A stretch of 64,000 bases of DNA from a plasmid. The stretch lies in sequence record NZ_CP024444.1; one strand, written 5' to 3'. How positions within the stretch are numbered: position 1 is the stretch's first letter; each line of letters begins with the position of its first letter. This document shows, piece after piece, positions 1 through 64,000 of this stretch. The notes beneath the pieces are model-generated. The model ran no database searches, was not told the origin of the DNA, and was given only the letters and a program-made list of their open reading frames with translations. The position numbers and the translations under genes are program-made.

Positions 1-767
1 AAATTGTCATTTGGTGACTGGGTTAAATTTAGACGTTCGGTAAGTTTACTTTTAATTTTTTCACGCAAATACAGCACACCTTTGTCAAAAGACAGCATGC
101 CAATCGGTTCTTTATTACCCGAAGAGATACTGACCACATCAACTGTTCTGCCACCGATATCAATAACCACGCAGCCATACTCGCTGACTGACTCGCTAAA
201 TTCGGTTTCTTGTAAGTCGTTGTCGTACATCAAGTCAGTTAAAATGCCATACCCTTCAGGGATAATTTTTACCGCCACCGCTTCAAGTCTAGGTAAATCT
301 TCCTCGCTTTCAGCATACGATTTTGCCAGCCTTTTTAAGCTATCAACCTTTTTTTGCACCAGCTCATGATTAATATGACCAATGTTCTTATCATAAAATT
401 GGTTGGCTGGCAGACCAGCGACAATTTTGAGCTGATTACTACCATTAAAAAAGGTTCTGACTTTGCGAAGTGCTTGATTAACCAAGGCTAAGTTAAGATT
501 GCTGTAAGGATAATCTTTGCTGCGCGTGTCGATGATGTCACGTTGATGATTTTCGCTAACCCAAAATTTCTCAACACCGCTTTCTGTTTCGATGACAATT
601 GTGGCGTCATCATTATTGTTATTGATTAGATTTAGATTGCGATTTTCACCGATTTTAGCCCGTGATAGCATCTGTATTTGAATAGGTTCATCGGTTACAT
701 TTAGGCCCAAAAAAACCTTAATGGATGAATGGCCGTCGTCAAGGCCAATATTGATTACTTCACTCAT
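1..767 (-). CDS. ParM/StbA-like actin-fold plasmid segregation ATPase (N-terminal part; gene continues beyond window start)
   Basis: Manual minus-strand translation from the ATG at 765-767 gives MSEVINIGLDDGHSSIKV...GCVVIDIGGRTVDVV. The actin-fold phosphate-1 motif (DDG) and the DIGGRTVD phosphate-2 motif are typical of ParM/StbA. It is absent from the ORF track only because it is truncated at the window edge. Confidence 0.6.
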   Translation of the reverse strand, partial: MSEVINIGLDDGHSSIKVFLGLNVTDEPIQIQMLSRAKIGENRNLNLINNNNDDATIVIETESGVEKFWVSENHQRDIIDTRSKDYPYSNLNLALVNQALRKVRTFFNGSNQLKIVAGLPANQFYDKNIGHINHELVQKKVDSLKRLAKSYAESEEDLPRLEAVAVKIIPEGYGILTDLMYDNDLQETEFSESVSEYGCVVIDIGGRTVDVVSISSGNKEPIGMLSFDKGVLYLREKIKSKLTERLNLTQSPNDN

Positions 768-832
768 GTTATACCTACCAGTTTATTCGCTAAAAATTAA
801 TATTTATCAACCTAAATATAGAATTAGGAAGA

Positions 833-1105
833 TTACAACTCGAAACGGTTATTGCGTACCCTTGTGTGCTTGGTGTTCCCAACAAGGAAACTTCTAATTA
901 AAGGCCATGTGTAGCGCATAGGCATCTTTAAAAACTTTTCAAAAATAATCACATATATCCAAACAGCCAATGTGAAGATAAACCACCACATACTATGATG
1001 AATATTAAATCCAATAATGCTTATAAAAAGCACCACAAACGGCCACGGACTAATAAATAAAATTTTGGGTTCGTGGCTAAATTGACTCCAGTGTTCGTTT
1101 GCCAT
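833..1105 (-). CDS. small integral membrane protein, possibly IcmT/TraK-like T4SS component
   Basis: 90 aa with two hydrophobic helices, immediately downstream of the T4SS ATPase in the same orientation. The assignment rests on size and context only. Confidence 0.3.
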   Translation of the reverse strand: MANEHWSQFSHEPKILFISPWPFVVLFISIIGFNIHHSMWWFIFTLAVWIYVIIFEKFLKMPMRYTWPLIRSFLVGNTKHTRVRNNRFEL

Positions 1106-1133
1106 AATTTCTTATCCTAGAACAATCATAAGT

Positions 1134-2453
1134 CTAAACACTCTCTAATTTTTCAAACGTTTCATTATCAAGTTCACTATCGTCTTCTACTAATCGACGA
1201 TAGCTAAGTTCATCAATGATGCCATCAGAGAGCAGTTTGTCCGCTTGTCTTTTAAAGTTGATACTGCCAGTAATTCCTTCATCCATAATCGCGTCAATTT
1301 TTCTTGCTAAAATATCAGGCTGTTTAGCAAACCGCAGTAGATATTTACGCAATCCTTCTTTTAAAACCAAAACTTCTCTAACAGCAAAACGCTTGCCGTT
1401 TACATCACGTATTAGTTTTTGTGCGACCAATACCCTTGCTGAGTCAATAATATCAAATGCTTTTTCACCCTGAATTTCTGCAGGGAAACGGCTTAATAAA
1501 CGTGGAATAATTGCTTTGATATTTGTGGCGTGCGTTGTTGCAAAAACAGGGTGACCAGTTTGGGAAAGCTCAATAGCCGCTTGCACCGTAGCACCATTTC
1601 GCAACTCACCTACTAAGACTAACGCTGGAAACCGTCGTAGTGCTGCTTGGTTGGCGATATCGAAACTCCGTATATGACCACCTAACCCGATTGCACTTTG
1701 AGATACTATAGAATGAGTAGACCGTATATTGTGATATGAAAACTCGATTGGCTCTTCATGTGTCACAATATTACCTTGGATGATGGTATTGTTTTCCAAA
1801 ATATAGCGTATCGTTGCCGCAAGCGTAGTCGTTTTACCTGAACCTGTAGAGCCAGCAATAATCACAAAACCCGAGTCAATAATACAACTTTTAATAAAAT
1901 CTTCAGGAATGTTCAGCGACTCATAATGTGGGGGTGTTACTGGTAGTGGGCGTAGCGTTAACTGAAAGCCATTAGGCTCAATAACGGTATCACATCCTGC
2001 CAGCTCATAACGAAAACGCTTTTGAAGTAATCGACCAAAAGTATCACGTTCCCCATCACTATTTAACTCATTGATCTTTGATAAGCCACTTAAAGGTTCG
2101 CCATCTTTAATCATTGAGATTGCAGACTCAATCCCAGTGATTAATTTAACCATATTTACACATTCACCCGTATCAATGGTGCGATGGGTAACAGCCATTA
2201 ATTTGCCGTTGACAATGGCTGCTACAGGAATACCAGGCATGATAAAGATATCAGAAACCTCGTGCGACATGATTTCGTTAAACAGCATGCGTATTTCACG
2301 CATATCACTAAAGCGTTCAGGGTCGGTATATTTCGTAACCCAATTTATAGCTGTTAATGAACTTGCTGAAATCTTAATAGTTTCTTGTTTTTCCTCGCCT
2401 CTATCATTAGTGCTTGCTTTTGCAAATACAGGCTGTGCCACTAAAGTCTTCAT
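1134..2453 (-). CDS. type IV secretion/conjugation ATPase, PilT/DotB/VirB11 (TraJ-like) family
   Basis: 439 aa with Walker A GSTGSGKTTTLAA and the overall PilT/GspE-like secretion NTPase layout. It is translationally coupled (ATGA overlap) to the upstream gene. Confidence 0.65.
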   Translation of the reverse strand: MKTLVAQPVFAKASTNDRGEEKQETIKISASSLTAINWVTKYTDPERFSDMREIRMLFNEIMSHEVSDIFIMPGIPVAAIVNGKLMAVTHRTIDTGECVNMVKLITGIESAISMIKDGEPLSGLSKINELNSDGERDTFGRLLQKRFRYELAGCDTVIEPNGFQLTLRPLPVTPPHYESLNIPEDFIKSCIIDSGFVIIAGSTGSGKTTTLAATIRYILENNTIIQGNIVTHEEPIEFSYHNIRSTHSIVSQSAIGLGGHIRSFDIANQAALRRFPALVLVGELRNGATVQAAIELSQTGHPVFATTHATNIKAIIPRLLSRFPAEIQGEKAFDIIDSARVLVAQKLIRDVNGKRFAVREVLVLKEGLRKYLLRFAKQPDILARKIDAIMDEGITGSINFKRQADKLLSDGIIDELSYRRLVEDDSELDNETFEKLESV

Positions 2454-3748
2454 TGGCCATGCGTCCTATTGTATTCATCAATTTCAGCTGGGGTCATGAC
2501 ATGAAGAGCTGGTTTAGAACTATTGGTGTAAGTGCTAACCGTTACGCCAGTATTGCCCGGCACCACTGCAACGGCAGCATTCCCTGGAACCACTGTCGTT
2601 GTTGTTGTGCTTACAACAGCATTGGTAGCATTGGTAGCATTGGTGGTAGTTGCCGCAGTATTACTGATACTAACAGGTCGCTGCTCAATAGTGTATTTGG
2701 TTTCCAAAGGATTTGGTGTTGTTACAATACCAGTGTTATTCAACCAAGGTTGTGCGCCATTTGCTTTTAAGTCATTATTGCGTACATTTTGCATATACTT
2801 CATTAGTGCTGGCGAAAAGGTTTCCTCGATTGGGGTTTGTGATACCACGCCTGATTTCCCATCATTTTTTAACGTCACAGCACCCAAGCCAACATATTTA
2901 GAATTGTTGTATCTAGGCTTAAACGGTTGCGTGATGAATGATGGTAACACTTCGATTTGCAATAACTGTTCATCAATTCTTAAGCGATCACCGTCATTAT
3001 TGTCATACAGATTATAGCTGTTAATAACAGGCGAGTTAATTTTGCCGTCTAACACAAACTCATGGAAACGTATCATCCCAATATAGTCACGGTTAAGGCG
3101 ATCCATAGCCTGTTGTAAAATACCATTAGCTTGAGCCAATCCTAAACGCCAACCCTCTTTGGTTGCATCCTCCCATAATTTACGCTCATGACTTGTTTTT
3201 GGATAAATCTCTTTGCTCACGAATGCATAATCAGGAAATGCATTAGACTCATAGCTAAAGTTTAAGTAATCACGCCAGTTTGGTGCTGTGGTGGAAAAAC
3301 GTGCCTGTTTAACAATATTATAAATTGCGCGTGAAAGGCGAATTTGCATGTGATTGTCTTGGTTATACAGATTGCGTGCTTCAGTGATAACAGGAGGGAC
3401 GACACGCTGTTGTATCATTAAGGGTTGGAAATTATATATGGCATCTAAATTTCGAGAGTTTGTTTGTACTGCCCATTGTATTTGTTTAAAACGCATGCTC
3501 ATGGCTGCACGAATAGCAGTCATTTTTGCATATTCCATCATGGCTTTATCACGCTCGGTACTTGCCATATCAATCATGGCATTTGTTGCACCGCCACGGA
3601 CTAACTGTTTTTGATAGCTTAAAAAATCTTCTGCATTAGTGATGTTTTCAGGGCTACCAGCGGCATGACTAGCCGCTGACAAACTTGTCAAAATCACACC
3701 AAATAATGCAGCTACTCTTTTGGATGAATTACCCATGGTTTGCCTCAT
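2450..3748 (-). CDS. secreted T4SS-associated protein (possibly DotC/TraI-like), Thr/Asn-rich C-terminus
   Basis: 432 aa with an N-terminal signal peptide and a low-complexity C-terminus (TTTNATNATNAVVSTTTTTVVPGN). Its position between the lipoprotein and the ATPase mirrors dotD-dotC-dotB / traH-traI-traJ order. Confidence 0.3.
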   Translation of the reverse strand: MRQTMGNSSKRVAALFGVILTSLSAASHAAGSPENITNAEDFLSYQKQLVRGGATNAMIDMASTERDKAMMEYAKMTAIRAAMSMRFKQIQWAVQTNSRNLDAIYNFQPLMIQQRVVPPVITEARNLYNQDNHMQIRLSRAIYNIVKQARFSTTAPNWRDYLNFSYESNAFPDYAFVSKEIYPKTSHERKLWEDATKEGWRLGLAQANGILQQAMDRLNRDYIGMIRFHEFVLDGKINSPVINSYNLYDNNDGDRLRIDEQLLQIEVLPSFITQPFKPRYNNSKYVGLGAVTLKNDGKSGVVSQTPIEETFSPALMKYMQNVRNNDLKANGAQPWLNNTGIVTTPNPLETKYTIEQRPVSISNTAATTTNATNATNAVVSTTTTTVVPGNAAVAVVPGNTGVTVSTYTNSSKPALHVMTPAEIDEYNRTHGQ

Positions 3749-4284
3749 TATCTGTAAATAAGTGTGATTACTTTATTGTTTTTATCTAAGCTGATAGTCG
3801 CTTCATTCCCTAATTGCGCTGAAATTACCATGACAGCATTTTCGGGCGTAGTCCAGTTATTTGTAAAATTAACCGTACCTAAATCTCTTGACTGACCAAC
3901 TTCTAAGAAACGGTAGCCATATCGAATAGCGATAGAAGTTAATAAAGGTTGTGGCTTACCAATATAGTCAATAGCTACTTGGTCTTCTTCAAAACTACGT
4001 TGACGTGATTCTAGCGTTGCTGAATATTGTTGACGGTACTTGACGAGCATCTTTTGAGCTTCAAGTGCGCGTTGGCTTTCTTGAGAGATAATTTCTAAAG
4101 CGTTTTCAGTTTGGGGATAAACACCGCTTTTAGAAAATAAGATGCCGTTGCTAGTTGCATTCGGTGTTGATGTATAATTATGTCCACTCCAACCAAGTTG
4201 CGTACAACCTGTAGCAGATAAGATGGCACCACAAAACAAAAGACTTGCTAAAGTCTTGTTAACTTTTTCGCTATAACTTTTCAT
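3748..4284 (-). CDS. lipoprotein, possibly DotD/TraH-like
   Basis: 178 aa with signal peptide and lipobox (LSATGC). It is the first gene of the co-oriented cluster and overlaps the next gene by 1 nt. Confidence 0.3.
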   Translation of the reverse strand: MKSYSEKVNKTLASLLFCGAILSATGCTQLGWSGHNYTSTPNATSNGILFSKSGVYPQTENALEIISQESQRALEAQKMLVKYRQQYSATLESRQRSFEEDQVAIDYIGKPQPLLTSIAIRYGYRFLEVGQSRDLGTVNFTNNWTTPENAVMVISAQLGNEATISLDKNNKVITLIYR

Positions 4285-4496
4285 AATCTTTCCTAAGAAG
4301 AAGATTTAAGATTAATGTTTTAAATGTCTACTATTACTACCCTGCAATACTGATTGGGTGATAAAAGCAAAGTTATTCTACAATAAACTTTCATACTGTG
4401 TCCTTGTTTTCAATTCCTAAAACCAAAGACTTTTGTTTGAAACCTCGCATCAATAAATTTTATTTCATTATAAACATATCAAATTATGAATTAAAT

Positions 4497-5478
4497 ACCC
4501 CACTCTCAACACTTTTAAGTGGGATTGAAACAAAGAAGGCATGAACTTAAACTTTAATCAATGACCAAAAAGATTAGAGGATAAGCCATGCCCATAGATG
4601 AATTTATCATTAAAATCTATCTAATGGTAGATGACTACTACAAAAAGATTGTAACAAACCGCCTAAGACAAGGCGGATATGCACCTAAACTGACCGACAG
4701 TGAAATCATCACCATGGAGTTAGTGGGTGAATTTTTACAGATGGACACCGATTCACAAATCCATCAGTATTTTAAACAGCATTGGCAAACATGGTTTCCT
4801 AATCTAGGCTCATACCCCAACTTTGCTAAGCAGTGCGTTAATTTGCTACAAGTAAAAACTTTGATACAACAGCATATCGTTAAACAGTATGGACAAGACA
4901 ACATTCATTTTATTGATGGCTTTCCAATCCCTGTGTGTCAATATGCCAGAGCCTATCGGCATAAAACCTTCAAGTACGAAGGTAGTTATAGTTACTGCGC
5001 CTCAAAGCAACAAAAATATTTCGGCTTTGAAGGGCATTTACTTATCAATCTATCGGGCATGATAACGAATTTTACCTTTGCCTCTGCCAGAATAGATGAA
5101 AGACTCGTTGCACCTGATATGCTTGATGATATTAAAGGTTTATTGGGGGCAGATATGGGTTATATTAGCCCTGATTTATCCGAGTATTGCTTCAAGCGAT
5201 GTGTTGATTTGCAAACACCGCTTAGAAAAAATATGTCCGATAAAAGACCAATCAGTGTCCTTAATCGTCTTAAAAATGCTCGTCGCAATATTGAGACAGT
5301 AATTGGTCAGTTGTCCGAGCGGTTTAATATGCAAAAGGTTAGAGCGAGAGATTTATGGCATTTATCCCACAGATTTATGCGTAAAATCTTGGCTCATAAC
5401 TTCTGCTTTGTAATTAATAAACAGTTAGGTAATCCGCCACTTCAGTTTGAACTGCTTATTTCAAGTTGAGAGTGGGGT
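4497..5478 (+). mobile_element. IS982-family insertion sequence, copy 1
   Basis: Terminal inverted repeats ACCCCACTCTCAAC at 4497-4510 and GTTGAGAGTGGGGT at 5465-5478 flank a 293-aa DDE transposase. The IS is about 982 bp. Confidence 0.75.
4588..5469 (+). CDS. IS982-family DDE transposase
   Basis: 293 aa, starting MPIDEFIIKIYLMVDDYY. It is about 95% identical to the copy at 21820-22701. Confidence 0.75.
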   Translation: MPIDEFIIKIYLMVDDYYKKIVTNRLRQGGYAPKLTDSEIITMELVGEFLQMDTDSQIHQYFKQHWQTWFPNLGSYPNFAKQCVNLLQVKTLIQQHIVKQYGQDNIHFIDGFPIPVCQYARAYRHKTFKYEGSYSYCASKQQKYFGFEGHLLINLSGMITNFTFASARIDERLVAPDMLDDIKGLLGADMGYISPDLSEYCFKRCVDLQTPLRKNMSDKRPISVLNRLKNARRNIETVIGQLSERFNMQKVRARDLWHLSHRFMRKILAHNFCFVINKQLGNPPLQFELLISS

Positions 5479-5479
5479 A

Positions 5480-8137
5480 TTAATAGGAACTTTTCAACTC
5501 ATTTGCTAAAAATGATGCAGTGCGACTATCAAGGTTCTGTGCTACCTGTTTTGGTGTTCCTGCCACAACAATATTCCCACCAGCATTTCCAGCACCTGGT
5601 CCCACATCAATCACCCAATCTGCTTGTGCAACGGCACGCATATCATGCTCAATCATAACCACGGTATTACCCGCATCGACTAATCGCTGCAATTGAACTA
5701 ACAATCGATCTACATCTGATGGATGCAAACCTGTAGTTGGCTCATCAAGTATATACAGTGTATTTCCACGCTGATTGCGTTGCAGCTCGGTCGCCAATTT
5801 AATACGTTGCGCTTCTCCACCAGATAGTTCAGTCGCTGGTTGCCCTAAACGTAAATAACCAAGACCAATTTCCTTTAATAATTGTAGTGAACGAGCAATC
5901 GAGACCTCTCCATCAAAAAAATCACGTGCTTCATTGACGGTCATTTCTAATACTTCAGCAATATTACGTCCATTCCAGCGAATTTTCAGAGTGTCATCAT
6001 TATATCGAGCACCATGACATGTCGGACAAGGGGCATATACACTTGGCATAAACAATAATTCTACACTGACAAAGCCTTCACCTTCACAAGTTTCACATCG
6101 CCCTTTAGCCACATTAAATGAAAAACGTCCAGCATCATAATGAGCTTGGAGAGCTTCAGGAGTCCCAGCAAATAACTTTCTAACATGATCAAATAAACCC
6201 GTATAAGTTGCCAGATTAGAACGTGGAGTACGGCCAATTGGTTTTTGATCAACCTGTACCAGACGCTTTATAGCCTCCACATCACCAGCTAGAGAACCTC
6301 GTGTAACCTCGGTAACCAACATTCCTTCATTTAAAGGATTATCTTCATTATTGTTTTCAGTTTCAGATTCATTGCCTAAATATGAAAGTACTAACTCAGG
6401 TAAAGCTTGAGAAACGAGACTAGATTTACCTGAACCTGAAATACCTGTAACTGCTGTAAGTACACCAAGAGGTATACGAGCATCAATATTATGCAGGTTA
6501 TGTCGGTAAATATTGTTAAGTTCAAGCCAACCAGAGGGTGTACGTCCATAACTTTGAGTAACTGGGATTTTATTAAATAAATAACTTGCAGTACGTGAAG
6601 CTGAAATCTCACTTAAACCCTGAGGTACCCCACTATATAAAATATTACCACCTTGCTCTCCTGCATCTGGTCCAACATCCACTAACCATTGAGCACGACG
6701 CATGAGCTCTAAATCATGCTCTACAACAAATACGGAGTTCCCAGCATCTCTTAATTTATCGAGGGAATCATATAATGACTGACTATCTGAAGGATGTAAT
6801 CCAGCAGACGGCTCATCCAGTACGTAAACTACACCAAATAGCATAGAACTTAATTGTGTTGCTAAACGCAAACGTTGTAACTCTCCAGCTGAAAGAGTCG
6901 GTGTGGCTCTATCTAATGTTAGATAACCAAGGCCTAACTGGCGTAATTGATTTAAACGCCCTACCACACCACTTGCTAAACGCTGGGCAGCAATTTTCTT
7001 TTCATCTGAAAGTGCTGAAGTACGTCTTACATCTGGAGATACAGAATGCACTGCTCTACCTGTTGTTGCTCGTTCAGATCTATCAAGTTGGGTTACTTTA
7101 TTATTAGTCTTTTCGCCAGCATCATGAGCGTCGAAATCGCCAAGAACAATGGGTTCAAGCAGGCAAGTTAATTTATCCAAAGAAAGTTGCATAAACTCAC
7201 CAATATCTACTCCTGCAAAGGTAATAGATAAGGCTTCTGGCTTAAGTCGTTTACCATGGCAGGAAGGGCATATTTTTCCTTCCATAAAACGTGAAACACG
7301 TTTTTTCATCAACGTACTTTGGGTATTAGCAAAAGTATGAAGGACATAGCGACGAGCACCAGTGAAAGTGCCCATATAGCTGGGTTCTAGTTTACGTTTA
7401 AGTGCAGATTGAGTCTCAGCGGGGCTTAAACCAGCATAGACAGGAACTGTTGGGGTTTCTTCAGTAAATAAAATCCAATCTCGATCCGATTGCGGTAAAT
7501 CTTTCCATGGTCGATCAACATCATACCCTAGGGTTACTAGGATATCGCGTAAGTTTTGCCCGTGCCAAGCAGGTGGCCATGATGCGATAGCTCTCTCACG
7601 AATACTGAGTGTCGGGTCAGGAACCATTGTCGATTCTGTAACTTCATAAATGTGACCTAAACCATGACAGGTAGGACAAGCACCTTGAGGAGTGTTCGGC
7701 GAAAAGTCCTCGGCATATAACATTGGCTGATCGGCAGGATATGCACCAGCACGCGAATAAATCATTCGAACGAGACTTGATAAAGTTGTTACACTTCCAA
7801 CAGAAGAACGGGTATTACTTGCACCACGTTGTTGTTGCAATGCGACTGCTGGTGGTAGACCATCAATAGCATCAACATCTGGTACTCCTGCCTGATCAAT
7901 TAAGCGTCTTGCATAAGGTGCAACAGATTCGAAATATCTTCTTTGTGCTTCAGCAAAAATAGTCCCAAAAGCAAGTGATGATTTTCCCGAACCCGATACA
8001 CCTGAGAAAACAACAAGTGCATTTCTTGGGATAGAAACATCTACATCCTTAAGGTTATGTTCACGCGCACCTCGAACTTCAATACAATTATTAGATAAAG
8101 TAATGTTATTGGGTTCACCAAAAGAATGTGTTTTCAT
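5480..8137 (-). CDS. uvrA: UvrA-like ABC ATPase (class II UvrA paralog, shorter than canonical UvrA)
   Basis: 885 aa with an N-terminus (EVRGAREHNLKDVDVSIPRNALVVFSGVSGSGKSSLAF) nearly colinear with UvrA. It has two ABC modules with Walker A motifs and CxxC zinc-finger pairs. The stop codon is supplied at the IS982 right inverted repeat. Confidence 0.8.
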   Translation of the reverse strand: MKTHSFGEPNNITLSNNCIEVRGAREHNLKDVDVSIPRNALVVFSGVSGSGKSSLAFGTIFAEAQRRYFESVAPYARRLIDQAGVPDVDAIDGLPPAVALQQQRGASNTRSSVGSVTTLSSLVRMIYSRAGAYPADQPMLYAEDFSPNTPQGACPTCHGLGHIYEVTESTMVPDPTLSIRERAIASWPPAWHGQNLRDILVTLGYDVDRPWKDLPQSDRDWILFTEETPTVPVYAGLSPAETQSALKRKLEPSYMGTFTGARRYVLHTFANTQSTLMKKRVSRFMEGKICPSCHGKRLKPEALSITFAGVDIGEFMQLSLDKLTCLLEPIVLGDFDAHDAGEKTNNKVTQLDRSERATTGRAVHSVSPDVRRTSALSDEKKIAAQRLASGVVGRLNQLRQLGLGYLTLDRATPTLSAGELQRLRLATQLSSMLFGVVYVLDEPSAGLHPSDSQSLYDSLDKLRDAGNSVFVVEHDLELMRRAQWLVDVGPDAGEQGGNILYSGVPQGLSEISASRTASYLFNKIPVTQSYGRTPSGWLELNNIYRHNLHNIDARIPLGVLTAVTGISGSGKSSLVSQALPELVLSYLGNESETENNNEDNPLNEGMLVTEVTRGSLAGDVEAIKRLVQVDQKPIGRTPRSNLATYTGLFDHVRKLFAGTPEALQAHYDAGRFSFNVAKGRCETCEGEGFVSVELLFMPSVYAPCPTCHGARYNDDTLKIRWNGRNIAEVLEMTVNEARDFFDGEVSIARSLQLLKEIGLGYLRLGQPATELSGGEAQRIKLATELQRNQRGNTLYILDEPTTGLHPSDVDRLLVQLQRLVDAGNTVVMIEHDMRAVAQADWVIDVGPGAGNAGGNIVVAGTPKQVAQNLDSRTASFLANELKSSY

Positions 8138-8219
8138 GTTTCTACCCTCTATCGCTTAAAAAGTCGTAAGCTAATAATTATTAAAATATTTTCTATTAAT
8201 TCCTAAAATTAAAGTTAGC

Positions 8220-9512
8220 TTAATTCTTAGGAATAGATTTACTAATATCTTCTTTTCTTACATTTGTGATAAGTCTTGAACCACGATAACCCACACTATG
8301 ATTCCACAACCAACTTAAGGCAACGTTTAAACGACTTTGCACACCAATCAAAAAGTAAATATGTATAAGTTTCCAAAACCACCAAGCGAGTACTCCTTGT
8401 AGTTGAAATTTACCCATATCAACAACTGCGCGACTACGTCCAATTGTTGCTAGATTACCTTGATGATGATATTTAAATGGCTCTTTTATATCTTTGCCTT
8501 TTAATCGATTATCAATGGTTTTCGCAACATATTTTCCTTGTTGTTTGGCGGCTGGTGCTATACCTGGTACTAACTTACCATCTTCCATAGTAACTGCCGC
8601 GGTATCACCAATGACGAAAATTTCAGGATGCCCTGTCACAGTTAGATTTGAATCAACCAACACACGCCCTGCACGATCAGATTCAACATTTAACCAACGA
8701 GCTGCTGGAGATGCTTGTACGCCAGCAGCCCAAATAATTGTTTTTGCAGGTAGCTGTTTTCCATCATAAACAACACCATCTTCTGAACAACTTGTCACTG
8801 GTGTTCCAAGTACAACCTCAACACCAAGTTGTTCAAGTGCCTGACGGGTATAGCTAGACAACTTTTCAGGGAAAACTGATAATAAACGTGGACCGGCTTC
8901 AATCAATACCACTCGAGATTCACGAGGATCTATCAAACGAAAATCTCGAGATAACGTATCTTTTGCCAGTTCTGCAATAGTTCCTGATAGCTCAACTCCC
9001 GTCGGACCACCTCCAATGATCACAAATGTTTGTAAAGCCTTTCTTAAGATTGGATCTTTGGTACGTTCAGCTTCTTCAAAGGCAGCCAGAATTCGTTCTC
9101 GAATATTTGTTGCATCCCCCAAGGTTTTTAAACCTGGTGCAAATCGCTCCCATTCATCATGACCAAAATAAGCATGAGTAGCACCTGTCGCAATAACTAA
9201 AGTGTCATAATGCAACTTTTCGCCATCATCAAGAACAACTAGTCGGCTACCCACTTCAATGCCCTGCACCTCTCCCATTAAGGTACGGACTTCAGGACGG
9301 TTTCGAAAAATATATCGAATAGGCCAAGCGATTTCAGATGTTGATAAAGATGAGCCTGCGACTTGATACAATAATGGTTGAAATAGATGGTGATTTCTTC
9401 TGTCGATAATAGTTATATCGACATTGACACCAGCGAGACTATTTGCAGCCTCTATCCCTCCAAAACCAGCTCCAATAATAACAACACGATGACGTCCTGT
9501 AGACTTTACCAT
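8220..9512 (-). CDS. ndh: type II NADH:quinone oxidoreductase (NDH-2)
   Basis: 430 aa with an N-terminal FAD Rossmann motif (VVIIGAGFGGIEAA), a second dinucleotide motif (VIIGGGPTGVE) and a C-terminal membrane anchor. Confidence 0.85.
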   Translation of the reverse strand: MVKSTGRHRVVIIGAGFGGIEAANSLAGVNVDITIIDRRNHHLFQPLLYQVAGSSLSTSEIAWPIRYIFRNRPEVRTLMGEVQGIEVGSRLVVLDDGEKLHYDTLVIATGATHAYFGHDEWERFAPGLKTLGDATNIRERILAAFEEAERTKDPILRKALQTFVIIGGGPTGVELSGTIAELAKDTLSRDFRLIDPRESRVVLIEAGPRLLSVFPEKLSSYTRQALEQLGVEVVLGTPVTSCSEDGVVYDGKQLPAKTIIWAAGVQASPAARWLNVESDRAGRVLVDSNLTVTGHPEIFVIGDTAAVTMEDGKLVPGIAPAAKQQGKYVAKTIDNRLKGKDIKEPFKYHHQGNLATIGRSRAVVDMGKFQLQGVLAWWFWKLIHIYFLIGVQSRLNVALSWLWNHSVGYRGSRLITNVRKEDISKSIPKN

Positions 9513-9531
9513 GAGTTTATCTCCCTATTTC

Positions 9532-10362
9532 CTAGCACTTAAGAGCTAAAGCATGATGCACAATATGTGCACGAATAAAGCTCGCAATGAAGTAATAACT
9601 ATGGTCGTAACCTTCTCTTAGGTTTAAAACTAAAGGGTGATCCATTTCAGTACATACTTTTCGTAGTCTTTCTGGTTGAAGTTGGCTATCAAGAAATTCA
9701 TCCCCTAAGCCTTGATCAACTAATAATGGAATTTTATGAATTGAATTCTTAACTAATTCAACAGTATCGTATTGTTTCCATGATTCCTGATCAGCTCCTA
9801 AATAAGCATTGAAAGCTTTTTGTCCCCAAGGAACTATGGATGGATTAACAATAGGCGAAAAAGCTGATACGCTCAGATATAATTCGGGATTACGTAAGGC
9901 AATCGTTAATGCCCCATGTCCTCCCATTGAATGACCACTAATACCGCGTTTTTGTGACGCAGGGAAATGAGCCTCAATTAGCGCTGGAAGTTCATGCACA
10001 ATATAATCATACATTTGAAAATGTGCAGCCCAAGGATCTTGAGTGGCATTCAGATAAAATCCAGCACCTTGACCGAGATCATATGCAGGATCGTCAGCTA
10101 CATTTTCTCCACGAGGGCTAGTATCTGGTGCAACAATAATAATTCCATGTTCAGCCGCATATTGTTGCGCTGCAGACTTCGTAATAAAATTTTGTTCTGT
10201 GCAGGTAAGACCACTGAGCCAGTACAGTACTGGTAATTTATCTTGATGCACCTGAGGAGGCAGATAAATAGCAAATTTCATCATGCATCCGAGTACTTCA
10301 GATTTATGTTGATAAACGTCTTGCCAACCACCAAACATTGCATGATGTTCAACACGATCCAT
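9532..10362 (-). CDS. fghA: S-formylglutathione hydrolase (esterase D family)
   Basis: 276 aa with the GHSMGGHGAL serine-hydrolase motif and esterase D/FrmB architecture. It lies next to frmA/gfa. Confidence 0.85.
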   Translation of the reverse strand: MDRVEHHAMFGGWQDVYQHKSEVLGCMMKFAIYLPPQVHQDKLPVLYWLSGLTCTEQNFITKSAAQQYAAEHGIIIVAPDTSPRGENVADDPAYDLGQGAGFYLNATQDPWAAHFQMYDYIVHELPALIEAHFPASQKRGISGHSMGGHGALTIALRNPELYLSVSAFSPIVNPSIVPWGQKAFNAYLGADQESWKQYDTVELVKNSIHKIPLLVDQGLGDEFLDSQLQPERLRKVCTEMDHPLVLNLREGYDHSYYFIASFIRAHIVHHALALKC

Positions 10363-10435
10363 ATCGTTTTCCTTATTACAAAAAAGTTGTGATCTCCCTT
10401 TATTTTTAGAGAGGTCTTGTTTGTCGTTAAAATGA

Positions 10436-11770
10436 TTATTTTTCTGGTATTACATCACTATGCTTTTGTCTAATCTTTCGCATTGTCCACCAAATAGAAA
10501 ACATCACTAACGGTACTAATATCGCAATTGTGAATTCAGGCGCTGCTATATCATGAACTGAAGGTATACCTTTCACTAAATATGCAAGTAAACTAACAAC
10601 ATAATAAGAAATCGCAGCAACGGATAAACCCTCTACCGTTTGTTGAAGGTGTAATTGTTGTCTAGCACGATTATTCATTGATGTGAGCAAATCTCGATTT
10701 TGACGCTCTAACTCAACATCGATCCATGAACGCAAAAGAGAAATAGCACGTGTTAATTTTTCAGAAAGAGTAGCTTGGCGTTCTTTAACAGATTGACATG
10801 TCCTCATCGCTGGAGCGATACGACGCTCAAGAAAGTCGTGCCATGTGCAATATCCAGATATAGACTTTTCTGAAAGTCTATTCAAACGTTCTTCAACGAG
10901 TTCATAATAAGCACGACTGGCGCCAAATCGGTAAAGATTCGCTGCCACATTGGCTTCTAGTTCAGTTGCAAGCGTCGTAAGTTCAAATAGCAGTACATCA
11001 TTATCACGTCTTAATTCTGTTCCTTTATTCATTTCATCAGTGATCGCGGCAAGCCGTAGCTCCATCTGACGTAGTTCAAAGGTCATTGTTCGAATTAATG
11101 GCAAAGCAAGTAATGCCAATGTTCGATATGTTTCAATCTCTAATAAACTTTGAGCAAGTGCGCCTGCACGAGCCTCTGTCAAACCACGATCAAGAATAAG
11201 AATCCGGGTCAGACCGTCATTATCTTGTCTGAAATCAGTCAAAATAGCTGCTGTTTCATTTTCTACTAGTGAATAGCACAAACTGACTGTATCAAAACGA
11301 TTTACCAATTTTTCAGATTCAGTAGCCCATGGCAATACTTGCAAGCAGATACCTGAGATAATTTCACCTGGTGGAACAAAGCCATTTTTAAATGGATCTT
11401 CACCTTTAGGCAATCCCGTTGGTACATCTAGTTCTGCACACCAAAGATATGTGGAAAATTCTGTGTGTTTTTCACAATGCAAATTTCCTTCATCCCAAGT
11501 CAAACCATGAAGTGGTGATTCTTCTTTTTGAGTTTTTTTCAAGCCAAAGCGATCTGATAGTTCATCCAGCGCAATTTGGTCCTTGCTTGGATCTCCCTCT
11601 GTCAAGAAAGCTAACTGCAATAAGTTTCGTGGAGCTTGTATTAATAAAGGTGGACGGGCATGTACCTCTCCCACAGCCCTCACTCGATCTGCATGTGCTG
11701 GCATACCATATACAAATGCAGTCGAGGAAGTTTGTGGGGTCGTTTTGATAGCGGGTTCTTCTTTCATCAC
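10436..11770 (-). CDS. hypothetical membrane-anchored protein embedded in the formaldehyde-detoxification cluster
   Basis: 444 aa with two C-terminal transmembrane helices. It sits between gfa and fghA on the same strand, and I recognise no family. Confidence 0.5.
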   Translation of the reverse strand: MMKEEPAIKTTPQTSSTAFVYGMPAHADRVRAVGEVHARPPLLIQAPRNLLQLAFLTEGDPSKDQIALDELSDRFGLKKTQKEESPLHGLTWDEGNLHCEKHTEFSTYLWCAELDVPTGLPKGEDPFKNGFVPPGEIISGICLQVLPWATESEKLVNRFDTVSLCYSLVENETAAILTDFRQDNDGLTRILILDRGLTEARAGALAQSLLEIETYRTLALLALPLIRTMTFELRQMELRLAAITDEMNKGTELRRDNDVLLFELTTLATELEANVAANLYRFGASRAYYELVEERLNRLSEKSISGYCTWHDFLERRIAPAMRTCQSVKERQATLSEKLTRAISLLRSWIDVELERQNRDLLTSMNNRARQQLHLQQTVEGLSVAAISYYVVSLLAYLVKGIPSVHDIAAPEFTIAILVPLVMFSIWWTMRKIRQKHSDVIPEK

Positions 11771-11801
11771 GACCTCAGTTTTTCAAGTTTAATAAAGAGA
11801 A

Positions 11802-12380
11802 TTAAGCTTCTTTATACGTTCCTTTCTGCTTAGCTGAATGTGTAGCTAAAGCATCCATTAAGCCCGGTGACAAACAATCATAAGGTTCAAGTTTAAGTTC
11901 ACGTAAACGATTGCGGATAGCATCCATATTTGATGGAGGAGTTCCACTTTCAATCACAGACGAAACAAAAGCTGCAAAACCAGGAGCAGACCATCCTTCT
12001 TGTGGAGAAAGCTCCGTATGAACAAAGTCTAAACCGTAGAATGCATGATCTTTATTTTCGATACGACCAAAAAGGTGCGCTCCACATTCACGACATGCGT
12101 GACGTTGAATTGCAGCATTCTCATCAACAATATGAAGCTTTTGTGGATTTGCTACAACGCTTACTTTGTCACGTGGTACAACTGCAATTACAGCGAACGT
12201 AGCACCTTCTGGTTTCCAGCATTTAGTACATCCACAAGCATGGTTATGCAATGTTTGAGCACCAACCTCAACTTGAACTTTATCCGTTGAGCATAGACAT
12301 TCTAAGATTCCACCGTCGAAGTTTTCTTGGCTTGGACGGATCCCATGATCAAGAGAAGGGTGTATATGAATTTCGCTCAT
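11802..12380 (-). CDS. gfa: glutathione-dependent formaldehyde-activating enzyme (S-hydroxymethylglutathione synthase)
   Basis: The Cys-rich Gfa fold (CLCS...CGCTKC...CRECG) is present. I moved the start to MSEIHIHP at 12380, which has an RBS. The ORF track extends it 15 codons further upstream. Confidence 0.8.
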
Positions 12381-12455
12381 TTTACTTTCCTTAAGATGAA
12401 TTGATCGACATGGTGTGAAATTCACACCATGGATTTTTAATATGAGATTAGTTAA

Positions 12456-13577
<1,122 letters not shown>

Positions 13578-13623
13578 TTAGACCAAATGTAGTTTTTGGC
13601 ACCGAACATCAAGTCGGTGCTGA

Positions 13624-13899
13624 TTAACGAAGATACGATCTAACGATAGAAATAGTTTCGTCAATTGACTTTCTTTGAGAGTTAGTTCTAGTTTCATTAT
13701 CTGGAAATTCTTCTCGCAAATAACTTTCTAGTACAACCGCCATTAAACCATTTACAGCCCCACGGACTGCGGCTAGCTGATGAAGAATTACACCACACTC
13801 AGTACCTTCATCAAGTGCCTGCTCAAGAGCAGCGACTTGTCCTTTGATACGTCTAACACGAGTAAGCGCTTGTTTCTTCTCACGATCATTGTATGGCAT
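13624..13899 (-). CDS. frmR: FrmR-type formaldehyde-responsive repressor (CsoR/RcnR family)
   Basis: 91 aa reading ...RVRRIKGQVAALEQALDEGTECGVILHQLAAVRGAVNGL, the CsoR/RcnR/FrmR helix bundle. It is the first gene of the operon. Confidence 0.85.
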   Translation of the reverse strand: MPYNDREKKQALTRVRRIKGQVAALEQALDEGTECGVILHQLAAVRGAVNGLMAVVLESYLREEFPDNETRTNSQRKSIDETISIVRSYLR

Positions 13900-14109
13900 A
13901 TATTCAACCTTCTCTCATTTAGATTTAGTCATCATACTATACTCTCTTATCGTTAAACTCATAATACTATACCCCCCCATGGTATAAAAGGGGTAAATTA
14001 AAAATAATTAATATTTTTTGAAGAAAATTATCTTTTAGTTATACTATTGCTTTGCATAATTAATTTAATATTATTAAAAATCAGTAATTTAGTAAAAAAA
14101 TATTAAAAA

Positions 14110-15359
14110 GAAACCTTTGCACGAATAAACACACAAAAGTTCATTAAATTGGTATAATACAATAAAATCAATCACCTAGCAAAAAACACGACTATGGCAT
14201 GGAAACAAACAGGGCAACTCTCCCTAGCAGACAGTCTCATTAACGCTCACAAAGCCATCGAAGAATTAGATGAACTACACAACCTAATTGACTGGCAAAC
14301 TATCGAGCAAACCTTACGCCACGTTCATAGCAGTGAGCGTGGGGAATCTGCCTTTCACCCTGTCATCATGTTTAAAGTATTACTCTTACAAAAACTCTAT
14401 AACCTATCGGATCCAGCCATGGAAAAACAACTGGCACGAGACTTACTATTTCGTCGCTTTGTTGGCCTATCATTAACGGATGATGTACCCGACCATAGCA
14501 CCATTTGGCGATACCACAAACACCTAGGTGAGCTTAGACTGATTGAACCATTGTTCAACCAAATCAATGAGCAACTAGCCCAACAAAACATTTTTATCAA
14601 AGCGGGCAGTGTCAGCATCATCGATGCCAGTATCGTTGAAGCTAAAAACAAACGACCTAAGAAAGGCAAACACACCGACAATACCCAAGATAACGAAGCC
14701 GCCTATGTCAGTAAAAAAGACAGTACAGGTAAAGTAAAAACCACCTACGGCTTTAAAATTCATCTCAACTGTGATGAAGACAGCTTTGTCAAAAAGGTTG
14801 AAACTACCCCTGCCAATGTCCATGATTCCCAATGTTTTACCACGCTGTTAACAGATGATGAATCAGCCGTGTATGCTGACAGTGCGTATAAAAGCCAAGC
14901 CCATGATGACTACCTTGCCGAGCATGAACCACCGATAAAAAATCATATTCATGATAGAGCATGGCGCAATACACCCTTAACCGAACAGCAAAAACGCAAT
15001 AATACCCAAAAGAGCCAAACTAGAAACACCGTTGAGCGGGTCTTTGGACATTTTAAACTGCATTATGGGATGAGCAAAGCTCGTCATTTAGGGTTAATGC
15101 AATTTCATACCAGCACTTTGCTTGCAAGCATGGTGCATAATTTAAAAACTGCCCTAAGCTTGAAACGAAAATACGGACTCGCCTAGGGTTATTGTGTCTG
15201 TTGGTTAGTAAGCTCAGCCAATAGACACAAATTTAACAACCATTTGGAGATTTTATCCATGATTTAGCCATTGTTTTGCTTATTTCATTGCCATTCTTTG
15301 TTTTTTTTCGGTTTGGTGGTATGCCTCGAGCAAAGGGGCTGTTTCGTGCAAAGGTCTCA
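14110..15359 (+). mobile_element. IS5-family insertion sequence
   Basis: Inverted repeats GAAACCTTTGCACGAA at 14110-14125 and TTCGTGCAAAGGTCTC at 15344-15359 match 15 of 16 positions. They enclose a 330-aa IS5-type DDE transposase. Confidence 0.7.
14194..15186 (+). CDS. IS5-family DDE transposase
   Basis: 330 aa reading MAWKQTGQLSLADSLINAHK...ESAFHPVIMFKVLLLQKLYNLSD, which is typical of IS5/IS1182-like transposases. Confidence 0.75.
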   Translation: MAWKQTGQLSLADSLINAHKAIEELDELHNLIDWQTIEQTLRHVHSSERGESAFHPVIMFKVLLLQKLYNLSDPAMEKQLARDLLFRRFVGLSLTDDVPDHSTIWRYHKHLGELRLIEPLFNQINEQLAQQNIFIKAGSVSIIDASIVEAKNKRPKKGKHTDNTQDNEAAYVSKKDSTGKVKTTYGFKIHLNCDEDSFVKKVETTPANVHDSQCFTTLLTDDESAVYADSAYKSQAHDDYLAEHEPPIKNHIHDRAWRNTPLTEQQKRNNTQKSQTRNTVERVFGHFKLHYGMSKARHLGLMQFHTSTLLASMVHNLKTALSLKRKYGLA

Positions 15360-15628
15360 AAAATATATTTTTTAAAAAAAAGAAAATTTATATTAAATAT
15401 TCTTATATTAACACTTCTGTATATCAAATTATCTTTTAGCAAAAACACGCTTAAAAAATAAATAAATTAAATCAATAATTTATGTTAAAGTAAAAAAAAC
15501 CTAGTAATCAAACCGATTGTTAGAAAAGAATATTTCAATTGTTTAAATTAAAATCAATTAAAATAAAACCATGATACAAATTAATCTATCGAATTTACTT
15601 AATCATTTTCTTTTTAACTAGTATGCAT

Positions 15629-17200
15629 TCAACTTGAATAATTCTTCATAAACAAATTAAAATCCATGACTTGCTGCTGCTCTAACACTTCTTGCTCAAG
15701 AAGAGACTTTTGTGCAACTGATTCAAAAAATTGTTTACGCTCATCCGTCAAAACCTGTTTCGAAAAGTTATTCAAATGTTGCTGGCATTGATGTAAAGCG
15801 AAGTCATTAAAACCTATATTATGTTGAAACATATATGTTAAGACCTTAGAGGATGGCGTTAAGAATGAATTCTCAATTTTAGCCTGTTGAGCATATATAG
15901 CTTCTTTATGTTTATTAATATCATTTGCATGATCGAGTAAATTAGCTAGAGGTCTAATATTAGCCAACAACTCTTGAGCCCAATCATACATAGCAATTGA
16001 ACTATCTCCATTTTGGAGTTCTAAATTTGGCTTTCGCCCCTTTTCAGCCACAAGGTGAAAGTTATTATTCGCCTGATTAAGGCTATCTTGACTTAATGAT
16101 GGGCTTTTATATAAAGCACAAAATAATAAAAATGCATCCAAAAAGTAAGCTTGCTCTAAATCAATTCCTAACGAAGAAAAAGGATTAATGTCCAAACAAC
16201 GTATCTCGACATACTGTACCCCACGTGCATTTAATGCATGAAGCACACGCTCACCAGAATATGGAACTCGTTTTGGTCTAATATTTGAATAATATTCATT
16301 TTCTATTTGCAAAATATTAGTATTAAGTTGCACCCATTCGTTATTTTTATGGGTACCAATATTCGTATACAAGGGGTAAGGTGTTTCTAAAGCCTCTTTT
16401 ATACTATGAATGTATGAATTGAGACTATCAAAACAAGGAGAGATAGTAGATTGTGCACTACTTTGATAACCAATCTTACTCATTCGAAGACTAGTCGCAT
16501 AAGGCAAGTAGTAAGTGTCATTATCAAATTTTTTAAATTGATCTAAGTTTTTTTTTAAAAAATTTGAATTAACCGCTGGGGATGCTCCGAATAGATAAAT
16601 CAATAGCCAACTATAACGGTGAAAATTTCGTATCATATCCATATAAATTGATGACCGATCTTTATTTTCGAAAGTAGTTATATTATCTAGTTGGTATAAA
16701 AGCTGAATTAATTGCTCAGGTAATGAAAAATTATAGTGAATACCTGCTATACATTGCATGGCCCTACCATATCGAAGAGCTAATCCTTTTCGATAAACGT
16801 GTTTAAACTTACCAATATTTGAATTGCCATACTCAGCTATAGGAATCCTTTCTTCTTCTGGCAAAAGAGAAGGCATTGATGAACTCCAAAGGTATTCATT
16901 ATTTAGTTTTGTATAAACAAAACGATGAATATCATTAAGTTCTGCAAGGACCTCTGAAGCACTCAAACAAGGTGGCGTAACAAATTCCATTAATGATTCG
17001 GAATAGTCTGTAGTAATAAACTCATTTGTCAAAGCTGATCCTAGTGTTTTTGGATGCGGTGTAAGCACCAAATTCCCATTCTTCGTTACACGCAAACATT
17101 CACGTTCTATCCCTCGCAAACACATAGTCAATAAAGGTAAATTTTCACCTAGAATATTTAGACGATGAGTATAGTGTTCATCAAATATTAATTTATCCAT
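15629..17200 (-). CDS. gshA: glutamate--cysteine ligase (proteobacterial GshA type)
   Basis: 523 aa. The motif ERECLRV...HPKTLGSALTNEFITTDYSESLMEFVTPP matches the GshA N-terminus. It sits in an AT-rich island with atypical codon usage. Confidence 0.85.
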   Translation of the reverse strand: MDKLIFDEHYTHRLNILGENLPLLTMCLRGIERECLRVTKNGNLVLTPHPKTLGSALTNEFITTDYSESLMEFVTPPCLSASEVLAELNDIHRFVYTKLNNEYLWSSSMPSLLPEEERIPIAEYGNSNIGKFKHVYRKGLALRYGRAMQCIAGIHYNFSLPEQLIQLLYQLDNITTFENKDRSSIYMDMIRNFHRYSWLLIYLFGASPAVNSNFLKKNLDQFKKFDNDTYYLPYATSLRMSKIGYQSSAQSTISPCFDSLNSYIHSIKEALETPYPLYTNIGTHKNNEWVQLNTNILQIENEYYSNIRPKRVPYSGERVLHALNARGVQYVEIRCLDINPFSSLGIDLEQAYFLDAFLLFCALYKSPSLSQDSLNQANNNFHLVAEKGRKPNLELQNGDSSIAMYDWAQELLANIRPLANLLDHANDINKHKEAIYAQQAKIENSFLTPSSKVLTYMFQHNIGFNDFALHQCQQHLNNFSKQVLTDERKQFFESVAQKSLLEQEVLEQQQVMDFNLFMKNYSS

Positions 17201-17222
17201 ATATCAAACCTTACATTCAAAG

Positions 17223-17993
17223 TTAATGTGCACCATGAACTACCCTATTAATTAAAGTTACTATAAGAATTCCTATAAAAAGCCAAAGAATTTGGATAAT
17301 GGTATCTTTAGTTGTCCAACGCTGTTGTAATTGAGGAATTAGATCTGATAAAGACACATAAATAAAACTACTACTAGCCAAAATCATAAGGAAAGGTTGC
17401 CATTGCTGTAATCCGGCCAGTAGAAAATATCCACTTAATCCACCTAAAGCTGTCATTGCACCAGCCATAGTAAGCTTTAGTACAGCAGCACTACGATGAT
17501 TTTTCTGCCTAAGAACTACCAAATCACCCATATGATGAGGTACTTCATGTACAAGAACCGAAGCAGCTGCAATCAGCCCAAGATGTATGTCAACAATGAA
17601 AATTGAAGCAATCAAAATACCATCACCAAAACAATGGACTCCATCACCCAATAATAGTGACCAACCATTAGTTGTATGTGGCTCATGTGAATGATTATGC
17701 TCATGTCCGTGATGCCACAATTCAGCTTTATTAAGTAGAAAAAAGAAAACTAAACCAATTAGAAGTGCTAAAAAAAGTTGATGTGTATCTATATTGCTTT
17801 CAAAAGCCTCTGGTAACAAATGTGTAAAACTTGTTGCTAATAACGCACCAGCTGCTAGACCTAAAAAGCCTTGTTGTACATAACTATCTTGATTGTTAAT
17901 AGCTGCCCCAGCTCTCGTTACCAATAAGTCTGCGATCAAAACGCTACCTATTCCTACGACCAGAGTGACTAGGGTAATAATGAAAAGTGACAT
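17223..17993 (-). CDS. zupT: ZIP-family divalent metal transporter (ZupT-like)
   Basis: 256 aa and polytopic, with a His-rich loop (HGHEHNHSHEPH) and the ZIP signature HEVPHHMGD. Confidence 0.7.
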   Translation of the reverse strand: MSLFIITLVTLVVGIGSVLIADLLVTRAGAAINNQDSYVQQGFLGLAAGALLATSFTHLLPEAFESNIDTHQLFLALLIGLVFFFLLNKAELWHHGHEHNHSHEPHTTNGWSLLLGDGVHCFGDGILIASIFIVDIHLGLIAAASVLVHEVPHHMGDLVVLRQKNHRSAAVLKLTMAGAMTALGGLSGYFLLAGLQQWQPFLMILASSSFIYVSLSDLIPQLQQRWTTKDTIIQILWLFIGILIVTLINRVVHGAH

Positions 17994-18308
17994 AGATTTA
18001 ATACATACCTAGTAGACAATCATTTTTAACTAATCGCATATACAAGCCGAAATTCGTTCGATACAACATCAAATTTGTAGATGTTGTATTAAGCAATCTA
18101 ATATACTATACCCACCTATAGTATAAAAGGGATTTTATAAAAAAGTTTAAGCCACTCAACAATTAATAGGAAATTATTTTAAATTCAATTAAATAGATAC
18201 AAAAATCATGACATTCTTAATCAAATCTAGTCTATTGAGAAATTTTTATTTTTTACATTATACAAAAGAGCCTAAACAAAGGCCCTTTCATCACTATTCT
18301 CTGAGCTC

Positions 18309-18416
18309 TTAGTATGCTAATTGAATTAAGAATCTAAAAATTCCTGCAATAACCGCTAATGTAACTACACCAATTACCCAAAGTAAGATAAACCATCCTG
18401 TCTGTGAAAGTTTCAT
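18309..18416 (-). CDS. cydX: cytochrome bd oxidase small subunit CydX-like peptide (35 aa)
   Basis: This ORF is not in the track. ATG at 18414-18416, stop at 18309-18311, peptide MKLSQTGWFILLWVIGVVTLAVIAGIFRFLIQLAY with a single transmembrane helix. It lies 8 nt downstream of cydB on the same strand. Confidence 0.5.
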   Translation of the reverse strand: MKLSQTGWFILLWVIGVVTLAVIAGIFRFLIQLAY

Positions 18417-18424
18417 ACAAACTC

Positions 18425-19429
18425 CTAATGATAACCAGCATCACCAACACGAACTTTACCTTTAAAAATCCAATATGAAAAAATGGTATAAGTCAGAATA
18501 ATAGGAATGAGCAACAGTGCACCAATCAAAGCAAAAAGTTGACTATTCGCTGGGGCTGCAGCCTGCCAGATCGTTACTGAAGGTGGAATAATATAAGGCC
18601 ACAAACTAATTAAAAAACCTGTATAAGCAAGGAAGACTAAGCCTAACGTATAAATAAAAGGACTAAGTTCTTTCTTTTGTTTACATGCCCGTAAAGCCAT
18701 TCCCGTAAAAATAAGTACTAATACAGGAATTGGACTAAAGTACATTAACTGAGGCTGACTAAACCAGCGTTCAGCAATTTGCGGTTGTGAAAGTGGTGTA
18801 TAGATAGTAACTAATCCAAAAATAATAAATACTGAAATGATCAGTTTAGGCATCATTGAAAACATTTTTTCTTGAATTTCAGCATCAGTTTTATAAATTA
18901 ACCATCCACATCCTAAAGTTGCATACAGAACGACTACACCAATACCAGTAAACACAGAGAAAGGTGTCAACCAGTCCAACTGCCCACCAGCATAAACACC
19001 ATTTAAGGTTTTAATACCCTGAATATATGCACCTAGAACTACACCTTGAAGAAAACCTGCAAATACTGAACCACTAATAAAAGCTTTATCCCACAGATGC
19101 TTAGTACGGTTTGCTTTAAATCGGAATTCAAAAGCAACTCCACGAAATATTAATGCGATCACCATCAAAATAATCGGCATATAAAGTGCAGAAAGAACTG
19201 TTGAATAAACTAGCGGAAAGGCAGCAAAAAGCCCCGCCCCACCAAGCACCATCCAAGTTTCATTACCATCCCAGACCGGAGCAACGGTATTCATTAGCAC
19301 ATCTCGCTCATTGGAACCTTTAATGAAAGGAAATAAAATTCCGATACCTAAGTCAAACCCATCTAGAATGACATAAATCAATACACCAATTCCAATAATG
19401 ACAATCCAAATAAGAGATAAATCAATCAT
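18425..19429 (-). CDS. cydB: cytochrome bd ubiquinol oxidase subunit II
   Basis: 334 aa and polytopic, with CydB/CioB-type sequence. It overlaps the cydA remnant by 8 nt. Confidence 0.85.
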   Translation of the reverse strand: MIDLSLIWIVIIGIGVLIYVILDGFDLGIGILFPFIKGSNERDVLMNTVAPVWDGNETWMVLGGAGLFAAFPLVYSTVLSALYMPIILMVIALIFRGVAFEFRFKANRTKHLWDKAFISGSVFAGFLQGVVLGAYIQGIKTLNGVYAGGQLDWLTPFSVFTGIGVVVLYATLGCGWLIYKTDAEIQEKMFSMMPKLIISVFIIFGLVTIYTPLSQPQIAERWFSQPQLMYFSPIPVLVLIFTGMALRACKQKKELSPFIYTLGLVFLAYTGFLISLWPYIIPPSVTIWQAAAPANSQLFALIGALLLIPIILTYTIFSYWIFKGKVRVGDAGYH

Positions 19430-19898
19430 GGCGATTCTCCCGTATTGATTCTAGTTTATCTAAGCTTCCTTCAACCGCACTCATTGGTCGCATCGGTGTT
19501 TGACCAACATCAGCATGTTCGCCTGAATGTACACTTAAGAATTGCGGGCCTTTATGCATTAGCTTTAACATGTAATAAATGCCAATACCGAAAACTACAA
19601 AATAAACCAGAACAAAAATAATTAGAGTTATTCCAACTTGCGATGCGGATACGGGTGACAACGCATCTTTAGTACGAAGTACATTGTAAACAACCCAAGG
19701 TTGACGACCGACCTCTGTTGTAAACCAACCAGCTAGAAGAGCGATAAAACCTGACGGACCCATATATAATGCAAAACGTTGAAACCATTTACTTTCATAT
19801 AAACGGTCAGAACGACGCAGCCATAAGCCTAAGACGGCTAATAGCAGCATTAACATTCCCATACCAACCATGACACGGAAACTCCAAAAGATGATCAA
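19422..19898 (-). pseudogene. cydA: cytochrome bd oxidase subunit I, C-terminal fragment only (truncated by IS3-family insertion)
   Basis: The 158-aa ORF matches only the C-terminal helices of CydA. The N-terminal roughly 350 codons are missing, and an IS3-family left inverted repeat begins 20 bp upstream. Confidence 0.7.
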
Positions 19899-20011
19899 AG
19901 AATTCGGCCGATCTTCTGAACCGTCCTAGTTTTATCAGAGACAGGTTTACTTGAGTCAGGCAGCATAGCCTGACGGAATTAATGAACAATAGTACATATT
20001 TTCTGCATCTA

Positions 20012-21007
20012 CTACGAGCATAGCTCTCCGTCTTGCACTCGGGCGAAGCAGTGCTTCGCTAATCCTCGTTCAGGCGATACATATCCATTGGTAGAATGCA
20101 ATCGTTCATAGTTGTACCAGTGTACCCAATCAAGGGTTGCTAGCGCAACATCATTTACGCCATCCCATTCCTGTTTCAAATAATCAATCACCTCCGCTTT
20201 ATATAGCCCATTCACGCTTTCAGCTAGGGCATTATCTGAGCGAGGAAATAGCGAAGCACTGCTTCGCCCGGGTGCAAGACGTAGGGCTATGCCCGAAGTG
20301 GAGTCACCAGTTGTACCAACCGATGCAGCAAGCCCCGATTGTTTAAGCCGTTCACCGTACTTAATCGATAGATACTGACTACCTTTATCAGAATGATGAA
20401 TTACCCCGCTTGGTCTACCTCTAGCGTCTAAGGCTTGATTTAGGGCATCTAAGACCAGCTGAGTGTCCATATGATTCGATACTTTCCAACCCACAATAAC
20501 TCGCTTAAATACGTCAATCACAAAGGCAGTATAGACCCAACCTGATTTAGTTTTAATGTAGGTAAAATCAGCGACCTGAGGAGCACTGCTCCGCAAGAGT
20601 CTTTTCTTGTTTGGGGCATCGGCAGTAAAGTTGCGTTTAACAAGGTCATTCGGCTTGTCTTGGTCGTCTCTCTGCTTCGTGGTGATTTTGCCTTTGCCTC
20701 GCCATACGCCTTGTATGCCAAGCTGTTTCATTAAGCGTTCAACGGTGCAACGAGCAAGCTTTGGCAAACCCTCTTGTTTGAGCTTGTGCCAAACTTTACG
20801 AATGCCATAGCGACAGCCACTGGCTTGCCAAATCTGTTTGATTTGTGCCATGAGGTGTTTGTCGCTTTGTTTGCGTCGACTTTGCTTTTCTGGGTTGTCT
20901 TGTTCATCTTTGATGCGATAGTAGGTGGATGGGGCAATTGGCAGGATTTTGCAAATCGGCTCGACCCCATATTTTTCTTTTTCATCATCAATGAATTTGA
21001 CCATCAC
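20012..21007 (-). CDS. IS3-family transposase OrfB (DDE integrase core), possibly disrupted
   Basis: 331 aa with a DDE/rve core (HSDKGSQY...). The C-terminal region carries two inverted copies of a 30-bp palindrome-containing element at 20028-20058 and 20249-20280, which lengthen and alter the conserved end. Confidence 0.6.
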   Translation of the reverse strand: MMVKFIDDEKEKYGVEPICKILPIAPSTYYRIKDEQDNPEKQSRRKQSDKHLMAQIKQIWQASGCRYGIRKVWHKLKQEGLPKLARCTVERLMKQLGIQGVWRGKGKITTKQRDDQDKPNDLVKRNFTADAPNKKRLLRSSAPQVADFTYIKTKSGWVYTAFVIDVFKRVIVGWKVSNHMDTQLVLDALNQALDARGRPSGVIHHSDKGSQYLSIKYGERLKQSGLAASVGTTGDSTSGIALRLAPGRSSASLFPRSDNALAESVNGLYKAEVIDYLKQEWDGVNDVALATLDWVHWYNYERLHSTNGYVSPERGLAKHCFARVQDGELCS

Positions 21008-21321
21008 TTGGGTTTGCGGTCGAGCTCCGCCTGGGCTTCAATACCGGCTGCCTTGCGAATGATTTCGTTCGCTTGTTTGAGTTCTCTGATTTCTCGCTCA
21101 AGCTCAGCGATACGAGCCGCTTGGCTTTCAGTGCTTATAGTCACAGGATTTTGCTTAGCTAGGTGCTTTTGATGCCATGAGCGTAGGGTTTCAGGGGTAC
21201 ACCCGAATTTGGGGGCGATGGCTTGGATGGCCGCCCACAGTGAGGGATAATCTTTTTGTGATTCAATCAGTAATTCGACGGCTCTACTCTTAACTTCTGT
21301 TGGGTATTGTTTGCTTTTCAT
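21004..21321 (-). CDS. IS3-family transposase OrfA (HTH)
   Basis: 105 aa with an HTH domain and a leucine-zipper-like C-terminus, overlapping orfB. Confidence 0.7.
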   Translation of the reverse strand: MKSKQYPTEVKSRAVELLIESQKDYPSLWAAIQAIAPKFGCTPETLRSWHQKHLAKQNPVTISTESQAARIAELEREIRELKQANEIIRKAAGIEAQAELDRKPK

Positions 21322-21728
21322 AAGGGTATTGTCTCAGAGTTTTAGGTCTCCGACAATCCCGGGACGGTTCACTTTTGGTCGTCAAGTTTTAAAAGACTTA
21401 GTTTGTAAAAGCTCATTATTAGGAGATTTAGCTCTAAAGAAGAAAGTACATGAACACTTATTTAAGTTTTTAGAAAATACTATTAATTCTCTTTATAATC
21501 CAGATGCATATAAAGATAGTAGAATCGATATGGTATTTAAGGAAAAAGGCTTTACAATACGTAACAATATTTTAAGTTCAGATGTAAGACAAGATTTTAA
21601 TAAAAAAAATTTTTCTGACCCAATTCACAAAATTTTTAAAGATATTGGAATTTTTTAAAGTTATAGATGCAACTCTAACCTTATAACTTTAATTGTATAA
21701 GGTTAGTAGATAGCGCATTATATATTTA

Positions 21729-22710
21729 ACCCCACTCTCAACACTTTTAGAGGGGGTTGAAACAAAAAAGGCATGAACTTAAACTTTAATCAATGACCAA
21801 AAAGATTAGAGGATAAGCCATGCCCATTGATGAATTTATCATTAAAATCTATCTAATGGTAGATGACTACTACAAAAAGATTGTAACAAACCGGCTAAGA
21901 CAAGGCGGATATGCACCAAAGCTAACCGACAGTGAAATTATCACCATGGAGATAGTGGGTGAGTTTTTACAGATGGACACCGATTCACAAATCCATCAGT
22001 ATTTTAAACAGCATTGGCAAACATGGTTTCCACAAATAGGCTCATATCCCAACTTTGCCAAGCAGTGCGTCAATTTGTTACAGGTAAAAACTTTGATACA
22101 ACAGCATATCGTTAAACAGCATGGGCAAGACAACATTCATTTTATTGATGGCTTTCCCATTCCGGTGTGTCAATATGCCAGAGCCTATCGGCATAAAACC
22201 TTCGAATATGAAGGTAGCTATAGTTACTGTGCCTCAAAGCAACAAAAATATTTTGGCTTTGAAGGACATTTACTCATTAATCTATCGGGCATGATAACCA
22301 ATTTTACCTTTGCCTCTGCTAAGATAGATGAAAGGCTTGTTGCACCTGATATGCTTGATAATATCAAAGGCTTGTTAGGTGCAGATATGGGCTATATTAG
22401 CCCTGATTTATCTGAGTATTGCTTTAAGCGATGTGTTGATTTGCAAACACCGCTTAGAAAAAATATGCCCGATAAACGACCAATCAGTGTACTTAATCGT
22501 CTTAAAAATTCTCGTCGCAATATTGAGACGGTGATTGGTCAGTTATCACAGCGGTTTAATATGCAAAAGGTGAGAGCGAGAGATTTATGGCATTTATCCC
22601 ACAGATTTATGCGTAAAATCTTGGCTCATAACGTTTGCTTTGTGATCAATAAACAGTTAGGTAATCCCCCACTTCAGTTTGAGTTGCTTATTTCAAGTTG
22701 AGAGTGGGGT
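21729..22710 (+). mobile_element. IS982-family insertion sequence, copy 2 (direct orientation relative to copy 1)
   Basis: It has the same inverted repeats (ACCCCACTCTCAAC ... GTTGAGAGTGGGGT) and transposase as copy 1. Confidence 0.75.
21820..22701 (+). CDS. IS982-family DDE transposase
   Basis: 293 aa and near-identical to the transposase at 4588-5469. Confidence 0.75.
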   Translation: MPIDEFIIKIYLMVDDYYKKIVTNRLRQGGYAPKLTDSEIITMEIVGEFLQMDTDSQIHQYFKQHWQTWFPQIGSYPNFAKQCVNLLQVKTLIQQHIVKQHGQDNIHFIDGFPIPVCQYARAYRHKTFEYEGSYSYCASKQQKYFGFEGHLLINLSGMITNFTFASAKIDERLVAPDMLDNIKGLLGADMGYISPDLSEYCFKRCVDLQTPLRKNMPDKRPISVLNRLKNSRRNIETVIGQLSQRFNMQKVRARDLWHLSHRFMRKILAHNVCFVINKQLGNPPLQFELLISS

Positions 22711-22906
22711 ATTAAATAGAAAAAATAAAGAAACTCTAAAATATTGGTAAAATTAAAAACCTAAACCTAGTCTTTCATCTTTATTACCAAAACAACCCAC
22801 ATCTAATTATTATCCAAACCCCATATATCACGTCATGCAATCGCTAAAATTTGGTTTGGTCTAATGGCTAATGTGATTAATTTATAGAGGCTTTTTTAAA
22901 TTTATT

Positions 22907-23550
22907 TACGCTCAAATCGGTTTTTATACGTTATTTGCCATTTTCTTACGCTCAAATCGGTTTTTATACGTTATTTGCCATTTTCTTACGCTCAAATCGG
23001 TTTTTATACGTTATTTGCCATTTTCTTACGCTCAAACCCATTTTTATACGTTATTTGCCGTTTTCTTACGCTCAAACCCATTTTTATACGTTATTTGCCG
23101 TTTTCTTACGCTCAAACCCATTTTTATACGTTATTTACCATTTTCTTACGCTCAAACCCATTTTTATACGTTATTTACCATTTTCTTACGCTCAAACCCA
23201 TTTTTATACGTTATTTGCCATTTTCTTACGCTCAAACCCATTTTTATACGTTATTTACCATTTTCTTACGCTCAAACCCATTTTTATACGTTATTTGCCA
23301 TTTTCTTACGCTCAAACCCATTTTTATACGTTATTTACCATTTTCTTACGCTCAAACCCATTTTTATACGTTATTTGCCATTTTCTTACGCTCAAACCCA
23401 TTTTTATACGTTATTTGCCGTTTTCTTACGCTCAAACCCATTTTTATACGTTATTTGCCATTTTCTTACGCTCAAATCGGTTTTTATACGTTATTTACCG
23501 TTTTCTTACGCTCAAACCCATTTTTATACGTTATTTGCCGTTTTCTTACG
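22907..23550. repeat. tandem array of about 16 copies of a 40-bp repeat (TTACGCTCAAAYCSRTTTTTATACGTTATTTRCCRTTTTC)
   Basis: Direct reading shows perfect head-to-tail 40-bp periodicity with a few variant positions (ATCGG/ACCCA, GCCA/GCCG/ACCA) and no intervening unique sequence. The three long ORFs in the track here are artefacts of translating the repeat. Confidence 0.9.
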
Positions 23551-24021
23551 TTCTTGAAGGACTTAATCATATCTCTATATTTTCATCCAAGTTTTCATGT
23601 ATCTTGGCGTTGAATTCGCTTAAAGGAAGTTTTCTGTTTCTAGCTTATGAAGTTCTCGCCTTTCTTACCAAAACATACTGAATTTTTTTATTAATAGCTA
23701 ATGTCAGATGCGCTCTAAGCTCGATGGTTGGGCAATCTTCACTTGAAATGTCATTAATGCTTTTTAAAATTTCAGTTTTTTAAAAATAGGTTCTGACAAT
23801 AACTGCTTCATCCCAAAAATTTAATAAGAATTTCTTGAGTAACGGGAGATAGACAATTTTTTATCACGGTTTGCGCCGCTTCTGCCCTATATGTAATGCC
23901 CTATATTTAACTTTTGAAATAGCGATAGCTTGATTTAGGTTTTGTCCAGCCAAAAACCGCAGGACTTTTATTCTGTCGCCTTATGGCGACAACGATTCGG
24001 GTTTTTGGGCTGTTGGGCTAA

Positions 24022-24333
24022 TTAAGGTTTATTGCTTTCCTTATTTTTCACTTTTTCGCGATTGGCTTTTATCCTATCAACCGATTTTTTAGTTTCATTA
24101 TCAAGTTGTGGTGCGGTGTTACCAACGGTTTGTAAATCAACTTTTAGTCGAATATTTTGGATATGTCGCTCTCGATTTTGGTTTTGTACATCGGCTTGAT
24201 GAAAAAATGCTTGGATAAAAAGCAAGGTCAAGCTAAAGACAAAAGCAAAAAGAAAGATACCGTTACGGACTTCTTTTAGTGTGCCTTTGGCTTTGTCGCC
24301 AATTTCTAACTTAAAGTTATTTGATAGTTTCAT
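24022..24333 (-). CDS. small single-TM membrane protein (last unit of the array)
   Basis: 103 aa, preceded by a degenerate copy of the conserved promoter/leader module at 24340-24480. Confidence 0.5.
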   Translation of the reverse strand: MKLSNNFKLEIGDKAKGTLKEVRNGIFLFAFVFSLTLLFIQAFFHQADVQNQNRERHIQNIRLKVDLQTVGNTAPQLDNETKKSVDRIKANREKVKNKESNKP

Positions 24334-24731
24334 AATGTTTTACCTTTTTGGAAGTAGAAATGTGATTGAGCCTATCTCGAAATCACCTGCTTATAATAAC
24401 GGTTTTAGCGTGTATTGTCAAGCGGTTTAACCGTTTTTTTCATGTAAAGAAAAGTAACCAAACATAGGCTGTGCCTAGCTTTTAGCCTATTTTGACTACC
24501 AAAAAATGCGTTACAATTTTCCCCATATTTAAGGTTTTTCTAAACCCATTTCACCCTGTATGTAATGGCTTTTCAAACCACTGTTCACCCTATAATTAAA
24601 GGCTTTTCTTGAATTAGCGATAGCTTGATTTAGATTTATCCGCACCCAAAAAAATGCCCAAGCAATCGCAAGGGCAAAGTTGACATTCGGGGAATGGGTA
24701 GGCAATCACGCCTACCGTTTTCATTTGGGGG

Positions 24732-25049
24732 TTACTGGTAGTAATTGTAGCAATCGCCAAGCAGTTTCATAAAGTCGTCACGACGGTTTTCCATTTCGGT
24801 TTCCACATCGTCAAATTTACCATCTTCGTTACATTCTTCATCCACGTAAAGGCTCACATCATCATCTAACATCAGGTAGCGTAAACCCTCAATGACAATG
24901 AAGTTACCTATGGCACGTACTGGGTAGCCATAGTGTACCCATGATGCAGTGAATTGTTCGGTGTCGCTGTCAAAACTGATATTTGGGCTAACCTTAAGAA
25001 TATCGTTAACAACTTCTTGGGCTTTGGTGTTATTGGTAGTGGTAGTCAT
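24732..25049 (-). CDS. small acidic hypothetical protein
   Basis: 105 aa and highly acidic (D/E-rich). The conserved module lies upstream at 25050-25200. Confidence 0.5.
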   Translation of the reverse strand: MTTTTNNTKAQEVVNDILKVSPNISFDSDTEQFTASWVHYGYPVRAIGNFIVIEGLRYLMLDDDVSLYVDEECNEDGKFDDVETEMENRRDDFMKLLGDCYNYYQ

Positions 25050-25210
25050 AATTTCGTTCCTTGTGGTTGGTATGGTTTCGAGCCTTTCTCGTTTCCATGT
25101 GCTTATTATGACGGTTTAACCGTTTATAGTCAAGCGGTTTAACCGTGTTTTACCCATTTTCCGACGAACGGTAAAACCGTTTTCGACCACATTTCAGACA
25201 TTTATCCCTC

Positions 25211-25500
25211 TATTTAAAAAACCATGACCACGGCTTTTGGTGGTAATGGTTGCAATCTTTTCAGGCAATCATTCCCACGGCTTTTGGTGGGTATGAGGCC
25301 CTCTTGTCTTAGCTCGGATAGTCAAGGCTGGCAAGTATGAAATGCAGGCAATCGCCTACGGATCATGCGGCTTGATGACTTATCGCGTTAGCAGGAAGTC
25401 AGTAAGACCATGAAGCCGTCAGCGAGTGACAAGAGTAATACTGCCAAGACTGACGTTGCTGGCGTCTTTTTGCCAGCAATCCGCCAAAGTCTTTATCAGT
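25211..25500. repeat. 290-bp GC-rich repeated element, copy 1 (candidate structured ssDNA/RNA element)
   Basis: It is about 97% identical to 27968-28258, non-coding, and contains internal direct repeats (CACCAAAAGCCGTGG twice) and the hairpin GCTGGCgtctttttGCCAGC. Confidence 0.6.
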
Positions 25501-25524
25501 TAAAAAACTAACCTTTGCGCAAAT

Positions 25525-26001
25525 TTATGAATTATCTAAAGTAGCTTTATTGGCTAATAACCGAATTAAATCTTTTAACTCATAATCTTTGTGAGCAATA
25601 GCACCAACCTTAATTAACCCATTCTCAATATGGTATAAATCATAAACAATAGCGTCTGATACCAAAACGGGTTGTTCATCAGGTACATTAATATCAATTA
25701 ATCGGATAACAGGTTCGCTATCATCATCCACGCCAGCCGAACCAAAACGTTCTGCACTCACAATAAAAGAAACATCGAAACCATCTAGCCAAAGTTCAAA
25801 TAAAAGACTTGCCGGGATATCACGACTACCTTTTTCATAATTGGCATACGTGGATTGGGCAATCGCTAATCGCTCATAAACAGATTTAGCCGTATAACCT
25901 AACCTTAACCGTTCTTGCTTTAATCGCTCACCGATAAACTTGAACGGATATTTTTTAAATTCAGCATCAATCTTTGCCATAAGTTGTTCTTGGGGGTTCA
26001 T
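25525..26001 (-). CDS. XRE-family (Cro/CI-type HTH) transcriptional regulator
   Basis: 158 aa with an N-terminal HTH (IGERLKQERLRLGYTAKSVYERLAIAQSTYANYEKG). Its own upstream region lacks the conserved promoter module but keeps the TAGCGATAGCTTGATATAG motif. Confidence 0.65.
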   Translation of the reverse strand: MNPQEQLMAKIDAEFKKYPFKFIGERLKQERLRLGYTAKSVYERLAIAQSTYANYEKGSRDIPASLLFELWLDGFDVSFIVSAERFGSAGVDDDSEPVIRLIDINVPDEQPVLVSDAIVYDLYHIENGLIKVGAIAHKDYELKDLIRLLANKATLDNS

Positions 26002-26153
26002 GAGTAAATCCTATGTACCAGTATAAGTATAGTCATATAAAATGCATTAAATATAGCCATTTGACCACATGTTGTCTATCACAACGATAGCATCCATAAG
26101 TAACATTTGTATTAGCGATAGCTTGATATAGTCCATCACGCCAAATTTTTGGA

Positions 26154-26193
26154 AAAAAACCCAACCAATTTTTTGGCTGGGCGTTGGGTTTGA
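26154..26193 (-). terminator. rho-independent terminator after unit 26247-26609
   Basis: On the minus strand a GC stem (CCCAACGCCCAGCC...GGTTGGG) is followed by a T7 run. Confidence 0.5.
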
Positions 26194-26246
26194 CTGGGTG
26201 ACTGGACGACCAACCTTACCGCATTGGGTAAGGTGGTTTTGCGTGA

Positions 26247-26609
26247 TTATAAAGCAAAGTCTTCGTCTTTGTTTTCGTCTTCAGTGTCTTCCGAGCGATA
26301 GGCTAGACGTAACTGCTGGAAGTAGTTAACCGTATCATAGCCCATACTATCGCGTGACTCACCAAGTACGATGACTTCCATGTAAGCGTCGTGAGCGTCT
26401 TTTGGCAGCTCTTCTTTGATGGTATCAGCTAACCAAAACAGCATAGCGTTATGGTAGCAACCTTCACATACCAAACCTAGACAGTGTGAGCCATACATGC
26501 CACGTCCTGAATACGTGCGAATACGGATATCACCAAAGTCTGACTCAAAGCGTTCTTTGCGTTTTACTAGGGCATCAAATAGTTGGTTGGTTAATTCTTC
26601 AGTAATCAT
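26247..26609 (-). CDS. hypothetical protein (Cys-containing, acidic C-terminus)
   Basis: 120 aa with the conserved module upstream (26620-26760) and a terminator downstream. Confidence 0.5.
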   Translation of the reverse strand: MITEELTNQLFDALVKRKERFESDFGDIRIRTYSGRGMYGSHCLGLVCEGCYHNAMLFWLADTIKEELPKDAHDAYMEVIVLGESRDSMGYDTVNYFQQLRLAYRSEDTEDENKDEDFAL

Positions 26610-26902
26610 AATCTCGTTCCTTTTGGTTGGGTGATGGTAGCGAGCCTATCTCGTTTCCATGTGCTTATAATAACGCTTTAACCGTGTATAATCAAGCGGT
26701 TTTAGCGTTTATTTAAGGGTTTTCCGACGAACGGTAAAACCGTTTATTTCGCAGTTTGCCGGGCGAACACCCCTATAATTGATGGCTTTTCATCTTTGTA
26801 TTAGCGATAACTTGATATAGTGCATCACGCCCACCCAACCGATGGCGATGCATGGACGAAAAAACCTAGTCACTTCTGACTAGGCTTTATGCATCCGGCT
26901 TG

Positions 26903-27799
26903 TTAAGCGGCTATGGGTTGTTTCTTCTGCGACCAATTTTCTAAGATGTAATTAACTGCTTTTTGGGCGTCCGCTGAAGCTTTGAAGATGGCGCGTTTGT
27001 CAGCTTTTAGCACTTGTAACCATGATTTTAAATAGCTTGCATGGTTGGTTAGTGTGGTTTCTAAGCATCCCATTTCAGCGCATAAAAAGCTTGCGCCTAG
27101 TTCTGCTACAAGTTCCTCCCGAGCGTATGCGGTATCACCGAATTTTTTACCGTATTGGCGGTTTAATCGTTTTTCTGCACCCGTGCTGTGGACTAGCTCA
27201 TGTCCAAGCGTCGCAAACTGTTCATCTAGGTTTACAAAGTCGCTTGCATTCGGCATGCATATCGTATCGATGTAGGGTTTATAACAAGCTGAATTGTAAC
27301 CGTATTCAATTTTTACGTCGGTATTTGCAAAGATGGTTTTTGCGGTTTCATTCTCTGCAATGGGTGTTAACGTTTCGTCTTCATCAGGGGTGATTGCGCT
27401 AATATCGCCATCCATTTGGCTAATGTTAAACACACAAAAACTATTTAAAAATGGGATGGTTTCGATGTCACCCTCTTTGTTTTCTTTCTCAATGACATTG
27501 TAATATGCTAGGCGTACCGATTTTGCACCTTTTTTAACCTGTAAGTTTTTGGCTTGGGCTTGCTTGTAGGTCATCCATACATTGTATTTATAATCGCTGT
27601 TAATCATGGCTTTGGCTAAGATTAGACGATTAACGCCTTTGTAGAGTTCACCTGTTGAGCCATTGACGCCACCGAAAATGTTGGTAACCGGACGGGTTTT
27701 CCAGCCTTTTTTCCATTGTGGTAAATCAGTTTCAAGAAGTTCAATCATTGCATTGGTTACTTCTTGGTACATATCGATTTTAGTAGCTGATTTTGTCAT
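26903..27799 (-). CDS. ardC: ArdC-like antirestriction protein (N-terminal ssDNA-binding domain plus zincin-like metalloprotease domain)
   Basis: N-terminus MTKSATKIDMYQEVTNAMIELLETDLPQWKKGW and the HExxH motif (LGHELVHSTGAE) match ArdC. The true start is the ATG at 27797-27799, which follows an AAAAGGA RBS. The ORF track extends upstream through the leader. Confidence 0.8.
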   Translation of the reverse strand: MTKSATKIDMYQEVTNAMIELLETDLPQWKKGWKTRPVTNIFGGVNGSTGELYKGVNRLILAKAMINSDYKYNVWMTYKQAQAKNLQVKKGAKSVRLAYYNVIEKENKEGDIETIPFLNSFCVFNISQMDGDISAITPDEDETLTPIAENETAKTIFANTDVKIEYGYNSACYKPYIDTICMPNASDFVNLDEQFATLGHELVHSTGAEKRLNRQYGKKFGDTAYAREELVAELGASFLCAEMGCLETTLTNHASYLKSWLQVLKADKRAIFKASADAQKAVNYILENWSQKKQPIAA

Positions 27800-27967
27800 G
27801 ATGTCGTTTCCTTTTGGTTGGGTGTTGGAATTGAGCCTATCTCGTTTCCATGTGTTTATAATAACGGTTTTAGCGTGTATAGTCAAGCGGTTTAACCGTG
27901 TATTTTATGCATTTTCCGACGAACGGTAAAACCGTGTATCTTCAGATGCCGGACACACAACCCAATA

Positions 27968-28258
27968 ATTAACAACCATGACCACGGCTTTTGGTGGTGA
28001 TGGTTGCAAGCTTTTCAGGCAATCATTCCCACGGCTTTTGGTGGGTATGAGGCCCTCTTGTCTTAGCTCGGATAGTCAAGGCTGGCAAGTATGAAACGCA
28101 GGCAATCGCCTACGGATCATGCGGCTTGATGACTTATCGCGTTAGCAGGAAGTCAGCAAGACCATGAAGCCGTCAGCGAGTGACAAGAGTAATACTGCCA
28201 AGACTGACGTTGCTGGCGTCTTTTTGCCAGCAATCCGCCAAAGTCTTTATCAGTTTAA
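27968..28258. repeat. 290-bp GC-rich repeated element, copy 2
   Basis: Near-identical to 25211-25500. It is followed by about 700 bp without a convincing ORF (28260-28945). Confidence 0.6.
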
Positions 28259-28901
28259 TCACCACGGCTTACCAACTAACCAATAACACCAACTAACCTA
28301 ACATCTTGCCCATCCATAAAATCCACATCAGCCTAAAACACCACAATAGACACCACCATGGCAAAACCTTATGCTAGAACCATAATAGCCTCTACTGCAT
28401 TAAGTATATATGCACTAACAAAGGTGACTTACCGGGTAACCACTTATGGCTAGTACATCACGCCAATATCAACCTATCATCGATACCAAACTCACCAAGC
28501 TTGGGCTAAAAAGTCAGGTAAACCAGTTCATTAAACTAACTGCCATAATCATGGTAATGCCAACAGTGATAGCAAATTATCTCGTCACACTGCTAACTAT
28601 TCATAAAAAAGCGAATCGATTAAGACTGCAGGCGCAATTGCCGATACCGACGTTAAAGCAGGCTTATCTTCTGCTTATCAAAGCAAACGACGTGTAAACC
28701 TGACAAGGTCTTAACCGTACTATAAAAGCACCTAAATAGCCTACCTGACTAAAGCCGTTGTATGGGGGTATCTATAAGTAACGGCTACGAGCAATAGATT
28801 ATCCAATCAATGCCTAAGCCAGTTAACTTCCACTTTGTTTTAGCGATAACTTGATGTAGGCTGCCAAACCACACGCCAGTCTTGCCATTAACCGCTGCCC
28901 A

Positions 28902-28928
28902 TAAAAAACCCTAGTGCGATGACTAGGG
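28902..28928 (-). terminator. rho-independent terminator after unit 28948-29334
   Basis: On the minus strand CCCTAGTCATCGCACTAGGG is followed by TTTTTT. Confidence 0.55.
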
Positions 28929-28947
28929 CTATTGGGTGGTAAGTGGG

Positions 28948-29334
28948 TTAACCTGTAAAGTTAAAGTAGTGAAAGCTTGCGCGTGTACCGTTACCTGTTA
29001 AGCCATCAGATAAGATACCATACAAACGGTATAGCACATCATGCACTGCATCCGAGCCACAGCTGCGTATCACTAGGTTACCGTTTCTATTCATACGCTC
29101 ACCAAGCACCTTATGAAGAATTGGCGTGATGTTCATAAATTTATTGTCTTTGACCAAACCAAAGCGGATTTGGTGGGTGTAACCGCTTGCTGATACATGG
29201 GCTTCATTAGCAACCACATCGACGGTGTGGCGGTTATTCCACATGTATTCAAGCACTTCGCCCATGTCGTTATCGACAGATGGGTTATCTTGCATCAGGG
29301 TAATGATATTTGGGTTTTGAATAGATGTTGTCAT
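28948..29334 (-). CDS. hypothetical protein
   Basis: 128 aa with the module upstream (29340-29470). Confidence 0.5.
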   Translation of the reverse strand: MTTSIQNPNIITLMQDNPSVDNDMGEVLEYMWNNRHTVDVVANEAHVSASGYTHQIRFGLVKDNKFMNITPILHKVLGERMNRNGNLVIRSCGSDAVHDVLYRLYGILSDGLTGNGTRASFHYFNFTG

Positions 29335-29624
29335 ACGTGTTTATCCTTTTGGTTGGGGTTGGTTGCGAGCCTATCTCGTTTCCATGTGCTAATAATAACG
29401 CTTTTAGCGTGTTTAATCAAGCGGTTTAACCGTGTTTATTGGTATTTTCAGATGAACGGTAACCGAAAAATGCCGACCCTACCCACCCATAAGTACGACC
29501 CATTTGCACTAGCCATCACTTGAAAATAGCACCAATCATGCCTGCCAGCTGTGCCCATCAACCACGCCAGTCAACAATAAAAAAACCTGTCGTCTGACAG
29601 GTCTTAGTAAGTGTGGGGGTGGCA

Positions 29625-30557
29625 TTAGGCGCGTGAGAGTAAAGCTGGTGTGTTTTGCTCAAATGGCGTCACGATGTAGCTAACGTTGCCATTAAAATCA
29701 GCACTACCAATGCATGATAACGGCTTACCAATGAAATTGTCTTTAATCGGTCTGCCTTTGGCGTCACTGGTAACCGCCTGTACCAATAAGATGGTATCAA
29801 AGTTTTCGCTATTCATGCCAAGCTTGACCACTTGGTAGAACAGTTTGGCATCGGGTTTGCTAGTTGAGCTTGCCTGTAAAAAATCACCGACCTTTAATTG
29901 CTCGTTGTATTGGTTTTCTACCATATCCAAGCTTAGGGTGAGCTGCTTGTAAACTTCAATCAAGGCTTCAAACAAGTCAGCCGGGTTATCAAAATGGCAA
30001 GCACTGCTTTGGTTAAATACGGCAATACCGATAGGGCGTTTACCGTCATAAGCCACAATCATCATGATACTAGCGTTCAAGTAGCTTAAAATTACATCGG
30101 TCCAGGTGGCGTTGAATTTTTCTTTGACCAGTGCGCGACGTCCCTGTACCAATTGATTGCTTTCAAAGTTGTTGCGTGACTCGTTATCGTCGACGACAAG
30201 TTTACCCTTTGGGCTTAATTGGTTGTAGGCAACTTGGGCTTGCTTGATGGTAAATTGGTCAATGTATTTGACATACTGACTAATTTCTTCAATGGTGGTT
30301 ATCATGTCAGGATAAAACAAGGTATTTAGGTTTTTAAGCGGCTGCCCGGTGGGTACGTGCATCTTAGACTGGTTGTCGTGCGTTCTAATCACAGTAAAAG
30401 GTGGGGTCAGTAGTGTGCCTTTGCTGTGGATTTTGCCGTCATCATTGACCAGCGCATTGTGCCCAGCTTTGCTTTCAGCCATCCAGCTGCCCAGCATCAG
30501 CTTATGATTTTTACTGTATTTGAAGTTATCAATAATAGCGATTAGGGTGTTTTTCAT
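29625..30557 (-). CDS. family B paralog (unknown function; motifs GTLLTPPFT, IMxxFA, QVGD, IRCIAxD)
   Basis: 310 aa. It shares conserved blocks with 31896-32939, 33051-34037, 36738-37736, 38502-39515 and 44536-45495. Confidence 0.55.
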   Translation of the reverse strand: MKNTLIAIIDNFKYSKNHKLMLGSWMAESKAGHNALVNDDGKIHSKGTLLTPPFTVIRTHDNQSKMHVPTGQPLKNLNTLFYPDMITTIEEISQYVKYIDQFTIKQAQVAYNQLSPKGKLVVDDNESRNNFESNQLVQGRRALVKEKFNATWTDVILSYLNASIMMIVAYDGKRPIGIAVFNQSSACHFDNPADLFEALIEVYKQLTLSLDMVENQYNEQLKVGDFLQASSTSKPDAKLFYQVVKLGMNSENFDTILLVQAVTSDAKGRPIKDNFIGKPLSCIGSADFNGNVSYIVTPFEQNTPALLSRA

Positions 30558-30848
30558 GATGGTTATCCTTTTGGTTGGGGTTATGGTGTCGAGCCTATCT
30601 CGTTTCCATGTACTTATAATAACGCTTTAACCGTGTATAGTCAAGCGGTTTAACCGTTTATATACAAGCTATTCGACGGATGGCTGGCGCAGGCGCGATG
30701 TGTGTTAACCCACACTCCCCCATACATAAGCTCTTATAGCACTAGCTATCGCTTGAATTAGATCAGCTCGCCTGTCCAATACCCACCGATGCGATGGGCA
30801 TAAAAAAACTTGCTAGGGTTAACTAGCAAGTCTGTTGTTTGGGTGGGC

Positions 30849-31607
30849 TTATGCTAAGGGACGTTTTTTGCTCTTGGATTTATCATTTTTACGGCATTCA
30901 TTTAATGCCACAAAACTTTTAGCAAGGGTTAGGATGCCTTCTTTATATACTTTCCAAAAATCTAAGGCATCGAATTCCATTCGGGCTATCTCGCTACTGC
31001 TAAAATTTTCCCATTCTTCGATGGTGTGGCATTTACAGCCGATACGGATTTTGTCATTCATCAAGCTGATAAACCACTGATAATCATATAAACACAATAC
31101 CGGATAAGGTAGCTTGGCGAAGGTGATATTTGCACCACGAAAAATGGCTTGTTCAATGTCGCATTGGGTGAAGTCGGTTTGTTTCAATGATGCGTTGGTA
31201 AAGTTGGTATTAATGGTATTGGCATTGGTAAAAATTGAGCAATCAAGGTTACAGCCATCAAGATGGGTTAATTCTAGGTTGCTATCCGTAAAGTTACAAT
31301 TGCTAAGGTTGGCTTGATAAAAATAAGCTTGGCGTAAATCTGCGTTGGTAAAATTTACCCGACGTCCTTTTACATTGGTCATGTTGGTTTGGCATAAGTT
31401 AGCATTTTCAAAATTGGCATTGCTGATATCGCAGTTAATAAGGCTTGCACCGAATAAATTTGCACCGCTTAGGTTTGCACCTGTTAAATCAAACCCTTTT
31501 AAGTCCATGTCTTTTAAGTCGATGTTGCGTAAGTCGGCTTTAACTAGGGTGTCTAAATCAAGTGTGATAGTCGATTTGTTGTATACATGCTTGATGGTGA
31601 TAGCCAT
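30849..31607 (-). CDS. pentapeptide-repeat protein with conserved C-terminal RIGCxCH domain
   Basis: 252 aa with tandem A(D/N)LxX pentapeptides (ANLSGANLFGASLINCDISNANFENANL...) and the C-terminus ...WFISLMNDKIRIGCKCHTIEEW. Confidence 0.75.
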   Translation of the reverse strand: MAITIKHVYNKSTITLDLDTLVKADLRNIDLKDMDLKGFDLTGANLSGANLFGASLINCDISNANFENANLCQTNMTNVKGRRVNFTNADLRQAYFYQANLSNCNFTDSNLELTHLDGCNLDCSIFTNANTINTNFTNASLKQTDFTQCDIEQAIFRGANITFAKLPYPVLCLYDYQWFISLMNDKIRIGCKCHTIEEWENFSSSEIARMEFDALDFWKVYKEGILTLAKSFVALNECRKNDKSKSKKRPLA

Positions 31608-31654
31608 GAGAGTATTCCTTTTGGTTGGGTGATGGTAGCGAGCCTATCTCGTTT

Positions 31655-31700
31655 CCATGTGCTTATAATAACGCTTTAACCGTGTATAATCAAGCGGTTT
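31655..31700 (-). promoter_or_regulatory. representative copy of the conserved sigma70-type promoter of the array (-35 TTGATT, 17-nt spacer, -10 TATTAT) bracketed by CGGTTAAACCG-like sites
   Basis: On the minus strand the sequence reads CGGTTAAACCGCTTGATTATACACGGTTAAAGCGTTATTATAAGCACATGG. The -10 is at 31663-31668 and the -35 at 31686-31691. The same block recurs upstream of about 35 genes with at most a few substitutions. Confidence 0.55.
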
Positions 31701-31895
31701 AACCGTGTTTTTACCCATTTTCCGATAAACGGTAAAAGCGTTTTTCGGGTCGGCTGACACGTTTCCCTCCAGGTAAGAATGTTTTTTTGATATAGCGATC
31801 GTTTGATATAGGCCATCACGCACGCCCAAACAGCGAGCCAAAAAAAACGCCTTACTATCAAGTAAAGCGTTGGGTGGGTGGGTCAAGGCTTATCG

Positions 31896-32939
31896 CTAAA
31901 TACCGTATTTGGACTTAAAAGTTTCAGTCGGAAAGTTGGTCATGACCTTGTCATGTTTGGCAGTCACCATGATTTGTGTATTAACGACAGTCACAAAACA
32001 TTCAATCGGTGGTGTGATGTATGCGCCTTGTTTTGGCATAGTGGTCGCTAACATGGGGTTGTCGGCATCTTCAACAAAACCACTAATACCACGGATGATT
32101 AACGTTTGACCACCATAAAAATCATCGTTGACCACATCAATCACTTCATAGTTTTGACATAAGCCCATTAATAGCCATTTTGAATAAGCACTGCTATAAC
32201 AAATGATATCACCCACCTGAAGTGACGGGTTTGATTGGGTGTTAAGTGATGGCTTGATAGCATGACCAAGTTCGACATATAAATCTGCCATTAATTTTAA
32301 AATCAAGTTTTGACCTTTGTATTCAATTACGCCACGATGGGTAAACAACACAAGCCCACGATGGGTACTAGCGGTGTTATAGGCAAATACCATAAACTCA
32401 CCATCACGGTAGACGCTTAACAATTCGCTATCAGCATAGTCAAGGTCGGTACAGATGTAGTTTTGGCGAGCAAGGTACAATGGGTCGTTTAAAAATGCGT
32501 TGGGGTCTTGGGGGTGTTGGGCAATATCAAGCACCGCTTTGTCAGTGGCTTTGTAGGCATCATGGAATGAATTGAGCATATTTTGGTCAAGGGTTTGGAC
32601 GTATTGTTCCATCTTAGTTTTGCAATCATATACCACATGGTAACTGCTCACCCATTCACCTTTATAAAAGGATGGATATTTACCACTATTGGGGTTTTCC
32701 ATCACCCAAATGGCGGTTTCTTTGCTGTATTTAATCTCGCTATTGGGTAAAAACATCGCTTTGGTTACGATAAAGCCGTTAGTGCCGTTTTGTCTGATTA
32801 ATGGCTTGATGCTATCAATGCGGTCTTGGATTTCATCAATCAGTTGGGCGTGGTCATGGCTTGTAATCACGCGCTTAGTAAGGTCGTAAAAACGTGGGAT
32901 TGATGTGTTTTGTGGTTTGAGTAAAACGATATCGCTCAT
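31896..32939 (-). CDS. family B paralog
   Basis: 347 aa with the shared motifs (LPNSE..., MVFAYN, QVGDII, IIRGISG). Confidence 0.55.
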   Translation of the reverse strand: MSDIVLLKPQNTSIPRFYDLTKRVITSHDHAQLIDEIQDRIDSIKPLIRQNGTNGFIVTKAMFLPNSEIKYSKETAIWVMENPNSGKYPSFYKGEWVSSYHVVYDCKTKMEQYVQTLDQNMLNSFHDAYKATDKAVLDIAQHPQDPNAFLNDPLYLARQNYICTDLDYADSELLSVYRDGEFMVFAYNTASTHRGLVLFTHRGVIEYKGQNLILKLMADLYVELGHAIKPSLNTQSNPSLQVGDIICYSSAYSKWLLMGLCQNYEVIDVVNDDFYGGQTLIIRGISGFVEDADNPMLATTMPKQGAYITPPIECFVTVVNTQIMVTAKHDKVMTNFPTETFKSKYGI

Positions 32940-33050
32940 GGGGTTATCCTTTTGGTTGGGGTCGGATGCGAGCCTATCTCGCTGTCCATGAGAGTATTAT
33001 AACGGTTTTACCGTGTATAATCAAGCGGTAAAACCGTTTTTTATGGTTAA

Positions 33051-34037
33051 TTAAGCCACTGCCGGATGATGGTTTGGGTGGGTACCATAAACATCAAGCA
33101 CATTTAAGGCGTGTCTTGTCCCTGCCAGTCCATTAAATATCACCACACCATCCGCGCCTGTGTACAAGCAGATATCAAGGGGTGCGCCAATATACTTACC
33201 GCGAATAGGTTGGAACTTTTTATCAAACATAATCGCTTGCATCTTGCCTGTCTGCATCTGCCCACTATTTGGCGTATCAAGGTGGGTGACTTCATAAAAA
33301 TGGGTATGAGAGCATTCGTCCATGGCATTGGCTAAAATCGTACCTATCTCAATTGGCTTGCTGTCATTGGCGTGGCTTAATGCCTTTTGGGTATCGACGT
33401 GGTCTTCAATCGCATCATATAGGTGCGCCATGACCAATAGAATACTATTCCACCCGTGATAAAAATAGGTGGCATGGGGCAAGCACAAGGCATAGCCTTT
33501 TTTGTGTTCTTCGGTGGTGGCAAACAATAAAATATCATCATCAAGCCAACTGCCAATTAACTCAACATAGCGAGCATTAAAATAGCTTTTTACGCCCTCT
33601 AAGCGATTGCTATACAATGGGTGCAAGTGGCTGTGGATGTGGTAGCCTTGCTTTTGGACAATGGCTTTGGTCTGTTCGCTTGCATCCTTGAGCCTTTCTT
33701 CAAAGTCAGTGATTTGCTGACGGTCACGCTCAAGCACGAATTGACGAGCCGACCACAACTCCCCAAAAAAGTAACTAGGCGTGGTGTATTCAGCATCAAG
33801 TAACGGGCAATCATTGCGTGACGTGAGCACATAACGCCCATTGTTATTGACCGATAGCAAACAAGGCGGCTGAAATAGCGTACCATCACAAAAATAGACG
33901 CCATCTTGAACGTGGCTTTTTTTGGTGACCCGTTGAAAAGGTTGTGAGCAAGTTTTGCTTAGTCCGCGCATTTCTTCGCATAGGGCTAGATGGTCGGTGC
34001 TGTGTACGATACTTTTCATCAAAACATATAAATTCAT
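33051..34037 (-). CDS. family B paralog (second gene of a two-gene unit)
   Basis: 328 aa. It has no full module of its own; the module lies upstream of the preceding 38-aa peptide gene. Confidence 0.5.
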   Translation of the reverse strand: MNLYVLMKSIVHSTDHLALCEEMRGLSKTCSQPFQRVTKKSHVQDGVYFCDGTLFQPPCLLSVNNNGRYVLTSRNDCPLLDAEYTTPSYFFGELWSARQFVLERDRQQITDFEERLKDASEQTKAIVQKQGYHIHSHLHPLYSNRLEGVKSYFNARYVELIGSWLDDDILLFATTEEHKKGYALCLPHATYFYHGWNSILLVMAHLYDAIEDHVDTQKALSHANDSKPIEIGTILANAMDECSHTHFYEVTHLDTPNSGQMQTGKMQAIMFDKKFQPIRGKYIGAPLDICLYTGADGVVIFNGLAGTRHALNVLDVYGTHPNHHPAVA

Positions 34038-34113
34038 GGCAATTATCCTATTGGTTTTAAGTGGTGGGTGGGCGGTAAGTGAGCCTTTCTCAACTAACCG
34101 TTAATCAGCATTA

Positions 34114-34230
34114 TTATTTTTTAAGCACGCGTTTAACACTGGGGGCGACTTTGCGTTGAGCCGTTCCCAAATAGCGATACATCATTAAAGACAATGGGTA
34201 AATAAAAGCACTGATTTGTAAAAAATTCAT
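34114..34230 (-). CDS. 38-aa hydrophobic peptide (MNFLQISAFIYPLSLMMYRYLGTAQRKVAPSVKRVLKK)
   Basis: Not in the ORF track. An ATG follows the conserved module and AAAAGGA RBS, and the peptide has a single transmembrane-like segment. Confidence 0.4.
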   Translation of the reverse strand: MNFLQISAFIYPLSLMMYRYLGTAQRKVAPSVKRVLKK

Positions 34231-34519
34231 GGCCGTTCCTTTTGGTTGGGTGATGGTAGCAAGCCTATCTCGCTGTCCATGTAGTTATAATAACGCTTTA
34301 ACCGTGTATAATCAAGCGGTTTAACCGTGTTTTTACCCATTTTCCGATAAACGGTAAAAGCGTTTTTCGGGTCGGCTGACACGTTTCCCTACAATTTACT
34401 ATCCTTGTACTAGCTATGGCTTGATGTAGATCAGCTCGCCTGCCTAACGCCTGCCAAAATCGGTACAAAAAAAGCCACAATACGATGATTGTAGCTTTGG
34501 GTGGGTGGGCGTGATGCGA

Positions 34520-35266
34520 CTAGGCGACTTGCTTTTTAGATGGCGTGATTTTTTTAAGCTGTTGCTCACTAAACGCGGTAGCGATGGCTAAAATTTCCTC
34601 TTTGAATTCTTCCCAAAACTCAATGGCGTAGTCATCCATATCAATGATTTCGTTACCATCAAAATTACGCCATTCTTCAATGCTATAACATTTACAGCCA
34701 ATGCGTAGCATATCGTCACATACGCTGATAAACCACTCATAGTTATACAGGCAAAGCAATTTTTTGGGTAATACGGTGCAATCTAACACGGTATAGTCAA
34801 AAACCGTTCGACGAATATCCGACTTCATCAAATTAGCTTCAGTTAAATTGGCACAGGTAAATTGCGTGGTGTCCAAATTGGTGTTGTTAAAGACCACCCA
34901 TTGAAAATTTGAACGGTATAAATTGGATTTGCTTAAATTCACATTGTCAAAAATTGCATGTTTAAAGTCGGCATTGGAAGCCACCACCATTGCCATATTC
35001 GCATTACTAAAGTCGGCATTGCCTGCCCTTGAGCCATTTAAATTGGCGTGAGTCATGTTGGCATGACTAAAATTAGCTTCAAACAGTTCGCAGTCGGTCA
35101 TAATAGCCCGTGATAAATTGGCACCGCTAAAATTTGCCTTGGATAAATCAACACTGGTAAAAATAGCACCAGCTAAGTTTTGACCGCTAAAGTCATAGCC
35201 TTGCAGGGTATCAGCATCGATAACTAGGTCGTCTTTCTTGCCAAAAAATTTAATGGTAATACTCAT
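34520..35266 (-). CDS. pentapeptide-repeat protein with conserved C-terminal RIGCxCY domain
   Basis: 248 aa with pentapeptide tandems and the C-terminus YEWFISVCDDMLRIGCKCYSIEEW. Confidence 0.75.
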   Translation of the reverse strand: MSITIKFFGKKDDLVIDADTLQGYDFSGQNLAGAIFTSVDLSKANFSGANLSRAIMTDCELFEANFSHANMTHANLNGSRAGNADFSNANMAMVVASNADFKHAIFDNVNLSKSNLYRSNFQWVVFNNTNLDTTQFTCANLTEANLMKSDIRRTVFDYTVLDCTVLPKKLLCLYNYEWFISVCDDMLRIGCKCYSIEEWRNFDGNEIIDMDDYAIEFWEEFKEEILAIATAFSEQQLKKITPSKKQVA

Positions 35267-35604
35267 GGGTGTGTCCTTTTGGTTGGGGGTCGGAATTGAG
35301 CCTATCTCGTTTCCATGATGCTATTATAACGGTTTTAGCGTGTTTAATATAACGGTTTTAGCGTTTATTTATCGATTTTCCGATAAACGGTTTTAACGTT
35401 CACCACGCCCACCACCCACCTACCCCGACCCTTAGTCATGCTTGCCTTAGAGTTCGCTTGCGCTAGGTGCATCCTTGCTACCGGATAAAACCATCGCCAA
35501 AAAAAATGCTATACAGGTGTATAGCATTGACTGGTGTGACTAAGCTTCATTAGACTAGACGGCATCAGGCATGTCATGACTGCCGTATGGGTTGGCATAG
35601 TCAG

Positions 35605-36432
35605 TTAGCTGACTTGTTTTTGTCCCTGAAAGATGCTCACGCCCATACCGACATCGTCATGTTTTTGTTGATATAAGCCGTCTTTAAATTGGTAGTCTTT
35701 TTCATACGAATGGTAGAAAGCACAGGCGATTTCGAGTATTTCATATTTATGCCAACGCCAAAACGATAAGGCTTCATCGCCCATATTCTCAATTTGCTCT
35801 GCGTTAAAGTCTTTCCATTGTTTGATGGTATGACACTGGCATCCAATACGGATGGTATCGGCACAAATAAAAATTGGCCAGTTGTAATGATACAAAAACA
35901 TCACCTTAAAAGGAAATAAGGCGGTCATGATGTTTGTTCCCCAAAAAATAGCGTAGCGGATGTCTGCTTGCTGAAAGTCGGCACAGCTAATAGTGGCGTT
36001 AAAAAAATTGGTTGCTAGTAAATCTGCCTTATCAAAACTTGCTTGCACAAGACTTGCGCCCGTGAATTGGGCATACTGACAGTTGGCATCATGAAAATTA
36101 CTAAAATTAAAATTGGCATGACTGGCATGAATGCTTTTGAGATTGGCGTGTTTAAAGCGTCCCTTCAGTAGCGTTGCGCTAGTAAAATTAGCCCCTTGTA
36201 AATCAGCGTTTTCAAAATTGACATGATTTAACGTCGCCTTATCAAAACGCGCATACTGTAAATTGCATCCGCTAAAATTGGCATTGGTTAAGTCCATGCC
36301 GATAAAGTCAGCACCTTGTAAATTGGCACCGCTAAAATCATGCCCCACAAGACTGTCGCCCTCGATGGTTGCAAGGATGGCTTTTGATTTGAAGGAATTA
36401 TGCGTAAGGTAGCTTTGAATTTCGATGGTCAT
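35605..36432 (-). CDS. pentapeptide-repeat protein with conserved C-terminal RIGCQCH domain
   Basis: 275 aa with pentapeptide tandems and the C-terminus ICADTIRIGCQCHTIKQW. Confidence 0.75.
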   Translation of the reverse strand: MTIEIQSYLTHNSFKSKAILATIEGDSLVGHDFSGANLQGADFIGMDLTNANFSGCNLQYARFDKATLNHVNFENADLQGANFTSATLLKGRFKHANLKSIHASHANFNFSNFHDANCQYAQFTGASLVQASFDKADLLATNFFNATISCADFQQADIRYAIFWGTNIMTALFPFKVMFLYHYNWPIFICADTIRIGCQCHTIKQWKDFNAEQIENMGDEALSFWRWHKYEILEIACAFYHSYEKDYQFKDGLYQQKHDDVGMGVSIFQGQKQVS

Positions 36433-36737
36433 ACTTTTATCCTTTTGGTTGGGTGTTGGAATTGAGCCTTTCTCGTTTCCATGATGCTATTATAACGGTT
36501 TTAGCGTGTTTAATATAGCTGTTTAACCGTGTTTTTACTCATTTTCCGACGAACGGTAAAACCGTTTTTAGGTTGGCTGGCACGTTTCCCCGTACTTAAT
36601 GACCCTTGTACTAGCCATATCTTGAGATATGTACTAGCCATATCTTGAGATAGCCGATCGGCACCGACTGCCGTTTGTTAGCCATCAGCCACAAAAAAGC
36701 ATGGTGTGGTTACCATGCTTGGGCATATCAAGTCATC

Positions 36738-37736
36738 TTAGCGTGGGACGGCTTCAACTACCCTTAATCGGGCATTGTACAGCAAAAGCGACTGCTGACT
36801 ATCTACTTTTAAATAACCGTTGACGTGTTTGGCAATACAAGCAATCTCACTGCCTAAAAATGCATTGGTGATTGGATTGTTTAGGCTGTCATAGGCAATA
36901 CAGCGCAGTTTAATGGCGTTGCCTTGTTTGCTGATGTTCTCGCCTACTTGGGTGATTTGGTAGTATTGGCTCGGGTTGGTGTTGTTAAACCGTTCAAGTC
37001 TTACAATACTACCGACACCGATATCTAGCATATTTTCCGGTTGTTGGTTGTTGTAAAGAAATAATTTGGCGGTTTCACAAAAACCATAGAGTTTGCTCAT
37101 GACGTCTAAAATGCTATTAAGTCCATAGCTTAAATACATACTGTTGTCGCCATACAGCGCATAGCCTTGTGAATAGCTTTCTTTGGTGGGCGTGGTGCAA
37201 GCAAATAGCATGATGGTATCATTGGCATAACTGCCGATAAGTTCAGCTTGCGTATTTTGAAAATACTGCTTGGTGAATGCTAAACGTGGGGCATGCAGTG
37301 GGTGAGCTTGGCTTTGCTCGCTCACCTGGTTGTTTTGTGCCAAGTTGCGCACGTCTTTACTGGCGTTTTCATACGCAAATTGAAAGCATCCGATTGCGCT
37401 TAAATCATCACATTTGATACGCAACAGGGCAATTTCTTCGCTCAAAAAGCGGTGATTTTTTTGTAGCTCGGTACAATCGATTAAATACTCGCCATTGATG
37501 GGTTGTACGGTGTAAAAATCTTCTTCCCCCACGACATTACTACGCTCAAGGGTTGTGATAGGCTGTAACAAGGTGGGCGTGGTGACAAAACCGGATGCAG
37601 TTTTTTCGATGGTGGCACGGTGCTGTTTCTCAAGCTTGAATAACTGCTTAATGAGTGCCGAATGATTATCGCTTGCCATGACAAGACGCATGACTTGTTC
37701 AGGGGTGATAGGGGCTTGGGTGCTATGGCTTGGCAT
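36738..37736 (-). CDS. family B paralog
   Basis: Start reassigned to MPSHSTQAPI (ATG at 37734-37736, after AAAAGGA). The ORF track extends 95 codons upstream through the module. Confidence 0.55.
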   Translation of the reverse strand: MPSHSTQAPITPEQVMRLVMASDNHSALIKQLFKLEKQHRATIEKTASGFVTTPTLLQPITTLERSNVVGEEDFYTVQPINGEYLIDCTELQKNHRFLSEEIALLRIKCDDLSAIGCFQFAYENASKDVRNLAQNNQVSEQSQAHPLHAPRLAFTKQYFQNTQAELIGSYANDTIMLFACTTPTKESYSQGYALYGDNSMYLSYGLNSILDVMSKLYGFCETAKLFLYNNQQPENMLDIGVGSIVRLERFNNTNPSQYYQITQVGENISKQGNAIKLRCIAYDSLNNPITNAFLGSEIACIAKHVNGYLKVDSQQSLLLYNARLRVVEAVPR

Positions 37737-38045
37737 AATCTTTTTCCTTTTGGTTGGGGTCGGATGTGAGCCTATCTCACAATCCATGTGCTTATAATAA
37801 CGCTTTAACCGTGTATAATAAAGCGGTATTAGCGTTTTTCTACCCATTTTCCGATGAACGGTAAAAGCGTTTTTAAAGTCGGCTGGCACGTTTCCCTGTA
37901 CTTTAGGGGGTTTACCTGATTTAGTGATAGCTTGGGCTAATACTGGGTTAGTAGGCTTGGTCGCAGCGGTATGCCAATCGGCATTAAAAGCTTGGGCAAC
38001 AAAAAACCCATGCACTGGCACGGGTTTGTTTGGGTGGGCGTGGGG

Positions 38046-38165
38046 TTACATTCTGGCACAGCGAAACACATAATAAATCACGGCAATGAATAATACCAAA
38101 ACAACGTTGCTGTCAAATAAAGACATAATGGCATTAAAGGCTTCGAGTTGTGATGAATATTGCAT
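38046..38165 (-). CDS. 39-aa hydrophobic peptide (MQYSSQLEAFNAIMSLFDSNVVLVLFIAVIYYVFRCARM)
   Basis: Not in the ORF track. It has its own full conserved module (38170-38300) and one predicted transmembrane helix. Confidence 0.4.
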   Translation of the reverse strand: MQYSSQLEAFNAIMSLFDSNVVLVLFIAVIYYVFRCARM

Positions 38166-38501
38166 ATTTTTTCCTTTTGGGTTGGGTGTAGGAATTGAGC
38201 CTTTCTCGTTTCCATGATGCTATTATAACGGTTTAACCGTGTATAATCAAGCGGTATTAGCGTGTATCTATGGTTTTCCGACGAACGGTAAAACCGTTTT
38301 ATCGGGCAAATCCTAGCCCGACCGCCCTAAAATTCATGTTATTTACTTGCGTTAGTGATAGTTTGACTTAGGGTGCACCAGCCACAGATGCACTAGCCGC
38401 GCCTGTTGCCCAGCTTGCCAGCAAAAAAACCACCAACCGATTTGGCGGTCAGTGGTCGGGCAGAATTTACTAGCTTGGATAGCCGCTAAAATTGCCTGTG
38501 C

Positions 38502-39515
38502 TTAGTGTGCGTTAGGCTCATACTTGGCAAGTTCAGTAATGCCACCAAGCGTACTGCCAGCAAATGGCATTAGGTAGCAAGCAATATAGCCTTCACGATA
38601 TAGGTGGACATACGCATTCATTTTGGGCGAAATCATACTATTTTTAACAGGCAGGGATTTGTCGTCATGCAAGATAGCGCGTAGGGTTATCATAACGGCT
38701 TGTTTGTTTAATGTGGGACTTACCTCTACCACCCGGTAGTAACGATAACAGCGGATGTTGAGATTGCGAAAATCTTCAAAAATATCACCCACCTGTACCA
38801 GCTTTTGAAATGGCGCATTTTCAATAATCACCGCAGCTGCGATGACTTGGTACAATCGGCACATGACGGTAAAACAATGTTGCAACCCACTAAAAAACTC
38901 GATGCCATCAGCATGGCATAGGGTGAAACCAGGGTAATCATGATTGGCGGTCATAAATACCATAATCGATCCATCCAAATAGCTACCCACCAAATTGGTA
39001 ACATTCATATTTTGCGCTGAAAAATAACGTTCAGCAATTTTTAGTCGTCCATCATGCAAGGTATCTAGCACCGACGTCACTTCGCTGGCATGATTGTTCT
39101 GAATTGCCATTATGGTTGCATCATACGCCTTGTTATACGCATCTTTAAACTCTTGGATGGCGTTATGGTCGGTTTCTTTCACATATTTTTTAGCCTGTGC
39201 CAACGACTCAAAGTAACGATACGGTTTAGAGTCGATGCGACTTATTGAGTACATATACGCTCGCCAGTCCGTCTTGCCCATCCATTGTTTTTTAATGTTG
39301 TCACGGTTTAGGGTGAATGGTGGCAGTAATAACGTACCGCTACAGACATAATCACTCCCCTGTTTGGTAAGATTGTAATCATACGCTTGGGTGGCACTTT
39401 GCAAGTCTTCAATCAATTCATCATGGTTGCGACTGGAAAATAAAGCGACACACAGGTCAACTAAGGTAGCAAAACCTTTGGTGGTTGCCGCGGCTTGGGC
39501 AATGGCAGTAGACAT
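38502..39515 (-). CDS. family B paralog
   Basis: Start reassigned to MSTAIAQ (ATG at 39513-39515). Shared motifs are GTLLLPPFT, IMVFMTA and QVGDIFED. Confidence 0.55.
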   Translation of the reverse strand: MSTAIAQAAATTKGFATLVDLCVALFSSRNHDELIEDLQSATQAYDYNLTKQGSDYVCSGTLLLPPFTLNRDNIKKQWMGKTDWRAYMYSISRIDSKPYRYFESLAQAKKYVKETDHNAIQEFKDAYNKAYDATIMAIQNNHASEVTSVLDTLHDGRLKIAERYFSAQNMNVTNLVGSYLDGSIMVFMTANHDYPGFTLCHADGIEFFSGLQHCFTVMCRLYQVIAAAVIIENAPFQKLVQVGDIFEDFRNLNIRCYRYYRVVEVSPTLNKQAVMITLRAILHDDKSLPVKNSMISPKMNAYVHLYREGYIACYLMPFAGSTLGGITELAKYEPNAH

Positions 39516-39879
39516 AATTTTTATCCTTTTGGTCGGGGTCGGACGCAAGCCTATCTCGCTATCCATATAGCTATAATAACGGTTTAACCGTGTATAATCA
39601 AGCGGTTTAACCGTGTTTTTACCCGTTTTCCGATAAACGGTAAAACCGTTTTTCGGGTCGGCTGACACGTTCCCCCGTACTTTAGGATGCTTTTTTTGAT
39701 GTAGTAATAACTTGGTTTAGATCGGTTCACTCGCCCATCGACGACAACTTGCCAGCAACAGGCAATAAAAAACCCACTGTCATGTGACAGTGGGGGGATT
39801 TTCCCAACCACGAGAAAACTAGAAAATTCGGTAATATTTAGCTTGCCAGCATCGCCAGCTGTGGACTTATCGCTTCAAT

Positions 39880-40269
39880 TTAGTTAAACGCTTGGGCAAT
39901 CTTAGTGCCACGGGTGTTAATTTCTTGTTCGATGTCGCTAACTATCTTGGTAATTGATACATTGCCACCGTTATTAAAGACACGCAGATTGTCTTTTAAC
40001 TCGTCGAAACTACTTTCAATATAAAATTTGCCATCTTGCCAAGCGATGTCAATGTTGAACGCTTTATTGCCAACAATCACCAAAACGTGCGATTTATAAC
40101 GCCCTGTACGTGTCTTAACCGTTTTTCGCTCAATTTTAAATACGACGTTCACATAACTGCCGTTTGGCAAACACACGGTAGAGTCAACCAGGTTTGGGTT
40201 ATCAATGAGTTTACCCTTCACTTTGATTTTGCGTAGGCTGTCGATACTAAAAACTGGAATAGTTGACAT
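39880..40269 (-). CDS. hypothetical protein
   Basis: The true start MSTIPVFS follows the RBS. The track's upstream 28 codons are leader translation. Confidence 0.45.
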   Translation of the reverse strand: MSTIPVFSIDSLRKIKVKGKLIDNPNLVDSTVCLPNGSYVNVVFKIERKTVKTRTGRYKSHVLVIVGNKAFNIDIAWQDGKFYIESSFDELKDNLRVFNNGGNVSITKIVSDIEQEINTRGTKIAQAFN

Positions 40270-40525
40270 ACATTTTCCTGTGGGTTGGGTGCCGGAATTG
40301 AGCCTATCTCGTTTCCATGATGTTATTATAACGGTTTTAGCGTGTAAATGCAAGCGGTTTAACCGTTTATTTAATAATATTTAGTACGCCAGCTCATTGA
40401 CGTATCAAGCATGGATTGATAACACCCGTATTTACTAGGTCAGTATGATAATTAATTGCGTTACCACCATGCCAAAAATTAAAAGGACTGCAATAGCAGT
40501 CCTAGTGTTTGATTAGATGCGATGA

Positions 40526-41044
40526 CTATAACGACATGCCGAGTGCATCATGTACGCTGTTAGTGATGATTTTCATCATGTCGGGGTTTTTGCTAATTTC
40601 TCTTAGGATGTTGCTAACCATGGTTTCCTGTAAATCGATTTCAGGATGCTCACCATCATATAAGATAAATTGCAAATCGGCATCATTTTGCAAGGCTTCA
40701 GGGATTTCAAAACGGATGATATTGTCTTCGTTTAACTCCACCATAGAAGTACCCACTGGAACATAGCTCAATTCATTGACGTCACGTAACATATCGTCGA
40801 TTAGCGAATTGGTAAGGTCTATGAATGGGATAAAATCAGGAAGGGCTTGTACACACGCCACAAAATGAATCTCTATACCTGACTCGGTGACAAGGTTTAA
40901 CTCCATAATACGACGGGCAATGACATGGTCAAAACCATACGGGCGTGCTTCAGGAATGATACCTTTAAAGCGAGTGTAGCTGTCAATTGACGTCACAGTC
41001 AGTTTGGCGTTGCTTAAATTGTCGATGATGTCTTGGATAGTCAT
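40526..41044 (-). CDS. family C paralog (unknown function)
   Basis: 172 aa, colinear with 49150-49680 (...LTVTSID...HPEIDLQE...). Confidence 0.5.
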   Translation of the reverse strand: MTIQDIIDNLSNAKLTVTSIDSYTRFKGIIPEARPYGFDHVIARRIMELNLVTESGIEIHFVACVQALPDFIPFIDLTNSLIDDMLRDVNELSYVPVGTSMVELNEDNIIRFEIPEALQNDADLQFILYDGEHPEIDLQETMVSNILREISKNPDMMKIITNSVHDALGMSL

Positions 41045-41344
41045 ATTTTTTCCTTTTGGTTGGGTGTAGGAATTGAGCCTTTCTCGTTTCCATGTAGTTA
41101 TAATAACGGTTTAACCGTGCATAGTCAAGCGGTTTAACCGTGTTTTTACCCATTTTCCGACGAACGGTAAAAGCGTTTTTCGGGTCGGCTGGCACGTTTC
41201 CCCATACGTTACGATGCTTTTTTTGCATTAGTGATAACTTGATATAGGATGTTGCCGAGCGTACCCATAAGGCATGCCAAACCTACCTGTCAAAGCAAAA
41301 AACCCTAGTCTTTGGCTAGGGTCTTAATTGTGGGGTTTAAGTGC

Positions 41345-41719
41345 TTAGGCGGCATTTAGGTAGGTTGCATAGATTTGGCTTAAGGTGGTTGGCTTAAAGT
41401 CTAAGTCAAGTTTCATGCTGTCGATTTCACAAAGTTCAACCAAGCTAATATAACCAAGCTCGCTAGGCCAATTGTGCAAACGCACTAAACCGAATGCTTG
41501 ATATTGTGGCTCTTCCATGTCTTTTTCAGTGATGAACCAATGGCAAGTATAACCGTTTGGTGTTTCAACCATGTAATGCAAGTGTGCCACCGCTTCATCG
41601 CCTAGCCCGTCTTGCTCATAGGTTTTTGGCATGGTGTCAAAGATTTCGTCAATTTTGGCTTTTTGCTCTTCAGTCAGTGCGTTTAATTGGCGTGGTGGTA
41701 CATAAGCTGAATTTTTCAT
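41345..41719 (-). CDS. hypothetical protein
   Basis: About 124 aa from MKNSAYVPP. The module lies upstream. Confidence 0.45.
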   Translation of the reverse strand: MKNSAYVPPRQLNALTEEQKAKIDEIFDTMPKTYEQDGLGDEAVAHLHYMVETPNGYTCHWFITEKDMEEPQYQAFGLVRLHNWPSELGYISLVELCEIDSMKLDLDFKPTTLSQIYATYLNAA

Positions 41720-42009
41720 AATCTTTTCCTTTTGGGTTGGGTTTAGGAATTGAGCCTTTCTCGTTTCCATGTGCTTATAATAACGGTTTTAGCGTGTATA
41801 ATCAAGCGGTTTTAGCGTTTATTTGATGATTTCCCGACGAACGGTAAAAGCGTTTTTTGGGAATGACTGACCTGTTCGCCCCATATGTCAGGGTGTTTTT
41901 TTTGCATTAGTGATGGCTTGATTTAGACCAGCTGGCTTACCGCCAAACGTTGGCGACAAAAAAACCTTGCAAGCTGTGCAAGCAAGGTCTTAATAATTTC
42001 ACTGGCTGG

Positions 42010-42717
42010 CTAGAATGTTGACATTTTAGCAAAGGCAATCATGCGCTTTTTGTAGTCGTGCCAAAAATCCAGCGCGTCACTGCTCATTTTATCAATGTCT
42101 TCATCGCTAAAGTTTTCCCATGTTTCGACAAGGTGGCATTGGCAACCAATTCTTAACATGCCATGGCGTGCGCTGACAAACCATTGATAGCCATATAGCA
42201 TCATCACATCACCATCGATATGAGCATACTCTAGTCGTGAGCCGTTGAAGATGGTTGTATCAATATTGGTATTGTCCAATTTGGCATGTTTAAGCTCACA
42301 ATCTGCCAAGCTAGTATGATGCAAATTTGCAAAGTCAAAATTAGCGATGCGTAGGTCGCAGTCGGTTATCAGGGCTTTGGTAAGGTTTGCTTGAAAGAAA
42401 TTGGTTTCCATCAATTCGGCATGATGGGCGGATGCATGCAATAAATTGGCTTTGCTAAAGTCGGCATTACTGGCTTTGGCGTTGGTTAATGATGCGCCCA
42501 CCAAGTTTGCATTGCTAAAGTTTGCCCACTCGATACAACTATCATTGAACTGTGCGCCTGTTAAGTTTGCACCGCTAAAATTGGTCTTGCTTAAGTGCAA
42601 GTTACTTAAATTGGCATTTTGTAAGTCCAAGTTGCTTAAGTCTGCGCCTGCAAGCGTATCAAGCTCTAACGTGATAATTGGGTTGCCTGTGTTTTTATGC
42701 TCGATAGTAATCGCCAT
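42010..42717 (-). CDS. pentapeptide-repeat protein with conserved C-terminal RIGCQCH domain
   Basis: The true start is MAITIEHKNTG. It has pentapeptide tandems and the C-terminus WFVSARHGMLRIGCQCHLVETW. Confidence 0.75.
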   Translation of the reverse strand: MAITIEHKNTGNPIITLELDTLAGADLSNLDLQNANLSNLHLSKTNFSGANLTGAQFNDSCIEWANFSNANLVGASLTNAKASNADFSKANLLHASAHHAELMETNFFQANLTKALITDCDLRIANFDFANLHHTSLADCELKHAKLDNTNIDTTIFNGSRLEYAHIDGDVMMLYGYQWFVSARHGMLRIGCQCHLVETWENFSDEDIDKMSSDALDFWHDYKKRMIAFAKMSTF

Positions 42718-43011
42718 GATTTTTTTCCTTTTGGTTGGGTGTTGGAATTGAGCCTTTCTCGTTTCCATGTGCTTATAATAACGCTTTAACCGTGTATAAT
42801 CAAGCGGTTTTAGCGTTTATTTGGGGGTTTTCCGACGAACGGTAAAACCGTTTTTAGACTCGGCTGGCATGTTTCCCCGTACCTAAGGGGGTTTATCTGA
42901 TTTAGTGATAACTTGATGTAGTCCATCACGCTCGCCTGTCGACGACAACTTGCCAGCAGGCAATAAAAAACCCACCTAATGACAAGGTGGGTATTATCCG
43001 GTAGTAATCAA

Positions 43012-43626
43012 TTATTTGGCTTGGGTGGCTGCCACATAAAAATATGCGCCCTCTTTGCCGATATGGTGTCGAAACTGCTCACCAAAGCGTTTAACCGTGC
43101 TTTCGGTAATCGGGAATGCTTTGCCACGATGACTAAATGTTATGATTTTCTCGTCGATGTGTTGCGGTAGGTTTAATTCAGGGGCATCACTTAGCACAAA
43201 TAGCATGCGTTCACGTTCAGCGGTGACGTGTTGTTTGGCTTGGTTGTATGACGCTTTTTTATCGGCATGGGCTTGCTTGTTTTTGGCGTTGCTGTCAATG
43301 AGTGTTTGTATTTGCTCACAGCTCACAGCACCGTTGTTGGTCGCAAGTTGGATAGCCGTGTTAATGGTCTTGGTATCAAACCAACCTTTTTGGATATGTT
43401 CATTCGCCCATTTAAAATAGTCTTGGGTGCGCTTGGTGTTGTTCATGTTATAGCGATTGCGATTGGCGATTTCTTTGTCGCGCATTCGAGAAATCACATT
43501 ATTGGGCGCACCACTACCACGAAAATTTTCAATGAGCGCAGACACGTCACTACCAAAACGCCCATTATTCAATAGGTTGTTAATTTGAGTTTCCGACTCA
43601 AGGATATCTGATACAAAAGTATTCAT
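43012..43626 (-). CDS. hypothetical protein (probably co-transcribed with ssb; upstream module truncated)
   Basis: 204 aa. The spacer to ssb is only 87 bp and carries a degenerate module. Confidence 0.45.
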   Translation of the reverse strand: MNTFVSDILESETQINNLLNNGRFGSDVSALIENFRGSGAPNNVISRMRDKEIANRNRYNMNNTKRTQDYFKWANEHIQKGWFDTKTINTAIQLATNNGAVSCEQIQTLIDSNAKNKQAHADKKASYNQAKQHVTAERERMLFVLSDAPELNLPQHIDEKIITFSHRGKAFPITESTVKRFGEQFRHHIGKEGAYFYVAATQAK

Positions 43627-43713
43627 AAAAACGTTCCTTTTGGTTGGGGTTGGTTGCGAGCCTATCTCGTTTCCATAATGAAATTATAGCGGTTTAAGGG
43701 ATTAAGTGCTTAC

Positions 43714-44208
43714 TTAAACTTTGGCTTTTGCCTTAACTAAAAAGGCTTCAGGGATGCCATCATCTTGTTGTACCATTGGTTGCTGATTAGCTTGTACCAT
43801 TGGTTGGCTATTGGCAACAGGTTGGCTTGCATACTCATCTTGGTCAGGGAATGGGATATTGGGTCGTCCACCACCGCTACTGCCTAGCATTTGCAAAGAG
43901 TCGCCATAGATTTCAGTCACATAGCGTTCAATGTTGTTGCTGTCCGTGTATTTGCGGTTGCGTAGTTCACCCTCAATAAAAACGCCAGCACCTTTTTTTA
44001 GGTAATTTTGGGCGATTTCTGCGAGTCGGTTGAACAACACCACGCGATGCCATTCGGTACGCTCTTTTTTCTCTTGGGTAGTCTTGTCTGTCCAAGTTTT
44101 CGTAGTAGCCATTGAAATGGTTGCGCACACGCCACCACTTGGCAATTGACGTACATCAGGGTCAGCACCTAAGTTGCCGATTAAAATTACTTTGTTTACA
44201 CCTTTCAT
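43714..44208 (-). CDS. ssb: single-stranded DNA-binding protein
   Basis: The OB-fold N-terminus (MKGVNKVILIGNLGADPDVRQLPSGG...WHRVVLFNRLAEIA) and a Gln/Pro-rich tail ending DDGIPEAF are present. The start is the ATG at 44206-44208. Confidence 0.85.
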   Translation of the reverse strand: MKGVNKVILIGNLGADPDVRQLPSGGVCATISMATTKTWTDKTTQEKKERTEWHRVVLFNRLAEIAQNYLKKGAGVFIEGELRNRKYTDSNNIERYVTEIYGDSLQMLGSSGGGRPNIPFPDQDEYASQPVANSQPMVQANQQPMVQQDDGIPEAFLVKAKAKV

Positions 44209-44535
44209 AACCTTATCCTTTTTAAAGAGTGTTCTAAACCAAGTGAGCCTATCTCGTCTTGATGATTTCATTATAACGGTTTAACCGTGTATAATCAAGC
44301 GGTTTAACCGTTTTTTATGATTTACCGATAAACGGTAATAGCGCGGATAAACGGTTTTCAAGGGTTTGGACACGCGGCCCTACAGTTAATCGCTTTTTGC
44401 TTTTCACCTTTGCATTAGCGACCACTTGATATAGGTTGTTCCTGCCAGCGGTAGCCAAGCAACGGGGTGCTAAAAATGGCAATAAAAAAACCCTAGTAAG
44501 CGTTAACTAGGGTTATTTCGTTATCCGGTGGTGGT

Positions 44536-45495
44536 TTAAGCTGCCAATTTGTCATCAATTGATGGTGATTGAGTCCGTAATACCGCATATCTTAGATTAT
44601 TATTGACCGTAGCATGGGCTTCATAGCGTTTGTCTTCGCTGTTATAAGTCACAAAGCAAGGAATATCGCCTGTTAAGTATTTACCACGGATTGGCGTGCC
44701 GTGGGCGTCAAAAGCAATACAGCGGATAGTAATTTCACCGCCTAGCTTGGTTGATAGCATATTAAGTTGGGTCACTTCAAAATAACGACGTGGTCTATCG
44801 CTATCATACTTAACGTTTTCAAAAATAGTGCCCAGCTCGATAGCATGAATTGGCTTGTCAACCTTGCGCAAATTATCAGATACCGCATAATAAATAAATC
44901 GCATAGCTCGAAGAATTTTATTTAGCCCACTAAAAAACTCCATGCCGTTTTGGTGAAATACTACTAGCCCTGTCTTGCCCTGTTCATAGCAGGCAAACAA
45001 CATGATATCACCGCCCATGTAGCAAGCCTCAAGCTCAACCTGTTGCGATTTCATGTGCTGACAAGCGAATTCATAACGGGCTTGGTAAAGTGGAAGATTT
45101 TTGCTGTTGGCATCGATTTGGTTATGCTCGGCAATGGCTCTGACGTTTTCGTGACTAATCACATCATAGCCCAGTGAAAAAATCTGCATGTTATTCCCAT
45201 TCTTGATGAATTTTTTACAGTCTGCTAGTTTCCGCATACGCACTTTATAAGTGGGGTGATCAATTTGCGGTAAGCATAACGATGGGTCATCACAAGTAAT
45301 TTGCCATTCGCCATCATTATTTTTATGTATGGTGACCGCAGGGGTTAACAGGGTTGCGGCACAAGTGTACCCAACACCATCTTTTTTATTTTTAAAGACG
45401 TTGGGGTGTTTTTCACTTAGCGAATTTAACTGCTCATGTAGGTCATGATGGTTGGTGCTGGTAACCACTAATTTAACAATGTCTGAAAGTTGCAT
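44536..45495 (-). CDS. family B paralog
   Basis: 319 aa with motifs CAATLLTPAVT, IMLFACY and IRCIAFDAHGTPIRGKY. Confidence 0.55.
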   Translation of the reverse strand: MQLSDIVKLVVTSTNHHDLHEQLNSLSEKHPNVFKNKKDGVGYTCAATLLTPAVTIHKNNDGEWQITCDDPSLCLPQIDHPTYKVRMRKLADCKKFIKNGNNMQIFSLGYDVISHENVRAIAEHNQIDANSKNLPLYQARYEFACQHMKSQQVELEACYMGGDIMLFACYEQGKTGLVVFHQNGMEFFSGLNKILRAMRFIYYAVSDNLRKVDKPIHAIELGTIFENVKYDSDRPRRYFEVTQLNMLSTKLGGEITIRCIAFDAHGTPIRGKYLTGDIPCFVTYNSEDKRYEAHATVNNNLRYAVLRTQSPSIDDKLAA

Positions 45496-45777
45496 CGGGT
45501 TTTATCCTTTTAGGTTGGGTGTAGGAATTGAGCCTATCTCGTTTCCATGTGCTCATTATAACGGTTTAACCGTGTATAATAAAGCGGTTTAACCGTTTAT
45601 TTGTCAATTTTCAGACAAACGGTTTTAGCGTCTAATTCGGATTTTTGACTACACTCCCCTACAAGTTAAGGTTTTTGCCTTAGTGTTCGCTTGAACTAGC
45701 GAATGTGCTTTGTTGACCACTCGCCAGCCAAGCCAAAAAAAACCAGTCATCGACTGGTCTTTTTTTTGGCTGGGTCA

Positions 45778-46512
45778 TTAGCAAAATAGCATACTTACCT
45801 GTTTGGCATCCAAGACGATGTCAAAATAACCATCTGCCCAAAAATCCGATACATCAAACTTAAAGCGTACAATAAACTGCATTTTTAGCTGTCCATCGCC
45901 AAACGGTTTAACATCGATGATAAACTCACAAGCATCTGTCCATTTAAAATACAAGCCACGGTTGCGTGATGGCTCATTACAGTCTTCAAGCATTACATTG
46001 TAATCTTCTTCACTATCAATCACATCAAAACCTGTATCAATATCCGCTTTGATGCTATTAAATTGATAAAGCTTGCTTTGGCAATACGCTAATGTCGCTT
46101 GCTCGTATGCCAATAAGCCTTGTGCATCATGCACGCCTACCATCGCAAGCATCTTAATAATGCCATGTTTCAATTGCTCGGTATGGTGACGGTTTACCAT
46201 AATAAGCATGTCGTTTGGCAAGCTTTCATCCACCAACTCCCATAGATTGGTATGTAAAATAACAGCACCCCGTCTGTCCGATTGCCAATCATTCGCCAAG
46301 TAAATTAAATTTGGGTCGGTGTCTAGCTGTAAATACAATTCACTCACATTCACCGAGTCTTGTATCAATTCAGGACTGTGGTTTAGATAGCTAGGTTGCA
46401 TCGCATACACATAGAAATTTGCTTTATTTTTCATGGTATCAATCAACTGACTACCAATTTTTACCATGTCACAGGTTAAGATTAAGTCACGGTCAAAAAC
46501 GTCATGTAGCAT
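45778..46512 (-). CDS. hypothetical protein
   Basis: 244 aa with the module upstream. Confidence 0.45.
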   Translation of the reverse strand: MLHDVFDRDLILTCDMVKIGSQLIDTMKNKANFYVYAMQPSYLNHSPELIQDSVNVSELYLQLDTDPNLIYLANDWQSDRRGAVILHTNLWELVDESLPNDMLIMVNRHHTEQLKHGIIKMLAMVGVHDAQGLLAYEQATLAYCQSKLYQFNSIKADIDTGFDVIDSEEDYNVMLEDCNEPSRNRGLYFKWTDACEFIIDVKPFGDGQLKMQFIVRFKFDVSDFWADGYFDIVLDAKQVSMLFC

Positions 46513-46824
46513 TGGAATTTTCCTTTTGGTCGGGGTCGGAATTGAGCCTATCTCGTTTCCATGTGTCTATAATAACGCTTTAACCGTGTATAATCAAGCG
46601 GTTTAACCGTGTTTTTACCCATTTTCCGACGAACGGTAAAAGCGTGTTTTACATCGGCTGGCGCGGTTTGCCCATATTTTAGGTTTTTATGATATAGCGA
46701 TGTCTTGGGTTAGCGTCCTCTCGCCTGCCAATTTACAAGCAAAAATAAACCCACTGTCATTTGACAGTGGGGGGTTTTTCCCAACCACGAGAAAGCTGTT
46801 TGATGCGTTTAGGTAGGCAGCATC

Positions 46825-47085
46825 TTATGAGCCTGTTTGTGCCAATGACGGCATGGCGGACAACTTAAATGCGCTGGTGACCACGGCTGTCGGTCTTGGT
46901 GGCTGTGGGTATGCACCCATCGGATAAATGCCATTCCAGTATTCACCATCAAAATCAGCAATCGCACTTTGACCGCTATCAAATTTAATTAAATAATCAC
47001 ACTTGGTTTCGATAGGCTGGGCTAAGGAGTCAACCTGAATATCACTGCCTTTAACTTTTATTTTGACTGAATGAAGCTGTAGCAT
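46825..47085 (-). CDS. small hypothetical protein
   Basis: 86 aa with a truncated module upstream. Confidence 0.4.
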   Translation of the reverse strand: MLQLHSVKIKVKGSDIQVDSLAQPIETKCDYLIKFDSGQSAIADFDGEYWNGIYPMGAYPQPPRPTAVVTSAFKLSAMPSLAQTGS

Positions 47086-47197
47086 TTTTTCGTCCTTTTT
47101 GTGTGTTTTTGGATTTGAGCCTATCTCGTTTCCATGGGTGTATTATAACGCTAAAACCGTTTAAATGCAAGCGGTATTAGCGTTTTTTTATAAAAAG

Positions 47198-47875
47198 CTA
47201 GGCATTACACGGATTTTTTTTGCGTGCATTGCATTGTTCAACTAGGTCGGTGGCAATGGTTTCCATCTCATAGTCGTATACGCCCCATTGAGATTCCAAA
47301 GAACCAAATTTATCGCTTACTTGGATGCCGTAAACATAGCCATTTGACCATTTCTCAAAGTCTTTAATCTCACGGCTTAACTGCTCATAAGTTTGAGCCA
47401 ATACGCCATCACTCATAGCTTTAACATTATATTCAGCAAAAACTTGCTCATAGGTGGCATAAATAAAGCCAAACAAATCATCTTCAATTCGCCAATCCTG
47501 CGGTTTAATACATCGGTAAGCAATGTCATCAATTAGGTAATCAGCTTTCGTATGATAGCCAAATAAGCAACCCAATGATTTGCTCGACTCGGCACGTCTA
47601 AAAAAGTGAATTGGCATCCAAACGACACGCGACATATCCAAGCCGTGATAACGACAAAAATTTGCCATAGCTTCATTAATATCGGGGCTAACTGCGATAT
47701 CATTGGGGTAGCATACATCGCAATACACGGTGCCACCACCCACTAATGTACCTAGATTGCCTTCGATTTTACGCGGATTTACGGCATTATCATCAAAATA
47801 CGTCTGTAAGGTTAAGCCTTTGGTTTGGGCTTTTTGTATTAGGGTATCGCTTAAGTTTAAGTTGACGGCATACAT
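47198..47875 (-). CDS. family A paralog (unknown function; WxPIxxxxxxxxxxxYRC motif)
   Basis: 225 aa, colinear with 48186-48842 and 60004-60612. Confidence 0.5.
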   Translation of the reverse strand: MYAVNLNLSDTLIQKAQTKGLTLQTYFDDNAVNPRKIEGNLGTLVGGGTVYCDVCYPNDIAVSPDINEAMANFCRYHGLDMSRVVWMPIHFFRRAESSKSLGCLFGYHTKADYLIDDIAYRCIKPQDWRIEDDLFGFIYATYEQVFAEYNVKAMSDGVLAQTYEQLSREIKDFEKWSNGYVYGIQVSDKFGSLESQWGVYDYEMETIATDLVEQCNARKKNPCNA

Positions 47876-48185
47876 GATTTTTTATCCTTGTGGTTGGCAT
47901 GGGTTCGAGCCTATCTCGCTGTCCATATAGCTATAATAACGGTTTAACCGTGTATAATCAAGCGGTTTTAGCGTTTATTTAGGGGTTTTCCGATAAACGG
48001 TAAAACCGTTTTTCGGGTCGGCTGGCACGTTTCCCCGTACCTTAGGTGTTTACCTGATTTAGTGATAGCTTGGTATAGTGCGGCTGGCATGCCATTCATT
48101 GGTGATAGCTGGGTAATAGTTGGGTAATAAAAGACTAGGCAAAAAAAGCCCACTGGTTACCAGTGGGCGGTAGGACTTGGACTGA

Positions 48186-48842
48186 TTAGGCAGTTTTCAC
48201 AAAACGGTTTTTAAGGTTTTCGGCTTTGGCTGGCTCATATTCTTGGTTTAAATACGCATCACATTCAGCAAGCATATCCATTGCCACTTCGTCTAAGTCA
48301 CTTCCAAAAATACCCCATGTTGACTCAACATTAGTTACTGGATTGTCAATGGTGATGCCATATACTTCACCATTACACCATTGCTCAAAAATACTCACTT
48401 CGCCTTTAAAACAGTTATGCACACGTTCCAAAATGTCTTTGGTGACACGTTTTACACCATAACACTCACGGATTTTTTCCTTGGTGGCATAGATAAAGCC
48501 ATAGACGCCACCGTCAAAACGACACTCATACGGCGCAGTGCAGCGGTAGGCAACATTGCCATGCGTATAGCTGTAAATTGGTAACCATACCACACTATCA
48601 AGCGGTATTTTATGATGTTTAAAAAAGTTGGTGGCGGTATCAAAAATATCATTACCGATATCTACATCTGACGGGTAAACTTCATCACAGTAGTTGCGAC
48701 CACGGCTAACGAGCGTGCCTAGATTATCCCATTCTTTGCGTGGGTTAAATGGGTCAGAATCATAATACGCATTGATAGTTAAGCCTTTGAGTTGGGCGAC
48801 TTTTTTGACTTCATCACTTAATAATTCGGTAGCTGAATACAT
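48186..48842 (-). CDS. family A paralog
   Basis: The true start is MYSATELL (ATG at 48840-48842). Confidence 0.5.
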   Translation of the reverse strand: MYSATELLSDEVKKVAQLKGLTINAYYDSDPFNPRKEWDNLGTLVSRGRNYCDEVYPSDVDIGNDIFDTATNFFKHHKIPLDSVVWLPIYSYTHGNVAYRCTAPYECRFDGGVYGFIYATKEKIRECYGVKRVTKDILERVHNCFKGEVSIFEQWCNGEVYGITIDNPVTNVESTWGIFGSDLDEVAMDMLAECDAYLNQEYEPAKAENLKNRFVKTA

Positions 48843-49149
48843 AATTTTTATCCTTTTGGTTGGGTGTTGGAATTGAGCCTTTCTCGTTTCCATGTGCTTA
48901 TAATAACGCTTTAACCGTGTATAATCAAGCGGTTTTAGCGTTTATTTAGGGGTTTTCCGACGAACGGTAAAAGCGTTTTTAGCAACCTTACTGAAGCTGC
49001 CGACCTTATTTCCCTTCACTTAATGGCTGTTATTGTATCTAGCCATCGCTTGAAATAGCCCGTGACCAGCTCGCCTACTAAACCAATATAGCCAAACCAG
49101 GCGAAAAAAAGACTGCCAATTGTGCAGTCTTTTAGTCTTCAGTTTAGGG

Positions 49150-49680
49150 TTAACTTACCACGCCTTGCTTTGGCTCGCCTTTGTCAAAACTTTCTTGGAT
49201 GACTTGATTAACAATTGCCATAATCGCATCATCCTTTTTCATGCTACCGACGACATCCCTCACCCAAACTTCTTGCAAGTCGATTTCGGGGTGTCGGTTG
49301 TCATATAAGTAATAATAAAAGTCTTCATCTTCTTCTTGCTCTGCGGTTAAATCAAAGGCAATGATATTGTCTTCATGCAAAAATGCCATCGCTTCAGCAA
49401 TTGATACCGGGGTAAACTCCCCTTGTTTTTTCAAAATATCATCCAATATGCCAAACTTATTAAATGATAAGCTTTCAAGATAAACACGCACGCTTGCATT
49501 AAAGCTAAAGCTAATACCTGTTTCAGTGGTTACCTTCACATCTACAAATCGCCAAGCGGTCAATTCATCAATGCCTGTTAAGTCAGCCTCGGTCACGCCA
49601 TGTATTCGGGTGGCGGTATCAACGTGGGTAACGGTAACGCTGGCATTGGTAAGATTACTAATGAGATTTTGTAAAAGCAT
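49150..49680 (-). CDS. family C paralog
   Basis: 176 aa, see 40526-41044. Confidence 0.5.
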   Translation of the reverse strand: MLLQNLISNLTNASVTVTHVDTATRIHGVTEADLTGIDELTAWRFVDVKVTTETGISFSFNASVRVYLESLSFNKFGILDDILKKQGEFTPVSIAEAMAFLHEDNIIAFDLTAEQEEDEDFYYYLYDNRHPEIDLQEVWVRDVVGSMKKDDAIMAIVNQVIQESFDKGEPKQGVVS

Positions 49681-49836
49681 TTTTTATTCCTTTTGGCTGG
49701 GGTCGGATGCAAGCCTATCTCGCTGTCCATGATACTATTATAACGCTTTAACCGTGTATAATCAAGCGGTTTAACCGTTTTTCTAATAAAAAAGCCTGCT
49801 ATGTTAAGCAGGCTTTTTAAAAAACTAGAGAAGGGC

Positions 49837-50034
49837 TTAGTCGTCTTCGTCGACGTCATCACGATAAGCCTTGATTTCATAATCATGATTAACATCACCG
49901 TCCGAGGCATCCAAGAGAATGTCTTGATTGCGGTACTTGTCATTCACAAGACGCACAGCATCACTTTCACTGTCGGCTTCAACGGTCACAATTTTACTGG
50001 CGGTTTCGATAATTTCGATATCATAGCTTGGCAT
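49837..50034 (-). CDS. small acidic protein (65 aa), operonic with 50111-50533
   Basis: MPSYDIEIIETASKIVTVEADSESDAVRLV...DDVDEDD. It has an RBS but no promoter module, only a 76-bp spacer to the upstream gene. Confidence 0.45.
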   Translation of the reverse strand: MPSYDIEIIETASKIVTVEADSESDAVRLVNDKYRNQDILLDASDGDVNHDYEIKAYRDDVDEDD

Positions 50035-50110
50035 AGTGGTTTTCCTTGTTGTTTGGTTGGGCGCAAGCCTATCTTGCACCCGGATGGTTAATGAGTAAGT
50101 GGGTAAAGAG

Positions 50111-50533
50111 TTAGTGCCATTCAGTGTAGTAACATTCATCAATTTTGCCGTTTTCCGAATCGTCATAGATTTGAGCAAAGTTTTCGTAATTTTTTCCTAG
50201 TTGCTCATTTACATACGCTACCGCTTGGGCTTCATGGTCTTTTGAAAAATAGACGACGCCACCAAAGATGCAATAACCCTCGCTCATAAAACGCTTGGTT
50301 ACATGGTCGATGCGGATACAGTCTTCCATCACCTCAAAAACGCTCATAGATGGGTTTTCGTTTTGTATCTTTAAGAATAAATCTAAGTCGTCATCATTGA
50401 CAGCATAGTCAGGCGGCAACTCGGTGTCTATGCCGATGTACTGTTTAACAATGCTAGTTAAGGTTTGTTTAAATGCTTCACGTAAGTCAATGCCGTTATT
50501 GACGCCTACTTCGGTTTTAACTTGGGTTTCCAT
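50111..50533 (-). CDS. hypothetical protein
   Basis: The true start is METQVKTEV (ATG at 50531-50533). The module lies upstream. Confidence 0.45.
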   Translation of the reverse strand: METQVKTEVGVNNGIDLREAFKQTLTSIVKQYIGIDTELPPDYAVNDDDLDLFLKIQNENPSMSVFEVMEDCIRIDHVTKRFMSEGYCIFGGVVYFSKDHEAQAVAYVNEQLGKNYENFAQIYDDSENGKIDECYYTEWH

Positions 50534-50774
50534 GATGTTTTCCTTTTGGGTTGGGTGTTGGAATTGAGCCTTTCTCGTTTCCATGTAGGTATAATAACGG
50601 TTTTAGCGTGTATAATCAAGCGGTTTTAGCGTTTATTTTATGATTTCCCGACGAACGGTAAAAGCGTTTTTTTGGGAATGACTGACCTGTTCGCCCCATA
50701 CGTCAGGGTGTTTTTTTGCATTAGTGATGGCTTGGTATAGAACCTCACACCTATATCACGTCAAAGCATATCTG

Positions 50775-51383
50775 TTAACTGGCATGGTCATAGACATGTA
50801 GACGTGCTGAAACGGTAACCGCTGTGACAACTTGATATTGGTTTTCGCTTTCAAACAAAATACAGATTTCCGTTGCATGTTCTTTGCCAATCATTCTAGC
50901 CAAAGGCAATGCCTTATCGATTTTATCAAACACAATAGCGGTGGATGGCTCGCTCACATATTGGTAATGATGATGAAATAGCATGTCACAAGCGATATGG
51001 TGATGTGTCGTTGTGATACTTGCTTTTGATAAAAAACCATTTAGTTCAGCAACATGGATGATATAGCCTTTTACCCAACAATCAGCTGGTATATCATTCA
51101 CCTGATAAAATTCCTCCATACCGACGGTTTTCAAACCCATATTTGCATATTTGCGTTCTTCCGCAGCCGCAATTCGCTGTTGTTGATTGCCGCGAAGTTT
51201 AGCTTGACCCATTCCTGCCCTCCATAAGAATTTAATTAACAAAAATACCGTAATTTTGCCTAGATTGAAATACCAATATGACAAATATGTGACAGTTAAC
51301 GTATAGTCACCAAACCAACATCCCCATAGGTTCACTGTGGGATGCTGGTTAATGTTAGGCTCTACTTGGGGATTTAGTCCCAA
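50775..51383 (-). CDS. hypothetical protein (start uncertain; likely the internal Met near 51212)
   Basis: The ORF overlaps the upstream gene by 10 nt. An alternative start at MGQAKLRGNQQQ gives about 145 aa. Confidence 0.4.
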   Translation of the reverse strand: MGLNPQVEPNINQHPTVNLWGCWFGDYTLTVTYLSYWYFNLGKITVFLLIKFLWRAGMGQAKLRGNQQQRIAAAEERKYANMGLKTVGMEEFYQVNDIPADCWVKGYIIHVAELNGFLSKASITTTHHHIACDMLFHHHYQYVSEPSTAIVFDKIDKALPLARMIGKEHATEICILFESENQYQVVTAVTVSARLHVYDHAS

Positions 51384-52003
51384 GTATCATAAAACAACAC
51401 GCTGTCGGTAATGTCTTGCCCACCTTTGATGGGTTTAACGACGGTATAGTAAATTGGTTGGTCATACCAAGTGCCGACATGGGTATAATTTTCGGTAGAC
51501 GCATCGAATTGGTAATCGCCACCGCCCTTACGTTCTTTTGACAACCGTGTCAACATAGCCAGTGGGCTTATGAGGCTTTGACGGGCATTTTTCGCTTGAG
51601 TAATCTTGCTTAAATCGATGTAGTTTTCGGTTTCAGGGCTAACAAGATAACCCACTAAGTGGGCATCGTAAGTTTCCGCCTCTGTCTCAAATCGTTTCAT
51701 AAACTGCTTGATTGCTCGTTTACTCCCAATCACATCATAACTATGACCCTCTGCTACGCTGTCGTCATAATTACAAATGGTTGTCACTCGCGCAGGCTTA
51801 TCAACGTCGGTTTCTTCGGCTAATAATTGGTAGATGGCATGATGTTCATATACGCCAAAATAAAAGCTTTCAAGAAATTTCAACATGCTATGCGCTACGG
51901 TTAATTGCACATTATTTGAAAAGGTTGGTAATTTGATGGCGCAGTTTTCATCTTTATTAAAACTAAACTCACCGACTAGACTGGTTTTAAAATAAGCACC
52001 CAT
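51374..52003 (-). CDS. hypothetical protein
   Basis: 209 aa with the module upstream (52010-52150). It is the first gene of a two-gene unit. Confidence 0.45.
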   Translation of the reverse strand: MGAYFKTSLVGEFSFNKDENCAIKLPTFSNNVQLTVAHSMLKFLESFYFGVYEHHAIYQLLAEETDVDKPARVTTICNYDDSVAEGHSYDVIGSKRAIKQFMKRFETEAETYDAHLVGYLVSPETENYIDLSKITQAKNARQSLISPLAMLTRLSKERKGGGDYQFDASTENYTHVGTWYDQPIYYTVVKPIKGGQDITDSVLFYDTWD

Positions 52004-52258
52004 GATATTTTATCCTGTTGGTTGGGGTCGGACGCGAGCCTATCTCGTTTCCATGTGCTTATAATAACGCTTTAACCGTGTATAATCAAGCGGTTTAACC
52101 GTGTTTTTACCCATTTTCCGATAAACGGTAAAAGCGTTTTTAAAGTCGGCTGGCACGTTTCCCTACAGGTAAGAATGCTTTTTTGATATAGCGATAATTT
52201 GATATAGTACATCACGCCCATCGGTGTCACCAAACTGTTTGGGTGACACTAACCCACT

Positions 52259-53326
52259 CTAGCCATTCACAAAAATTGGGGCGATCCATTTTAACGTGTA
52301 ATGCTTATCTTGACCTGTGCCCATCCAATAGCCATGATAATGCGCACTACGGATATGAGGTCGTCTGCTTGTCGATGTACGTTTGGCCGATGCCAGTTTA
52401 TCATTTGCCTGTTTAATCTCACCACCCATACGCCTGCCAATCTCATACAAAAATGGCTTGGATGGTGGGATAAAGGTGCCTGTGCGTTTATTCACAGTGT
52501 ACTTAGGTTTGGATAAATCAATTTTTGGGATGGGTTCGCCTTGTATGTTGCTAATATCAGGTTCTTCAGGGCATATCATTAGTAGTATTGATAATAGTTT
52601 ATTGATTAGCTGGTAATCAGCACGGCTTTGCTGCTGGGCAATCAAGATATCTTTATCGGGCGCAAAAGACTCGTGTATCATCCTAGCGTGTTTTTCCATT
52701 GATTGCTTAATGGTTAAGCCATCTTCAAGCAACAGTTGCAATGGCTGCATGTTGTTAAATACGTTGTCAATGCTCGACTCTATGTTTAAGTGAAAATTGA
52801 GCACCTTAACTTGCAGTTCATGGTTATTTTTATAAACCGCCTGCATATCAGCCAATACCCAAAACCCATAAATAAAGCATTGATGATTAAGGTAATCATC
52901 GTCTTTAAAATTAATTGGGATTGCCTGGTTGTCGGGGAATGCCACATAAATACACCATTCCGGCAACCGATCAAATATCTCACAAGGGGTATCATCGGGA
53001 ATGTTGGTATTCACTAAAGTATCAAATAGGTTATCATTGATTTCATAGATACCTAATGTATTGCGCCACGCACCAAATACCGATAGTCCCCAAAATAAAT
53101 TAAGATACCCTTTTTCTTGTTGGGTCATCGTTGTAAAGTCTTTATTTAGCTTGCCGCTACTAAGTAACTGCGCCAATGATGGCGACAATGTATACAACTC
53201 CCCTGACGGGACAAAGATGCCATGTTTGGGCTTATTGGCAATATGCCATGCCTGCATTTTTTTAAATACGTCTTTGCTTTCGGGGAATTGTTTAATAAAC
53301 GATTGGTATTTCTCAAAAGGCTGCAT
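52259..53326 (-). CDS. hypothetical protein with non-canonical (module-less, AT-rich) upstream region
   Basis: 355 aa. The 170-bp upstream region is unlike the conserved module. Confidence 0.45.
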   Translation of the reverse strand: MQPFEKYQSFIKQFPESKDVFKKMQAWHIANKPKHGIFVPSGELYTLSPSLAQLLSSGKLNKDFTTMTQQEKGYLNLFWGLSVFGAWRNTLGIYEINDNLFDTLVNTNIPDDTPCEIFDRLPEWCIYVAFPDNQAIPINFKDDDYLNHQCFIYGFWVLADMQAVYKNNHELQVKVLNFHLNIESSIDNVFNNMQPLQLLLEDGLTIKQSMEKHARMIHESFAPDKDILIAQQQSRADYQLINKLLSILLMICPEEPDISNIQGEPIPKIDLSKPKYTVNKRTGTFIPPSKPFLYEIGRRMGGEIKQANDKLASAKRTSTSRRPHIRSAHYHGYWMGTGQDKHYTLKWIAPIFVNG

Positions 53327-53498
53327 TTAGATTCCTCATTTTTAACCTTTCAAACATTGTGATAGATTCAAGTTGTTTATAACACGTTTTTTTATGCCAA
53401 TAATATTAACATGATTTGAATTTACTCATCGCTAAACTGCCAAAAGCCATAGCTAACCAATTGGGCTAACTAGGGCTTGTGTCTATTAGCTCGCCTCC

Positions 53499-54047
53499 TT
53501 AGGCTTCAACACGATTTGCACCCACAAATTGCGTCCAATCATAGCGAAAACGCATATCTTTTTGTACATTTACCGCAACCACCGTGCTTTTAGATGGTTT
53601 TTTGCGCGGATTTGGCCAGTAAAATGCTTCAAAACGCACCAAGATATCATCTTTGAGTTTAACCAAGTCGCCATATTTAAGACTATTCATAAACGCCAAT
53701 GCGGTTTTTTTCTCATTGCGTTTGTCTAGGCATTTCCTGCGCCATTCTTCAGCATAGGCCTCTTTACAAGTCGATTGTTTAAGAAATTTCACCGGGCAGT
53801 CATAACAACAAGGGCCTGCTGACTCGCTCATGGTTTTCCAAAGAAACTCGCCATCAGAACGTTGCGTCAGGGTAACTGAAATAAATTTGTCGTTCGGGTC
53901 TGTTTTGTTTTCTACCAATGAATAAACCGTTGTACCGACAATACTGTGGCCTACATACCGCCATTTATCGTTGTAATTTGTGCCAAGTTCGTCTTCAACA
54001 AACTCTTTTACACTGTCAAATTCACGCCAAGAACCTGTCCATCCCAT
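53499..54047 (-). CDS. hypothetical protein
   Basis: 182 aa with the module upstream. Confidence 0.45.
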   Translation of the reverse strand: MGWTGSWREFDSVKEFVEDELGTNYNDKWRYVGHSIVGTTVYSLVENKTDPNDKFISVTLTQRSDGEFLWKTMSESAGPCCYDCPVKFLKQSTCKEAYAEEWRRKCLDKRNEKKTALAFMNSLKYGDLVKLKDDILVRFEAFYWPNPRKKPSKSTVVAVNVQKDMRFRYDWTQFVGANRVEA

Positions 54048-54338
54048 GATATATTTCCTCTTTTGGTTGATTGGGTATCAAACGAGCCTTTCTCGTTTCC
54101 ATGTAAGTATAATAACGGTTTTAGCGTGTATAATCAAGCGGTTTAACCGTTTTTTTAACCATTTTCCGATAAACGGTAAAAGCGTTTTTTAGGGGTTTTT
54201 GGCGATGACCAACCACTTTTCCCCACTTTTAAGGCTTTTTTGAATTAGCGATCGCTTGAAATAGGTCAACCACGCCAGCGCATTTTTGCCCAAAAAAAAC
54301 CAACTTGGGCAAGTTGGTTTTTTATCGCTTCGGGCTCA

Positions 54339-54713
54339 TTAGTTATAGCTACAATAATAATCAGGTTTATAACTACCATTATCTTCAGGCTGTTTTAAGG
54401 CTGCCAATGAAAAAGCATCCAATCTCACCCGAACATTTACCTTATCCCCGTTTTGGTAAATACTGGCGCGTGTATCGAATTCTTCACCGATAAAATCATC
54501 TTTGCTTGGCACTTTTCTGCCTGCGCCATAGCCGATACTTTCCACCACTTTTGCGCCAATTTCACGCAAAGTCAGGGTGGATTTATCTTTGATGCCGACC
54601 ACCTGGTAGTAGTCAATGTTGGTTTGCTCATAGCCCCAGCTGCTCACAAAGACGTCGCCTGCTTTTACCGATGGTATTAATTGTTGGGTGCTGGTTGTAA
54701 TCGCTGTAGTCAT
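54339..54713 (-). CDS. family D protein (short form)
   Basis: 124 aa, about 75% identical to the C-terminal half of 55015-55740. An identical terminator lies downstream. Confidence 0.5.
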   Translation of the reverse strand: MTTAITTSTQQLIPSVKAGDVFVSSWGYEQTNIDYYQVVGIKDKSTLTLREIGAKVVESIGYGAGRKVPSKDDFIGEEFDTRASIYQNGDKVNVRVRLDAFSLAALKQPEDNGSYKPDYYCSYN

Positions 54714-55014
54714 AATCTTTATCTCTTTGGATGTTTTTGAACTTGAGCCTATCTCGTAATCACCTGTTTACAATAACGGTTTTAGCGTTTTCTGTCAAGC
54801 GGTTAAACCGTTAATAAACAATTGCCATTAGTTGTTTTGGGCGTTTCTATCGATGACGGATTTGCTTGCAAATGCTTATGGTTCGCCCATCTTCTTCCCT
54901 ACTTTTAATGGCTTTTTGGTATTAGCCATCGCTTGAAATAGGTCAACCACGCCAGCGCATTTTTGCCCAAAAAAACCAACTTGGGCAAGTTGGTTTTTTA
55001 TCGCTTGGGACTGA

Positions 55015-55740
55015 TTAATAGTAGCTTGAGAAATAATCAGATTTGTAACTACCATCTGCTTCAGGTTGTTTTAAACTTGCCGATGAAAAACTATTTAACG
55101 ACACGCGCACGTTCACATTGTTTCCGATTTTGTAAATATTGGCGCGTTTATCGAATGCCTCACCGATAAAATTATCCTTGCTTGGCACTTTTCTGCCTGC
55201 ATCATAATGTGTGCTTTCTACCACTTCTGCGCTAATCTCACGCAAGGTAAGCGTTGATTTGCCTTTGATGCCGACTACTTGATAGTAATCAATGTTAGTT
55301 TGCTCATAGCCCCAGCTGCTCACAAAGACATCGCCCACTTTAACAAACTTTTCAATCTCATTTTGTAGGGCTTTTTGCTCTTCTTTGCGCTGTGCCTTGT
55401 TCTGTGCCGAGAGTAAATTTCTTTGTGCCCATGTGCGGATAAAATCTATCATTTTGCTTTCACTGCTAAATAGATAGTTAAAAACTGGTTTGACTGTACG
55501 ACCCACAAAACCCATTGCCACGAAATCATTAGAACCTTTGGCAATATAGACCATACCGTTAAAACCTTCAAAGAAAAAGGCTAACTTTTTGCCATAAGCG
55601 TTACTTTCACGCTGTTCTATGATTGCTTGGTTGGTTTTGAATTTCTTACCGTCCAAACCCTTTTGAAAGTCGTTTAAAGCCTGTTGCGCATCGGCTAACA
55701 TGGCTTGGTTTACGCTTGTTTCGATTGCTGAAGTCGTCAT
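55015..55740 (-). CDS. family D protein (long form with extra N-terminal domain)
   Basis: The true start is MTTSAIETS. Its C-terminal 110 aa are paralogous to 54339-54713. Confidence 0.5.
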   Translation of the reverse strand: MTTSAIETSVNQAMLADAQQALNDFQKGLDGKKFKTNQAIIEQRESNAYGKKLAFFFEGFNGMVYIAKGSNDFVAMGFVGRTVKPVFNYLFSSESKMIDFIRTWAQRNLLSAQNKAQRKEEQKALQNEIEKFVKVGDVFVSSWGYEQTNIDYYQVVGIKGKSTLTLREISAEVVESTHYDAGRKVPSKDNFIGEAFDKRANIYKIGNNVNVRVSLNSFSSASLKQPEADGSYKSDYFSSYY

Positions 55741-56072
55741 GATGTTATTCCTTTTGGTTGGGTGTTGGAATTGAGCCTTTCTCGTTTCCATGTGCTTATA
55801 ATAACGCTTTAACCGTTTATACTCAAGCGGTTTTAGCGTTTATTTGATGATTTTCCGACGAACGGTAAAACCGTTTTTTTGCTTTTTGGCTGGCACGTTT
55901 CCCTAAAATTGATGGTTTTTTATTTGATATAGCGATAACTTGATATAGTGCACCACGCCCACCCGTGCCAACCAAGCTGGCTTGTTGACACCAAGCGTTA
56001 AAAATACTGGACAATAAAAAACCCACTGTCATGTGACAGTGGGGGGGATTTTCCCAACCACGAGAAAATTGT

Positions 56073-56624
56073 TTAAGCGGCTATTGGCTCTATTTGGGGT
56101 ATGTCTTTGGCTTCAGGGACAAACGTTTTCATGATGTCATTGTGAATACAGAAAAAAAAGGCAAATGCTTCAGTTTCAATACTGATTGCCAACGGGATAA
56201 CACAGCAAACTTGGGCAATCGGTTCGTTATCATCCACCTCATAAGTTTTGCCCTGCTCGCCAAACACAATACAGCTATAAGGCGTGTTGCCACCCATCAC
56301 TGCATCGCCTTTGACCACCACTTTGGTCAACTCGCCTGCACCAAAAAACTCATGGGCAATACGTGCGAAACTGGGCAAATTTAGTAGGGTGTCAGCTTCA
56401 CGCTGGGTATCGTCATTATCAGGGTAGCCTAGCGTTAATATCGGTTTACCATCAAGTGCAATGGCTAACAATTGAGTTTGGCGCATGGCGTGTGATGTAT
56501 AGTAGCTACCAATAGCAAGTGCTGATTGGTTGTATAAATCATCGGTGATATGACGGTTTAGCGGCTCGGTTTTGCATCTAGGATGGCGACTTCTTGCTAA
56601 TAGGGCGTTGACAACATTATTCAT
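56073..56624 (-). CDS. hypothetical protein
   Basis: The true start is MNNVVNALL (ATG at 56622-56624). Confidence 0.45.
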   Translation of the reverse strand: MNNVVNALLARSRHPRCKTEPLNRHITDDLYNQSALAIGSYYTSHAMRQTQLLAIALDGKPILTLGYPDNDDTQREADTLLNLPSFARIAHEFFGAGELTKVVVKGDAVMGGNTPYSCIVFGEQGKTYEVDDNEPIAQVCCVIPLAISIETEAFAFFFCIHNDIMKTFVPEAKDIPQIEPIAA

Positions 56625-56744
56625 GATTTTTTTATCCTTTTGGTTGGGGTTATGGTGTCGAGCCTTTCTCGTTTCCATGTGTTCATTATAACGGTTTAAC
56701 CGTGTATATGCAAGCGGTAAAACCGTTTTTTTTAACGATTTTTA

Positions 56745-57155
56745 TTAACTGACCATTGGCTGGGTAAAGTCTTTGGCGTAGCTATGCTCGGCAAGTCCAT
56801 CACTCCCATACAAGTGGTGTCGATAGATGCGAATGCTAAACACATCATTATCAATACCGCAAAGGGCACTCCGATAGTAAAAGCAGTAAAAGTCTTTTAG
56901 GGTGTTGTCGTTGGCATCGATGGCGTCTTCGCACTCGGTAATAAAGCGTAAAAATTCATCATGTTTTAGGCGATAAATTGGGTCGGTTTCTAGGTGTTTA
57001 TCCGCTAGGTGATTTTCCACGTAGCCTGAAAAGATGTCATTGCGAATAAAACTTTTTAGGGTTGCCAGGTTTTGGTTATTGTCCAAACTACAATACACGG
57101 GCGCAACTTGGGCGATTTCATCATTCATTGAAAATTCAACATGAAAAATTTGCAT
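56745..57155 (-). CDS. family E protein (short)
   Basis: 136 aa. Its N-terminus QIFHVEFSMNDE and the HHLYGSDGL motif are paralogous to the 57452-58099 N-terminal domain. Confidence 0.45.
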   Translation of the reverse strand: MQIFHVEFSMNDEIAQVAPVYCSLDNNQNLATLKSFIRNDIFSGYVENHLADKHLETDPIYRLKHDEFLRFITECEDAIDANDNTLKDFYCFYYRSALCGIDNDVFSIRIYRHHLYGSDGLAEHSYAKDFTQPMVS

Positions 57156-57451
57156 GTTAACTATCCTTTTATCCTATTGGTTGGGTCAGATATGAGCCTA
57201 TCTCACTATCTTAAGTTAATTATAACGGTTTAACCGTTGATATTCAATTAATATTTACACGCTTTTACCGTTAAACGACAATGCGTAAGGCGGTTAAAAA
57301 CCAAACCACCCATCCCCATACGTGACTTTTTGCTATAGTCATCACTTGAATTAGTGTATCACGCCCATTGTGACTAACTGGTAGTCACACAGTTGACTGG
57401 GCTTAAAAAAACCCACGCGAACGTGGGTCAAAATTACTTTGGAACGTGGAT

Positions 57452-58099
57452 TTATGGGGTGGTGGCATCAAGTTTAGCAATCGTTTTATCGGCAATGACG
57501 ACGGCAGTATGAGCAATCGCATCTGCATTAACAAAACTTCTGTCTTTAAGCGCGATACTAGCGGCTAACAGGGCATGCATGGCAAACTGGTCGCGTCTAG
57601 TGAGTGGTTGTGCCACATCGTTTAAAGGTAGTAAGTCAAGCTTGGTAGTATCGCTTTCATTGACAGTGGCTTGATTGTCAGCCGTAACCGCGACATCCGT
57701 GTTTGGCTTACTGTCTGACCCAAAAAGCGCATGGGAGGTGATGTATAGCTCAAAAACAGTATCGCAGGCATTTCCCGACGTAAAGCGTAGGCGCATAAAA
57801 TAACGCTCTTGCTCAAGCGTGTTTGTGTTTTCAATCATTTGATTGGCTTGCTCAATGAAATTTTTCAAATGCAATTTTTGATTGGCTTGGTCTTCGGTTT
57901 CATCCAAGTCGGCATCATCATCGCAGTTATTAATTTCATTGTAACGGTAGTCGTCTGTGATGTTCTTTAGCATGGCAATAAGATTTTTCTTATTGGTGGC
58001 ATCGTCGGCACTTTTGAATACAGGGTAGCATCCATCCAGCTCACCGTTTACGGTAAATTGAATATCAAAAACTTGGATTTGATTTTGTTGGGTACTCAT
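57452..58099 (-). CDS. family E protein (long)
   Basis: 215 aa, reading QVFDIQFTVNGE ... HALFGSDSK. Confidence 0.45.
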   Translation of the reverse strand: MSTQQNQIQVFDIQFTVNGELDGCYPVFKSADDATNKKNLIAMLKNITDDYRYNEINNCDDDADLDETEDQANQKLHLKNFIEQANQMIENTNTLEQERYFMRLRFTSGNACDTVFELYITSHALFGSDSKPNTDVAVTADNQATVNESDTTKLDLLPLNDVAQPLTRRDQFAMHALLAASIALKDRSFVNADAIAHTAVVIADKTIAKLDATTP

Positions 58100-58373
58100 G
58101 ATTTTATCCTTTTGGTTGGGTGTAGGAATTGAGCCTTTCTCGTTTCCATGTAGGTATAATAACGGTTTAACCGTGTATAGTCAAGCGGTATTAGCGTTTA
58201 TTTGGGGTTTTCCGATGAACGGTAAAACCGTTTTTTAGGTCGGTTGGCAAGATGTCAGCCCGGTTTCCCCACAGGTCATGATTTTTTGATATAGCCATCG
58301 CTTGTTTTAGCCAGTGCGCCTGCGGTTTAAATGACTGGTAGTTTTAACTACCAGTCGCCTGTATTGCCCTACC

Positions 58374-59108
58374 CTATGCCACCTTATTCAAGCCTGTCAC
58401 CTCATTGGTGGTCAGTGGTGATACCGTACCATCACGATTAACCTTGCCAAGTTGAAGTGCGCCTGCGATGTAACGACAGGCATTGTCCAGTACAGCAATG
58501 TCGTTTTGACTGGCGGTACTGATAATGGTTTCAATATCTTGATAGCTTAAGCCTTCGTATTTATAAGCATCGGCTATGGCAGTTTCTTGGTCGTCACCAT
58601 TTTCGATGTTTTCATTGACCAAGCTGACAAGTCGCTCATTCATGCTGTCTAGCTTTGCTTTAAATGCTGGGGCAAGGTCTGTTAGAAAATGACAATCATA
58701 GCGGTTAAGACGCTCTGCTATATGGCTGGCAATTTTGCCATGTAAACTTGGCTGTTCGTCTTTGATATCCCCAAGTACGCTATCTGACAAATACTGTACC
58801 GCTTCATGATAAAATGCCCGTGTTTCTGAAACTAGAAAGTCAAAGTCACCATAAAACTTACAACAATCAGGGGTTTTACTGGCAAGCATAAAGCCATTGG
58901 GGTGGGTCGATACTACAGTTAGCTGTGTGGCAAAGCGTGAACGGTTATCATTAAAATGCTTTACCATCGCCTGCGCCTTTTGGCGCAAATTATCCAACGT
59001 TTGCGTGGGGCAGTAATCGCTTGGGTTTTGCTGGCAAATAAAATACAAGTTAGTGCCAAAATCGGTGCTGATACGCGATTGCTGTAGAAATTCGATTGCT
59101 TGGGGCAT
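58374..59108 (-). CDS. hypothetical protein
   Basis: 244 aa with the module upstream. Confidence 0.45.
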   Translation of the reverse strand: MPQAIEFLQQSRISTDFGTNLYFICQQNPSDYCPTQTLDNLRQKAQAMVKHFNDNRSRFATQLTVVSTHPNGFMLASKTPDCCKFYGDFDFLVSETRAFYHEAVQYLSDSVLGDIKDEQPSLHGKIASHIAERLNRYDCHFLTDLAPAFKAKLDSMNERLVSLVNENIENGDDQETAIADAYKYEGLSYQDIETIISTASQNDIAVLDNACRYIAGALQLGKVNRDGTVSPLTTNEVTGLNKVA

Positions 59109-59398
59109 GATGCATATCCTTTTGGTTGAGTGTCGGATGCGAGCCTATCTCGTCGTCCATAATGCTATTATAACGGTTTTAGCGTGTTTAATATAGCGGT
59201 TTAACCGTGTTTTAACCATTTTCCGATAAACGGTAAAAGCGTTTTTCGGGTCGGCTGGCACGTTTCCCCTAGCTTAATGCACTTTGTTTTAGCGATGGTT
59301 TGATTTAGTTCAGCTCGCACGCCCAAGCGTGCAATGAAATGCCAAAAAAGGTGCAAGCTATACGCTCACACCTTACCCATCCGTTAAACTATAAAGCG

Positions 59399-59914
59399 TT
59401 ACGCTTGGTTGCCGTGCAGAATTTGGGTAATAAAAGGCTTTTTACGTTGAATGTGACGCACCCGACGCTTTAATTTGAAGCTTTCTTTTAAATAGTGCAT
59501 TTTACGCAGGAATGGGTTTGTAATCGGAGGTCGCTCGGCAAGTTCATCCATTTTGGCAATATACCCTAACTTTCCTTCAATACCGTACATAATGTCAACC
59601 ACACGCAGTCTATGTGGGTCTATGGGTGCTTTTACAAGGTATCGCCAGCCTTCGGCACAATTTACCGCATTGTCTAACAATGCACCCAAGTTATGAGGTG
59701 GCGTATTAATCACATCCCCATCCCACGCCATTACCAGCATTGCCCCGTGACGCAGTGCTTGTCCTCCGTACTTAGGATGGGTGTAATTTGGCTCACAATT
59801 AATACCAAAGTCGCTTTCATCGGTTGGGTTTTTCGGATCACGAAAAGCGATAAATGTACCGCTTTCACTGATTGCCAGTGCGCTTTCAATGTCGGTTTCG
59901 TGGTATAAAATCAT
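59399..59914 (-). CDS. hypothetical protein
   Basis: 171 aa with a basic C-terminus. Confidence 0.45.
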   Translation of the reverse strand: MILYHETDIESALAISESGTFIAFRDPKNPTDESDFGINCEPNYTHPKYGGQALRHGAMLVMAWDGDVINTPPHNLGALLDNAVNCAEGWRYLVKAPIDPHRLRVVDIMYGIEGKLGYIAKMDELAERPPITNPFLRKMHYLKESFKLKRRVRHIQRKKPFITQILHGNQA

Positions 59915-60003
59915 TATGGTAAATCCTCCAAAATTTTTAATTAGGTAGGGCGCACCTTGTCATACCCAGTCACAAAATGCGTCACAAGATGCGCTGTTGG
60001 GTG

Positions 60004-60612
60004 TTATGCGCAGGCAATCTCTTTTTGTCTTTTTAGTAGCTTAGTAACCTTGCTATCGATTTCATCAGGGTAGACACTATCCATACCATCAATCCACTGG
60101 CCTTTTTTCAAGATGTTCACTTGGAACACTTGACCATTTAGGTAATCTTTAATCATGCCGATATAGCGAATGTAGTGTTGGTTGGTTTTATACTTCACGC
60201 TACTATCCACCTTTTTGATGCCAAAGTGTTCACGCACTTTGTCTTTACTGCTATAGATGATGCCCACAAAACCATCCCACCAGTGAGCGTTAAAGTCATA
60301 ATGCACCACGTTATAGCCATCACGTCCGCTATTACTGGCATAAATTGGTAGCCATAACTGGTCATTAAAATTTAGCCCTTTTTGTTTAAAAAATGCCTTT
60401 ACCGCATCATCGAGTGTGCCTGACTGACTGTATTGAGCATCCAACAATTCTGCTTCACAGTCAAGTGAATTGTCTAACAAGGCAACATGACTAAAAGCAC
60501 GACGGCTAATAGGGTCAACTGGGTCGCTTTCATGGTAGATTTGAACGGTTGTGCCCGTTTTTTCGGTCAAGATTTTGTTGATTGGGGTTAATGGAAATTC
60601 AGGCGATGCCAT
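60004..60612 (-). CDS. family A paralog
   Basis: 202 aa with the motifs LWLPIYASNSG and GFVGIIYSSKDKV. Confidence 0.5.
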   Translation of the reverse strand: MASPEFPLTPINKILTEKTGTTVQIYHESDPVDPISRRAFSHVALLDNSLDCEAELLDAQYSQSGTLDDAVKAFFKQKGLNFNDQLWLPIYASNSGRDGYNVVHYDFNAHWWDGFVGIIYSSKDKVREHFGIKKVDSSVKYKTNQHYIRYIGMIKDYLNGQVFQVNILKKGQWIDGMDSVYPDEIDSKVTKLLKRQKEIACA

Positions 60613-60973
60613 AATTTTTTATCCTTTTGGTTGGGTGATGGTAGCGAGCCTATCTCGTTTCCATGTGCTTATAATAACGCTTTAACCGTGTACAATCAAG
60701 CGGTTTTAGCGTTTATTTAAGGGTTTTCCGATAAACGGTAAAAGCGTTTTTTAACAAGCTGCCGCATGCCAAACCACTTCCCCCATAGATAATGTCCACT
60801 GTCTTAGCCATCGCTTGCTCTAGTACATCACGCTAGTTACTTAACCGATTTAGTTATGTTTTGACGTTAATTTAGTTCTAAATCAAATCCAATATAGTTT
60901 TAATAAGGTGACTGCTAAAAATTTAGGCAAAAAAAACCAGCGAATTTACGCTGGTTGTCAAACAGGATGGGGC

Positions 60974-61735
60974 TTAATGAATGATGGGTGTATCAAACAT
61001 AAAGCCAAGCTCTTTAAGTGGCAAAAAGATATCAATATAGGATTTGCCCACAAAATCCCTTGCCTCGATAGCTAGTCGCACTTCTAGCTTACTTGCAAAG
61101 TTAAAGTCATAACGAATAGCACCTAGACCAAACCAACGAAAATCGATGATACCGTAACGGTCGTTACAATCAGGGTTACTCACCACGTTAAAAGGTAGGG
61201 CAAAGTCAGCTGACACACGCATATCACGGTAATTAAAATCAGAGACGGCTTCAATCCGTGCTTGCCGTGCTAACAATTCATCGAGTGAATTCACATTCAT
61301 GACGTCGTTTAGAAAACTGCGCATTTTTGTTTTAAGGTACTTCATTTCATCCACTGATAGACTAATTAAAGCATCTGACGGCATCACCATGCCAAGTTCA
61401 TCGTCTTGGTTATCATAAAGCCCACATACGCCTAGTCCAATATCGTTGCCTTGTTCCTTTTGCAATGCATGGGTTTTACCGATGACACCGATTTGGGTGC
61501 TCATGTTGCTATCAATCTGATTAATATCAATGCACCCACGTTCTGTGGTCTCACCATCATTCATTAAACTGTCGTTTAAACCGAGCACATAAAATGCCTG
61601 CTCATTTTTTAAATGTTGTAACAGTTGTTCGCTGATTTTGTATTCGTCAGTGCACAACACCAAGCCATCGGCAAATGATAGGTCAATGTTGGTTTGGCTA
61701 TCGCCTTTTGTACTGGTTGGGTTAGCGGTGGTCAT
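60974..61735 (-). CDS. hypothetical protein (first unit of the array)
   Basis: 253 aa with a full module upstream (61745-61960). Confidence 0.45.
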   Translation of the reverse strand: MTTANPTSTKGDSQTNIDLSFADGLVLCTDEYKISEQLLQHLKNEQAFYVLGLNDSLMNDGETTERGCIDINQIDSNMSTQIGVIGKTHALQKEQGNDIGLGVCGLYDNQDDELGMVMPSDALISLSVDEMKYLKTKMRSFLNDVMNVNSLDELLARQARIEAVSDFNYRDMRVSADFALPFNVVSNPDCNDRYGIIDFRWFGLGAIRYDFNFASKLEVRLAIEARDFVGKSYIDIFLPLKELGFMFDTPIIH

Positions 61736-61999
61736 AATTTTATCCTTTTAGGTTGGGTGTTGGAATTGAGCCTTTCTCGTTTCCATGTAGGTATAATAAC
61801 GGTTTAACCGTGTATAGTCAAGCGGTTTTAGCGTTTATTTAGCGATTTTCCGATGAACAGTAATAGCGTCATAATTCGATTTTCCACTGCATTATCCCCA
61901 AAATTAAGTCTTGTAATTGTATTAGTGATAGTTTGAAATAGGGGTATTATTGCTGACGTTGTAAGGCCAACTTAAGTGGACTACACGGCTAATTGCTGG

Positions 62000-63340
62000 C
62001 AAGGTGTCATCTTGCCAGCTTCACATTGATTGAAGCAATCGCAGATTAATTAGATATAATGGCTTGCACTATATCAATACGTTTTCCGATCTAAATTTCT
62101 TCTTTAACTAACATATATTCTCTTGACTCCCCCCCCCCCTTGCTAAAGCAAGGGGATTCCTTCCACAAGACGGTCAAGCCCGACCGCAAGAATGTTTTTA
62201 CTGGCATTGATATCTCTATCATGCCATGTGCCACACGAAGCACAAGTCCATTCCCTTATTCCAAGCGATTTTCTACCTTTCGGACTATTGTCGGTGATTT
62301 CACCACAACACGAACATCGCTGGGTCGTGTATCGTTCATTCACGATTTCAAAACGGCAACCTGCGTTCTCGCATTTGTAGGCCAGTTGTTGTTTCATTTC
62401 AAACCAACCTGCATCGTAAACCGATTTGGCTAGTTTGCCTTTTTTACTGTTAAATTGATTGGTTTTAACGTCACCAACTACAATTAGGGCATTGTCTTTA
62501 ACTAGTCGTGTGGTGAATTTGTGAATTAGGTCTTGCCGTGTATGTTTGATTTTGGCATGGATTGCCTTGACACGCTGTTTGTTTTTGGCACGTTGGGCGG
62601 TAGCTAACGCTTTGGCATATTTAAGCGTTTGCTTGATTTGTAGCTTGTCACCGTTTGAGGTGGTGGCACTTTCCTTTAAGCCTAAGTCTATGCCAACACT
62701 ACCAGTACCACATGATTGTTTGGGATAGTCTTTGACGGTGACACAGGCATACCAACGATTACGGCTGTCTTGCACGACCTCAAGGGTGTTGATTTGGTAA
62801 AGCGATAGGTTGTAGCTGTCCCATAGGTCGATGATTAGCTTTTGTCCTTTGGCTAGGCTTAGTTGTAGTGTTGATTTTAAGCCCTTTTTACCAGTTTGGT
62901 GCGTGGCAATATGCTTAATGGCAGATTGTTTAAATGGTAGCCAACCCAAGCTTTTACGCTTAGAGTTTGGGTTGTTGGTTCGCCATGATAACTTAGCTTT
63001 TTTGAATTGCTTACGGCTTTTGGCGTGGGTTTCGTTGATGGCTTGGATGGTCTGACTGTGTAAGCCAAGTAGTTCACCGCTACCTTTGGTGTAGTCGTTT
63101 AGGTCATAAGCACTAAAGAACTTGCCAGTTTTTTGTAGGTGTCTGTAACTCAAATCATTGACATAATTCCACACGAAATTGACTGAACCGCTTAGGCGGT
63201 TTAATTGGTCTGCGTGTTTATCTCGTATGCGTAACTTGAGTGTTTTCATGGGTTTATTTTAACACATTTAGCAAAATTTTGTGCGTAAGCATGGTTACGG
63301 AGTTGCCTTATATCCACCGCCTGAAGTCGGTGGTTTTACG
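62000..63340 (-). mobile_element. IS200/IS605-family element of the tnpB-only (IS1341-like) type; ends approximate
   Basis: The 5' side of tnpB has the hairpin CCACCGcctgaagtCGGTGG at about 63308-63327 (LE-like). The 3' end overlaps a strong hairpin CCCCTTGCtaaaGCAAGGGG at about 62140-62160 and is followed by about 140 bp of non-coding sequence (RE/omega-RNA region). Confidence 0.5.
62143..63249 (-). CDS. tnpB: TnpB (IS605 OrfB family RNA-guided endonuclease)
   Basis: 368 aa with a RuvC-like split domain and a C-terminal zinc finger (CSCCG...CASCG), typical of OrfB/TnpB. Confidence 0.8.
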   Translation of the reverse strand: MKTLKLRIRDKHADQLNRLSGSVNFVWNYVNDLSYRHLQKTGKFFSAYDLNDYTKGSGELLGLHSQTIQAINETHAKSRKQFKKAKLSWRTNNPNSKRKSLGWLPFKQSAIKHIATHQTGKKGLKSTLQLSLAKGQKLIIDLWDSYNLSLYQINTLEVVQDSRNRWYACVTVKDYPKQSCGTGSVGIDLGLKESATTSNGDKLQIKQTLKYAKALATAQRAKNKQRVKAIHAKIKHTRQDLIHKFTTRLVKDNALIVVGDVKTNQFNSKKGKLAKSVYDAGWFEMKQQLAYKCENAGCRFEIVNERYTTQRCSCCGEITDNSPKGRKSLGIREWTCASCGTWHDRDINASKNILAVGLDRLVEGIPLL

Positions 63341-63378
63341 ACAACGGAGGATAAAAATTTATATACAGCTGGTCGATC

Positions 63379-63610
63379 CAAAAACTTGCGTTAACGCAAA
63401 CTTTTTACTCGCATCCAAAATTTGGCCACACTCAAAAAAACTTGCGTTAACGCAAACTTTTCAAACACAGCTGGTCGATCCAAAAACTTGCGTTAACGCA
63501 AACTTTTTACTTCTACACCCAAAACTTGGCTACATCAAAAAACTTGCGTTAACGCAAACTTTTCAAACACAGCTGGTCGATCCAAAAACTTGCGTTAACG
63601 CAAACTTTGT
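63379..63610. promoter_or_regulatory. cluster of five copies of the 14-bp perfect palindrome TTGCGTTAACGCAA (candidate operators or centromere-like site)
   Basis: Copies sit at about 63384, 63443, 63487, 63541 and 63590. Three are preceded by CAGCTGGTCGATCC, and they alternate with CCAAAAYTTGGCYACA, giving roughly 103-bp periodicity. The cluster lies 170 bp upstream of a KorA-like HTH gene. Confidence 0.6.
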
Positions 63611-63775
63611 AAATTGGTCATAGAGTAGGAAATAATTAATGACTGTTTAATAAAAAAGGAGTTAGATAAGTCTGAGCCTACTATTAAACGTTTAAATAAT
63701 ATTAAAAAAAGATTGTTAATTCTTTTCAAGTAAGATATTATTACCTTGCATGCAATAAGTCTTAAGGCGGTAATA

Positions 63776-64000
63776 ATGGTTAAAACCAATGAAATAAAGG
63801 GTACGGTTACCGAACAACAATTTGAGTCGGCGATTAGCAAAACCAAGATAAAGCAAAAAGGTAAGGATATTGCTTACAAAGTTTTGGTGCTGGGTTCAGA
63901 TATTAATGAAGTTGCCGCATCAAACAACATGAGTTACCAAAGGGTAAAAAAAATTTGTGAGCGCGTTCATAGCGAAGTAGGTAATGACAAAATGATGGAA
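63776..64000 (+). CDS. KorA/TrfB-like HTH transcriptional repressor (5' part; runs off the window)
   Basis: MVKTNEIKGTVTEQQFESAISKTKIKQKGKDIAYKVLVLGSDINEVAASNNMSYQRVKKICERVHSEV has no stop before 64000. The pattern TExQFxxAI...IAxxVLVxG...EVA...QxVxK...RV resembles IncP KorA. Confidence 0.45.
   Translation, partial: MVKTNEIKGTVTEQQFESAISKTKIKQKGKDIAYKVLVLGSDINEVAASNNMSYQRVKKICERVHSEVGNDKMME

Follow-up and report, generated by a model that had tools for sequence, protein, structure and literature searches.

An 18-kb block between two IS982-family elements on a Moraxella osloensis megaplasmid is probably a composite transposon with a cargo of Acinetobacter plasmid origin

Results

Architecture of the block and its insertion site

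The DNA analysed (the window: 64,000 nucleotides of plasmid record NZ_CP024444.1) contains, between T4SS genes and an array of 40-bp repeats, a block of about 18 kb that is bounded by two directly oriented 982-bp IS982-family elements (4497-5478 and 21729-22710, read directly from the sequence). The insertion point is AT-rich and intergenic and lies 206 bp upstream of a DotD-like T4SS gene of a pMOXF1-type Moraxella osloensis megaplasmid. The features of the block are the following.

4490..4496, no strand: left copy of the target-site duplication, ATTAAAT; a single ATTAAAT stands there in pMOXF1 and nine other assemblies
4497..5478, plus: IS982-family copy 1, "type A", 982 bp (NCBIfam IS982 model, 14-bp terminal inverted repeats); intact transposase gene, 293 aa, 4588-5469
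5479..5485, no strand: inner flank ATTAATA next to the uvrA stop codon, where copy 1 originally inserted; uninterrupted in pABA-2f10 and contig L053
5480..8137, minus: UvrA-like ATPase, 885 aa, class-II-like (TIGR00630, Pfam, RefSeq)
8220..9512, minus: NDH-2-type NAD(P)/FAD-dependent oxidoreductase (Pfam Pyr_redox_2 and NDH2_C)
9532..13899, minus: glutathione-dependent formaldehyde detoxification cluster (NCBIfam equivalogs, Pfam), comprising the next five genes
9532-10362, minus: fghA (NCBIfam equivalog FghA, 417.2 against a cut-off of 281.7)
10436-11770, minus: DUF3422 gene (E = 7e-138)
11802-12425, minus: gfa (NCBIfam equivalog Gfa, 326.3 against 234.6)
12456-13565, minus: frmA (NCBIfam equivalog FrmA, 727.9 against 544)
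13624-13899, minus: frmR (NCBIfam equivalog FrmR, 145.1 against 133)
14110..15358, plus: ISAba23 (IS5 family), intergenic between frmR and gshA, 100% identical to ISAba23 copies of Acinetobacter plasmids
15629-17200, minus: gshA (RefSeq annotation of 99.97%-identical DNA)
17223-17993, minus: ZIP-family metal transporter (Pfam Zip; RefSeq annotation of 99.97%-identical DNA)
18309..19916, minus: cyd remnant, 100% identical to pABA-2f10 over 18514-19916, comprising the next three features
about 18309-18416, minus: DUF2474 small protein
18425-19429, minus: cydB, intact (Pfam Cyt_bd_oxida_II over the full length)
19422-19916, minus: 3' 495 bp of cydA (Pfam Cyt_bd_oxida_I, model positions 311-418 only)
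19917..21373, minus: IS3-family element of Moraxella type, 1457 bp (NCBIfam IS3 model, 273.5 against a cut-off of 160); orfB 20012-21007, orfA 21004-21321
21374..21728, plus: 355-bp remnant, 24.5% GC, with the 3' end of a gene (frame to 21658) and a hairpin; its last 7 bp are the inner flank ATATTTA
21729..22710, plus: IS982-family copy 2, "type B", 982 bp (NCBIfam IS982 model); intact transposase gene, 293 aa, 21820-22701
22711..22717, no strand: right copy of the target-site duplication, ATTAAAT; the right outer junction is also found in metagenome contig L050

The outer flanks of the two IS982 copies are both ATTAAAT (4490-4496 and 22711-22717), whereas the inner flanks differ from each other (ATTAATA at 5479-5485 for copy 1, ATATTTA at 21722-21728 for copy 2). 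As in a composite transposon, one duplication of a length typical of the IS thus encloses the whole unit while the inner flanks are unrelated. The putative transposed segment, 4497-22717, amounts to 18,221 bp and is made up of the two IS elements, the intervening DNA and a single copy of the duplication. An ATTAA start is shared by three of the four flanks, which reflects an AT-rich target preference without a fixed motif; the possibility that ATTAAAT is a preferred motif present at all four junctions, which the initial annotation had named as a potential refutation, is answered by the two inner flanks. Because the IS begins with A, an alternative reading would be an 8-bp duplication (ATTAAATA) and an IS of 981 bp. 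Scanning for promoters around the insertion site yielded 3 hits as compared to 2.0 expected, which says nothing on T4SS expression.

Related megaplasmids carry the empty site

The block had been proposed to be a discrete insertion between the T4SS genes and the 40-bp array, flanked by a 7-bp duplication, and related plasmids without it were predicted to show an uninterrupted ATTAAAT. This is what we find in all ten relatives examined that have the same T4SS backbone, namely pMOXF1 and nine further, independent assemblies that carry an identical DotD-like protein, each of which is empty with a single uninterrupted ATTAAAT. The unoccupied target with one copy of the duplication is thus available in related replicons, and the empty site reconstructed from the window aligns with pMOXF1 without gaps and at 99.05% identity over 633 bp. 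These comparisons establish the insertion, its duplication and the empty site. The megaplasmid backbone is listed in 255 blocks of the public assembly collection (contig index).

The same relatives bear on whether two independent IS982 insertions around resident plasmid DNA might share the flank ATTAAAT by coincidence. The AT-rich preference of IS982, with its recurrent ATTAA start at three of the four flanks, would favour such a coincidence, yet it is refuted by the ten relatives in which the backbone flanks are joined via a single ATTAAAT. Moreover, a match at 7 of 7 positions is expected by chance with a probability of only about 1e-3 (about 7e-4 for two random 7-mers and about 2e-3 for ATTAAAT specifically, with bases drawn as in 21 other duplications of this IS), and the cargo is derived from Acinetobacter (99.6-100% identity, see below). 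We regard the probability of chance identity as negligible.

Two distinct IS982 variants bound the block

Both IS elements exceed the cut-off of 130 bits of the IS982 model NF033520 (NCBIfam), with 248.9 bits for copy 1 and 247.9 bits for copy 2, and all four IS982 ends have the perfect 14-bp terminal inverted repeat ACCCCACTCTCAAC. The passenger DNA is thus flanked by a pair of IS elements of the same family with intact outer inverted repeats, and both 293-aa transposase reading frames are intact and predicted to be competent. Elements that belong to the IS982 family measure about 0.85-1.28 kb, have inverted repeats of 11-32 bp starting with 5'-AC and produce duplications of 2-10 bp (PMC7335449). 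The elements described here agree with this in their length of 982 bp, their 14-bp inverted repeats starting with ACCCC and their duplications of 6-8 bp, while these repeats do not exactly match the looser IS982 consensus AC(N)6T(N)5TT. The duplications at 22 other intact copies of this IS are all AT-rich and lack a fixed motif; 15 are 7 bp long, six are 6 bp and one is 8 bp, and the 7 bp found around the block therefore correspond to the modal length.

The two elements are not copies of one element, as had been assumed initially, but different variants with 93.2% DNA identity (68 differences) and 282 of 293 identical amino acids. Copy 1 is 100% type A, being identical over 982 bp to elements in four independent contexts (L004, L005, L007 and L013) and over 980 bp to a fifth (L010). 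Copy 2 is 98.2% identical to 16 mutually identical copies in the chromosome of M. osloensis FDAARGOS_1202; its exact transposase was not found in the contig index. Matches to this IS982 in the plasmid collection are fragments only, all in Moraxella.

The variant composition allows a further scenario to be evaluated, in which a single IS982 inserted at ATTAAAT and the cargo was added afterwards by homologous recombination with an IS982 on a circle or a second replicon. The direct orientation of the copies is the expected product of such an integration, and IS copies in these genomes do exchange sequence. The type-B copies are mosaics of one another, which indicates that gene conversion between IS copies occurs and slightly weakens any argument from the lack of chimeras. 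Recombination between the copies would, however, be expected to yield reciprocal A/B chimeras, whereas copy 1 is purely type A and copy 2 is type-B-like at 66 of the 68 differences, which span element positions 22-956, and nowhere has an A-specific base that all type-B copies lack. Neither copy is an A/B chimera, which argues against a single insertion followed by recombination. The crossover would need to fall within the terminal 21 or 26 bp, over which type A and type B ends are identical, and the divergence of 6.8% would depress recombination. In addition, a lone IS982 at the insertion site was seen in none of the ten relatives examined. Taken together, this route is improbable.

Could the junctions be artefacts of assembling repeated IS copies? 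Short-read contigs of relatives indeed break or become chimeric at this IS (L008, L009, L052, L054). However, the 68 differences between the copies allow reads to distinguish them, and each of the four IS982 junctions is reproduced in an unrelated assembly: from left to right in L008; in L009, L052 and L054; in L050 and L051; and in L050 again. In contigs of one other metagenome, ERZ28580989, the left junction occurs with type A and the right junction with type B. An assembly artefact is thus highly improbable.

The cargo matches a block of Acinetobacter plasmids

The cargo genes had been correctly listed from the outset, since NCBIfam, Pfam and RefSeq between them support the uvrA-like gene, frmR, frmA, gfa, fghA, gshA, the ZIP transporter gene, cydB and the 3' part of cydA. 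The view that this cargo is unusual for a plasmid has to be abandoned, as the A. baumannii plasmids pABA-2f10 (NZ_CP026129.1) and CP101888.1 have a block that matches positions 5479-19916 at 99.6-100% identity. Gene content and order from the uvrA-like gene to cydA are matched in these plasmids and, at about 95% identity, in A. pittii NZ_CP027659.1. Of 126 matching Acinetobacter plasmid records, the great majority carry the UvrA-like gene, and two Acinetobacter GR13 plasmids share UvrA-like and formaldehyde-dehydrogenase genes (PMC9455709). Different from the pABA-2f10/GR13-type context, the block described here ends in Moraxella-type IS982 and IS3 elements and resides on a Moraxella megaplasmid. 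pABA-2f10 continues with uvrB and a second frmR-like gene, both of which are absent here, where cydA is truncated. These comparisons establish the origins of the segments.

The Acinetobacter homology starts exactly at the inner end of IS982 copy 1. Contig L053 has the same cargo allele as the window (1 mismatch in 5.7 kb) together with an uninterrupted ATTAATA; the last 99 bp of this contig had no match among the compared sequences. IS982 was found beside the cargo in no plasmid record.

The UvrA-like protein scores 874.9 against TIGR00630 (cut-off 729.8), with the best match beginning only at model position 263-267. Pfam detects the UvrA DNA-binding domain and does not find the UvrB-interaction domain, and the segment carrying the UvrB-binding domain is absent from the protein; in RefSeq the 99.6%-identical gene is named excinuclease ABC subunit UvrA. 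All four proteins of the putative formaldehyde pathway pass their equivalog cut-offs. By their predicted functions the cargo genes may confer tolerance to formaldehyde or oxidative stress.

ISAba23 and IS3 entered the block in different ways

The initial annotation had described the interior as scrambled by IS5 and IS3 insertions. For the IS5-family element this proved right and can be made more precise, in that it is ISAba23, a simple insertion which is flanked by an apparent 5-bp duplication (AAAAA, 14105-14109 and 15359-15363) and absent from pABA-2f10. Contig L052 already has the junction between IS982 and uvrA and lacks ISAba23, which establishes that ISAba23 arrived later than IS982 copy 1. 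The IS3 element, 94% identical to copies on M. osloensis plasmids and with an ALIL frameshift pseudoknot at 20930-21046, is not a simple insertion: it lacks a target duplication (flanks ..GATCTTC and CTTTTGG..) and joins the Acinetobacter-type truncated cydA to the unrelated 355-bp gene remnant. At least one recombination or rearrangement has therefore shaped the interior of the block. Searched against the plasmid collection, the remnant gave no match even at low stringency; its sole protein match (P0001) stems from two metagenome contigs in which the remnant meets IS982 at the same junction.

The interior of the block is not constant

In ERZ28580989 both outer junctions are matched and different DNA follows inward. 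L050 matches the right outer junction and proceeds into megaplasmid copper-resistance genes and an inverted, truncated IS3, and L008 matches the left outer junction and continues with 394 bp without a match to the compared sequences. The block interior is thus not constant. The IS in L008 turns B-like in its last 30 bp and that in L009 is B-like in its first 40 bp. Since the variant switches near the contig-specific flank, we treat the flanks of L008 and L009 as possible assembly chimeras and not as evidence; the 394-bp inner flank of L008 and the 66-bp outer flank of L009 both had no match among the compared sequences. Contigs L050 and L051 have the IS3 in inverted orientation with respect to the remnant. 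An inversion between two IS3 copies was considered as the cause and rejected, as a homologous inversion retains the orientation of the IS end beside a fixed flank.

These contigs lend weight to a different history, in which the two-ended transposition took place with other cargo and the Acinetobacter genes were swapped in later by crossovers in IS982 type A and IS3, or, in reverse, the cargo of the other sample is the derived one. In this case the copper genes beyond IS3 in L050 and the different DNA after the IS in L008 would be accounted for, as would the lack of an ERZ28580989 contig with the exact UvrA protein and of a duplication at IS3, the latter being expected after recombination between two IS3 copies. 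A crossover in type A copies, which are 100% identical, would be traceless, and the IS982-uvrA junction exists without ISAba23 in other samples (L052). Then again, a swap requires two extra crossovers; L008 and L009 have the look of chimeras formed in short-read assembly at a repeated IS, so that the inner flank of L008 may be unreal; and the inverted IS3 in L050 and L051 is not a product of simple homologous recombination. We consider a later exchange of cargo unlikely, though with a weight that the explanations discussed above do not have. A partner replicon in such an exchange would carry IS982 type A joined to uvrA, the genes up to the truncated cydA, and IS3.

Exact-pattern metagenome scans for the two inner junctions (remnant to IS982 copy 2, IS982 copy 1 to uvrA) returned nothing, and neither a second location of the unit with a different duplication nor its donor site was found in plasmid records and metagenome pattern scans. 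The donor junctions of the unit would be predicted to read AAAAATTGATTAATA joined to ACCCCACTCTC and GAGAGTGGGGT joined to ATATTTA.

Discussion

We propose, with a probability of roughly 0.7, that the segment 4497-22717 is a composite (compound) transposon that was inserted as one unit. The IS982 DDE transposase from either of the intact copies would have acted on the outermost ends, namely copy 1's left inverted repeat and copy 2's right one, and repair of the 7-bp staggered cut would have generated the ATTAAAT duplication. Of the original interpretation, the discrete insertion with its 7-bp duplication is supported. That the two IS copies already held today's cargo when they moved as one unit is inferred and not shown, given the different interior in ERZ28580989.

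A plausible order of events would be that the Acinetobacter plasmid segment, from the uvrA-like gene to cydA, first entered a replicon with Moraxella-type IS elements, where an IS982 of type A then inserted into the ATTAATA that immediately follows the uvrA stop codon. Subsequently, an IS3-associated rearrangement may have cut cydA and fused it to the unrelated remnant that already adjoined IS982 type B, before the unit moved to the megaplasmid. ISAba23 arrived some time after the insertion of type A.

The block resembles classical composite transposons such as Tn9 (IS1 in direct repeat), Tn10 and Tn5 and, in Moraxellaceae, Tn125 and TnaphA6 (ISAba125), in that an IS pair brackets passenger genes, the outer ends are used together, one duplication of IS-typical length is formed and relatives have the empty site. 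It differs from these in that the IS copies are distinct variants (93% DNA identity) instead of identical, in that the cargo serves stress metabolism and not antibiotic resistance, in that mobility is seen once only, and in the IS family, whose transposition mechanism is unknown and whose review nowhere uses the word "composite" (PMC7335449). The IS982 relatives of Moraxellaceae (ISAba825, ISAba4, ISAba9, ISAlw19/20, ISPsma1, IS1599) are likewise about 1 kb long with 5'-AC termini, a single transposase of about 290 aa and duplications of 6-9 bp (7 bp for ISAba825 and ISAba47), and are mostly known because they provide promoters or disrupt genes. IS26-type pseudo-compound transposons and translocatable units also have directly oriented IS around cargo, and in both cases recombination between the copies would delete the cargo and leave one IS. 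They belong, however, to the IS6 family, require identical IS copies and involve cointegrate formation or targeted conservative recombination. We rejected this assignment for the block, whose elements are of the IS982 family, 6.8% divergent and non-chimeric and enclose a fresh 7-bp duplication.

Composite transposons are textbook biology and the cargo is a standard Acinetobacter plasmid block, so that no expectation is overturned. Its practical use is that of a worked example and perhaps of a marker by which genes for aldehyde and oxidative-stress tolerance could be followed in Moraxella. It documents a natural IS982 transposition for which the empty and the occupied site, the site of one IS before its insertion and the sequence of later IS hits are at hand, and it shows gene flow from Acinetobacter plasmids into this megaplasmid backbone. 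Tentatively, and with some doubt, we suggest that it is perhaps the first natural compound transposon to be clearly documented for the IS982 family, made of two different 93%-identical variants and with empty and occupied sites both available. If our reading is true, an IS982-family transposase can pair the ends of two separate, non-identical elements 18 kb apart, which would be a rare mechanistic clue for this family. Moraxella IS elements would then have captured an Acinetobacter plasmid stress island for formaldehyde detoxification, glutathione synthesis and a UvrA2-like function, and transferred it to a megaplasmid that occurs in many Moraxella osloensis samples.

The two IS982 copies and their flanks

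The block is delimited by two IS982-family elements, copy 1 (type A) and copy 2 (type B), which read directly from the window lie as follows:

4497-5478, IS982-family copy 1, 982 bp, same orientation as copy 2
21729-22710, IS982-family copy 2, 982 bp, same orientation as copy 1

Both have perfect terminal inverted repeats of 14 bp (ACCCCACTCTCAAC...GTTGAGAGTGGGGT) and an intact 293-codon reading frame, and they score 248.9 bits (copy 1) and 247.9 bits (copy 2) with the NCBIfam IS982 model (cut-off 130). ATTAAAT forms the outer flank on both sides (4490-4496 and 22711-22717) and the inner flanks are ATTAATA (copy 1) and ATATTTA (copy 2); because the IS begins with A, 8 bp is an alternative reading of the outer duplication. 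The block coordinates and the 7-bp identity of the outer flanks, as given in the initial annotation, agree with this reading; what that account overlooked is that the copies are 93.2% identical (68 differences; 282 of 293 amino acids in the protein) and that three of the four flanks start with ATTAA. Judged by the base composition of 21 further duplications that the same IS has produced, a chance match at seven of seven flank positions has P ~7e-4, and the identity of the ATTAAAT flanks exceeds chance.

The duplication length was determined from intact copies with both flanks. In metagenome contigs that encode a transposase identical to that of copy 1, three copies have 7 bp and one has 8 bp; in the Moraxella osloensis FDAARGOS_1202 chromosome and its relatives, twelve have 7 bp and six have 6 bp, the latter becoming 7 bp in every case once the ambiguous terminal base is included. 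The duplicated targets are AT-rich without a common fixed motif, and the measured 6-8 bp agree with the 2-10 bp of the family, in which ISAba825 and ISAba47 make 7 bp (PMC7335449). The outcome that would have spoken against the annotated duplication, namely no duplication or one of another length with ATTAAAT as a motif at all four junctions, was thus not what was found, 7 bp being the commonest length.

The IS982 copies are both Moraxellaceae-specific. Matches in the plasmid collection are fragments, all of them in Moraxella, and the FDAARGOS_1202 chromosome (CP069437.1) carries 16 identical full-length type-B copies, together with partial ones, at scattered sites. In many of these type-B insertions the right-hand duplication is followed at once by ATAAAA or ATA, a hint that target choice depends on more than AT content.

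The empty site and the backbone

In the M. osloensis plasmid pMOXF1 (CP040258.1) both backbone flanks meet through one ATTAAAT, and the reconstructed empty site aligns with it gap-free at 99.05% over 633 bp. The uninterrupted site expected in related plasmids without the block is thus present, and a look-up of the exact DotD-like protein adjoining it gave ten places in independent samples, each with an empty site. The index of the assembly collection lists this protein in 255 blocks, so the backbone is widespread, and occupation of the site is a rare and derived condition.

The left backbone encodes the DotD-like protein, a TraI-type lipoprotein and a secretion-ATPase, and left and right backbone are both 98% identical to pMOXF1. 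On the right, 189 bp from the insertion site, begins an array that pMOXF1 has too:

22906-23550, 40-bp tandem array, 16 copies of TTACGCTCAAACCCATTTTTATACGTTATTTGCCATTTTC, 96% matches

A role as iteron, centromere or oriT-adjacent element is possible. Several short-read contigs of relatives stop at about its start.

Junctions and assembly

The junctions recur in the following comparison contigs:

T4SS to copy 1: L008, matching window 1588-5480 at 99.95%
Copy 1 to uvrA: L009, L052, L054
Remnant (a gene piece next to copy 2) to copy 2: L050, L051
Copy 2 to ATTAAAT to backbone: L050

Since each of the four is thereby reproduced in an unrelated assembly, an assembly artefact, a concern of the initial annotation, is unlikely. 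In L008 (left junction) and L050 (right junction), which share a metagenome of origin (ERZ28580989), the IS is of type A and type B, respectively, as in the window. In L008 (3861-3891) and L009 (69-110) the IS is type A except for 30-40 bp at one end, precisely the end adjoining the contig-specific flank, where its bases are B-like. Such switches are probably short-read chimeras at a multi-copy IS, and the flanks of these contigs are therefore untrustworthy as junction evidence.

Cargo and order of events

The cargo (5479-19916) is collinear with the A. baumannii plasmid pABA-2f10 in three pieces of 99.57%, 99.97% and 100% identity, and ~95% identical to A. pittii plasmids. It contains:

UvrA-like ATPase, without the segment holding the UvrB-binding domain
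NDH-2 oxidoreductase
fghA, DUF3422, gfa, frmA, frmR
gshA and ZIP transporter
DUF2474 peptide, cydB, last 495 bp of cydA (cydA')

The notion that this cargo is unusual for a plasmid does not hold: the UvrA-like gene alone is found on a large majority of 126 matching Acinetobacter plasmid records, and two Acinetobacter GR13 plasmids have UvrA-like and formaldehyde-dehydrogenase genes among their common genes (PMC9455709). Nearly all Acinetobacter plasmid matches listed span window 5496-8145, approximately this gene, at ~97.7% identity, and only six of the plasmids carry the longer block as well. The pattern is that of a gene common to many Acinetobacter plasmids but set in varying contexts.

Homology to Acinetobacter plasmids begins at the first base beyond copy 1. 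ATTAATA is unbroken in pABA-2f10 and also in L053, an IS-free contig whose cargo allele is that of the window (1 mismatch over 5691 bp); hence copy 1 arrived there by transposition. Two further elements lie within the block:

14110-15358, ISAba23, intergenic, 100% identical to Acinetobacter copies, apparent 5-bp duplication
19917-21373, IS3-family element, 94% identical to M. osloensis plasmid copies

The former, annotated as an IS5 insertion, is present but is ISAba23, and it is later than copy 1, since contig L052 has the same cargo allele and the IS982 junction but lacks ISAba23. The IS3 element, with the expected frameshift pseudoknot, is likewise present; however, neither of its junctions shows a target duplication, and it bridges cydA' and the unrelated remnant (355 bp, 24.5% GC, a piece of a gene without known identity). 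These junctions are the trace of a rearrangement that brought remnant and copy 2 beside the cargo.

The nucleotide at which IS3 meets the remnant is identical in the window, L050 (4584-5751) and L051 (1-471), but in the two contigs IS3 has the opposite orientation; the L050 copy is diverged and left-truncated. Homologous inversion fails to explain a shared remnant junction with IS3 reversed, and transposase-mediated end targeting may be responsible.

The repeated promoter region

Beyond the block, window 24325-61877 holds about 30 copies of a conserved ~150-nt unit in a single orientation, 0.4-2.8 kb apart, each immediately preceding a reading frame on the minus strand. In gene sense the consensus has a putative sigma-70-like promoter (TTGATT, 17 nt, TATTAT), overlapped by an imperfect inverted repeat (AACGCTAAAACCG...CGGTTAAAGCGTT) with a third half-site upstream, and, downstream, a predicted ~55-nt leader with a ribosome-binding site. 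It looks like a set of about 30 single-gene units governed by one type of promoter/operator. Among the proteins they encode are an ArdC-like anti-restriction protein and a pentapeptide-repeat protein; for most of the genes Pfam gave no match, and the conserved unit has none in Rfam. The region could represent a leading-region or anti-defence regulon belonging to the megaplasmid. Two direct-repeat pairs within it suggest local duplications of gene units, and a TnpB-type gene lies at its far end:

25217-25504 and 27971-28258, direct repeat pair, 288 bp, 98% identity
54284-54583 and 54960-55259, direct repeat pair, 300 bp, 79% identity
62143-63249, minus strand, TnpB / IS605 OrfB-type protein, 368 aa, Cas12f1-like TNB domain and OrfB_IS605

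Mechanism

The best model is two-ended transposition, in which the left end of copy 1 paired with the right end of copy 2. Its principal mechanistic rival has a lone IS982 at ATTAAAT gaining the cargo by recombination through the IS, from which reciprocal A/B chimeric copies would be expected. Exchange among IS copies does happen: compared between genomes, type-B copies prove mosaic with respect to one another, which suggests gene conversion. However, copy 1 matches type A copies from five independent contexts at 100% identity, and of the 68 distinguishing positions, 66 (spread over 22-956) are B-like in copy 2 and the other two are private to it; at no position is copy 2 A-like against all B copies. 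Any crossover is therefore confined to the terminal 21 or 26 bp.

When the metagenome collection was scanned for both inner junctions, neither a second site of the 18-kb unit nor a donor was found. Inward of the right outer junction in ERZ28580989 lies the truncated IS3 in opposite orientation, followed by copper-resistance genes placed elsewhere on pMOXF1; two samples, represented by L050 and L051, share the arrangement with reversed IS3. The left-junction contig, L008, passes into unrelated DNA and, as its IS switches variant in the last 30 bp, may be chimeric. The differing inward DNA means that the interior was remodelled in at least one lineage. We infer that the outer ends already enclosed the present cargo at insertion; its exchange afterwards seems rather improbable.

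A review of the IS982 family does not mention composite transposons (PMC7335449). Except for repeated mobility, the block resembles a classical composite transposon in every structural respect tested, and less usual are the IS982 family itself, whose mechanism is unknown, the two non-identical IS variants and a cargo from another genus. The core of the composite-transposon interpretation is thus supported, with several of its details corrected.

Follow-up and report, generated by a model that had tools for sequence, protein, structure and literature searches.

In conjugation, the choice of the DNA to be exported is usually credited to the relaxase, the accessory proteins and the coupling protein. 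The oriT of the IncN plasmids R46/pCU1 contains thirteen 11-bp repeats, and RP4 has a bent TraK region. Where direct-repeat arrays and intrinsic bends adjoin oriT, they are binding sites for accessory or partition proteins with a modulating effect on transfer (PMC3098194, PMC5675868, PMC4949242, PMC12421886). The stbDRs of plasmid R388, two sets of five 9-bp repeats with an 11-bp period that extend over ~110 bp and overlap the stb promoter, lie beside oriT at the junction of the maintenance/establishment and transfer genes and act in cis through the plasmid-encoded StbA, affecting both segregation and conjugation (PMC3098194). The Aux2 TGTGCAT repeats of pLS20 and the TcpK boxes of pCW3 are short repeats or bends near nic, and such repeated or bent DNA binds auxiliary relaxosome proteins, raising transfer efficiency (PMC5675868, PMC6137059). 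The type II parC sites of R1 and pSK41, which work with ParR and ParM, consist of direct repeats in tandem that precede an operon for an actin-like ATPase (PMC2241845, PMC5016525); in R1, the relaxase is also stimulated by ParM and ParR, which in addition bind to the coupling protein (PMC4949242), and ParR of NAH7 is a partition protein linked to the modulation of transfer (PMC12421886). Tandem direct repeats of ~20 bp are also present in Moraxellaceae plasmids as the Rep_3 iterons of small Acinetobacter, Psychrobacter and Moraxella plasmids (SPHINX/BMMF-like), which are 22 bp long, occur in 3-6.5 copies and immediately precede rep (PMC10378824).

The window analysed here (64,000 nucleotides of sequence record NZ_CP024444.1) belongs to a megaplasmid of Moraxella osloensis that is of the Dot/Icm type (MPF_I) and a relative of pMOXF1; it contains, at 22907..23550 (no strand assigned), a non-coding tandem array of ~640 bp composed of sixteen 40-bp units, or 32 boxes of the form TTTTYWTACG. 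Tandem Repeats Finder delimited the array to 22906-23550 with a period of 40, 16.1 copies, 96% matches, 0% indels and a score of 1136, and a unit table drawn up from the window sequence placed all 16 units in exact 40-bp register. The initial annotation had described sixteen perfect tandem copies of an AT-rich unit whose variants were limited to three positions; the register is indeed perfect and the unit is AT-rich (32.5% G+C), but the sequence is not uniform, with 96% identity and five unit types, and the three variable spots comprise five columns (11, 13 and 14, which co-vary as ACCCA or ATCGG, and 31 and 34, which vary independently). The boxes alternate between TTTTCTTACG and TTTTTATACG with a period of 20 bp, two kinds of variable 10-bp spacer lying between them; the true period is 20 bp and each 40-bp unit is a diverged dimer. 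A degenerate first box, TTTATTTACG, was read from the sequence at the start of the array (22897..22906, no strand assigned) and is the same in all megaplasmid contigs. The 10-bp box TTTTYWTACG occurs 34 times in the window against 1.7 expected, 32 times in the array at strict 20-bp spacing and twice elsewhere, and the 30-nt core of the unit occurs 16 times, always inside the array, with 0.00 expected by chance; apart from the two chance-level boxes, no dispersed copies of the unit or the box were found in the window or the rest of pMOXF1. The array is predicted to be the most curved DNA of the window (15.2 deg/turn versus 8.4+-1.0 for window tiles, an estimate made with approximate wedge parameters), and its A-tract phasing exceeds that of 99% of periodic shuffles. 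A 40-bp unit had been equated with four helical turns that set successive copies on the same DNA face, which holds only approximately: at 10.5 bp per turn the unit corresponds to 3.8 turns, so successive boxes rotate slowly round the helix and do not all lie on one face.

Conservation within the array was assessed by aligning 114 units from 20 loci, of which 34 were distinct. The 15 variable columns fall into two blocks, leaving invariant runs of 11 and 10 columns, and clustering of this kind has a probability of P ~6e-5 under random placement. Several identities that a tandem array might have were rejected. A CRISPR, already discounted in the initial annotation, does not fit contiguous units whose 10-bp spacers are a few recurring variants, without unique spacers and without cas genes; the only cas-related gene is a TnpB gene 39 kb from the array. 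As for a repeat-containing protein, all three plus-strand frames of the array are uninterrupted in the window, with ORFs of 248, 212 and 180 aa, because the T-rich unit has no stop codons; the pMOXF1 units, however, carry TGA, which closes the long frames and leaves ORFs of only 46-122 aa, and no ORF is conserved. Tandem promoters were rejected in view of the lack of sigma70-like sites inside the array, and single-stranded promoter or priming hairpins (Frpo/ssi type) on account of folding z-scores of -0.06 and -0.53 for the two strands, shuffled sequence folding equally well. No Rfam family or tRNA matched at the array.

In the ancestral layout, the array occupies a 1.4-kb gap between an inward-pointing 40-kb ssb/ArdC cassette block and the outward-pointing dotD-dotC-dotB-icmT-parM operon, and this gap is the expected position of oriT. 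To the right of the array, a flank of ~80 bp (23551..23631, no strand assigned) travels with it, being conserved at 79% beside the array on a small MbeA/NikA plasmid (L010; 78.8% over 165 bp by blastn, last units included). It is followed by a unique spacer (23632..24021, no strand assigned; 97-99% identical in related contigs), which contains a 3' cassette motif (23919-23934) and leads to the last gene of the leading-type cassette block, encoding a 103-aa predicted membrane protein and pointing toward the array (24022..24333, minus strand). The block also contains an ArdC-like gene (26903..27886, minus strand; ArdcN and zincin peptidase domains, Pfam PF08401 and PF18818), whose presence identifies it as of the leading-region type, and, in the same orientation, the gene of SSB, a leading-region marker (43714..44271, minus strand; Pfam PF00436, 114 bits). 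All 27 operator-bearing cassettes, ArdC and SSB among them, lie on one strand and point toward the array, and the co-oriented gene array of the initial annotation indeed starts, at 24022; their 16-bp operator is present in 27 copies, none of them in the array. The genes nearest the array encode a membrane protein and small acidic proteins, which are not DNA binders; an XRE-type HTH protein is also encoded in the neighbourhood (25525-26001).

To the left of the array, 192 bp (22715..22906, no strand assigned) are what is left of the intergenic region that preceded dotD ancestrally; related contigs match them at 97-100% identity. A 13-bp motif, TAATGTGATTAAT (22869..22881, plus strand), lies 25 bp from the array and is unique in the window, with 0.28 occurrences expected; its significance is marginal. 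Beyond this flank is an 18.2-kb composite transposon (4498..22714, plus strand) with an IS982-family copy at each end and a 7-bp target duplication, ATTAAAT; pMOXF1 aligns on both sides of the insertion. The transposon is absent from pMOXF1 and contigs L020-L029 and, in the window, has come between the array and the dotD operon; while foreign to the array system, it alters the layout of that system. The IS982 copy noted beside the array is genuine (transposase at 21820-22701; NF033520, 248 bits versus a cutoff of 130) and is the end of this transposon inserted in the original intergenic region. The T4BSS operon begins with a DotD/TraH-like lipoprotein gene pointing away from the array (3748..4284, minus strand; Pfam PF16816), followed on the minus strand by genes for DotC/TraI-like (2450-3748) and DotB/TraJ-like ATPase (1134-2453) proteins, with matches to Pfam PF16932 and PF00437, and by an IcmT/TraK-like gene (833-1105, a weak NCBIfam IcmT_TraK match). 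A ParM was said to be encoded on this replicon and is present inside the T4BSS operon, as the N-terminal 255 aa of an actin-like ParM/ALP whose gene leaves the window at its start (3..767, minus strand; 100% identical to pMOXF1 QCR87162 by tblastn); the full-length pMOXF1 protein matches Pfam ALP_N, ParM (ParM_N) and StbA_N.

In pMOXF1 the array is located at 202.5 kb, 0.5-0.9 kb upstream of dotD (ancestral distance ~490 bp), and the operon dotD-dotC-dotB-icmT-parM-x-dotM-topA departs from its other side, x being an orphan of 443 aa without a Pfam or NCBIfam match. The Pfam search of 20 large pMOXF1 proteins identified DotM, a coupling protein, two Rep_3-like initiators, a peptidase and an adhesin. 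Beside the coupling protein, an orphan of 1069 aa is encoded (pMOXF1 92071-95280), a candidate for relaxase activity. All ten independent contigs encoding an identical 103-aa neighbour carry the array at that site. Their arrays contain 16, 14, 11, 9, at least 9 (9 full units and a partial one at the contig end) and at least 9 units in differing order, although most of these contigs are short-read assemblies in which copy numbers are unreliable; the 16 units of the window are the largest number seen, despite the 18-kb insertion toward dotD. In a more distant M. bovis plasmid (DotC 45% identical) the gene layout matches and the ALP gene is kept, the protein encoded after parM having 351 aa. The equivalent gap of that plasmid contains ~8 imperfect AAAACTATGATGTTTTT boxes at multiples of ~20 bp, 170-400 bp upstream of dotD, which are unrelated in sequence to the TTTTYWTACG boxes but alike in their 20-bp phasing and equivalent in site; in PLSDB this repeat region matched only itself. 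In Yersinia and Acinetobacter plasmids the ALP gene is likewise linked to dotD-dotC-dotB, and the Yersinia gene cluster includes a separate ParA locus flanked by its own 11-bp repeats; these relatives are too distant for a comparison of the repeats.

Units of the array are also present on two small Rep_3 plasmids, one of the MobA/MobL and one of the MbeA/NikA type, where they separate the oriT region from the relaxase genes, some of the units being identical to megaplasmid units at 40 of 40 positions. On the MobA/MobL plasmids (eight assemblies), the units lie between orf265, whose start the array abuts, and the MobA/MobL relaxase gene; orf265 belongs to a nearly orphan family that has no name. 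The 13-mer TAATGTGATTAAT recurs 34 bp from the array in the MobA plasmids, the array being inverted relative to the motif there, and a conserved long inverted repeat with GTTTCT...AGAAAC arms is situated between the array and mobA; this repeat is only weakly similar to the MOBQ consensus (PMC3832669). Siblings of the MobA plasmid that lack the array (L033, pSKB0120-8 and the DOX410 plasmid) keep the inverted-repeat oriT core, for which the array is dispensable. On the MbeA/NikA plasmid, the units lie upstream of NikA-like and MbeA-like relaxase genes, and one full unit is identical to a megaplasmid unit (40/40) beside a unique flank that is only 79% identical. In both captures, which are the only two independent ones, relaxase genes lie next to the array, their orientation being the same and their distance similar; since such tiny plasmids have two or three intergenic regions, this adjacency to mob genes is statistically weak. 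The small plasmids keep separate 22-bp Rep_3 iterons, and no homologue of their Mob proteins was found on the megaplasmid by tblastn. When the megaplasmid flanks were compared with those of the small plasmids and of the M. bovis plasmid, similarity was restricted to the 13-17-bp motif and the 80-bp right flank.

When compared with the described systems, the array resembles the stbDRs in consisting of direct repeats at a maintenance/establishment-transfer gene junction, but it comprises 32 boxes with a 20-bp period over 640 bp and has no promoter signal, and no StbA-like or TraK homologue was found among the proteins scanned, which represent part of the plasmid proteome. The repeats of R388 also occur in other promoters, whereas the boxes of the array have no dispersed copies; sharing with mobilisable plasmids is not described for the stbDRs. 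Both parC and the array probably wrap into a superhelical nucleoprotein complex; however, the repeats of the array are more numerous by a factor of three to eight, a search for a ParR-like gene was negative, and the ALP gene is here embedded in a Dot/Icm-type operon with a linkage kept across genera, 3.9 kb from the array in pMOXF1 (22 kb in the window) with dotD, dotC, dotB and icmT between them. The sites of oriT accessory proteins comprise 2-13 short repeats in 100-200 bp and serve one relaxosome each, whereas the same long, ordered array accompanies three unrelated DNA-processing modules, those of two hitcher plasmids and of one poorly characterised Dot/Icm-type megaplasmid family.

With slightly less than even confidence, we interpret the array as a non-coding, cis-acting protein-binding platform at or beside oriT, perhaps acting as a centromere too. 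That it is a cis-acting site, as first proposed, is supported by the invariance of the boxes while the spacers vary, by its conserved position in related contigs and by its sharing with other plasmids. Among the options then listed, the evidence most favours an oriT-proximal element, the array lying at the boundary of the leading-type and T4SS genes on the megaplasmid and adjoining two unrelated relaxase families on the small plasmids; relaxase or accessory genes are adjacent on the small plasmids and not on the megaplasmid. In plasmid F, the leading genes point to the oriT end. The leading-type cassettes point toward the array, which places oriT at that end, as in F. Leading-region genes (ssb and anti-restriction genes) are generally transcribed from the T-strand toward oriT (PMC11541004). 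Against the reading stand the small number of captures, the dispensability of the array for the MobA-type oriT core, the inversion of the array relative to the 13-bp motif between contexts, the 18-kb transposon that parts the array from the T4SS operon in the window and the lack of DNA binders among the products of the nearest genes. No convincing nic-like inverted repeat was found in the megaplasmid flanks, and no relaxase was identified on the megaplasmid by tblastn with both small-plasmid relaxases and accessory proteins or by a 3-His motif scan, nor by Pfam among the 20 large pMOXF1 proteins; MOB-suite typed pMOXF1 and the M. bovis plasmid as non-mobilizable, and conjugative DNA transfer of the megaplasmid is therefore only putative.

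Mechanistically, a DNA-binding protein encoded by the megaplasmid would polymerise along the boxes, a ribbon-helix-helix or StbA/TraK-like factor being compatible with the geometry, and the resulting nucleoprotein filament or solenoid would make the adjacent nic region accessible to the coupling protein and to the T4SS. Candidate binders are three pMOXF1 proteins of the Arc/RHH family (QCR87105, QCR87106 and QCR87132), the 443-aa orphan encoded after the ALP and the XRE-type protein. The actin-like ATPase of the T4SS operon may assist, in which case the site would serve positioning and transfer, and small plasmids that captured the array beside their own oriT would join the same complex and be mobilised more efficiently. 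That two small mobilisable plasmids, unrelated to each other, have taken up the same array points to a docking site used in common for conjugation. A stronger form of this proposal, which we regard as unlikely, makes the array a portable docking array or transfer centromere that does not depend on the relaxase; once coated by a megaplasmid protein, it would, together with the ALP, deliver the adjacent oriT to the channel. Plasmids with unrelated relaxases (MobA/MobL, MbeA) would become efficient hitchers by capturing it, and the specificity for the helper would reside in a DNA repeat and not in the relaxase or the accessory proteins. A docking or positioning site would locate oriT in this plasmid family, provide a sequence marker for the small plasmids that a helper moves and make the link now emerging between partition and conjugation accessible to study. 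Moraxella osloensis is frequently encountered on skin and in the built environment, and pMOXF1 carries msr(E)/mph(E), which makes its transfer biology relevant to the spread of resistance.

A pure parC-like centromere for the ParM/ALP, with an adaptor coating the repeats, ALP filaments pushing plasmids apart, the small plasmids hitch-hiking and no role in transfer, is unlikely. The ALP gene is on the replicon, in an operon with the array in its upstream region, and the M. bovis relative retains both the gene and 20-bp-phased boxes. The period of the pSK41 parC is 20 bp, like that of the array. The arrangement resembles that of type II centromeres, whose tandem repeats precede the par operon (PMC5016525, PMC2241845), and the transposon insertion would be harmless, as a centromere acts at any distance. 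However, the array is not directly upstream of parM, from which four T4SS genes separate it, and it contains no promoter-like site. Behind parM there is no small gene for an RHH ParR-like protein but one for the 443-aa orphan, a possible novel adaptor. As for the partition centromere of the initial annotation, ParM is thus present, while two defining features, repeats immediately upstream of parM and a ParR-like gene after it, are lacking. The linkage of the ALP gene to dotD-dotC-dotB in Yersinia and Acinetobacter, together with the separate ParA locus of Yersinia, suggests that the ALP is part of the T4SS module; ParAB are already encoded beside a Rep gene in pMOXF1, and both captures by small multicopy plasmids adjoin relaxase genes in the same orientation at a similar distance.

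A homology patch or selfish minisatellite without a specific binder, which would expand and contract by slippage and unequal crossing-over, spread between co-resident plasmids by recombination and perhaps promote RecA-dependent cointegrates and passive conduction of small plasmids, is an improbable identity for the array. Such an element would account for the free variation of copy number and unit order between plasmids with near-identical flanks, for identical unit types on large and small plasmids, for an orientation that differs with context and for the dispensability of the array in sibling plasmids, and the products of the nearest genes are membrane or acidic proteins rather than DNA binders. 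Variation is nevertheless confined to the spacers, the two boxes of 10-11 bp being invariant in all 34 unit types; the unit shared with the MbeA/NikA plasmid is far better conserved than its flank; the array was never lost from its megaplasmid site in the ten contigs; the diverged M. bovis plasmid has the same phasing and site with unrelated boxes; and the A-tracts are phased beyond what periodicity alone confers in the shuffles.

Distinctly improbable is a role in transcriptional control, in which a curved upstream element or operator array would silence or activate the T4SS operon through a plasmid regulator or nucleoid protein, and small plasmids would copy it to synchronise mob expression with the helper. 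Curved AT-rich DNA is the classic target of H-NS-type silencing. The array is upstream of dotD in pMOXF1, as are the M. bovis boxes, and upstream of the mob genes on the small plasmids, where it abuts the orf265 start; in NAH7, ParB-type repeats activate transfer genes (PMC12421886). The array has no promoter-like sites, however, and is kept at full length in the window though an 18-kb transposon separates it from dotD; the evident regulon of the plasmid uses the different 16-bp operator of the cassettes, and the boxes have no dispersed copies on the plasmid.

Replication-origin iterons, as proposed in the initial annotation, or a copy-control (handcuffing) array for a megaplasmid initiator are extremely improbable: the 20-bp sub-period of direct repeats approximates iteron length, the region is AT-rich and pMOXF1 encodes three Rep-like proteins, but their genes (at 7.1, 69.8 and 134.5 kb) lie 54-133 kb from the array on the full replicon, where ParAB adjoins a Rep gene more than 50 kb away, the array-bearing small plasmids own separate iterons, one-mismatch DnaA boxes number 19 against 20 expected in the window without a cluster (just one, at 22810, is near the array), and the array is located between transfer and leading-type genes.

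The box pair was also searched for more widely. A scan of viral contigs gave 0 matches, and a scan of genome representatives gave one, on a small plasmid contig whose assignment to a 'Bacteroidales' bin is probably wrong.

The array (window 22906-23550) was returned by Tandem Repeats Finder with a period of 40, 16.1 copies, 96% matches, 0 indels and a score of 1136, and its in-register reading comprises 16 units of five sequence types. The 16 perfect tandem copies of the initial annotation thus stand as regards number and register but not as regards sequence, and the differences, previously placed at three positions, fall in five columns, of which 11, 13 and 14 co-vary (ACCCA versus ATCGG) and 31 and 34 are independent. 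The AT-rich character of the 40-bp unit (G+C = 32.5%) and the placement of the array between an IS982 copy and a gene array were both confirmed (IS982-family transposase at 21820-22701; co-oriented genes from 24022). All 16 occurrences of a 30-nt core in the 64-kb window lie in the array, versus 0 expected by chance. Each unit is a diverged dimer whose TTTTYWTACG box is alternately TTTTCTTACG and TTTTTATACG, giving 32 copies at a spacing of exactly 20 bp, while the remainder of the window holds two matches to this box versus 1.7 expected by chance.

For column analysis, units from 20 loci were pooled using a filter that demanded TACG together with close similarity to one box, yielding 114 units (34 distinct); when the large, well-assembled arrays were read off 40 bp at a time, the same units emerged, with nothing dropped there. 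The 15 variable columns of this pool form two blocks corresponding to both spacers, and the boxes correspond to invariant runs of 11 and 10 columns (P ~ 6e-5 under random placement of the 15 variable columns). Two B-type 20-bp halves follow one another in the small-plasmid array of contig L011, confirming that 20 bp is the basic module. Using a wedge model, curvature was predicted to be 15.2 degrees per helical turn for the array versus 8.4 ± 1.0 for the other 644-bp tiles, the highest value in the window and one reached by 1% of periodicity-preserving permutations. Successive copies had been expected to lie on the same DNA face; however, 20 bp corresponds to 1.9 turns at 10.5 bp per turn, so that successive boxes rotate by ~34 degrees. 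No sigma70-like sites were found within the array, folding of either strand was no better than that of shuffled sequence (z = -0.06 and -0.53), and no Rfam family or tRNA matched at the array. The box/spacer pattern, phasing, predicted curvature and positional conservation argue for a platform for sequence-specific protein binding that would act as double-stranded DNA.

The sole PLSDB match was pMOXF1 (CP040258.1, 248 kb, Moraxella osloensis), to which window 1-4497 is 99.4% identical and with which collinearity returns from 22715. The intervening 18.2 kb (4498-22714), absent from pMOXF1, constitute a composite transposon with two same-orientation IS982-family copies (4588-5469 and 21820-22701; 93% identical to each other) and inverted repeats ACCCCACTCTCAAC / GTTGAGAGTGGGGT; the duplicated target is the 7-bp ATTAAAT. 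Among the genes carried are a UvrA paralogue, gshA, genes for glutathione-dependent detoxification of formaldehyde (S-formylglutathione hydrolase, class III ADH) and one for a ZupT-like transporter, along with an IS5 element and a cytochrome bd operon cut short by an IS3-family element, within which an ALIL frameshifting pseudoknot was detected (Rfam RF01497, 81.7 bits; 20930-21046, minus strand). The pre-insertion array site is a 1.4-kb intergenic region with a different neighbourhood on each side. On the left, transcription of the dotD-dotC-dotB-icmT-parM-x-dotM-topA operon runs away from the array; this operon encodes DotD, DotC/TraI, a DotB-type ATPase, an IcmT/TraK-like protein, an actin-like ParM protein (ALP; window 3-767, minus strand; pMOXF1 197469-198548), a 443-aa orphan, DotM and topoisomerase I. 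The earlier proposal of a ParR/ParM centromere agrees with the ALP gene and the 20-bp phasing, but parM is not adjacent to the array and a ParR-like gene is absent, and a pure ParM-type centromere is considered rather unlikely. Linkage of an ALP gene to a Dot/Icm operon recurs on M. bovis, Yersinia pseudotuberculosis IP31758 and Acinetobacter pittii plasmids (L017, L018, L019), and suggests that the ALP is part of the T4SS module and not of a classical par locus.

Within the megaplasmid lineage, the array was compared across ten contigs, mostly short-read assemblies, that encode the 103-aa neighbour, a widespread predicted membrane protein (window 24022-24333, minus strand). There are 16 units in the window, 14 in L029, 11 in pMOXF1, 9 in L020, at least 9 in both L026 (9 full and a partial) and L027, which reach contig ends, and 3, 3 and 1 in three short-read assemblies where the array has probably collapsed. 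In every contig spanning the gap the array occupies the identical site, and since the flanks are 97-100% identical while copy number varies, unit number and order turn over quickly, whereas the array as such and its boxes are kept. A coding repeat was rejected, as the long plus-strand ORFs of the window are not conserved and the pMOXF1 units carry TGA, leaving short ORFs only. In a diverged relative, the M. bovis plasmid NZ_CP087831 (DotC 45% identical), the megaplasmid layout recurs (RecT/ssb cassette array, gap, dotD-dotC, ParM, DotM, topoisomerase), and the gap contains ~8 imperfect AAAACTATGATGTTTTT boxes (L016, 14098-14335) with spacings of 20, 20, 41, 61 and 62 bp. In phasing and position these boxes correspond to the 40-bp array, to which their sequence is unrelated. 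Copy-number turnover would fit a recombination-driven minisatellite or homology patch; this explanation is nevertheless quite improbable, as neither the box-specific conservation nor the analogous M. bovis boxes fit it.

To the right of the array lie ~40 kb of minus-strand cassettes, all transcribed toward it, including those for ArdC (26903-27886, minus strand) and SSB (43714-44271, minus strand). An operator-like motif, AAGCGGTTTAACCGTG, is present in 27 copies on one strand between 24420 and 61835, with none further left in the window. It contains the palindrome CGGTT-T-AACCG, usually occurs as a 23-bp tandem pair including TATAAT, and precedes nearly every small gene of this block, in which a 3' motif, TTAGCGATAGCTTGAT, also occurs 12 times. 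The block thus forms a ~40-kb cassette-like regulon, consistent with a giant leading or anti-defence region that has one regulator. That the array itself serves transcriptional control is very doubtful, given that this regulon uses a different operator and that the array has stayed complete even after the 18-kb insertion. A direct repeat, GCCCTATAT(gtaat)GCCCTATAT (23885-23915), closely follows the last cassette gene, and CCCTATA-type motifs resembling it follow other cassettes, for example in L026.

Core-pattern scans matched eight metagenome contigs and one genome contig. Eight of the nine (seven metagenome contigs and the contig from the genome scan) are small Rep_3 plasmids in which 3-8 units, adjoining a conserved long inverted repeat, lie between an orphan gene (orf265/267) and a MobA/MobL relaxase gene. 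One of these, a 3.7-kb contig labelled 'Bacteroidales bacterium Barb4' (L015), is probably a mis-binned Moraxellaceae plasmid, since its Rep is closest to Psychrobacter RepM. The ninth match (L010) is a different small Rep_3 plasmid, whose array precedes NikA-like and MbeA-like relaxase genes by ~300 bp and is accompanied by ~80 bp homologous to window 23551-23631 (79% identity). In both plasmid types the array is oriented alike with respect to the relaxase operon and lies 250-310 bp from it, and certain unit types of the large plasmids match those of the small ones at 40/40 positions; no homologue of the small-plasmid Mob proteins or of orf265 was found on the window or pMOXF1. An aligned sibling (L033, 1912-2199) keeps the inverted-repeat oriT core and mobA and has no array, and the array is likewise missing from two further Moraxella MobA plasmids (L034, L035), arguing that it is an acquired add-on beside oriT and does not belong to the core MOBQ-type oriT. 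A replication-origin iteron set, as initially proposed, is extremely improbable, the array-bearing MobA/MobL plasmids having separate 22-bp iterons, every Rep gene of pMOXF1 (like its ParAB locus) lying 54-133 kb from the array, and a DnaA-box cluster being absent.

In leading regions, the orientation of ssb and anti-defence genes allows them to be transcribed from the transferred strand (PMC11541004). Such transcription implies that leading genes point toward oriT and that the transfer genes opposite point away. Plasmid F has that layout, and the array lies exactly at the boundary of the leading-type cassettes and the T4SS operon. This location, and the fact that two plasmids whose relaxases are unrelated have independently captured the array next to their oriT, point to a function in DNA processing or delivery during conjugation, not in replication. 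We favour an oriT-adjacent accessory array that would nucleate a large nucleoprotein complex on being bound by a megaplasmid-encoded factor, and that the small plasmids may exploit. Such helper/hitcher sharing of a DNA array suggests a hypothesis on substrate recruitment for transfer that is directly testable. Counting against the oriT reading, no nic site, relaxase or array-binding protein was found on the megaplasmid, and in MOB-suite typing both pMOXF1 and the M. bovis plasmid come out as non-mobilizable. Its further weaknesses are that the independent captures number only two, on tiny plasmids with few intergenic regions, that the megaplasmid and the small MobA plasmids share a 13-bp motif, TAATGTGATTAAT, relative to which the array is inverted from one context to the other, and that most comparison assemblies are of short-read origin.

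A dual centromere and transfer role is plausible, because the ALP is embedded in the T4SS operon in several genera and links between partition and transfer have been published: for stbDRs/StbA of R388 (PMC3098194), for ParM/ParR of R1, which stimulate the relaxase and bind the coupling protein (PMC4949242), and for ParR of NAH7, which binds oriT (PMC12421886). No description of the array was found in the searchable literature; its closest functional analogues are the R388 stbDRs, parC-type centromeres and the accessory-protein repeats or bends of oriT regions. It differs from these in scale (32 boxes over 640 bp), in period (20/40 bp) and in its occurrence within a Dot/Icm-type plasmid family without a recognised relaxase, and chiefly in that one array is common to three unrelated mobilisation backbones.

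pMOXF1 encodes a coupling protein, and immediately upstream of its gene lies a 1069-aa orphan, a candidate for a novel relaxase; the candidates for repeat binding are three Arc/ribbon-helix-helix family genes (regions 92071-98238, 124740-126045 and 151693-152703; L005, L006 and L002). Many large proteins of its T4SS region are without a Pfam match. A TnpB gene (IS200/IS605 accessory, Cas12f-like TNB domain) is located at 62143-63249 (minus strand) of the window, with several TnpB copies on pMOXF1, and is followed by tandem repeats of 102 bp and 46 bp (63365-63608) containing the palindrome TTGCGTTAACGCAA.

Follow-up and report, generated by a model that had tools for sequence, protein, structure and literature searches.

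A large CUP-style array of co-oriented genes behind operator-like promoter modules in a Moraxella osloensis conjugative megaplasmid

The CUP/ArdK regulon provides the closest described precedent for the logic of the locus analysed here (PMC5371602, PMC6289460). In IncN plasmids, co-oriented units in the leading or maintenance region, with cargo of the anti-restriction and ssb type, are each headed by a copy of one conserved repeat, which provides a promoter together with a binding site for the plasmid repressor ArdK, and recombination between the repeats rearranges the region. Strong promoters with common operators are likewise found in the ArdK/StbA network of R388 (IncW) and the KorA/KorB/KorC network of IncP-1 plasmids (kla, klc and kle operons), whose targets include ardC and ssb and where tight repression by the plasmid gives way to a transcriptional burst in a new host (PMC3937220). 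In T4-type phages, PeSLs, composites of a terminator and an early promoter, are repeated between small ORFan genes of one orientation and are recombination substrates for gene gain, loss and swapping (PMC2839356, PMC4122927). Integron arrays are long, one-orientation runs of small, mostly unknown, fast-turnover genes on mobile elements, and the Frpo/ssi elements of F-like leading regions occupy the same niche as the present locus, with presumed early expression of ssb and anti-defence genes (PMC11541004, PMC9849209).

The layouts, cargo and rearrangements described for these systems recur in an array within a 64-kb stretch of plasmid DNA (the window, meaning the whole stretch analysed). The earlier note did not recognize this architecture, but it is not without precedent, the IncN CUP regulon having the design and the R388 ArdK regulon a similar one (PMC3937220). 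As judged from its sequence, the array is about eight times larger than the IncN CUP regulon, with 36 repeats before mostly single genes over 38 kb against four to six repeats before operons, and with about 39 promoters against the five controlled by ArdK in R388. By blastn of the module against PLSDB, which matched pMOXF1 only, it has no sequence similarity to the CUP regulon, and its plasmid encodes Dot/Icm-type rather than VirB-type transfer. Unlike CUP, it combines three putative operator palindromes at each promoter with a conserved 5′ hairpin and leader and predicted per-gene terminators; the promoters of R388 and IncP-1 are not near-identical 100-nt modules, and their units lack individual terminators. 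PeSLs are much shorter, are not known to have operators or a conserved leader, and belong to phages, whereas the array is a plasmid locus with implied repressor regulation. In contrast to integrons, the cassettes have promoters and terminators of their own, and the single observed indel arose by homologous recombination between modules. Unlike Frpo/ssi, the common module shows no significant folding as ssDNA, strong structure being confined to a two-copy 285-nt element. The modules are neither Frpo-like ssDNA promoters nor integron cassettes.

Between 24022 and 61735 we counted 43 minus-strand ORFs (at least 38 aa, with a Shine–Dalgarno sequence), where the earlier note had about 47; its statement that all genes lie on that strand is correct for these 43 and fails for a single 83-aa plus-strand ORF (28446–28697) annotated in pMOXF1. 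Coding sequence makes up only 68% of the array. There are 38 occurrences of the leader core GAGAWAGGCT, in a single orientation and never on the opposite strand, and a predicted, near-consensus sigma-70 promoter, mostly TTGAYT-17-TATWAT, heads 36 units, in good agreement with the proposed array of co-oriented genes behind about 35 copies of one module. A looser pattern, TTG...-17-TAWWWT, is matched by 32 of the 38 module copies. Conservation extends beyond the ribosome-binding site: the mean pairwise identity over the roughly 95 nt from box 2 (see below) to the Shine–Dalgarno sequence is 78.5%. Unrelated ORFs do receive the same predicted promoter, CA-rich leader and AAAAGGA Shine–Dalgarno sequence, and they do so in terminator-insulated units, a predicted intrinsic terminator (hairpin plus T-run, about 120 nt or less past the stop) following at least 29 of the 43 ORFs.

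Table 1. Coordinates of the main features in the window
Feature	Position	Strand	Basis or remark
Whole array	23918..61945	-	43 ORFs in one orientation; 38 copies of the leader, 36 of them with boxes in the promoter module
Palindrome ACGST-WWW-ASCGT, 13 bp	24399..61834	.	about 95 sites, two or three per promoter
Reference unit, module of gene 52003-51374	52001..52219	-	
Reference unit, boundary motif A	about 52219-52187	-	
Reference unit, motif B	52164-52145	-	
Reference unit, box 1	52137-52125	-	
Reference unit, box 2	52102-52091	-	
Reference unit, -35 TTGATT	52089-52084	-	
Reference unit, box 3	52079-52067	-	inside 17-bp spacer
Reference unit, -10 TATTAT	52066-52061	-	
Reference unit, leader hairpin	centred 52046-52036	-	then CA-rich leader, SD AACAGGA
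Reference unit, ATG	52003	-	
Boundary motif A past last gene	23918..23938	-	no promoter behind
285-nt structured element, copy 1	25225..25510	-	
285-nt structured element, copy 2	27975-28258		98% identical to copy 1
Leader hairpin lacking a promoter	34081..34091	-	between 38-aa peptide gene (34230-34114) and gene 34037-33051
XRE/HTH_3 protein	25525..26001	-	Pfam; own terminator, motif A upstream
ardC, anti-restriction ssDNA-binding metalloprotease family	26903..27799	-	Pfam ArdcN 5.7e-26, MPTase-PolyVal 1.5e-43
ssb	43714..44208	-	Pfam SSB 3e-33
Pentapeptide-repeat protein 1 of 4	30849..31607	-	Pfam, blastp
Pentapeptide-repeat proteins 2-4	34520-35266, 35605-36432, 42010-42717		Pfam, blastp
Paralogue family of 310-347 aa, member 1	29625..30557	-	
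Same family, other five	31896-32939, 33051-34037, 36738-37736, 38502-39515, 44536-45495		
Dot/Icm-type (type IVB) transfer genes: DotB/TraJ-like ATPase, DotC/TraI-like, DotD	1134..4284	-	Pfam

The most telling feature of the promoters is a palindrome, or box, that the earlier note had missed. It gives 156 strand hits against 0.18 expected by shuffling, all of them within the array and none elsewhere in the window. Its positions are fixed, with one box inside the −35/−10 spacer, one abutting the −35 and usually a third 34–36 bp upstream; start-to-start spacings are 23 bp (34 cases) and 34–36 bp (23 cases). Within the 92 nt upstream of the leader core, at least two exact boxes are present in 36 copies and all three in 22, and the combined 42-nt box/−35/box/−10 pattern is matched 30 times against 0.00 expected. 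This arrangement reads as an operator layout, and with a triple palindromic operator the ‘identical expression signals’ described before would become one co-repressed regulon. The whole of pMOXF1 has 104 box sites, 98 of them in the array. The other six lie in three further promoters, all keeping the leader hairpin, which precede a HEAT-repeat gene, a 135-aa gene with a DNA-methyltransferase gene directly behind it on the same strand and, in a second ssb/pentapeptide cluster, a 68-aa gene; the boxes therefore appear to define a plasmid-wide regulon.

The predicted transcripts start at the foot of a hairpin with the invariant loop GAG-AWAGG-CUC, also missed before, which is followed by the CA-rich leader and lies at a fixed distance from the start codon (loop to ATG 41–54 nt). 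The 33 distinct leaders all form a hairpin about this one loop; their outer stems differ and yet are complementary, and each 5′ arm pairs better with its own 3′ arm (mean −7.1 kcal/mol) than with swapped ones (−5.7; Wilcoxon p = 2.6e-4). It is the per-sequence folds and the arm-swap comparison that argue for the hairpin. Column-wise covariation is weak, with 69.7% of cells paired and 67.3% after shuffling (a value this high was reached in 26 of 500 shuffles), and only the three invariant pairs survive in RNAalifold. It is kept even where the promoter is absent, as in the leader at 34081.

The window is about 98% identical to, and colinear with, the M. osloensis plasmid pMOXF1 (CP040258.1, 248 kb), the array corresponding to 203.4–246.2 kb at about the same identity. 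The plasmid origin suggested by ParM and type IV secretion genes at the window start is confirmed on both counts, ParM (3–767) being 100% identical to the ParM/StbA-family protein of pMOXF1 and the transfer genes being DotB-, DotC- and DotD-like. In pMOXF1 the Dot/Icm-type genes directly adjoin the array, and in the window an IS-bounded accessory block (4588–22701) is inserted between them. The IS/TnpB transposases of the window are not site-specific recombinases of the tyrosine or serine kind. A relaxase or oriT turned up neither in the window nor in a scan of ∼84 pMOXF1 proteins encoded outside the array, so that the leading-region position is inferred rather than proven. Of the suggested leading-region anti-defence island, the conjugative setting and the establishment-type cargo (ssb, ardC, pentapeptide repeats) beside Dot/Icm-type genes are supported, and anti-defence function is indicated by homology for ArdC only.

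The cargo itself was listed correctly: SSB, ArdC, four pentapeptide-repeat proteins (35–41% aa identity among themselves, and candidates only as DNA mimics), one HTH_3 protein, two peptides of 38–39 aa and paralogue families, seven in number, among them six divergent paralogues of 310–347 aa with 20–29% aa identity. About 35 of the 43 ORFs have no match to anything known. ArdC homologues at 46–48% identity occur in arrays of similar build, and ArdC-linked arrays on a Psychrobacter plasmid (L029) and a metagenomic contig (L030) share the layout but not the module sequences. The SSB is 60% identical to that of the L030 array, where the spacer palindrome differs (TGTTATA-CT-TATAACA), and cargo turnover between lineages is almost complete.

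Taken together, we think it probable, with moderate confidence, that the region serves in the establishment of a ∼250-kb M. osloensis type-IVB conjugative plasmid, most likely as its leading region, and is organized as one large regulon of insulated, mostly single-gene units; the lineage reads as that of a pMOXF1-type Dot/Icm plasmid and the array as a CUP/ArdK design. The palindromes would be operators of a single plasmid-encoded dimeric repressor, whose binding in the spacer and beside the −35 would exclude RNA polymerase, so that in an established host all units would be held off together. On entry into a repressor-free recipient, the strong promoters would fire at once, until the repressor built up and filled about 100 operators. 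Such a burst would amount to zygotic induction, or the transcriptional overshoot that has been measured for R388 (PMC3937220). The 5′ hairpin is probably an mRNA stabilizer or a handle for a common RNA-binding factor. As terminators would keep the units independent, recombination between modules could gain, lose or duplicate cassettes with their neighbours undisturbed. Such recombination is seen: pMOXF1 differs by exactly one additional whole unit (773 bp), its junctions falling inside the promoter module, in a 158-bp overlap, and units 54339–54713 and 55015–55740 are a diverged tandem duplicate. Promoter modules are 81–87% identical between paralogues that have just 20–41% of their protein sequence in common.

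The only repressor candidate within the window is the XRE/HTH_3 protein, the sole recognizable DNA-binding protein of the array. Its own promoter (TAGACA-17-TATATT, 26078–26050) differs from the module, with a CTATC-N5-GATAG palindrome over the −35 and no box, so the autoregulation typical of such networks, seen in R388 and IncP-1 as an operator at the repressor's own promoter, is not seen here. Nor does the repressor model account for motifs A and B, both of them conserved upstream of the promoter. The upstream half of the module is less widespread than the earlier description had it: CTATATCAAGCTATCGCTAAT occurs 14 times when up to three mismatches are allowed and about 25 times under a degenerate pattern, and GGGGAAACGTGCCAGCCGAC only 11. 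The boundary motif A, GGCGTGATG..CTATATCAAGCTATCGCTAAT, follows terminators at unit boundaries; as it also stands past the last gene with no promoter behind, it marks unit boundaries and is not part of the promoter. Directly upstream of the promoters of gene 25049-24732 and ardC, motifs A and B are replaced by the 285-nt element.

It is possible, although unlikely, that the modules are a selfish or passively spreading promoter element (of T4 PeSL or MITE type), copied before genes through recombination or gene conversion and answering to no common regulator, in which the palindromes would be structural features. Homogenization or spread would fit modules that are far more alike (about 80–90%) than the genes behind them, among which are paralogues at 20–41% identity, phage PeSL cassettes are a precedent (PMC2839356, PMC4122927), and module recombination is observed. 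Against a selfish element, all 38 window copies lie in one orientation and one block, with three more box promoters elsewhere on pMOXF1; terminal inverted repeats or target duplications were not seen; and the boxes, at exactly the positions of repressor action, are the best-conserved part. The module is also lineage-specific. In PLSDB it matched pMOXF1 only (blastn), a scan of 185,579 species genomes turned up no copy, and a single metagenome has it on two short contigs. PeSL-like shuffling is compatible with repressor control and forms part of that explanation.

That the palindromes bind an activator, or else a protein of partition or silencing (KorB/ParB-like or H-NS-like), in place of a classical repressor, so that the array is switched on by a signal or coated and not de-repressed by transfer, seems very unlikely. 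A cluster of about 100 sites does look like a centromere-like or spreading platform, in pMOXF1 parA and parB sit just past the array, and the IncP protein KorB combines the roles of ParB and global regulator. However, the 17-bp spacer of a near-consensus promoter is a classic repressor position, such promoters need no activator by their sequence, and the longer palindromic repeats TTGCGTTAACGCAA (63365–63608) that adjoin the par genes, unlike the array palindrome, are likelier ParB sites.

We regard as equally improbable an integron-like or other site-specific cassette system, with motif A as the site of insertion and excision. The presence of this motif at boundaries, including the one past the last gene and the one ahead of the XRE promoter, which has no box, would suit such a system, as would the partly similar AAGnGTGATGTTATTAGTTAAAA at L030 boundaries despite different promoters, and the nearly complete cargo turnover. 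Yet the array is no superintegron, as Pfam scans of the window ORFs of at least 60 aa outside the IS-internal overlaps find no integrase and no other recombinase of the tyrosine or serine class, within the array or next to it, and each cassette has its own promoter; moreover, the sole whole-cassette difference from pMOXF1 has its junctions away from motif A. By eye, no attC sites are apparent, and the motif is not an imperfect inverted repeat of the RYYYAAC...GTTRRRY type.

Least probable of all, and for the common module already largely refuted, is that the modules are Frpo/ssi-type ssDNA promoters or priming signals through which a folded T-strand is transcribed or primed before its complement is made: leading regions are rich in Frpo-like promoters, with anti-defence genes on the T-strand (PMC11541004), the units are co-oriented, a primer at the fixed-orientation boundary motif would make the downstream promoter and gene duplex, and the separate 285-nt element is very strongly structured (ssDNA z = −5.2 and −4.9; RNA z = −6.3), but that element occurs at just 2 of 38 units, whole modules (236 nt) fold no more stably than shuffles as ssDNA (z = −1.74 and −1.53) and differently from copy to copy, no segment complementary to the −35 or the −10 is conserved, palindromes and a 17-bp spacer belong to an ordinary duplex promoter, and PLSDB, assumed to include F-type Frpo plasmids, gave the module no match outside pMOXF1.

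The array thus appears to be a much larger, sequence-unrelated version of the CUP-style design on a M. osloensis conjugative megaplasmid. Gain and loss of cassettes by recombination between the modules would make it a fast-turnover store of establishment or anti-defence genes.

The repeated module that the earlier note had described ahead of co-oriented genes proved to be real and highly non-random. Between 24022 and 61735 there are 43 minus-strand ORFs, and the leader core GAGAWAGGCT occurs 38 times, in a single orientation and always on the minus strand, with 36 of these copies accompanied by a promoter and boxes. A 42-nt pattern made up of box, −35, box and −10 gave 30 matches where 0.00 were expected, and pairwise identity averages 78.5% over the ∼95 nt from the second box to the Shine–Dalgarno sequence (SD). 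The loop of the leader lies 41–54 nt from the ATG. A clear intrinsic terminator is present within ∼120 nt of the stop codon in 29 of the 43 ORFs, most intergenic regions consist of a terminator and then a promoter, and each unit has a promoter of its own; the coding fraction of the array is only 68%. The motifs that the same note had placed upstream of the promoter also exist, but are less general than claimed, with ∼25 copies of motif A and 11 of GGGGAAACGTGCCAGCCGAC.

Motif A (GGCGTGATG..CTATATCAAGYNATSRCTAAT) follows terminators, precedes the promoter of the XRE gene and is also found after the last gene of the array, where no promoter lies behind it; it therefore marks the boundaries of units. 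Motif B (TGGCACG..., TAnGTAyGGGG), the second conserved motif, lies between motif A and box 1. It was considered as a sigma-54 or T7-like promoter and dropped by eye, its −12 element and spacing being unfit. Three units with differing genes have a near-identical 63-nt 3′ end (39758–39820, 46735–46797 and 56007–56069; 75–90% identity), which includes the terminator CCCACTGTCAnnTGACAGTGGG.

The boxes are 13-bp palindromes of the form ACGST-WWW-ASCGT, numbered 1 to 3 from upstream to downstream. Their 12-nt core gives 156 strand matches (∼95 sites) in the window against 0.18 by shuffling, and every match falls between 24399 and 61834. Box 3 fills the 17-bp spacer and abuts the −10 (TATTAT or TATAAT), box 2 abuts the −35 (TTGATT, TTGACT or TTGACA) 23 bp upstream of the spacer box, and in 22 units a third box is found 34–36 bp further up. 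This combination of near-consensus promoter and spacer palindrome is how repressed promoters are typically laid out, and we infer from it that the boxes are putative operators. In the modules at 35298, 36464 and 59141 the −35 TTGAYT is replaced by ATATTA (…GCTATATTAAACACGC…), whilst the boxes, −10 and leader are kept; this subtype may be weaker or differently regulated.

In the whole of pMOXF1, a related plasmid of Moraxella osloensis, box sites number 104; the array contains 98 and three further promoters the other six. One of the three heads a HEAT-repeat gene close to rep; another, a 135-aa gene with a large class I DNA-methyltransferase gene immediately after it on the same strand; and the third, a 68-aa gene belonging to a second cluster with ssb and pentapeptide genes. 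The leader hairpin, too, is kept in all three. From their distribution, the boxes define a plasmid-wide regulon of ∼39 promoters.

The only DNA-binding protein recognised by Pfam in the array is an XRE/HTH_3 protein, and no DNA-binding domain was found in the small genes behind the three box promoters outside it. Upstream of the XRE gene a terminator and motif A are present as in other units, but its promoter differs, lacking boxes and bearing a palindrome of its own, CTATC-N5-GATAG. This arrangement fits the XRE protein as a candidate regulator expressed outside the regulon; the layout of the promoter is not evidence that the protein binds the boxes. The palindrome lies over the XRE −35 (26040–26100), and its half-site CTATC recurs inside motif A (AAGCTATCGCT), a hint that motif A, and not the 13-bp boxes, might be the target of the XRE protein.

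With the −10 at TATWAT, the predicted transcription start is the A of CATGG, at the foot of the leader hairpin. All 33 distinct leaders fold around a common GAG-AWAGG-CUC top, and their outer stems vary yet stay complementary (GGAA/UUCC, GUGAUU/AAUCAC, AGAUA/UAUCU, CAAG/CUUG, CUUA/UAAG and AAUAGC/GCUAUU). Per-sequence folds and an arm-swap test were used in place of column-wise covariation, which is weak here because bulges and register shifts differ between subtypes. The mean fold energy is −7.1 kcal/mol with a leader's own arms, as against −5.7 kcal/mol with 3′ arms taken from other subtypes (p = 2.6e-4). One hairpin copy has no promoter; lying at 34081 between the gene for a 38-aa peptide and the next gene, it points to a role in the RNA. 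A 5′-terminal stem–loop is a known stabiliser of mRNA in Escherichia coli; the leader hairpin could likewise stabilise the message, or its invariant loop could be a handle for a protein. No Rfam family was found in the array at the gathering threshold, the sole match in the window being the ALIL pseudoknot of an IS3 element, and scanning a module pair and the 285-nt element described next at permissive settings gave chance-level matches only.

This 285-nt element replaces motifs A and B in two places, immediately ahead of the ardC promoter and of that of the gene at 25049–24732. The two copies are 98% identical and very strongly structured, with z = −6.3 as RNA and z = −5.2 and −4.9 as ssDNA, and copy 1 ends in a hairpin and a T-run. 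The element has no Rfam match, and in PLSDB it was found only in pMOXF1. No other feature here is as good a candidate for an ssDNA or RNA element; the 285-nt sequence might be an sRNA or be of the ssi/Frpo kind. Just downstream of copy 2, in the plus-strand sense, is the sole opposite-strand ORF of the array (28446–28697, plus strand), encoding an 83-aa hydrophobic protein that is annotated in pMOXF1 and could be a small toxin-like or membrane peptide.

The features of the array and its surroundings are collected in the table. The circular, 248-kb pMOXF1 matches the window from 23500 to 48000 at 97.7% identity, the sole match among 72,556 plasmids, and the array is colinear with 203.4–246.2 kb of that plasmid at ∼98%. 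The accessory block to the left of the array contains UvrA-like, NDH-2, esterase, ADH, gshA, ZIP and cydB genes, together with a cydA fragment cut by an IS3 element. It is absent from pMOXF1, where DotD adjoins the 40-bp repeats and the array. By Pfam, pMOXF1 also encodes DotH, DotI, DotM and a coupling protein. Neither a relaxase (Pfam relaxase families) nor an oriT was recognised, either in the window or in the ∼84 proteins scanned from outside the array of pMOXF1. A leading region would fit the presence of ssb and ardC, the strict co-orientation and the position next to Dot/Icm genes.

Features of the array and its flanks (window coordinates unless pMOXF1 is named)
Feature	Coordinates	Position	Remarks
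ParM gene	3–767	left of array	protein 100% identical to that of pMOXF1
Dot/Icm-type transfer genes (DotB-, DotC/TraI- and DotD-like)	1134–4284	left of array	
Accessory block	4588–22701	between Dot/Icm genes and array	bounded by two IS copies, each with a 293-aa DDE transposase
Sixteen 40-bp tandem repeats (TTACGCTCAAACCCATTTTTATACGTTATTTGCCATTTTC, 96% matches)	22906–23550	between array end and, in pMOXF1, the DotD gene	candidate centromere, iteron or oriT-accessory site
285-nt element, two copies (minus-strand sense)	25225–25510; 27975–28258	in array	
XRE/HTH_3 gene	26001–25525	in array	
Diverged tandem duplicate units	54339–54713; 55015–55740	in array	
TnpB gene	62143–63249	right of array	followed in pMOXF1 by parA, parB and rep
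102-bp and 46-bp tandem repeats with palindrome TTGCGTTAACGCAA	63365–63608	just upstream of the parA/parB position in pMOXF1	likely ParB sites
Box promoters of pMOXF1 (CP040258.1)	4820–4883; 33683–33750; 41243–41341	outside array	
Operator-like box target, ACGGTTAAACCGT			∼100 sites, predicted

Pfam gives names to eight of the 43 ORFs: SSB, ArdC, four pentapeptide-repeat proteins, the one HTH_3 protein and a weak DUF2958-like match. PHROGs added a few families of unknown function and NCBIfam nothing useful for the cargo, and tblastn of the cargo against plasmids gave matches only in pMOXF1. One cargo protein is represented by 57 member sequences from public runs. There are seven families of paralogues, the largest having six members of 310–347 aa with 20–29% identity. 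This family has six matches in 1.84 billion representative proteins, most of them short fragments and two full-length, which we take to be the same lineage's own copies. Profile searches of the PDB with two paralogue families found nothing; the six-member family has no PDB relative, and its AF2 model, of moderate quality, has no fold match. The promoters of paralogues are 81–87% identical as against 20–41% for the proteins, an excess which suggests that the modules are either strongly constrained or homogenised by recombination.

Comparison with pMOXF1 also bears on how units are gained and lost. Two differences separate the arrays: pMOXF1 has an IS5-adhP-IS5 insertion and exactly one unit more, of 773 bp, whose ends fall within a 158-bp stretch of module present on both sides (window 52007–52164). 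Such ends are the footprint of unequal homologous recombination between modules. Two further units form a tandem duplicate that has diverged.

The module sequence is confined to the pMOXF1-type lineage across the plasmids, species genomes and metagenomes searched. In blastn of the 72,556 plasmids of PLSDB, which we assume to include IncN, the module was found in pMOXF1 only, and the exact degenerate promoter pattern had no match in 185,579 species genomes. A looser two-box pattern gave three singleton genome matches and 18 metagenome loci, among which only two short metagenomic contigs from a single sample, L006 and L021, have the real module. L006 is all but identical to the window; L021 was compared by module pattern only.

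The layout extends further. The nearest ArdC homologues (46–48% identity) are on L029, a contig of Psychrobacter sp., and on the metagenomic contigs L028 and L030, and all three loci have long one-direction runs of small ORFs with gaps of 220–290 bp carrying a lineage-specific repeat. In L029 a terminator and a motif A-like motif are followed by TTTACA-17-TATAAT, the spacer of which is fully conserved; next come a hairpin (UAGGC-AAUA-AGCCA) and a CA-rich leader, and then the SD, GAGGA. In L030 the order is a terminator, AAGnGTGATGTTATTAGTTAAAA (16–19 copies), TTGACA...TATAAT with the spacer palindrome TGTTATA-CT-TATAACA, a leader hairpin with a T-run after it, and AAAGAGAG; the cargo includes SSB, ArdC, ArdA and a KlcA-type protein. 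The L030 leader hairpin (ENA ERZ27236868 contig k141_1586337, e.g. 13870–13937) is G+C-rich, with 7–8 T just before the SD, and looks like an attenuator or terminator, so that its leader logic seems to differ from that of the Moraxella module. Neither the L029 nor the L030 module has a match in PLSDB. The window has in common with these relatives no more than ssb, ardC, a pentapeptide protein and one small gene. Thus it is the layout that is conserved, whilst operators, leaders and cargo are exchanged.

The earlier note described the feature correctly but overstated its case in calling the architecture one that it did not recognise; the CUP regulon of IncN plasmids is the closest system described. 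It consists of 4–6 co-oriented operons, each headed by a conserved repeat with a promoter and ArdK site, and recombination between the repeats causes rearrangements (PMC5371602, PMC6289460). In R388, ArdK represses PardC, Pssb and three other promoters, and these overshoot on transfer (PMC3937220). The likeness to CUP lies in a repeat that is conserved and heads several units of one orientation (38 leader copies here, 36 with promoter and boxes). The CUP repeat has a promoter and an ArdK site; the array module has, by sequence, a promoter and two or three palindromic operator-like boxes. There is no sequence homology, as blastn of the module finds only pMOXF1, and the sole regulator in the array is the HTH_3 protein. 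The array is also ∼8 times larger than CUP, with essentially one gene per promoter, and adds the triple operator-like boxes, the conserved 5′ hairpin and the boundary motif. We rate it as a greatly expanded version of an already-described type of plasmid establishment regulon.

Alternatively, such arrays would be a distinct, undescribed gene-cassette platform of type-IVB plasmids in Moraxellaceae and their relatives, with a self-contained unit (terminator, boundary motif, operator-bearing promoter, structured leader and ORF) that persists as operators, leaders and nearly all of the cargo are replaced. Here the boundary motif, whose GTGATG core is kept across lineages with unrelated promoters, would have a function of its own, perhaps as a priming or recombination site, and the ∼35 lineage-restricted ORFs, including the six-member family, which is seen nowhere else, would be a store of new proteins for anti-defence or establishment. 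In the priming version, each cassette's own priming site would quickly make its promoter double-stranded after transfer. We consider this alternative unlikely. A literature search found no published description of the pMOXF1 array or of the layout.

T4-type phages shuffle ORFan early genes by means of PeSL promoter/terminator cassettes (PMC2839356, PMC4122927). The array shares with these a composite terminator and promoter between ORFan genes and modular shuffling, with one whole-unit indel and one tandem duplicate bounded by modules, but the likeness is one of functional analogy and not of homology, and the array genome is not that of a phage. Our comparison thus favours an array that functions like the CUP, R388 and PeSL systems, but without homology to them. 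An integron does not fit: Pfam found no IntI tyrosine recombinase among the array and flanking ORFs (the sole rve domain is that of an IS3-type transposase), and the cassettes are not promoterless, each having its own promoter and most a terminator. By eye, the boundary motif is not of the attC form (RYYYAAC...GTTRRRY); the junctions of the single cassette indel lie in the promoter module. Nor are the modules promoters of the Frpo/ssi kind: folded as ssDNA, two whole modules scored z = −1.74 and −1.53, no better than shuffles, with inconsistent structures.

If the model of a single repressor-controlled establishment regulon holds, ∼17% of the plasmid DNA is given to ∼40 genes under one operator, to our knowledge the largest single-repressor establishment regulon. 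It would be a clean system of zygotic induction, with timing set by the filling of ∼100 operator sites, and the repeated promoter/terminator module would let the plasmid test, duplicate and discard genes singly. The cargo, near-wholly unknown and lying beside ssb, ardC and pentapeptide-repeat genes, provides a focused list of candidates for new anti-defence functions. Finally, a Psychrobacter plasmid and a metagenomic contig with ArdA and a KlcA-type gene have the same layout, though their module sequences are different, which suggests a general design, one that current leading-region surveys keyed on Frpo and oriT would miss.
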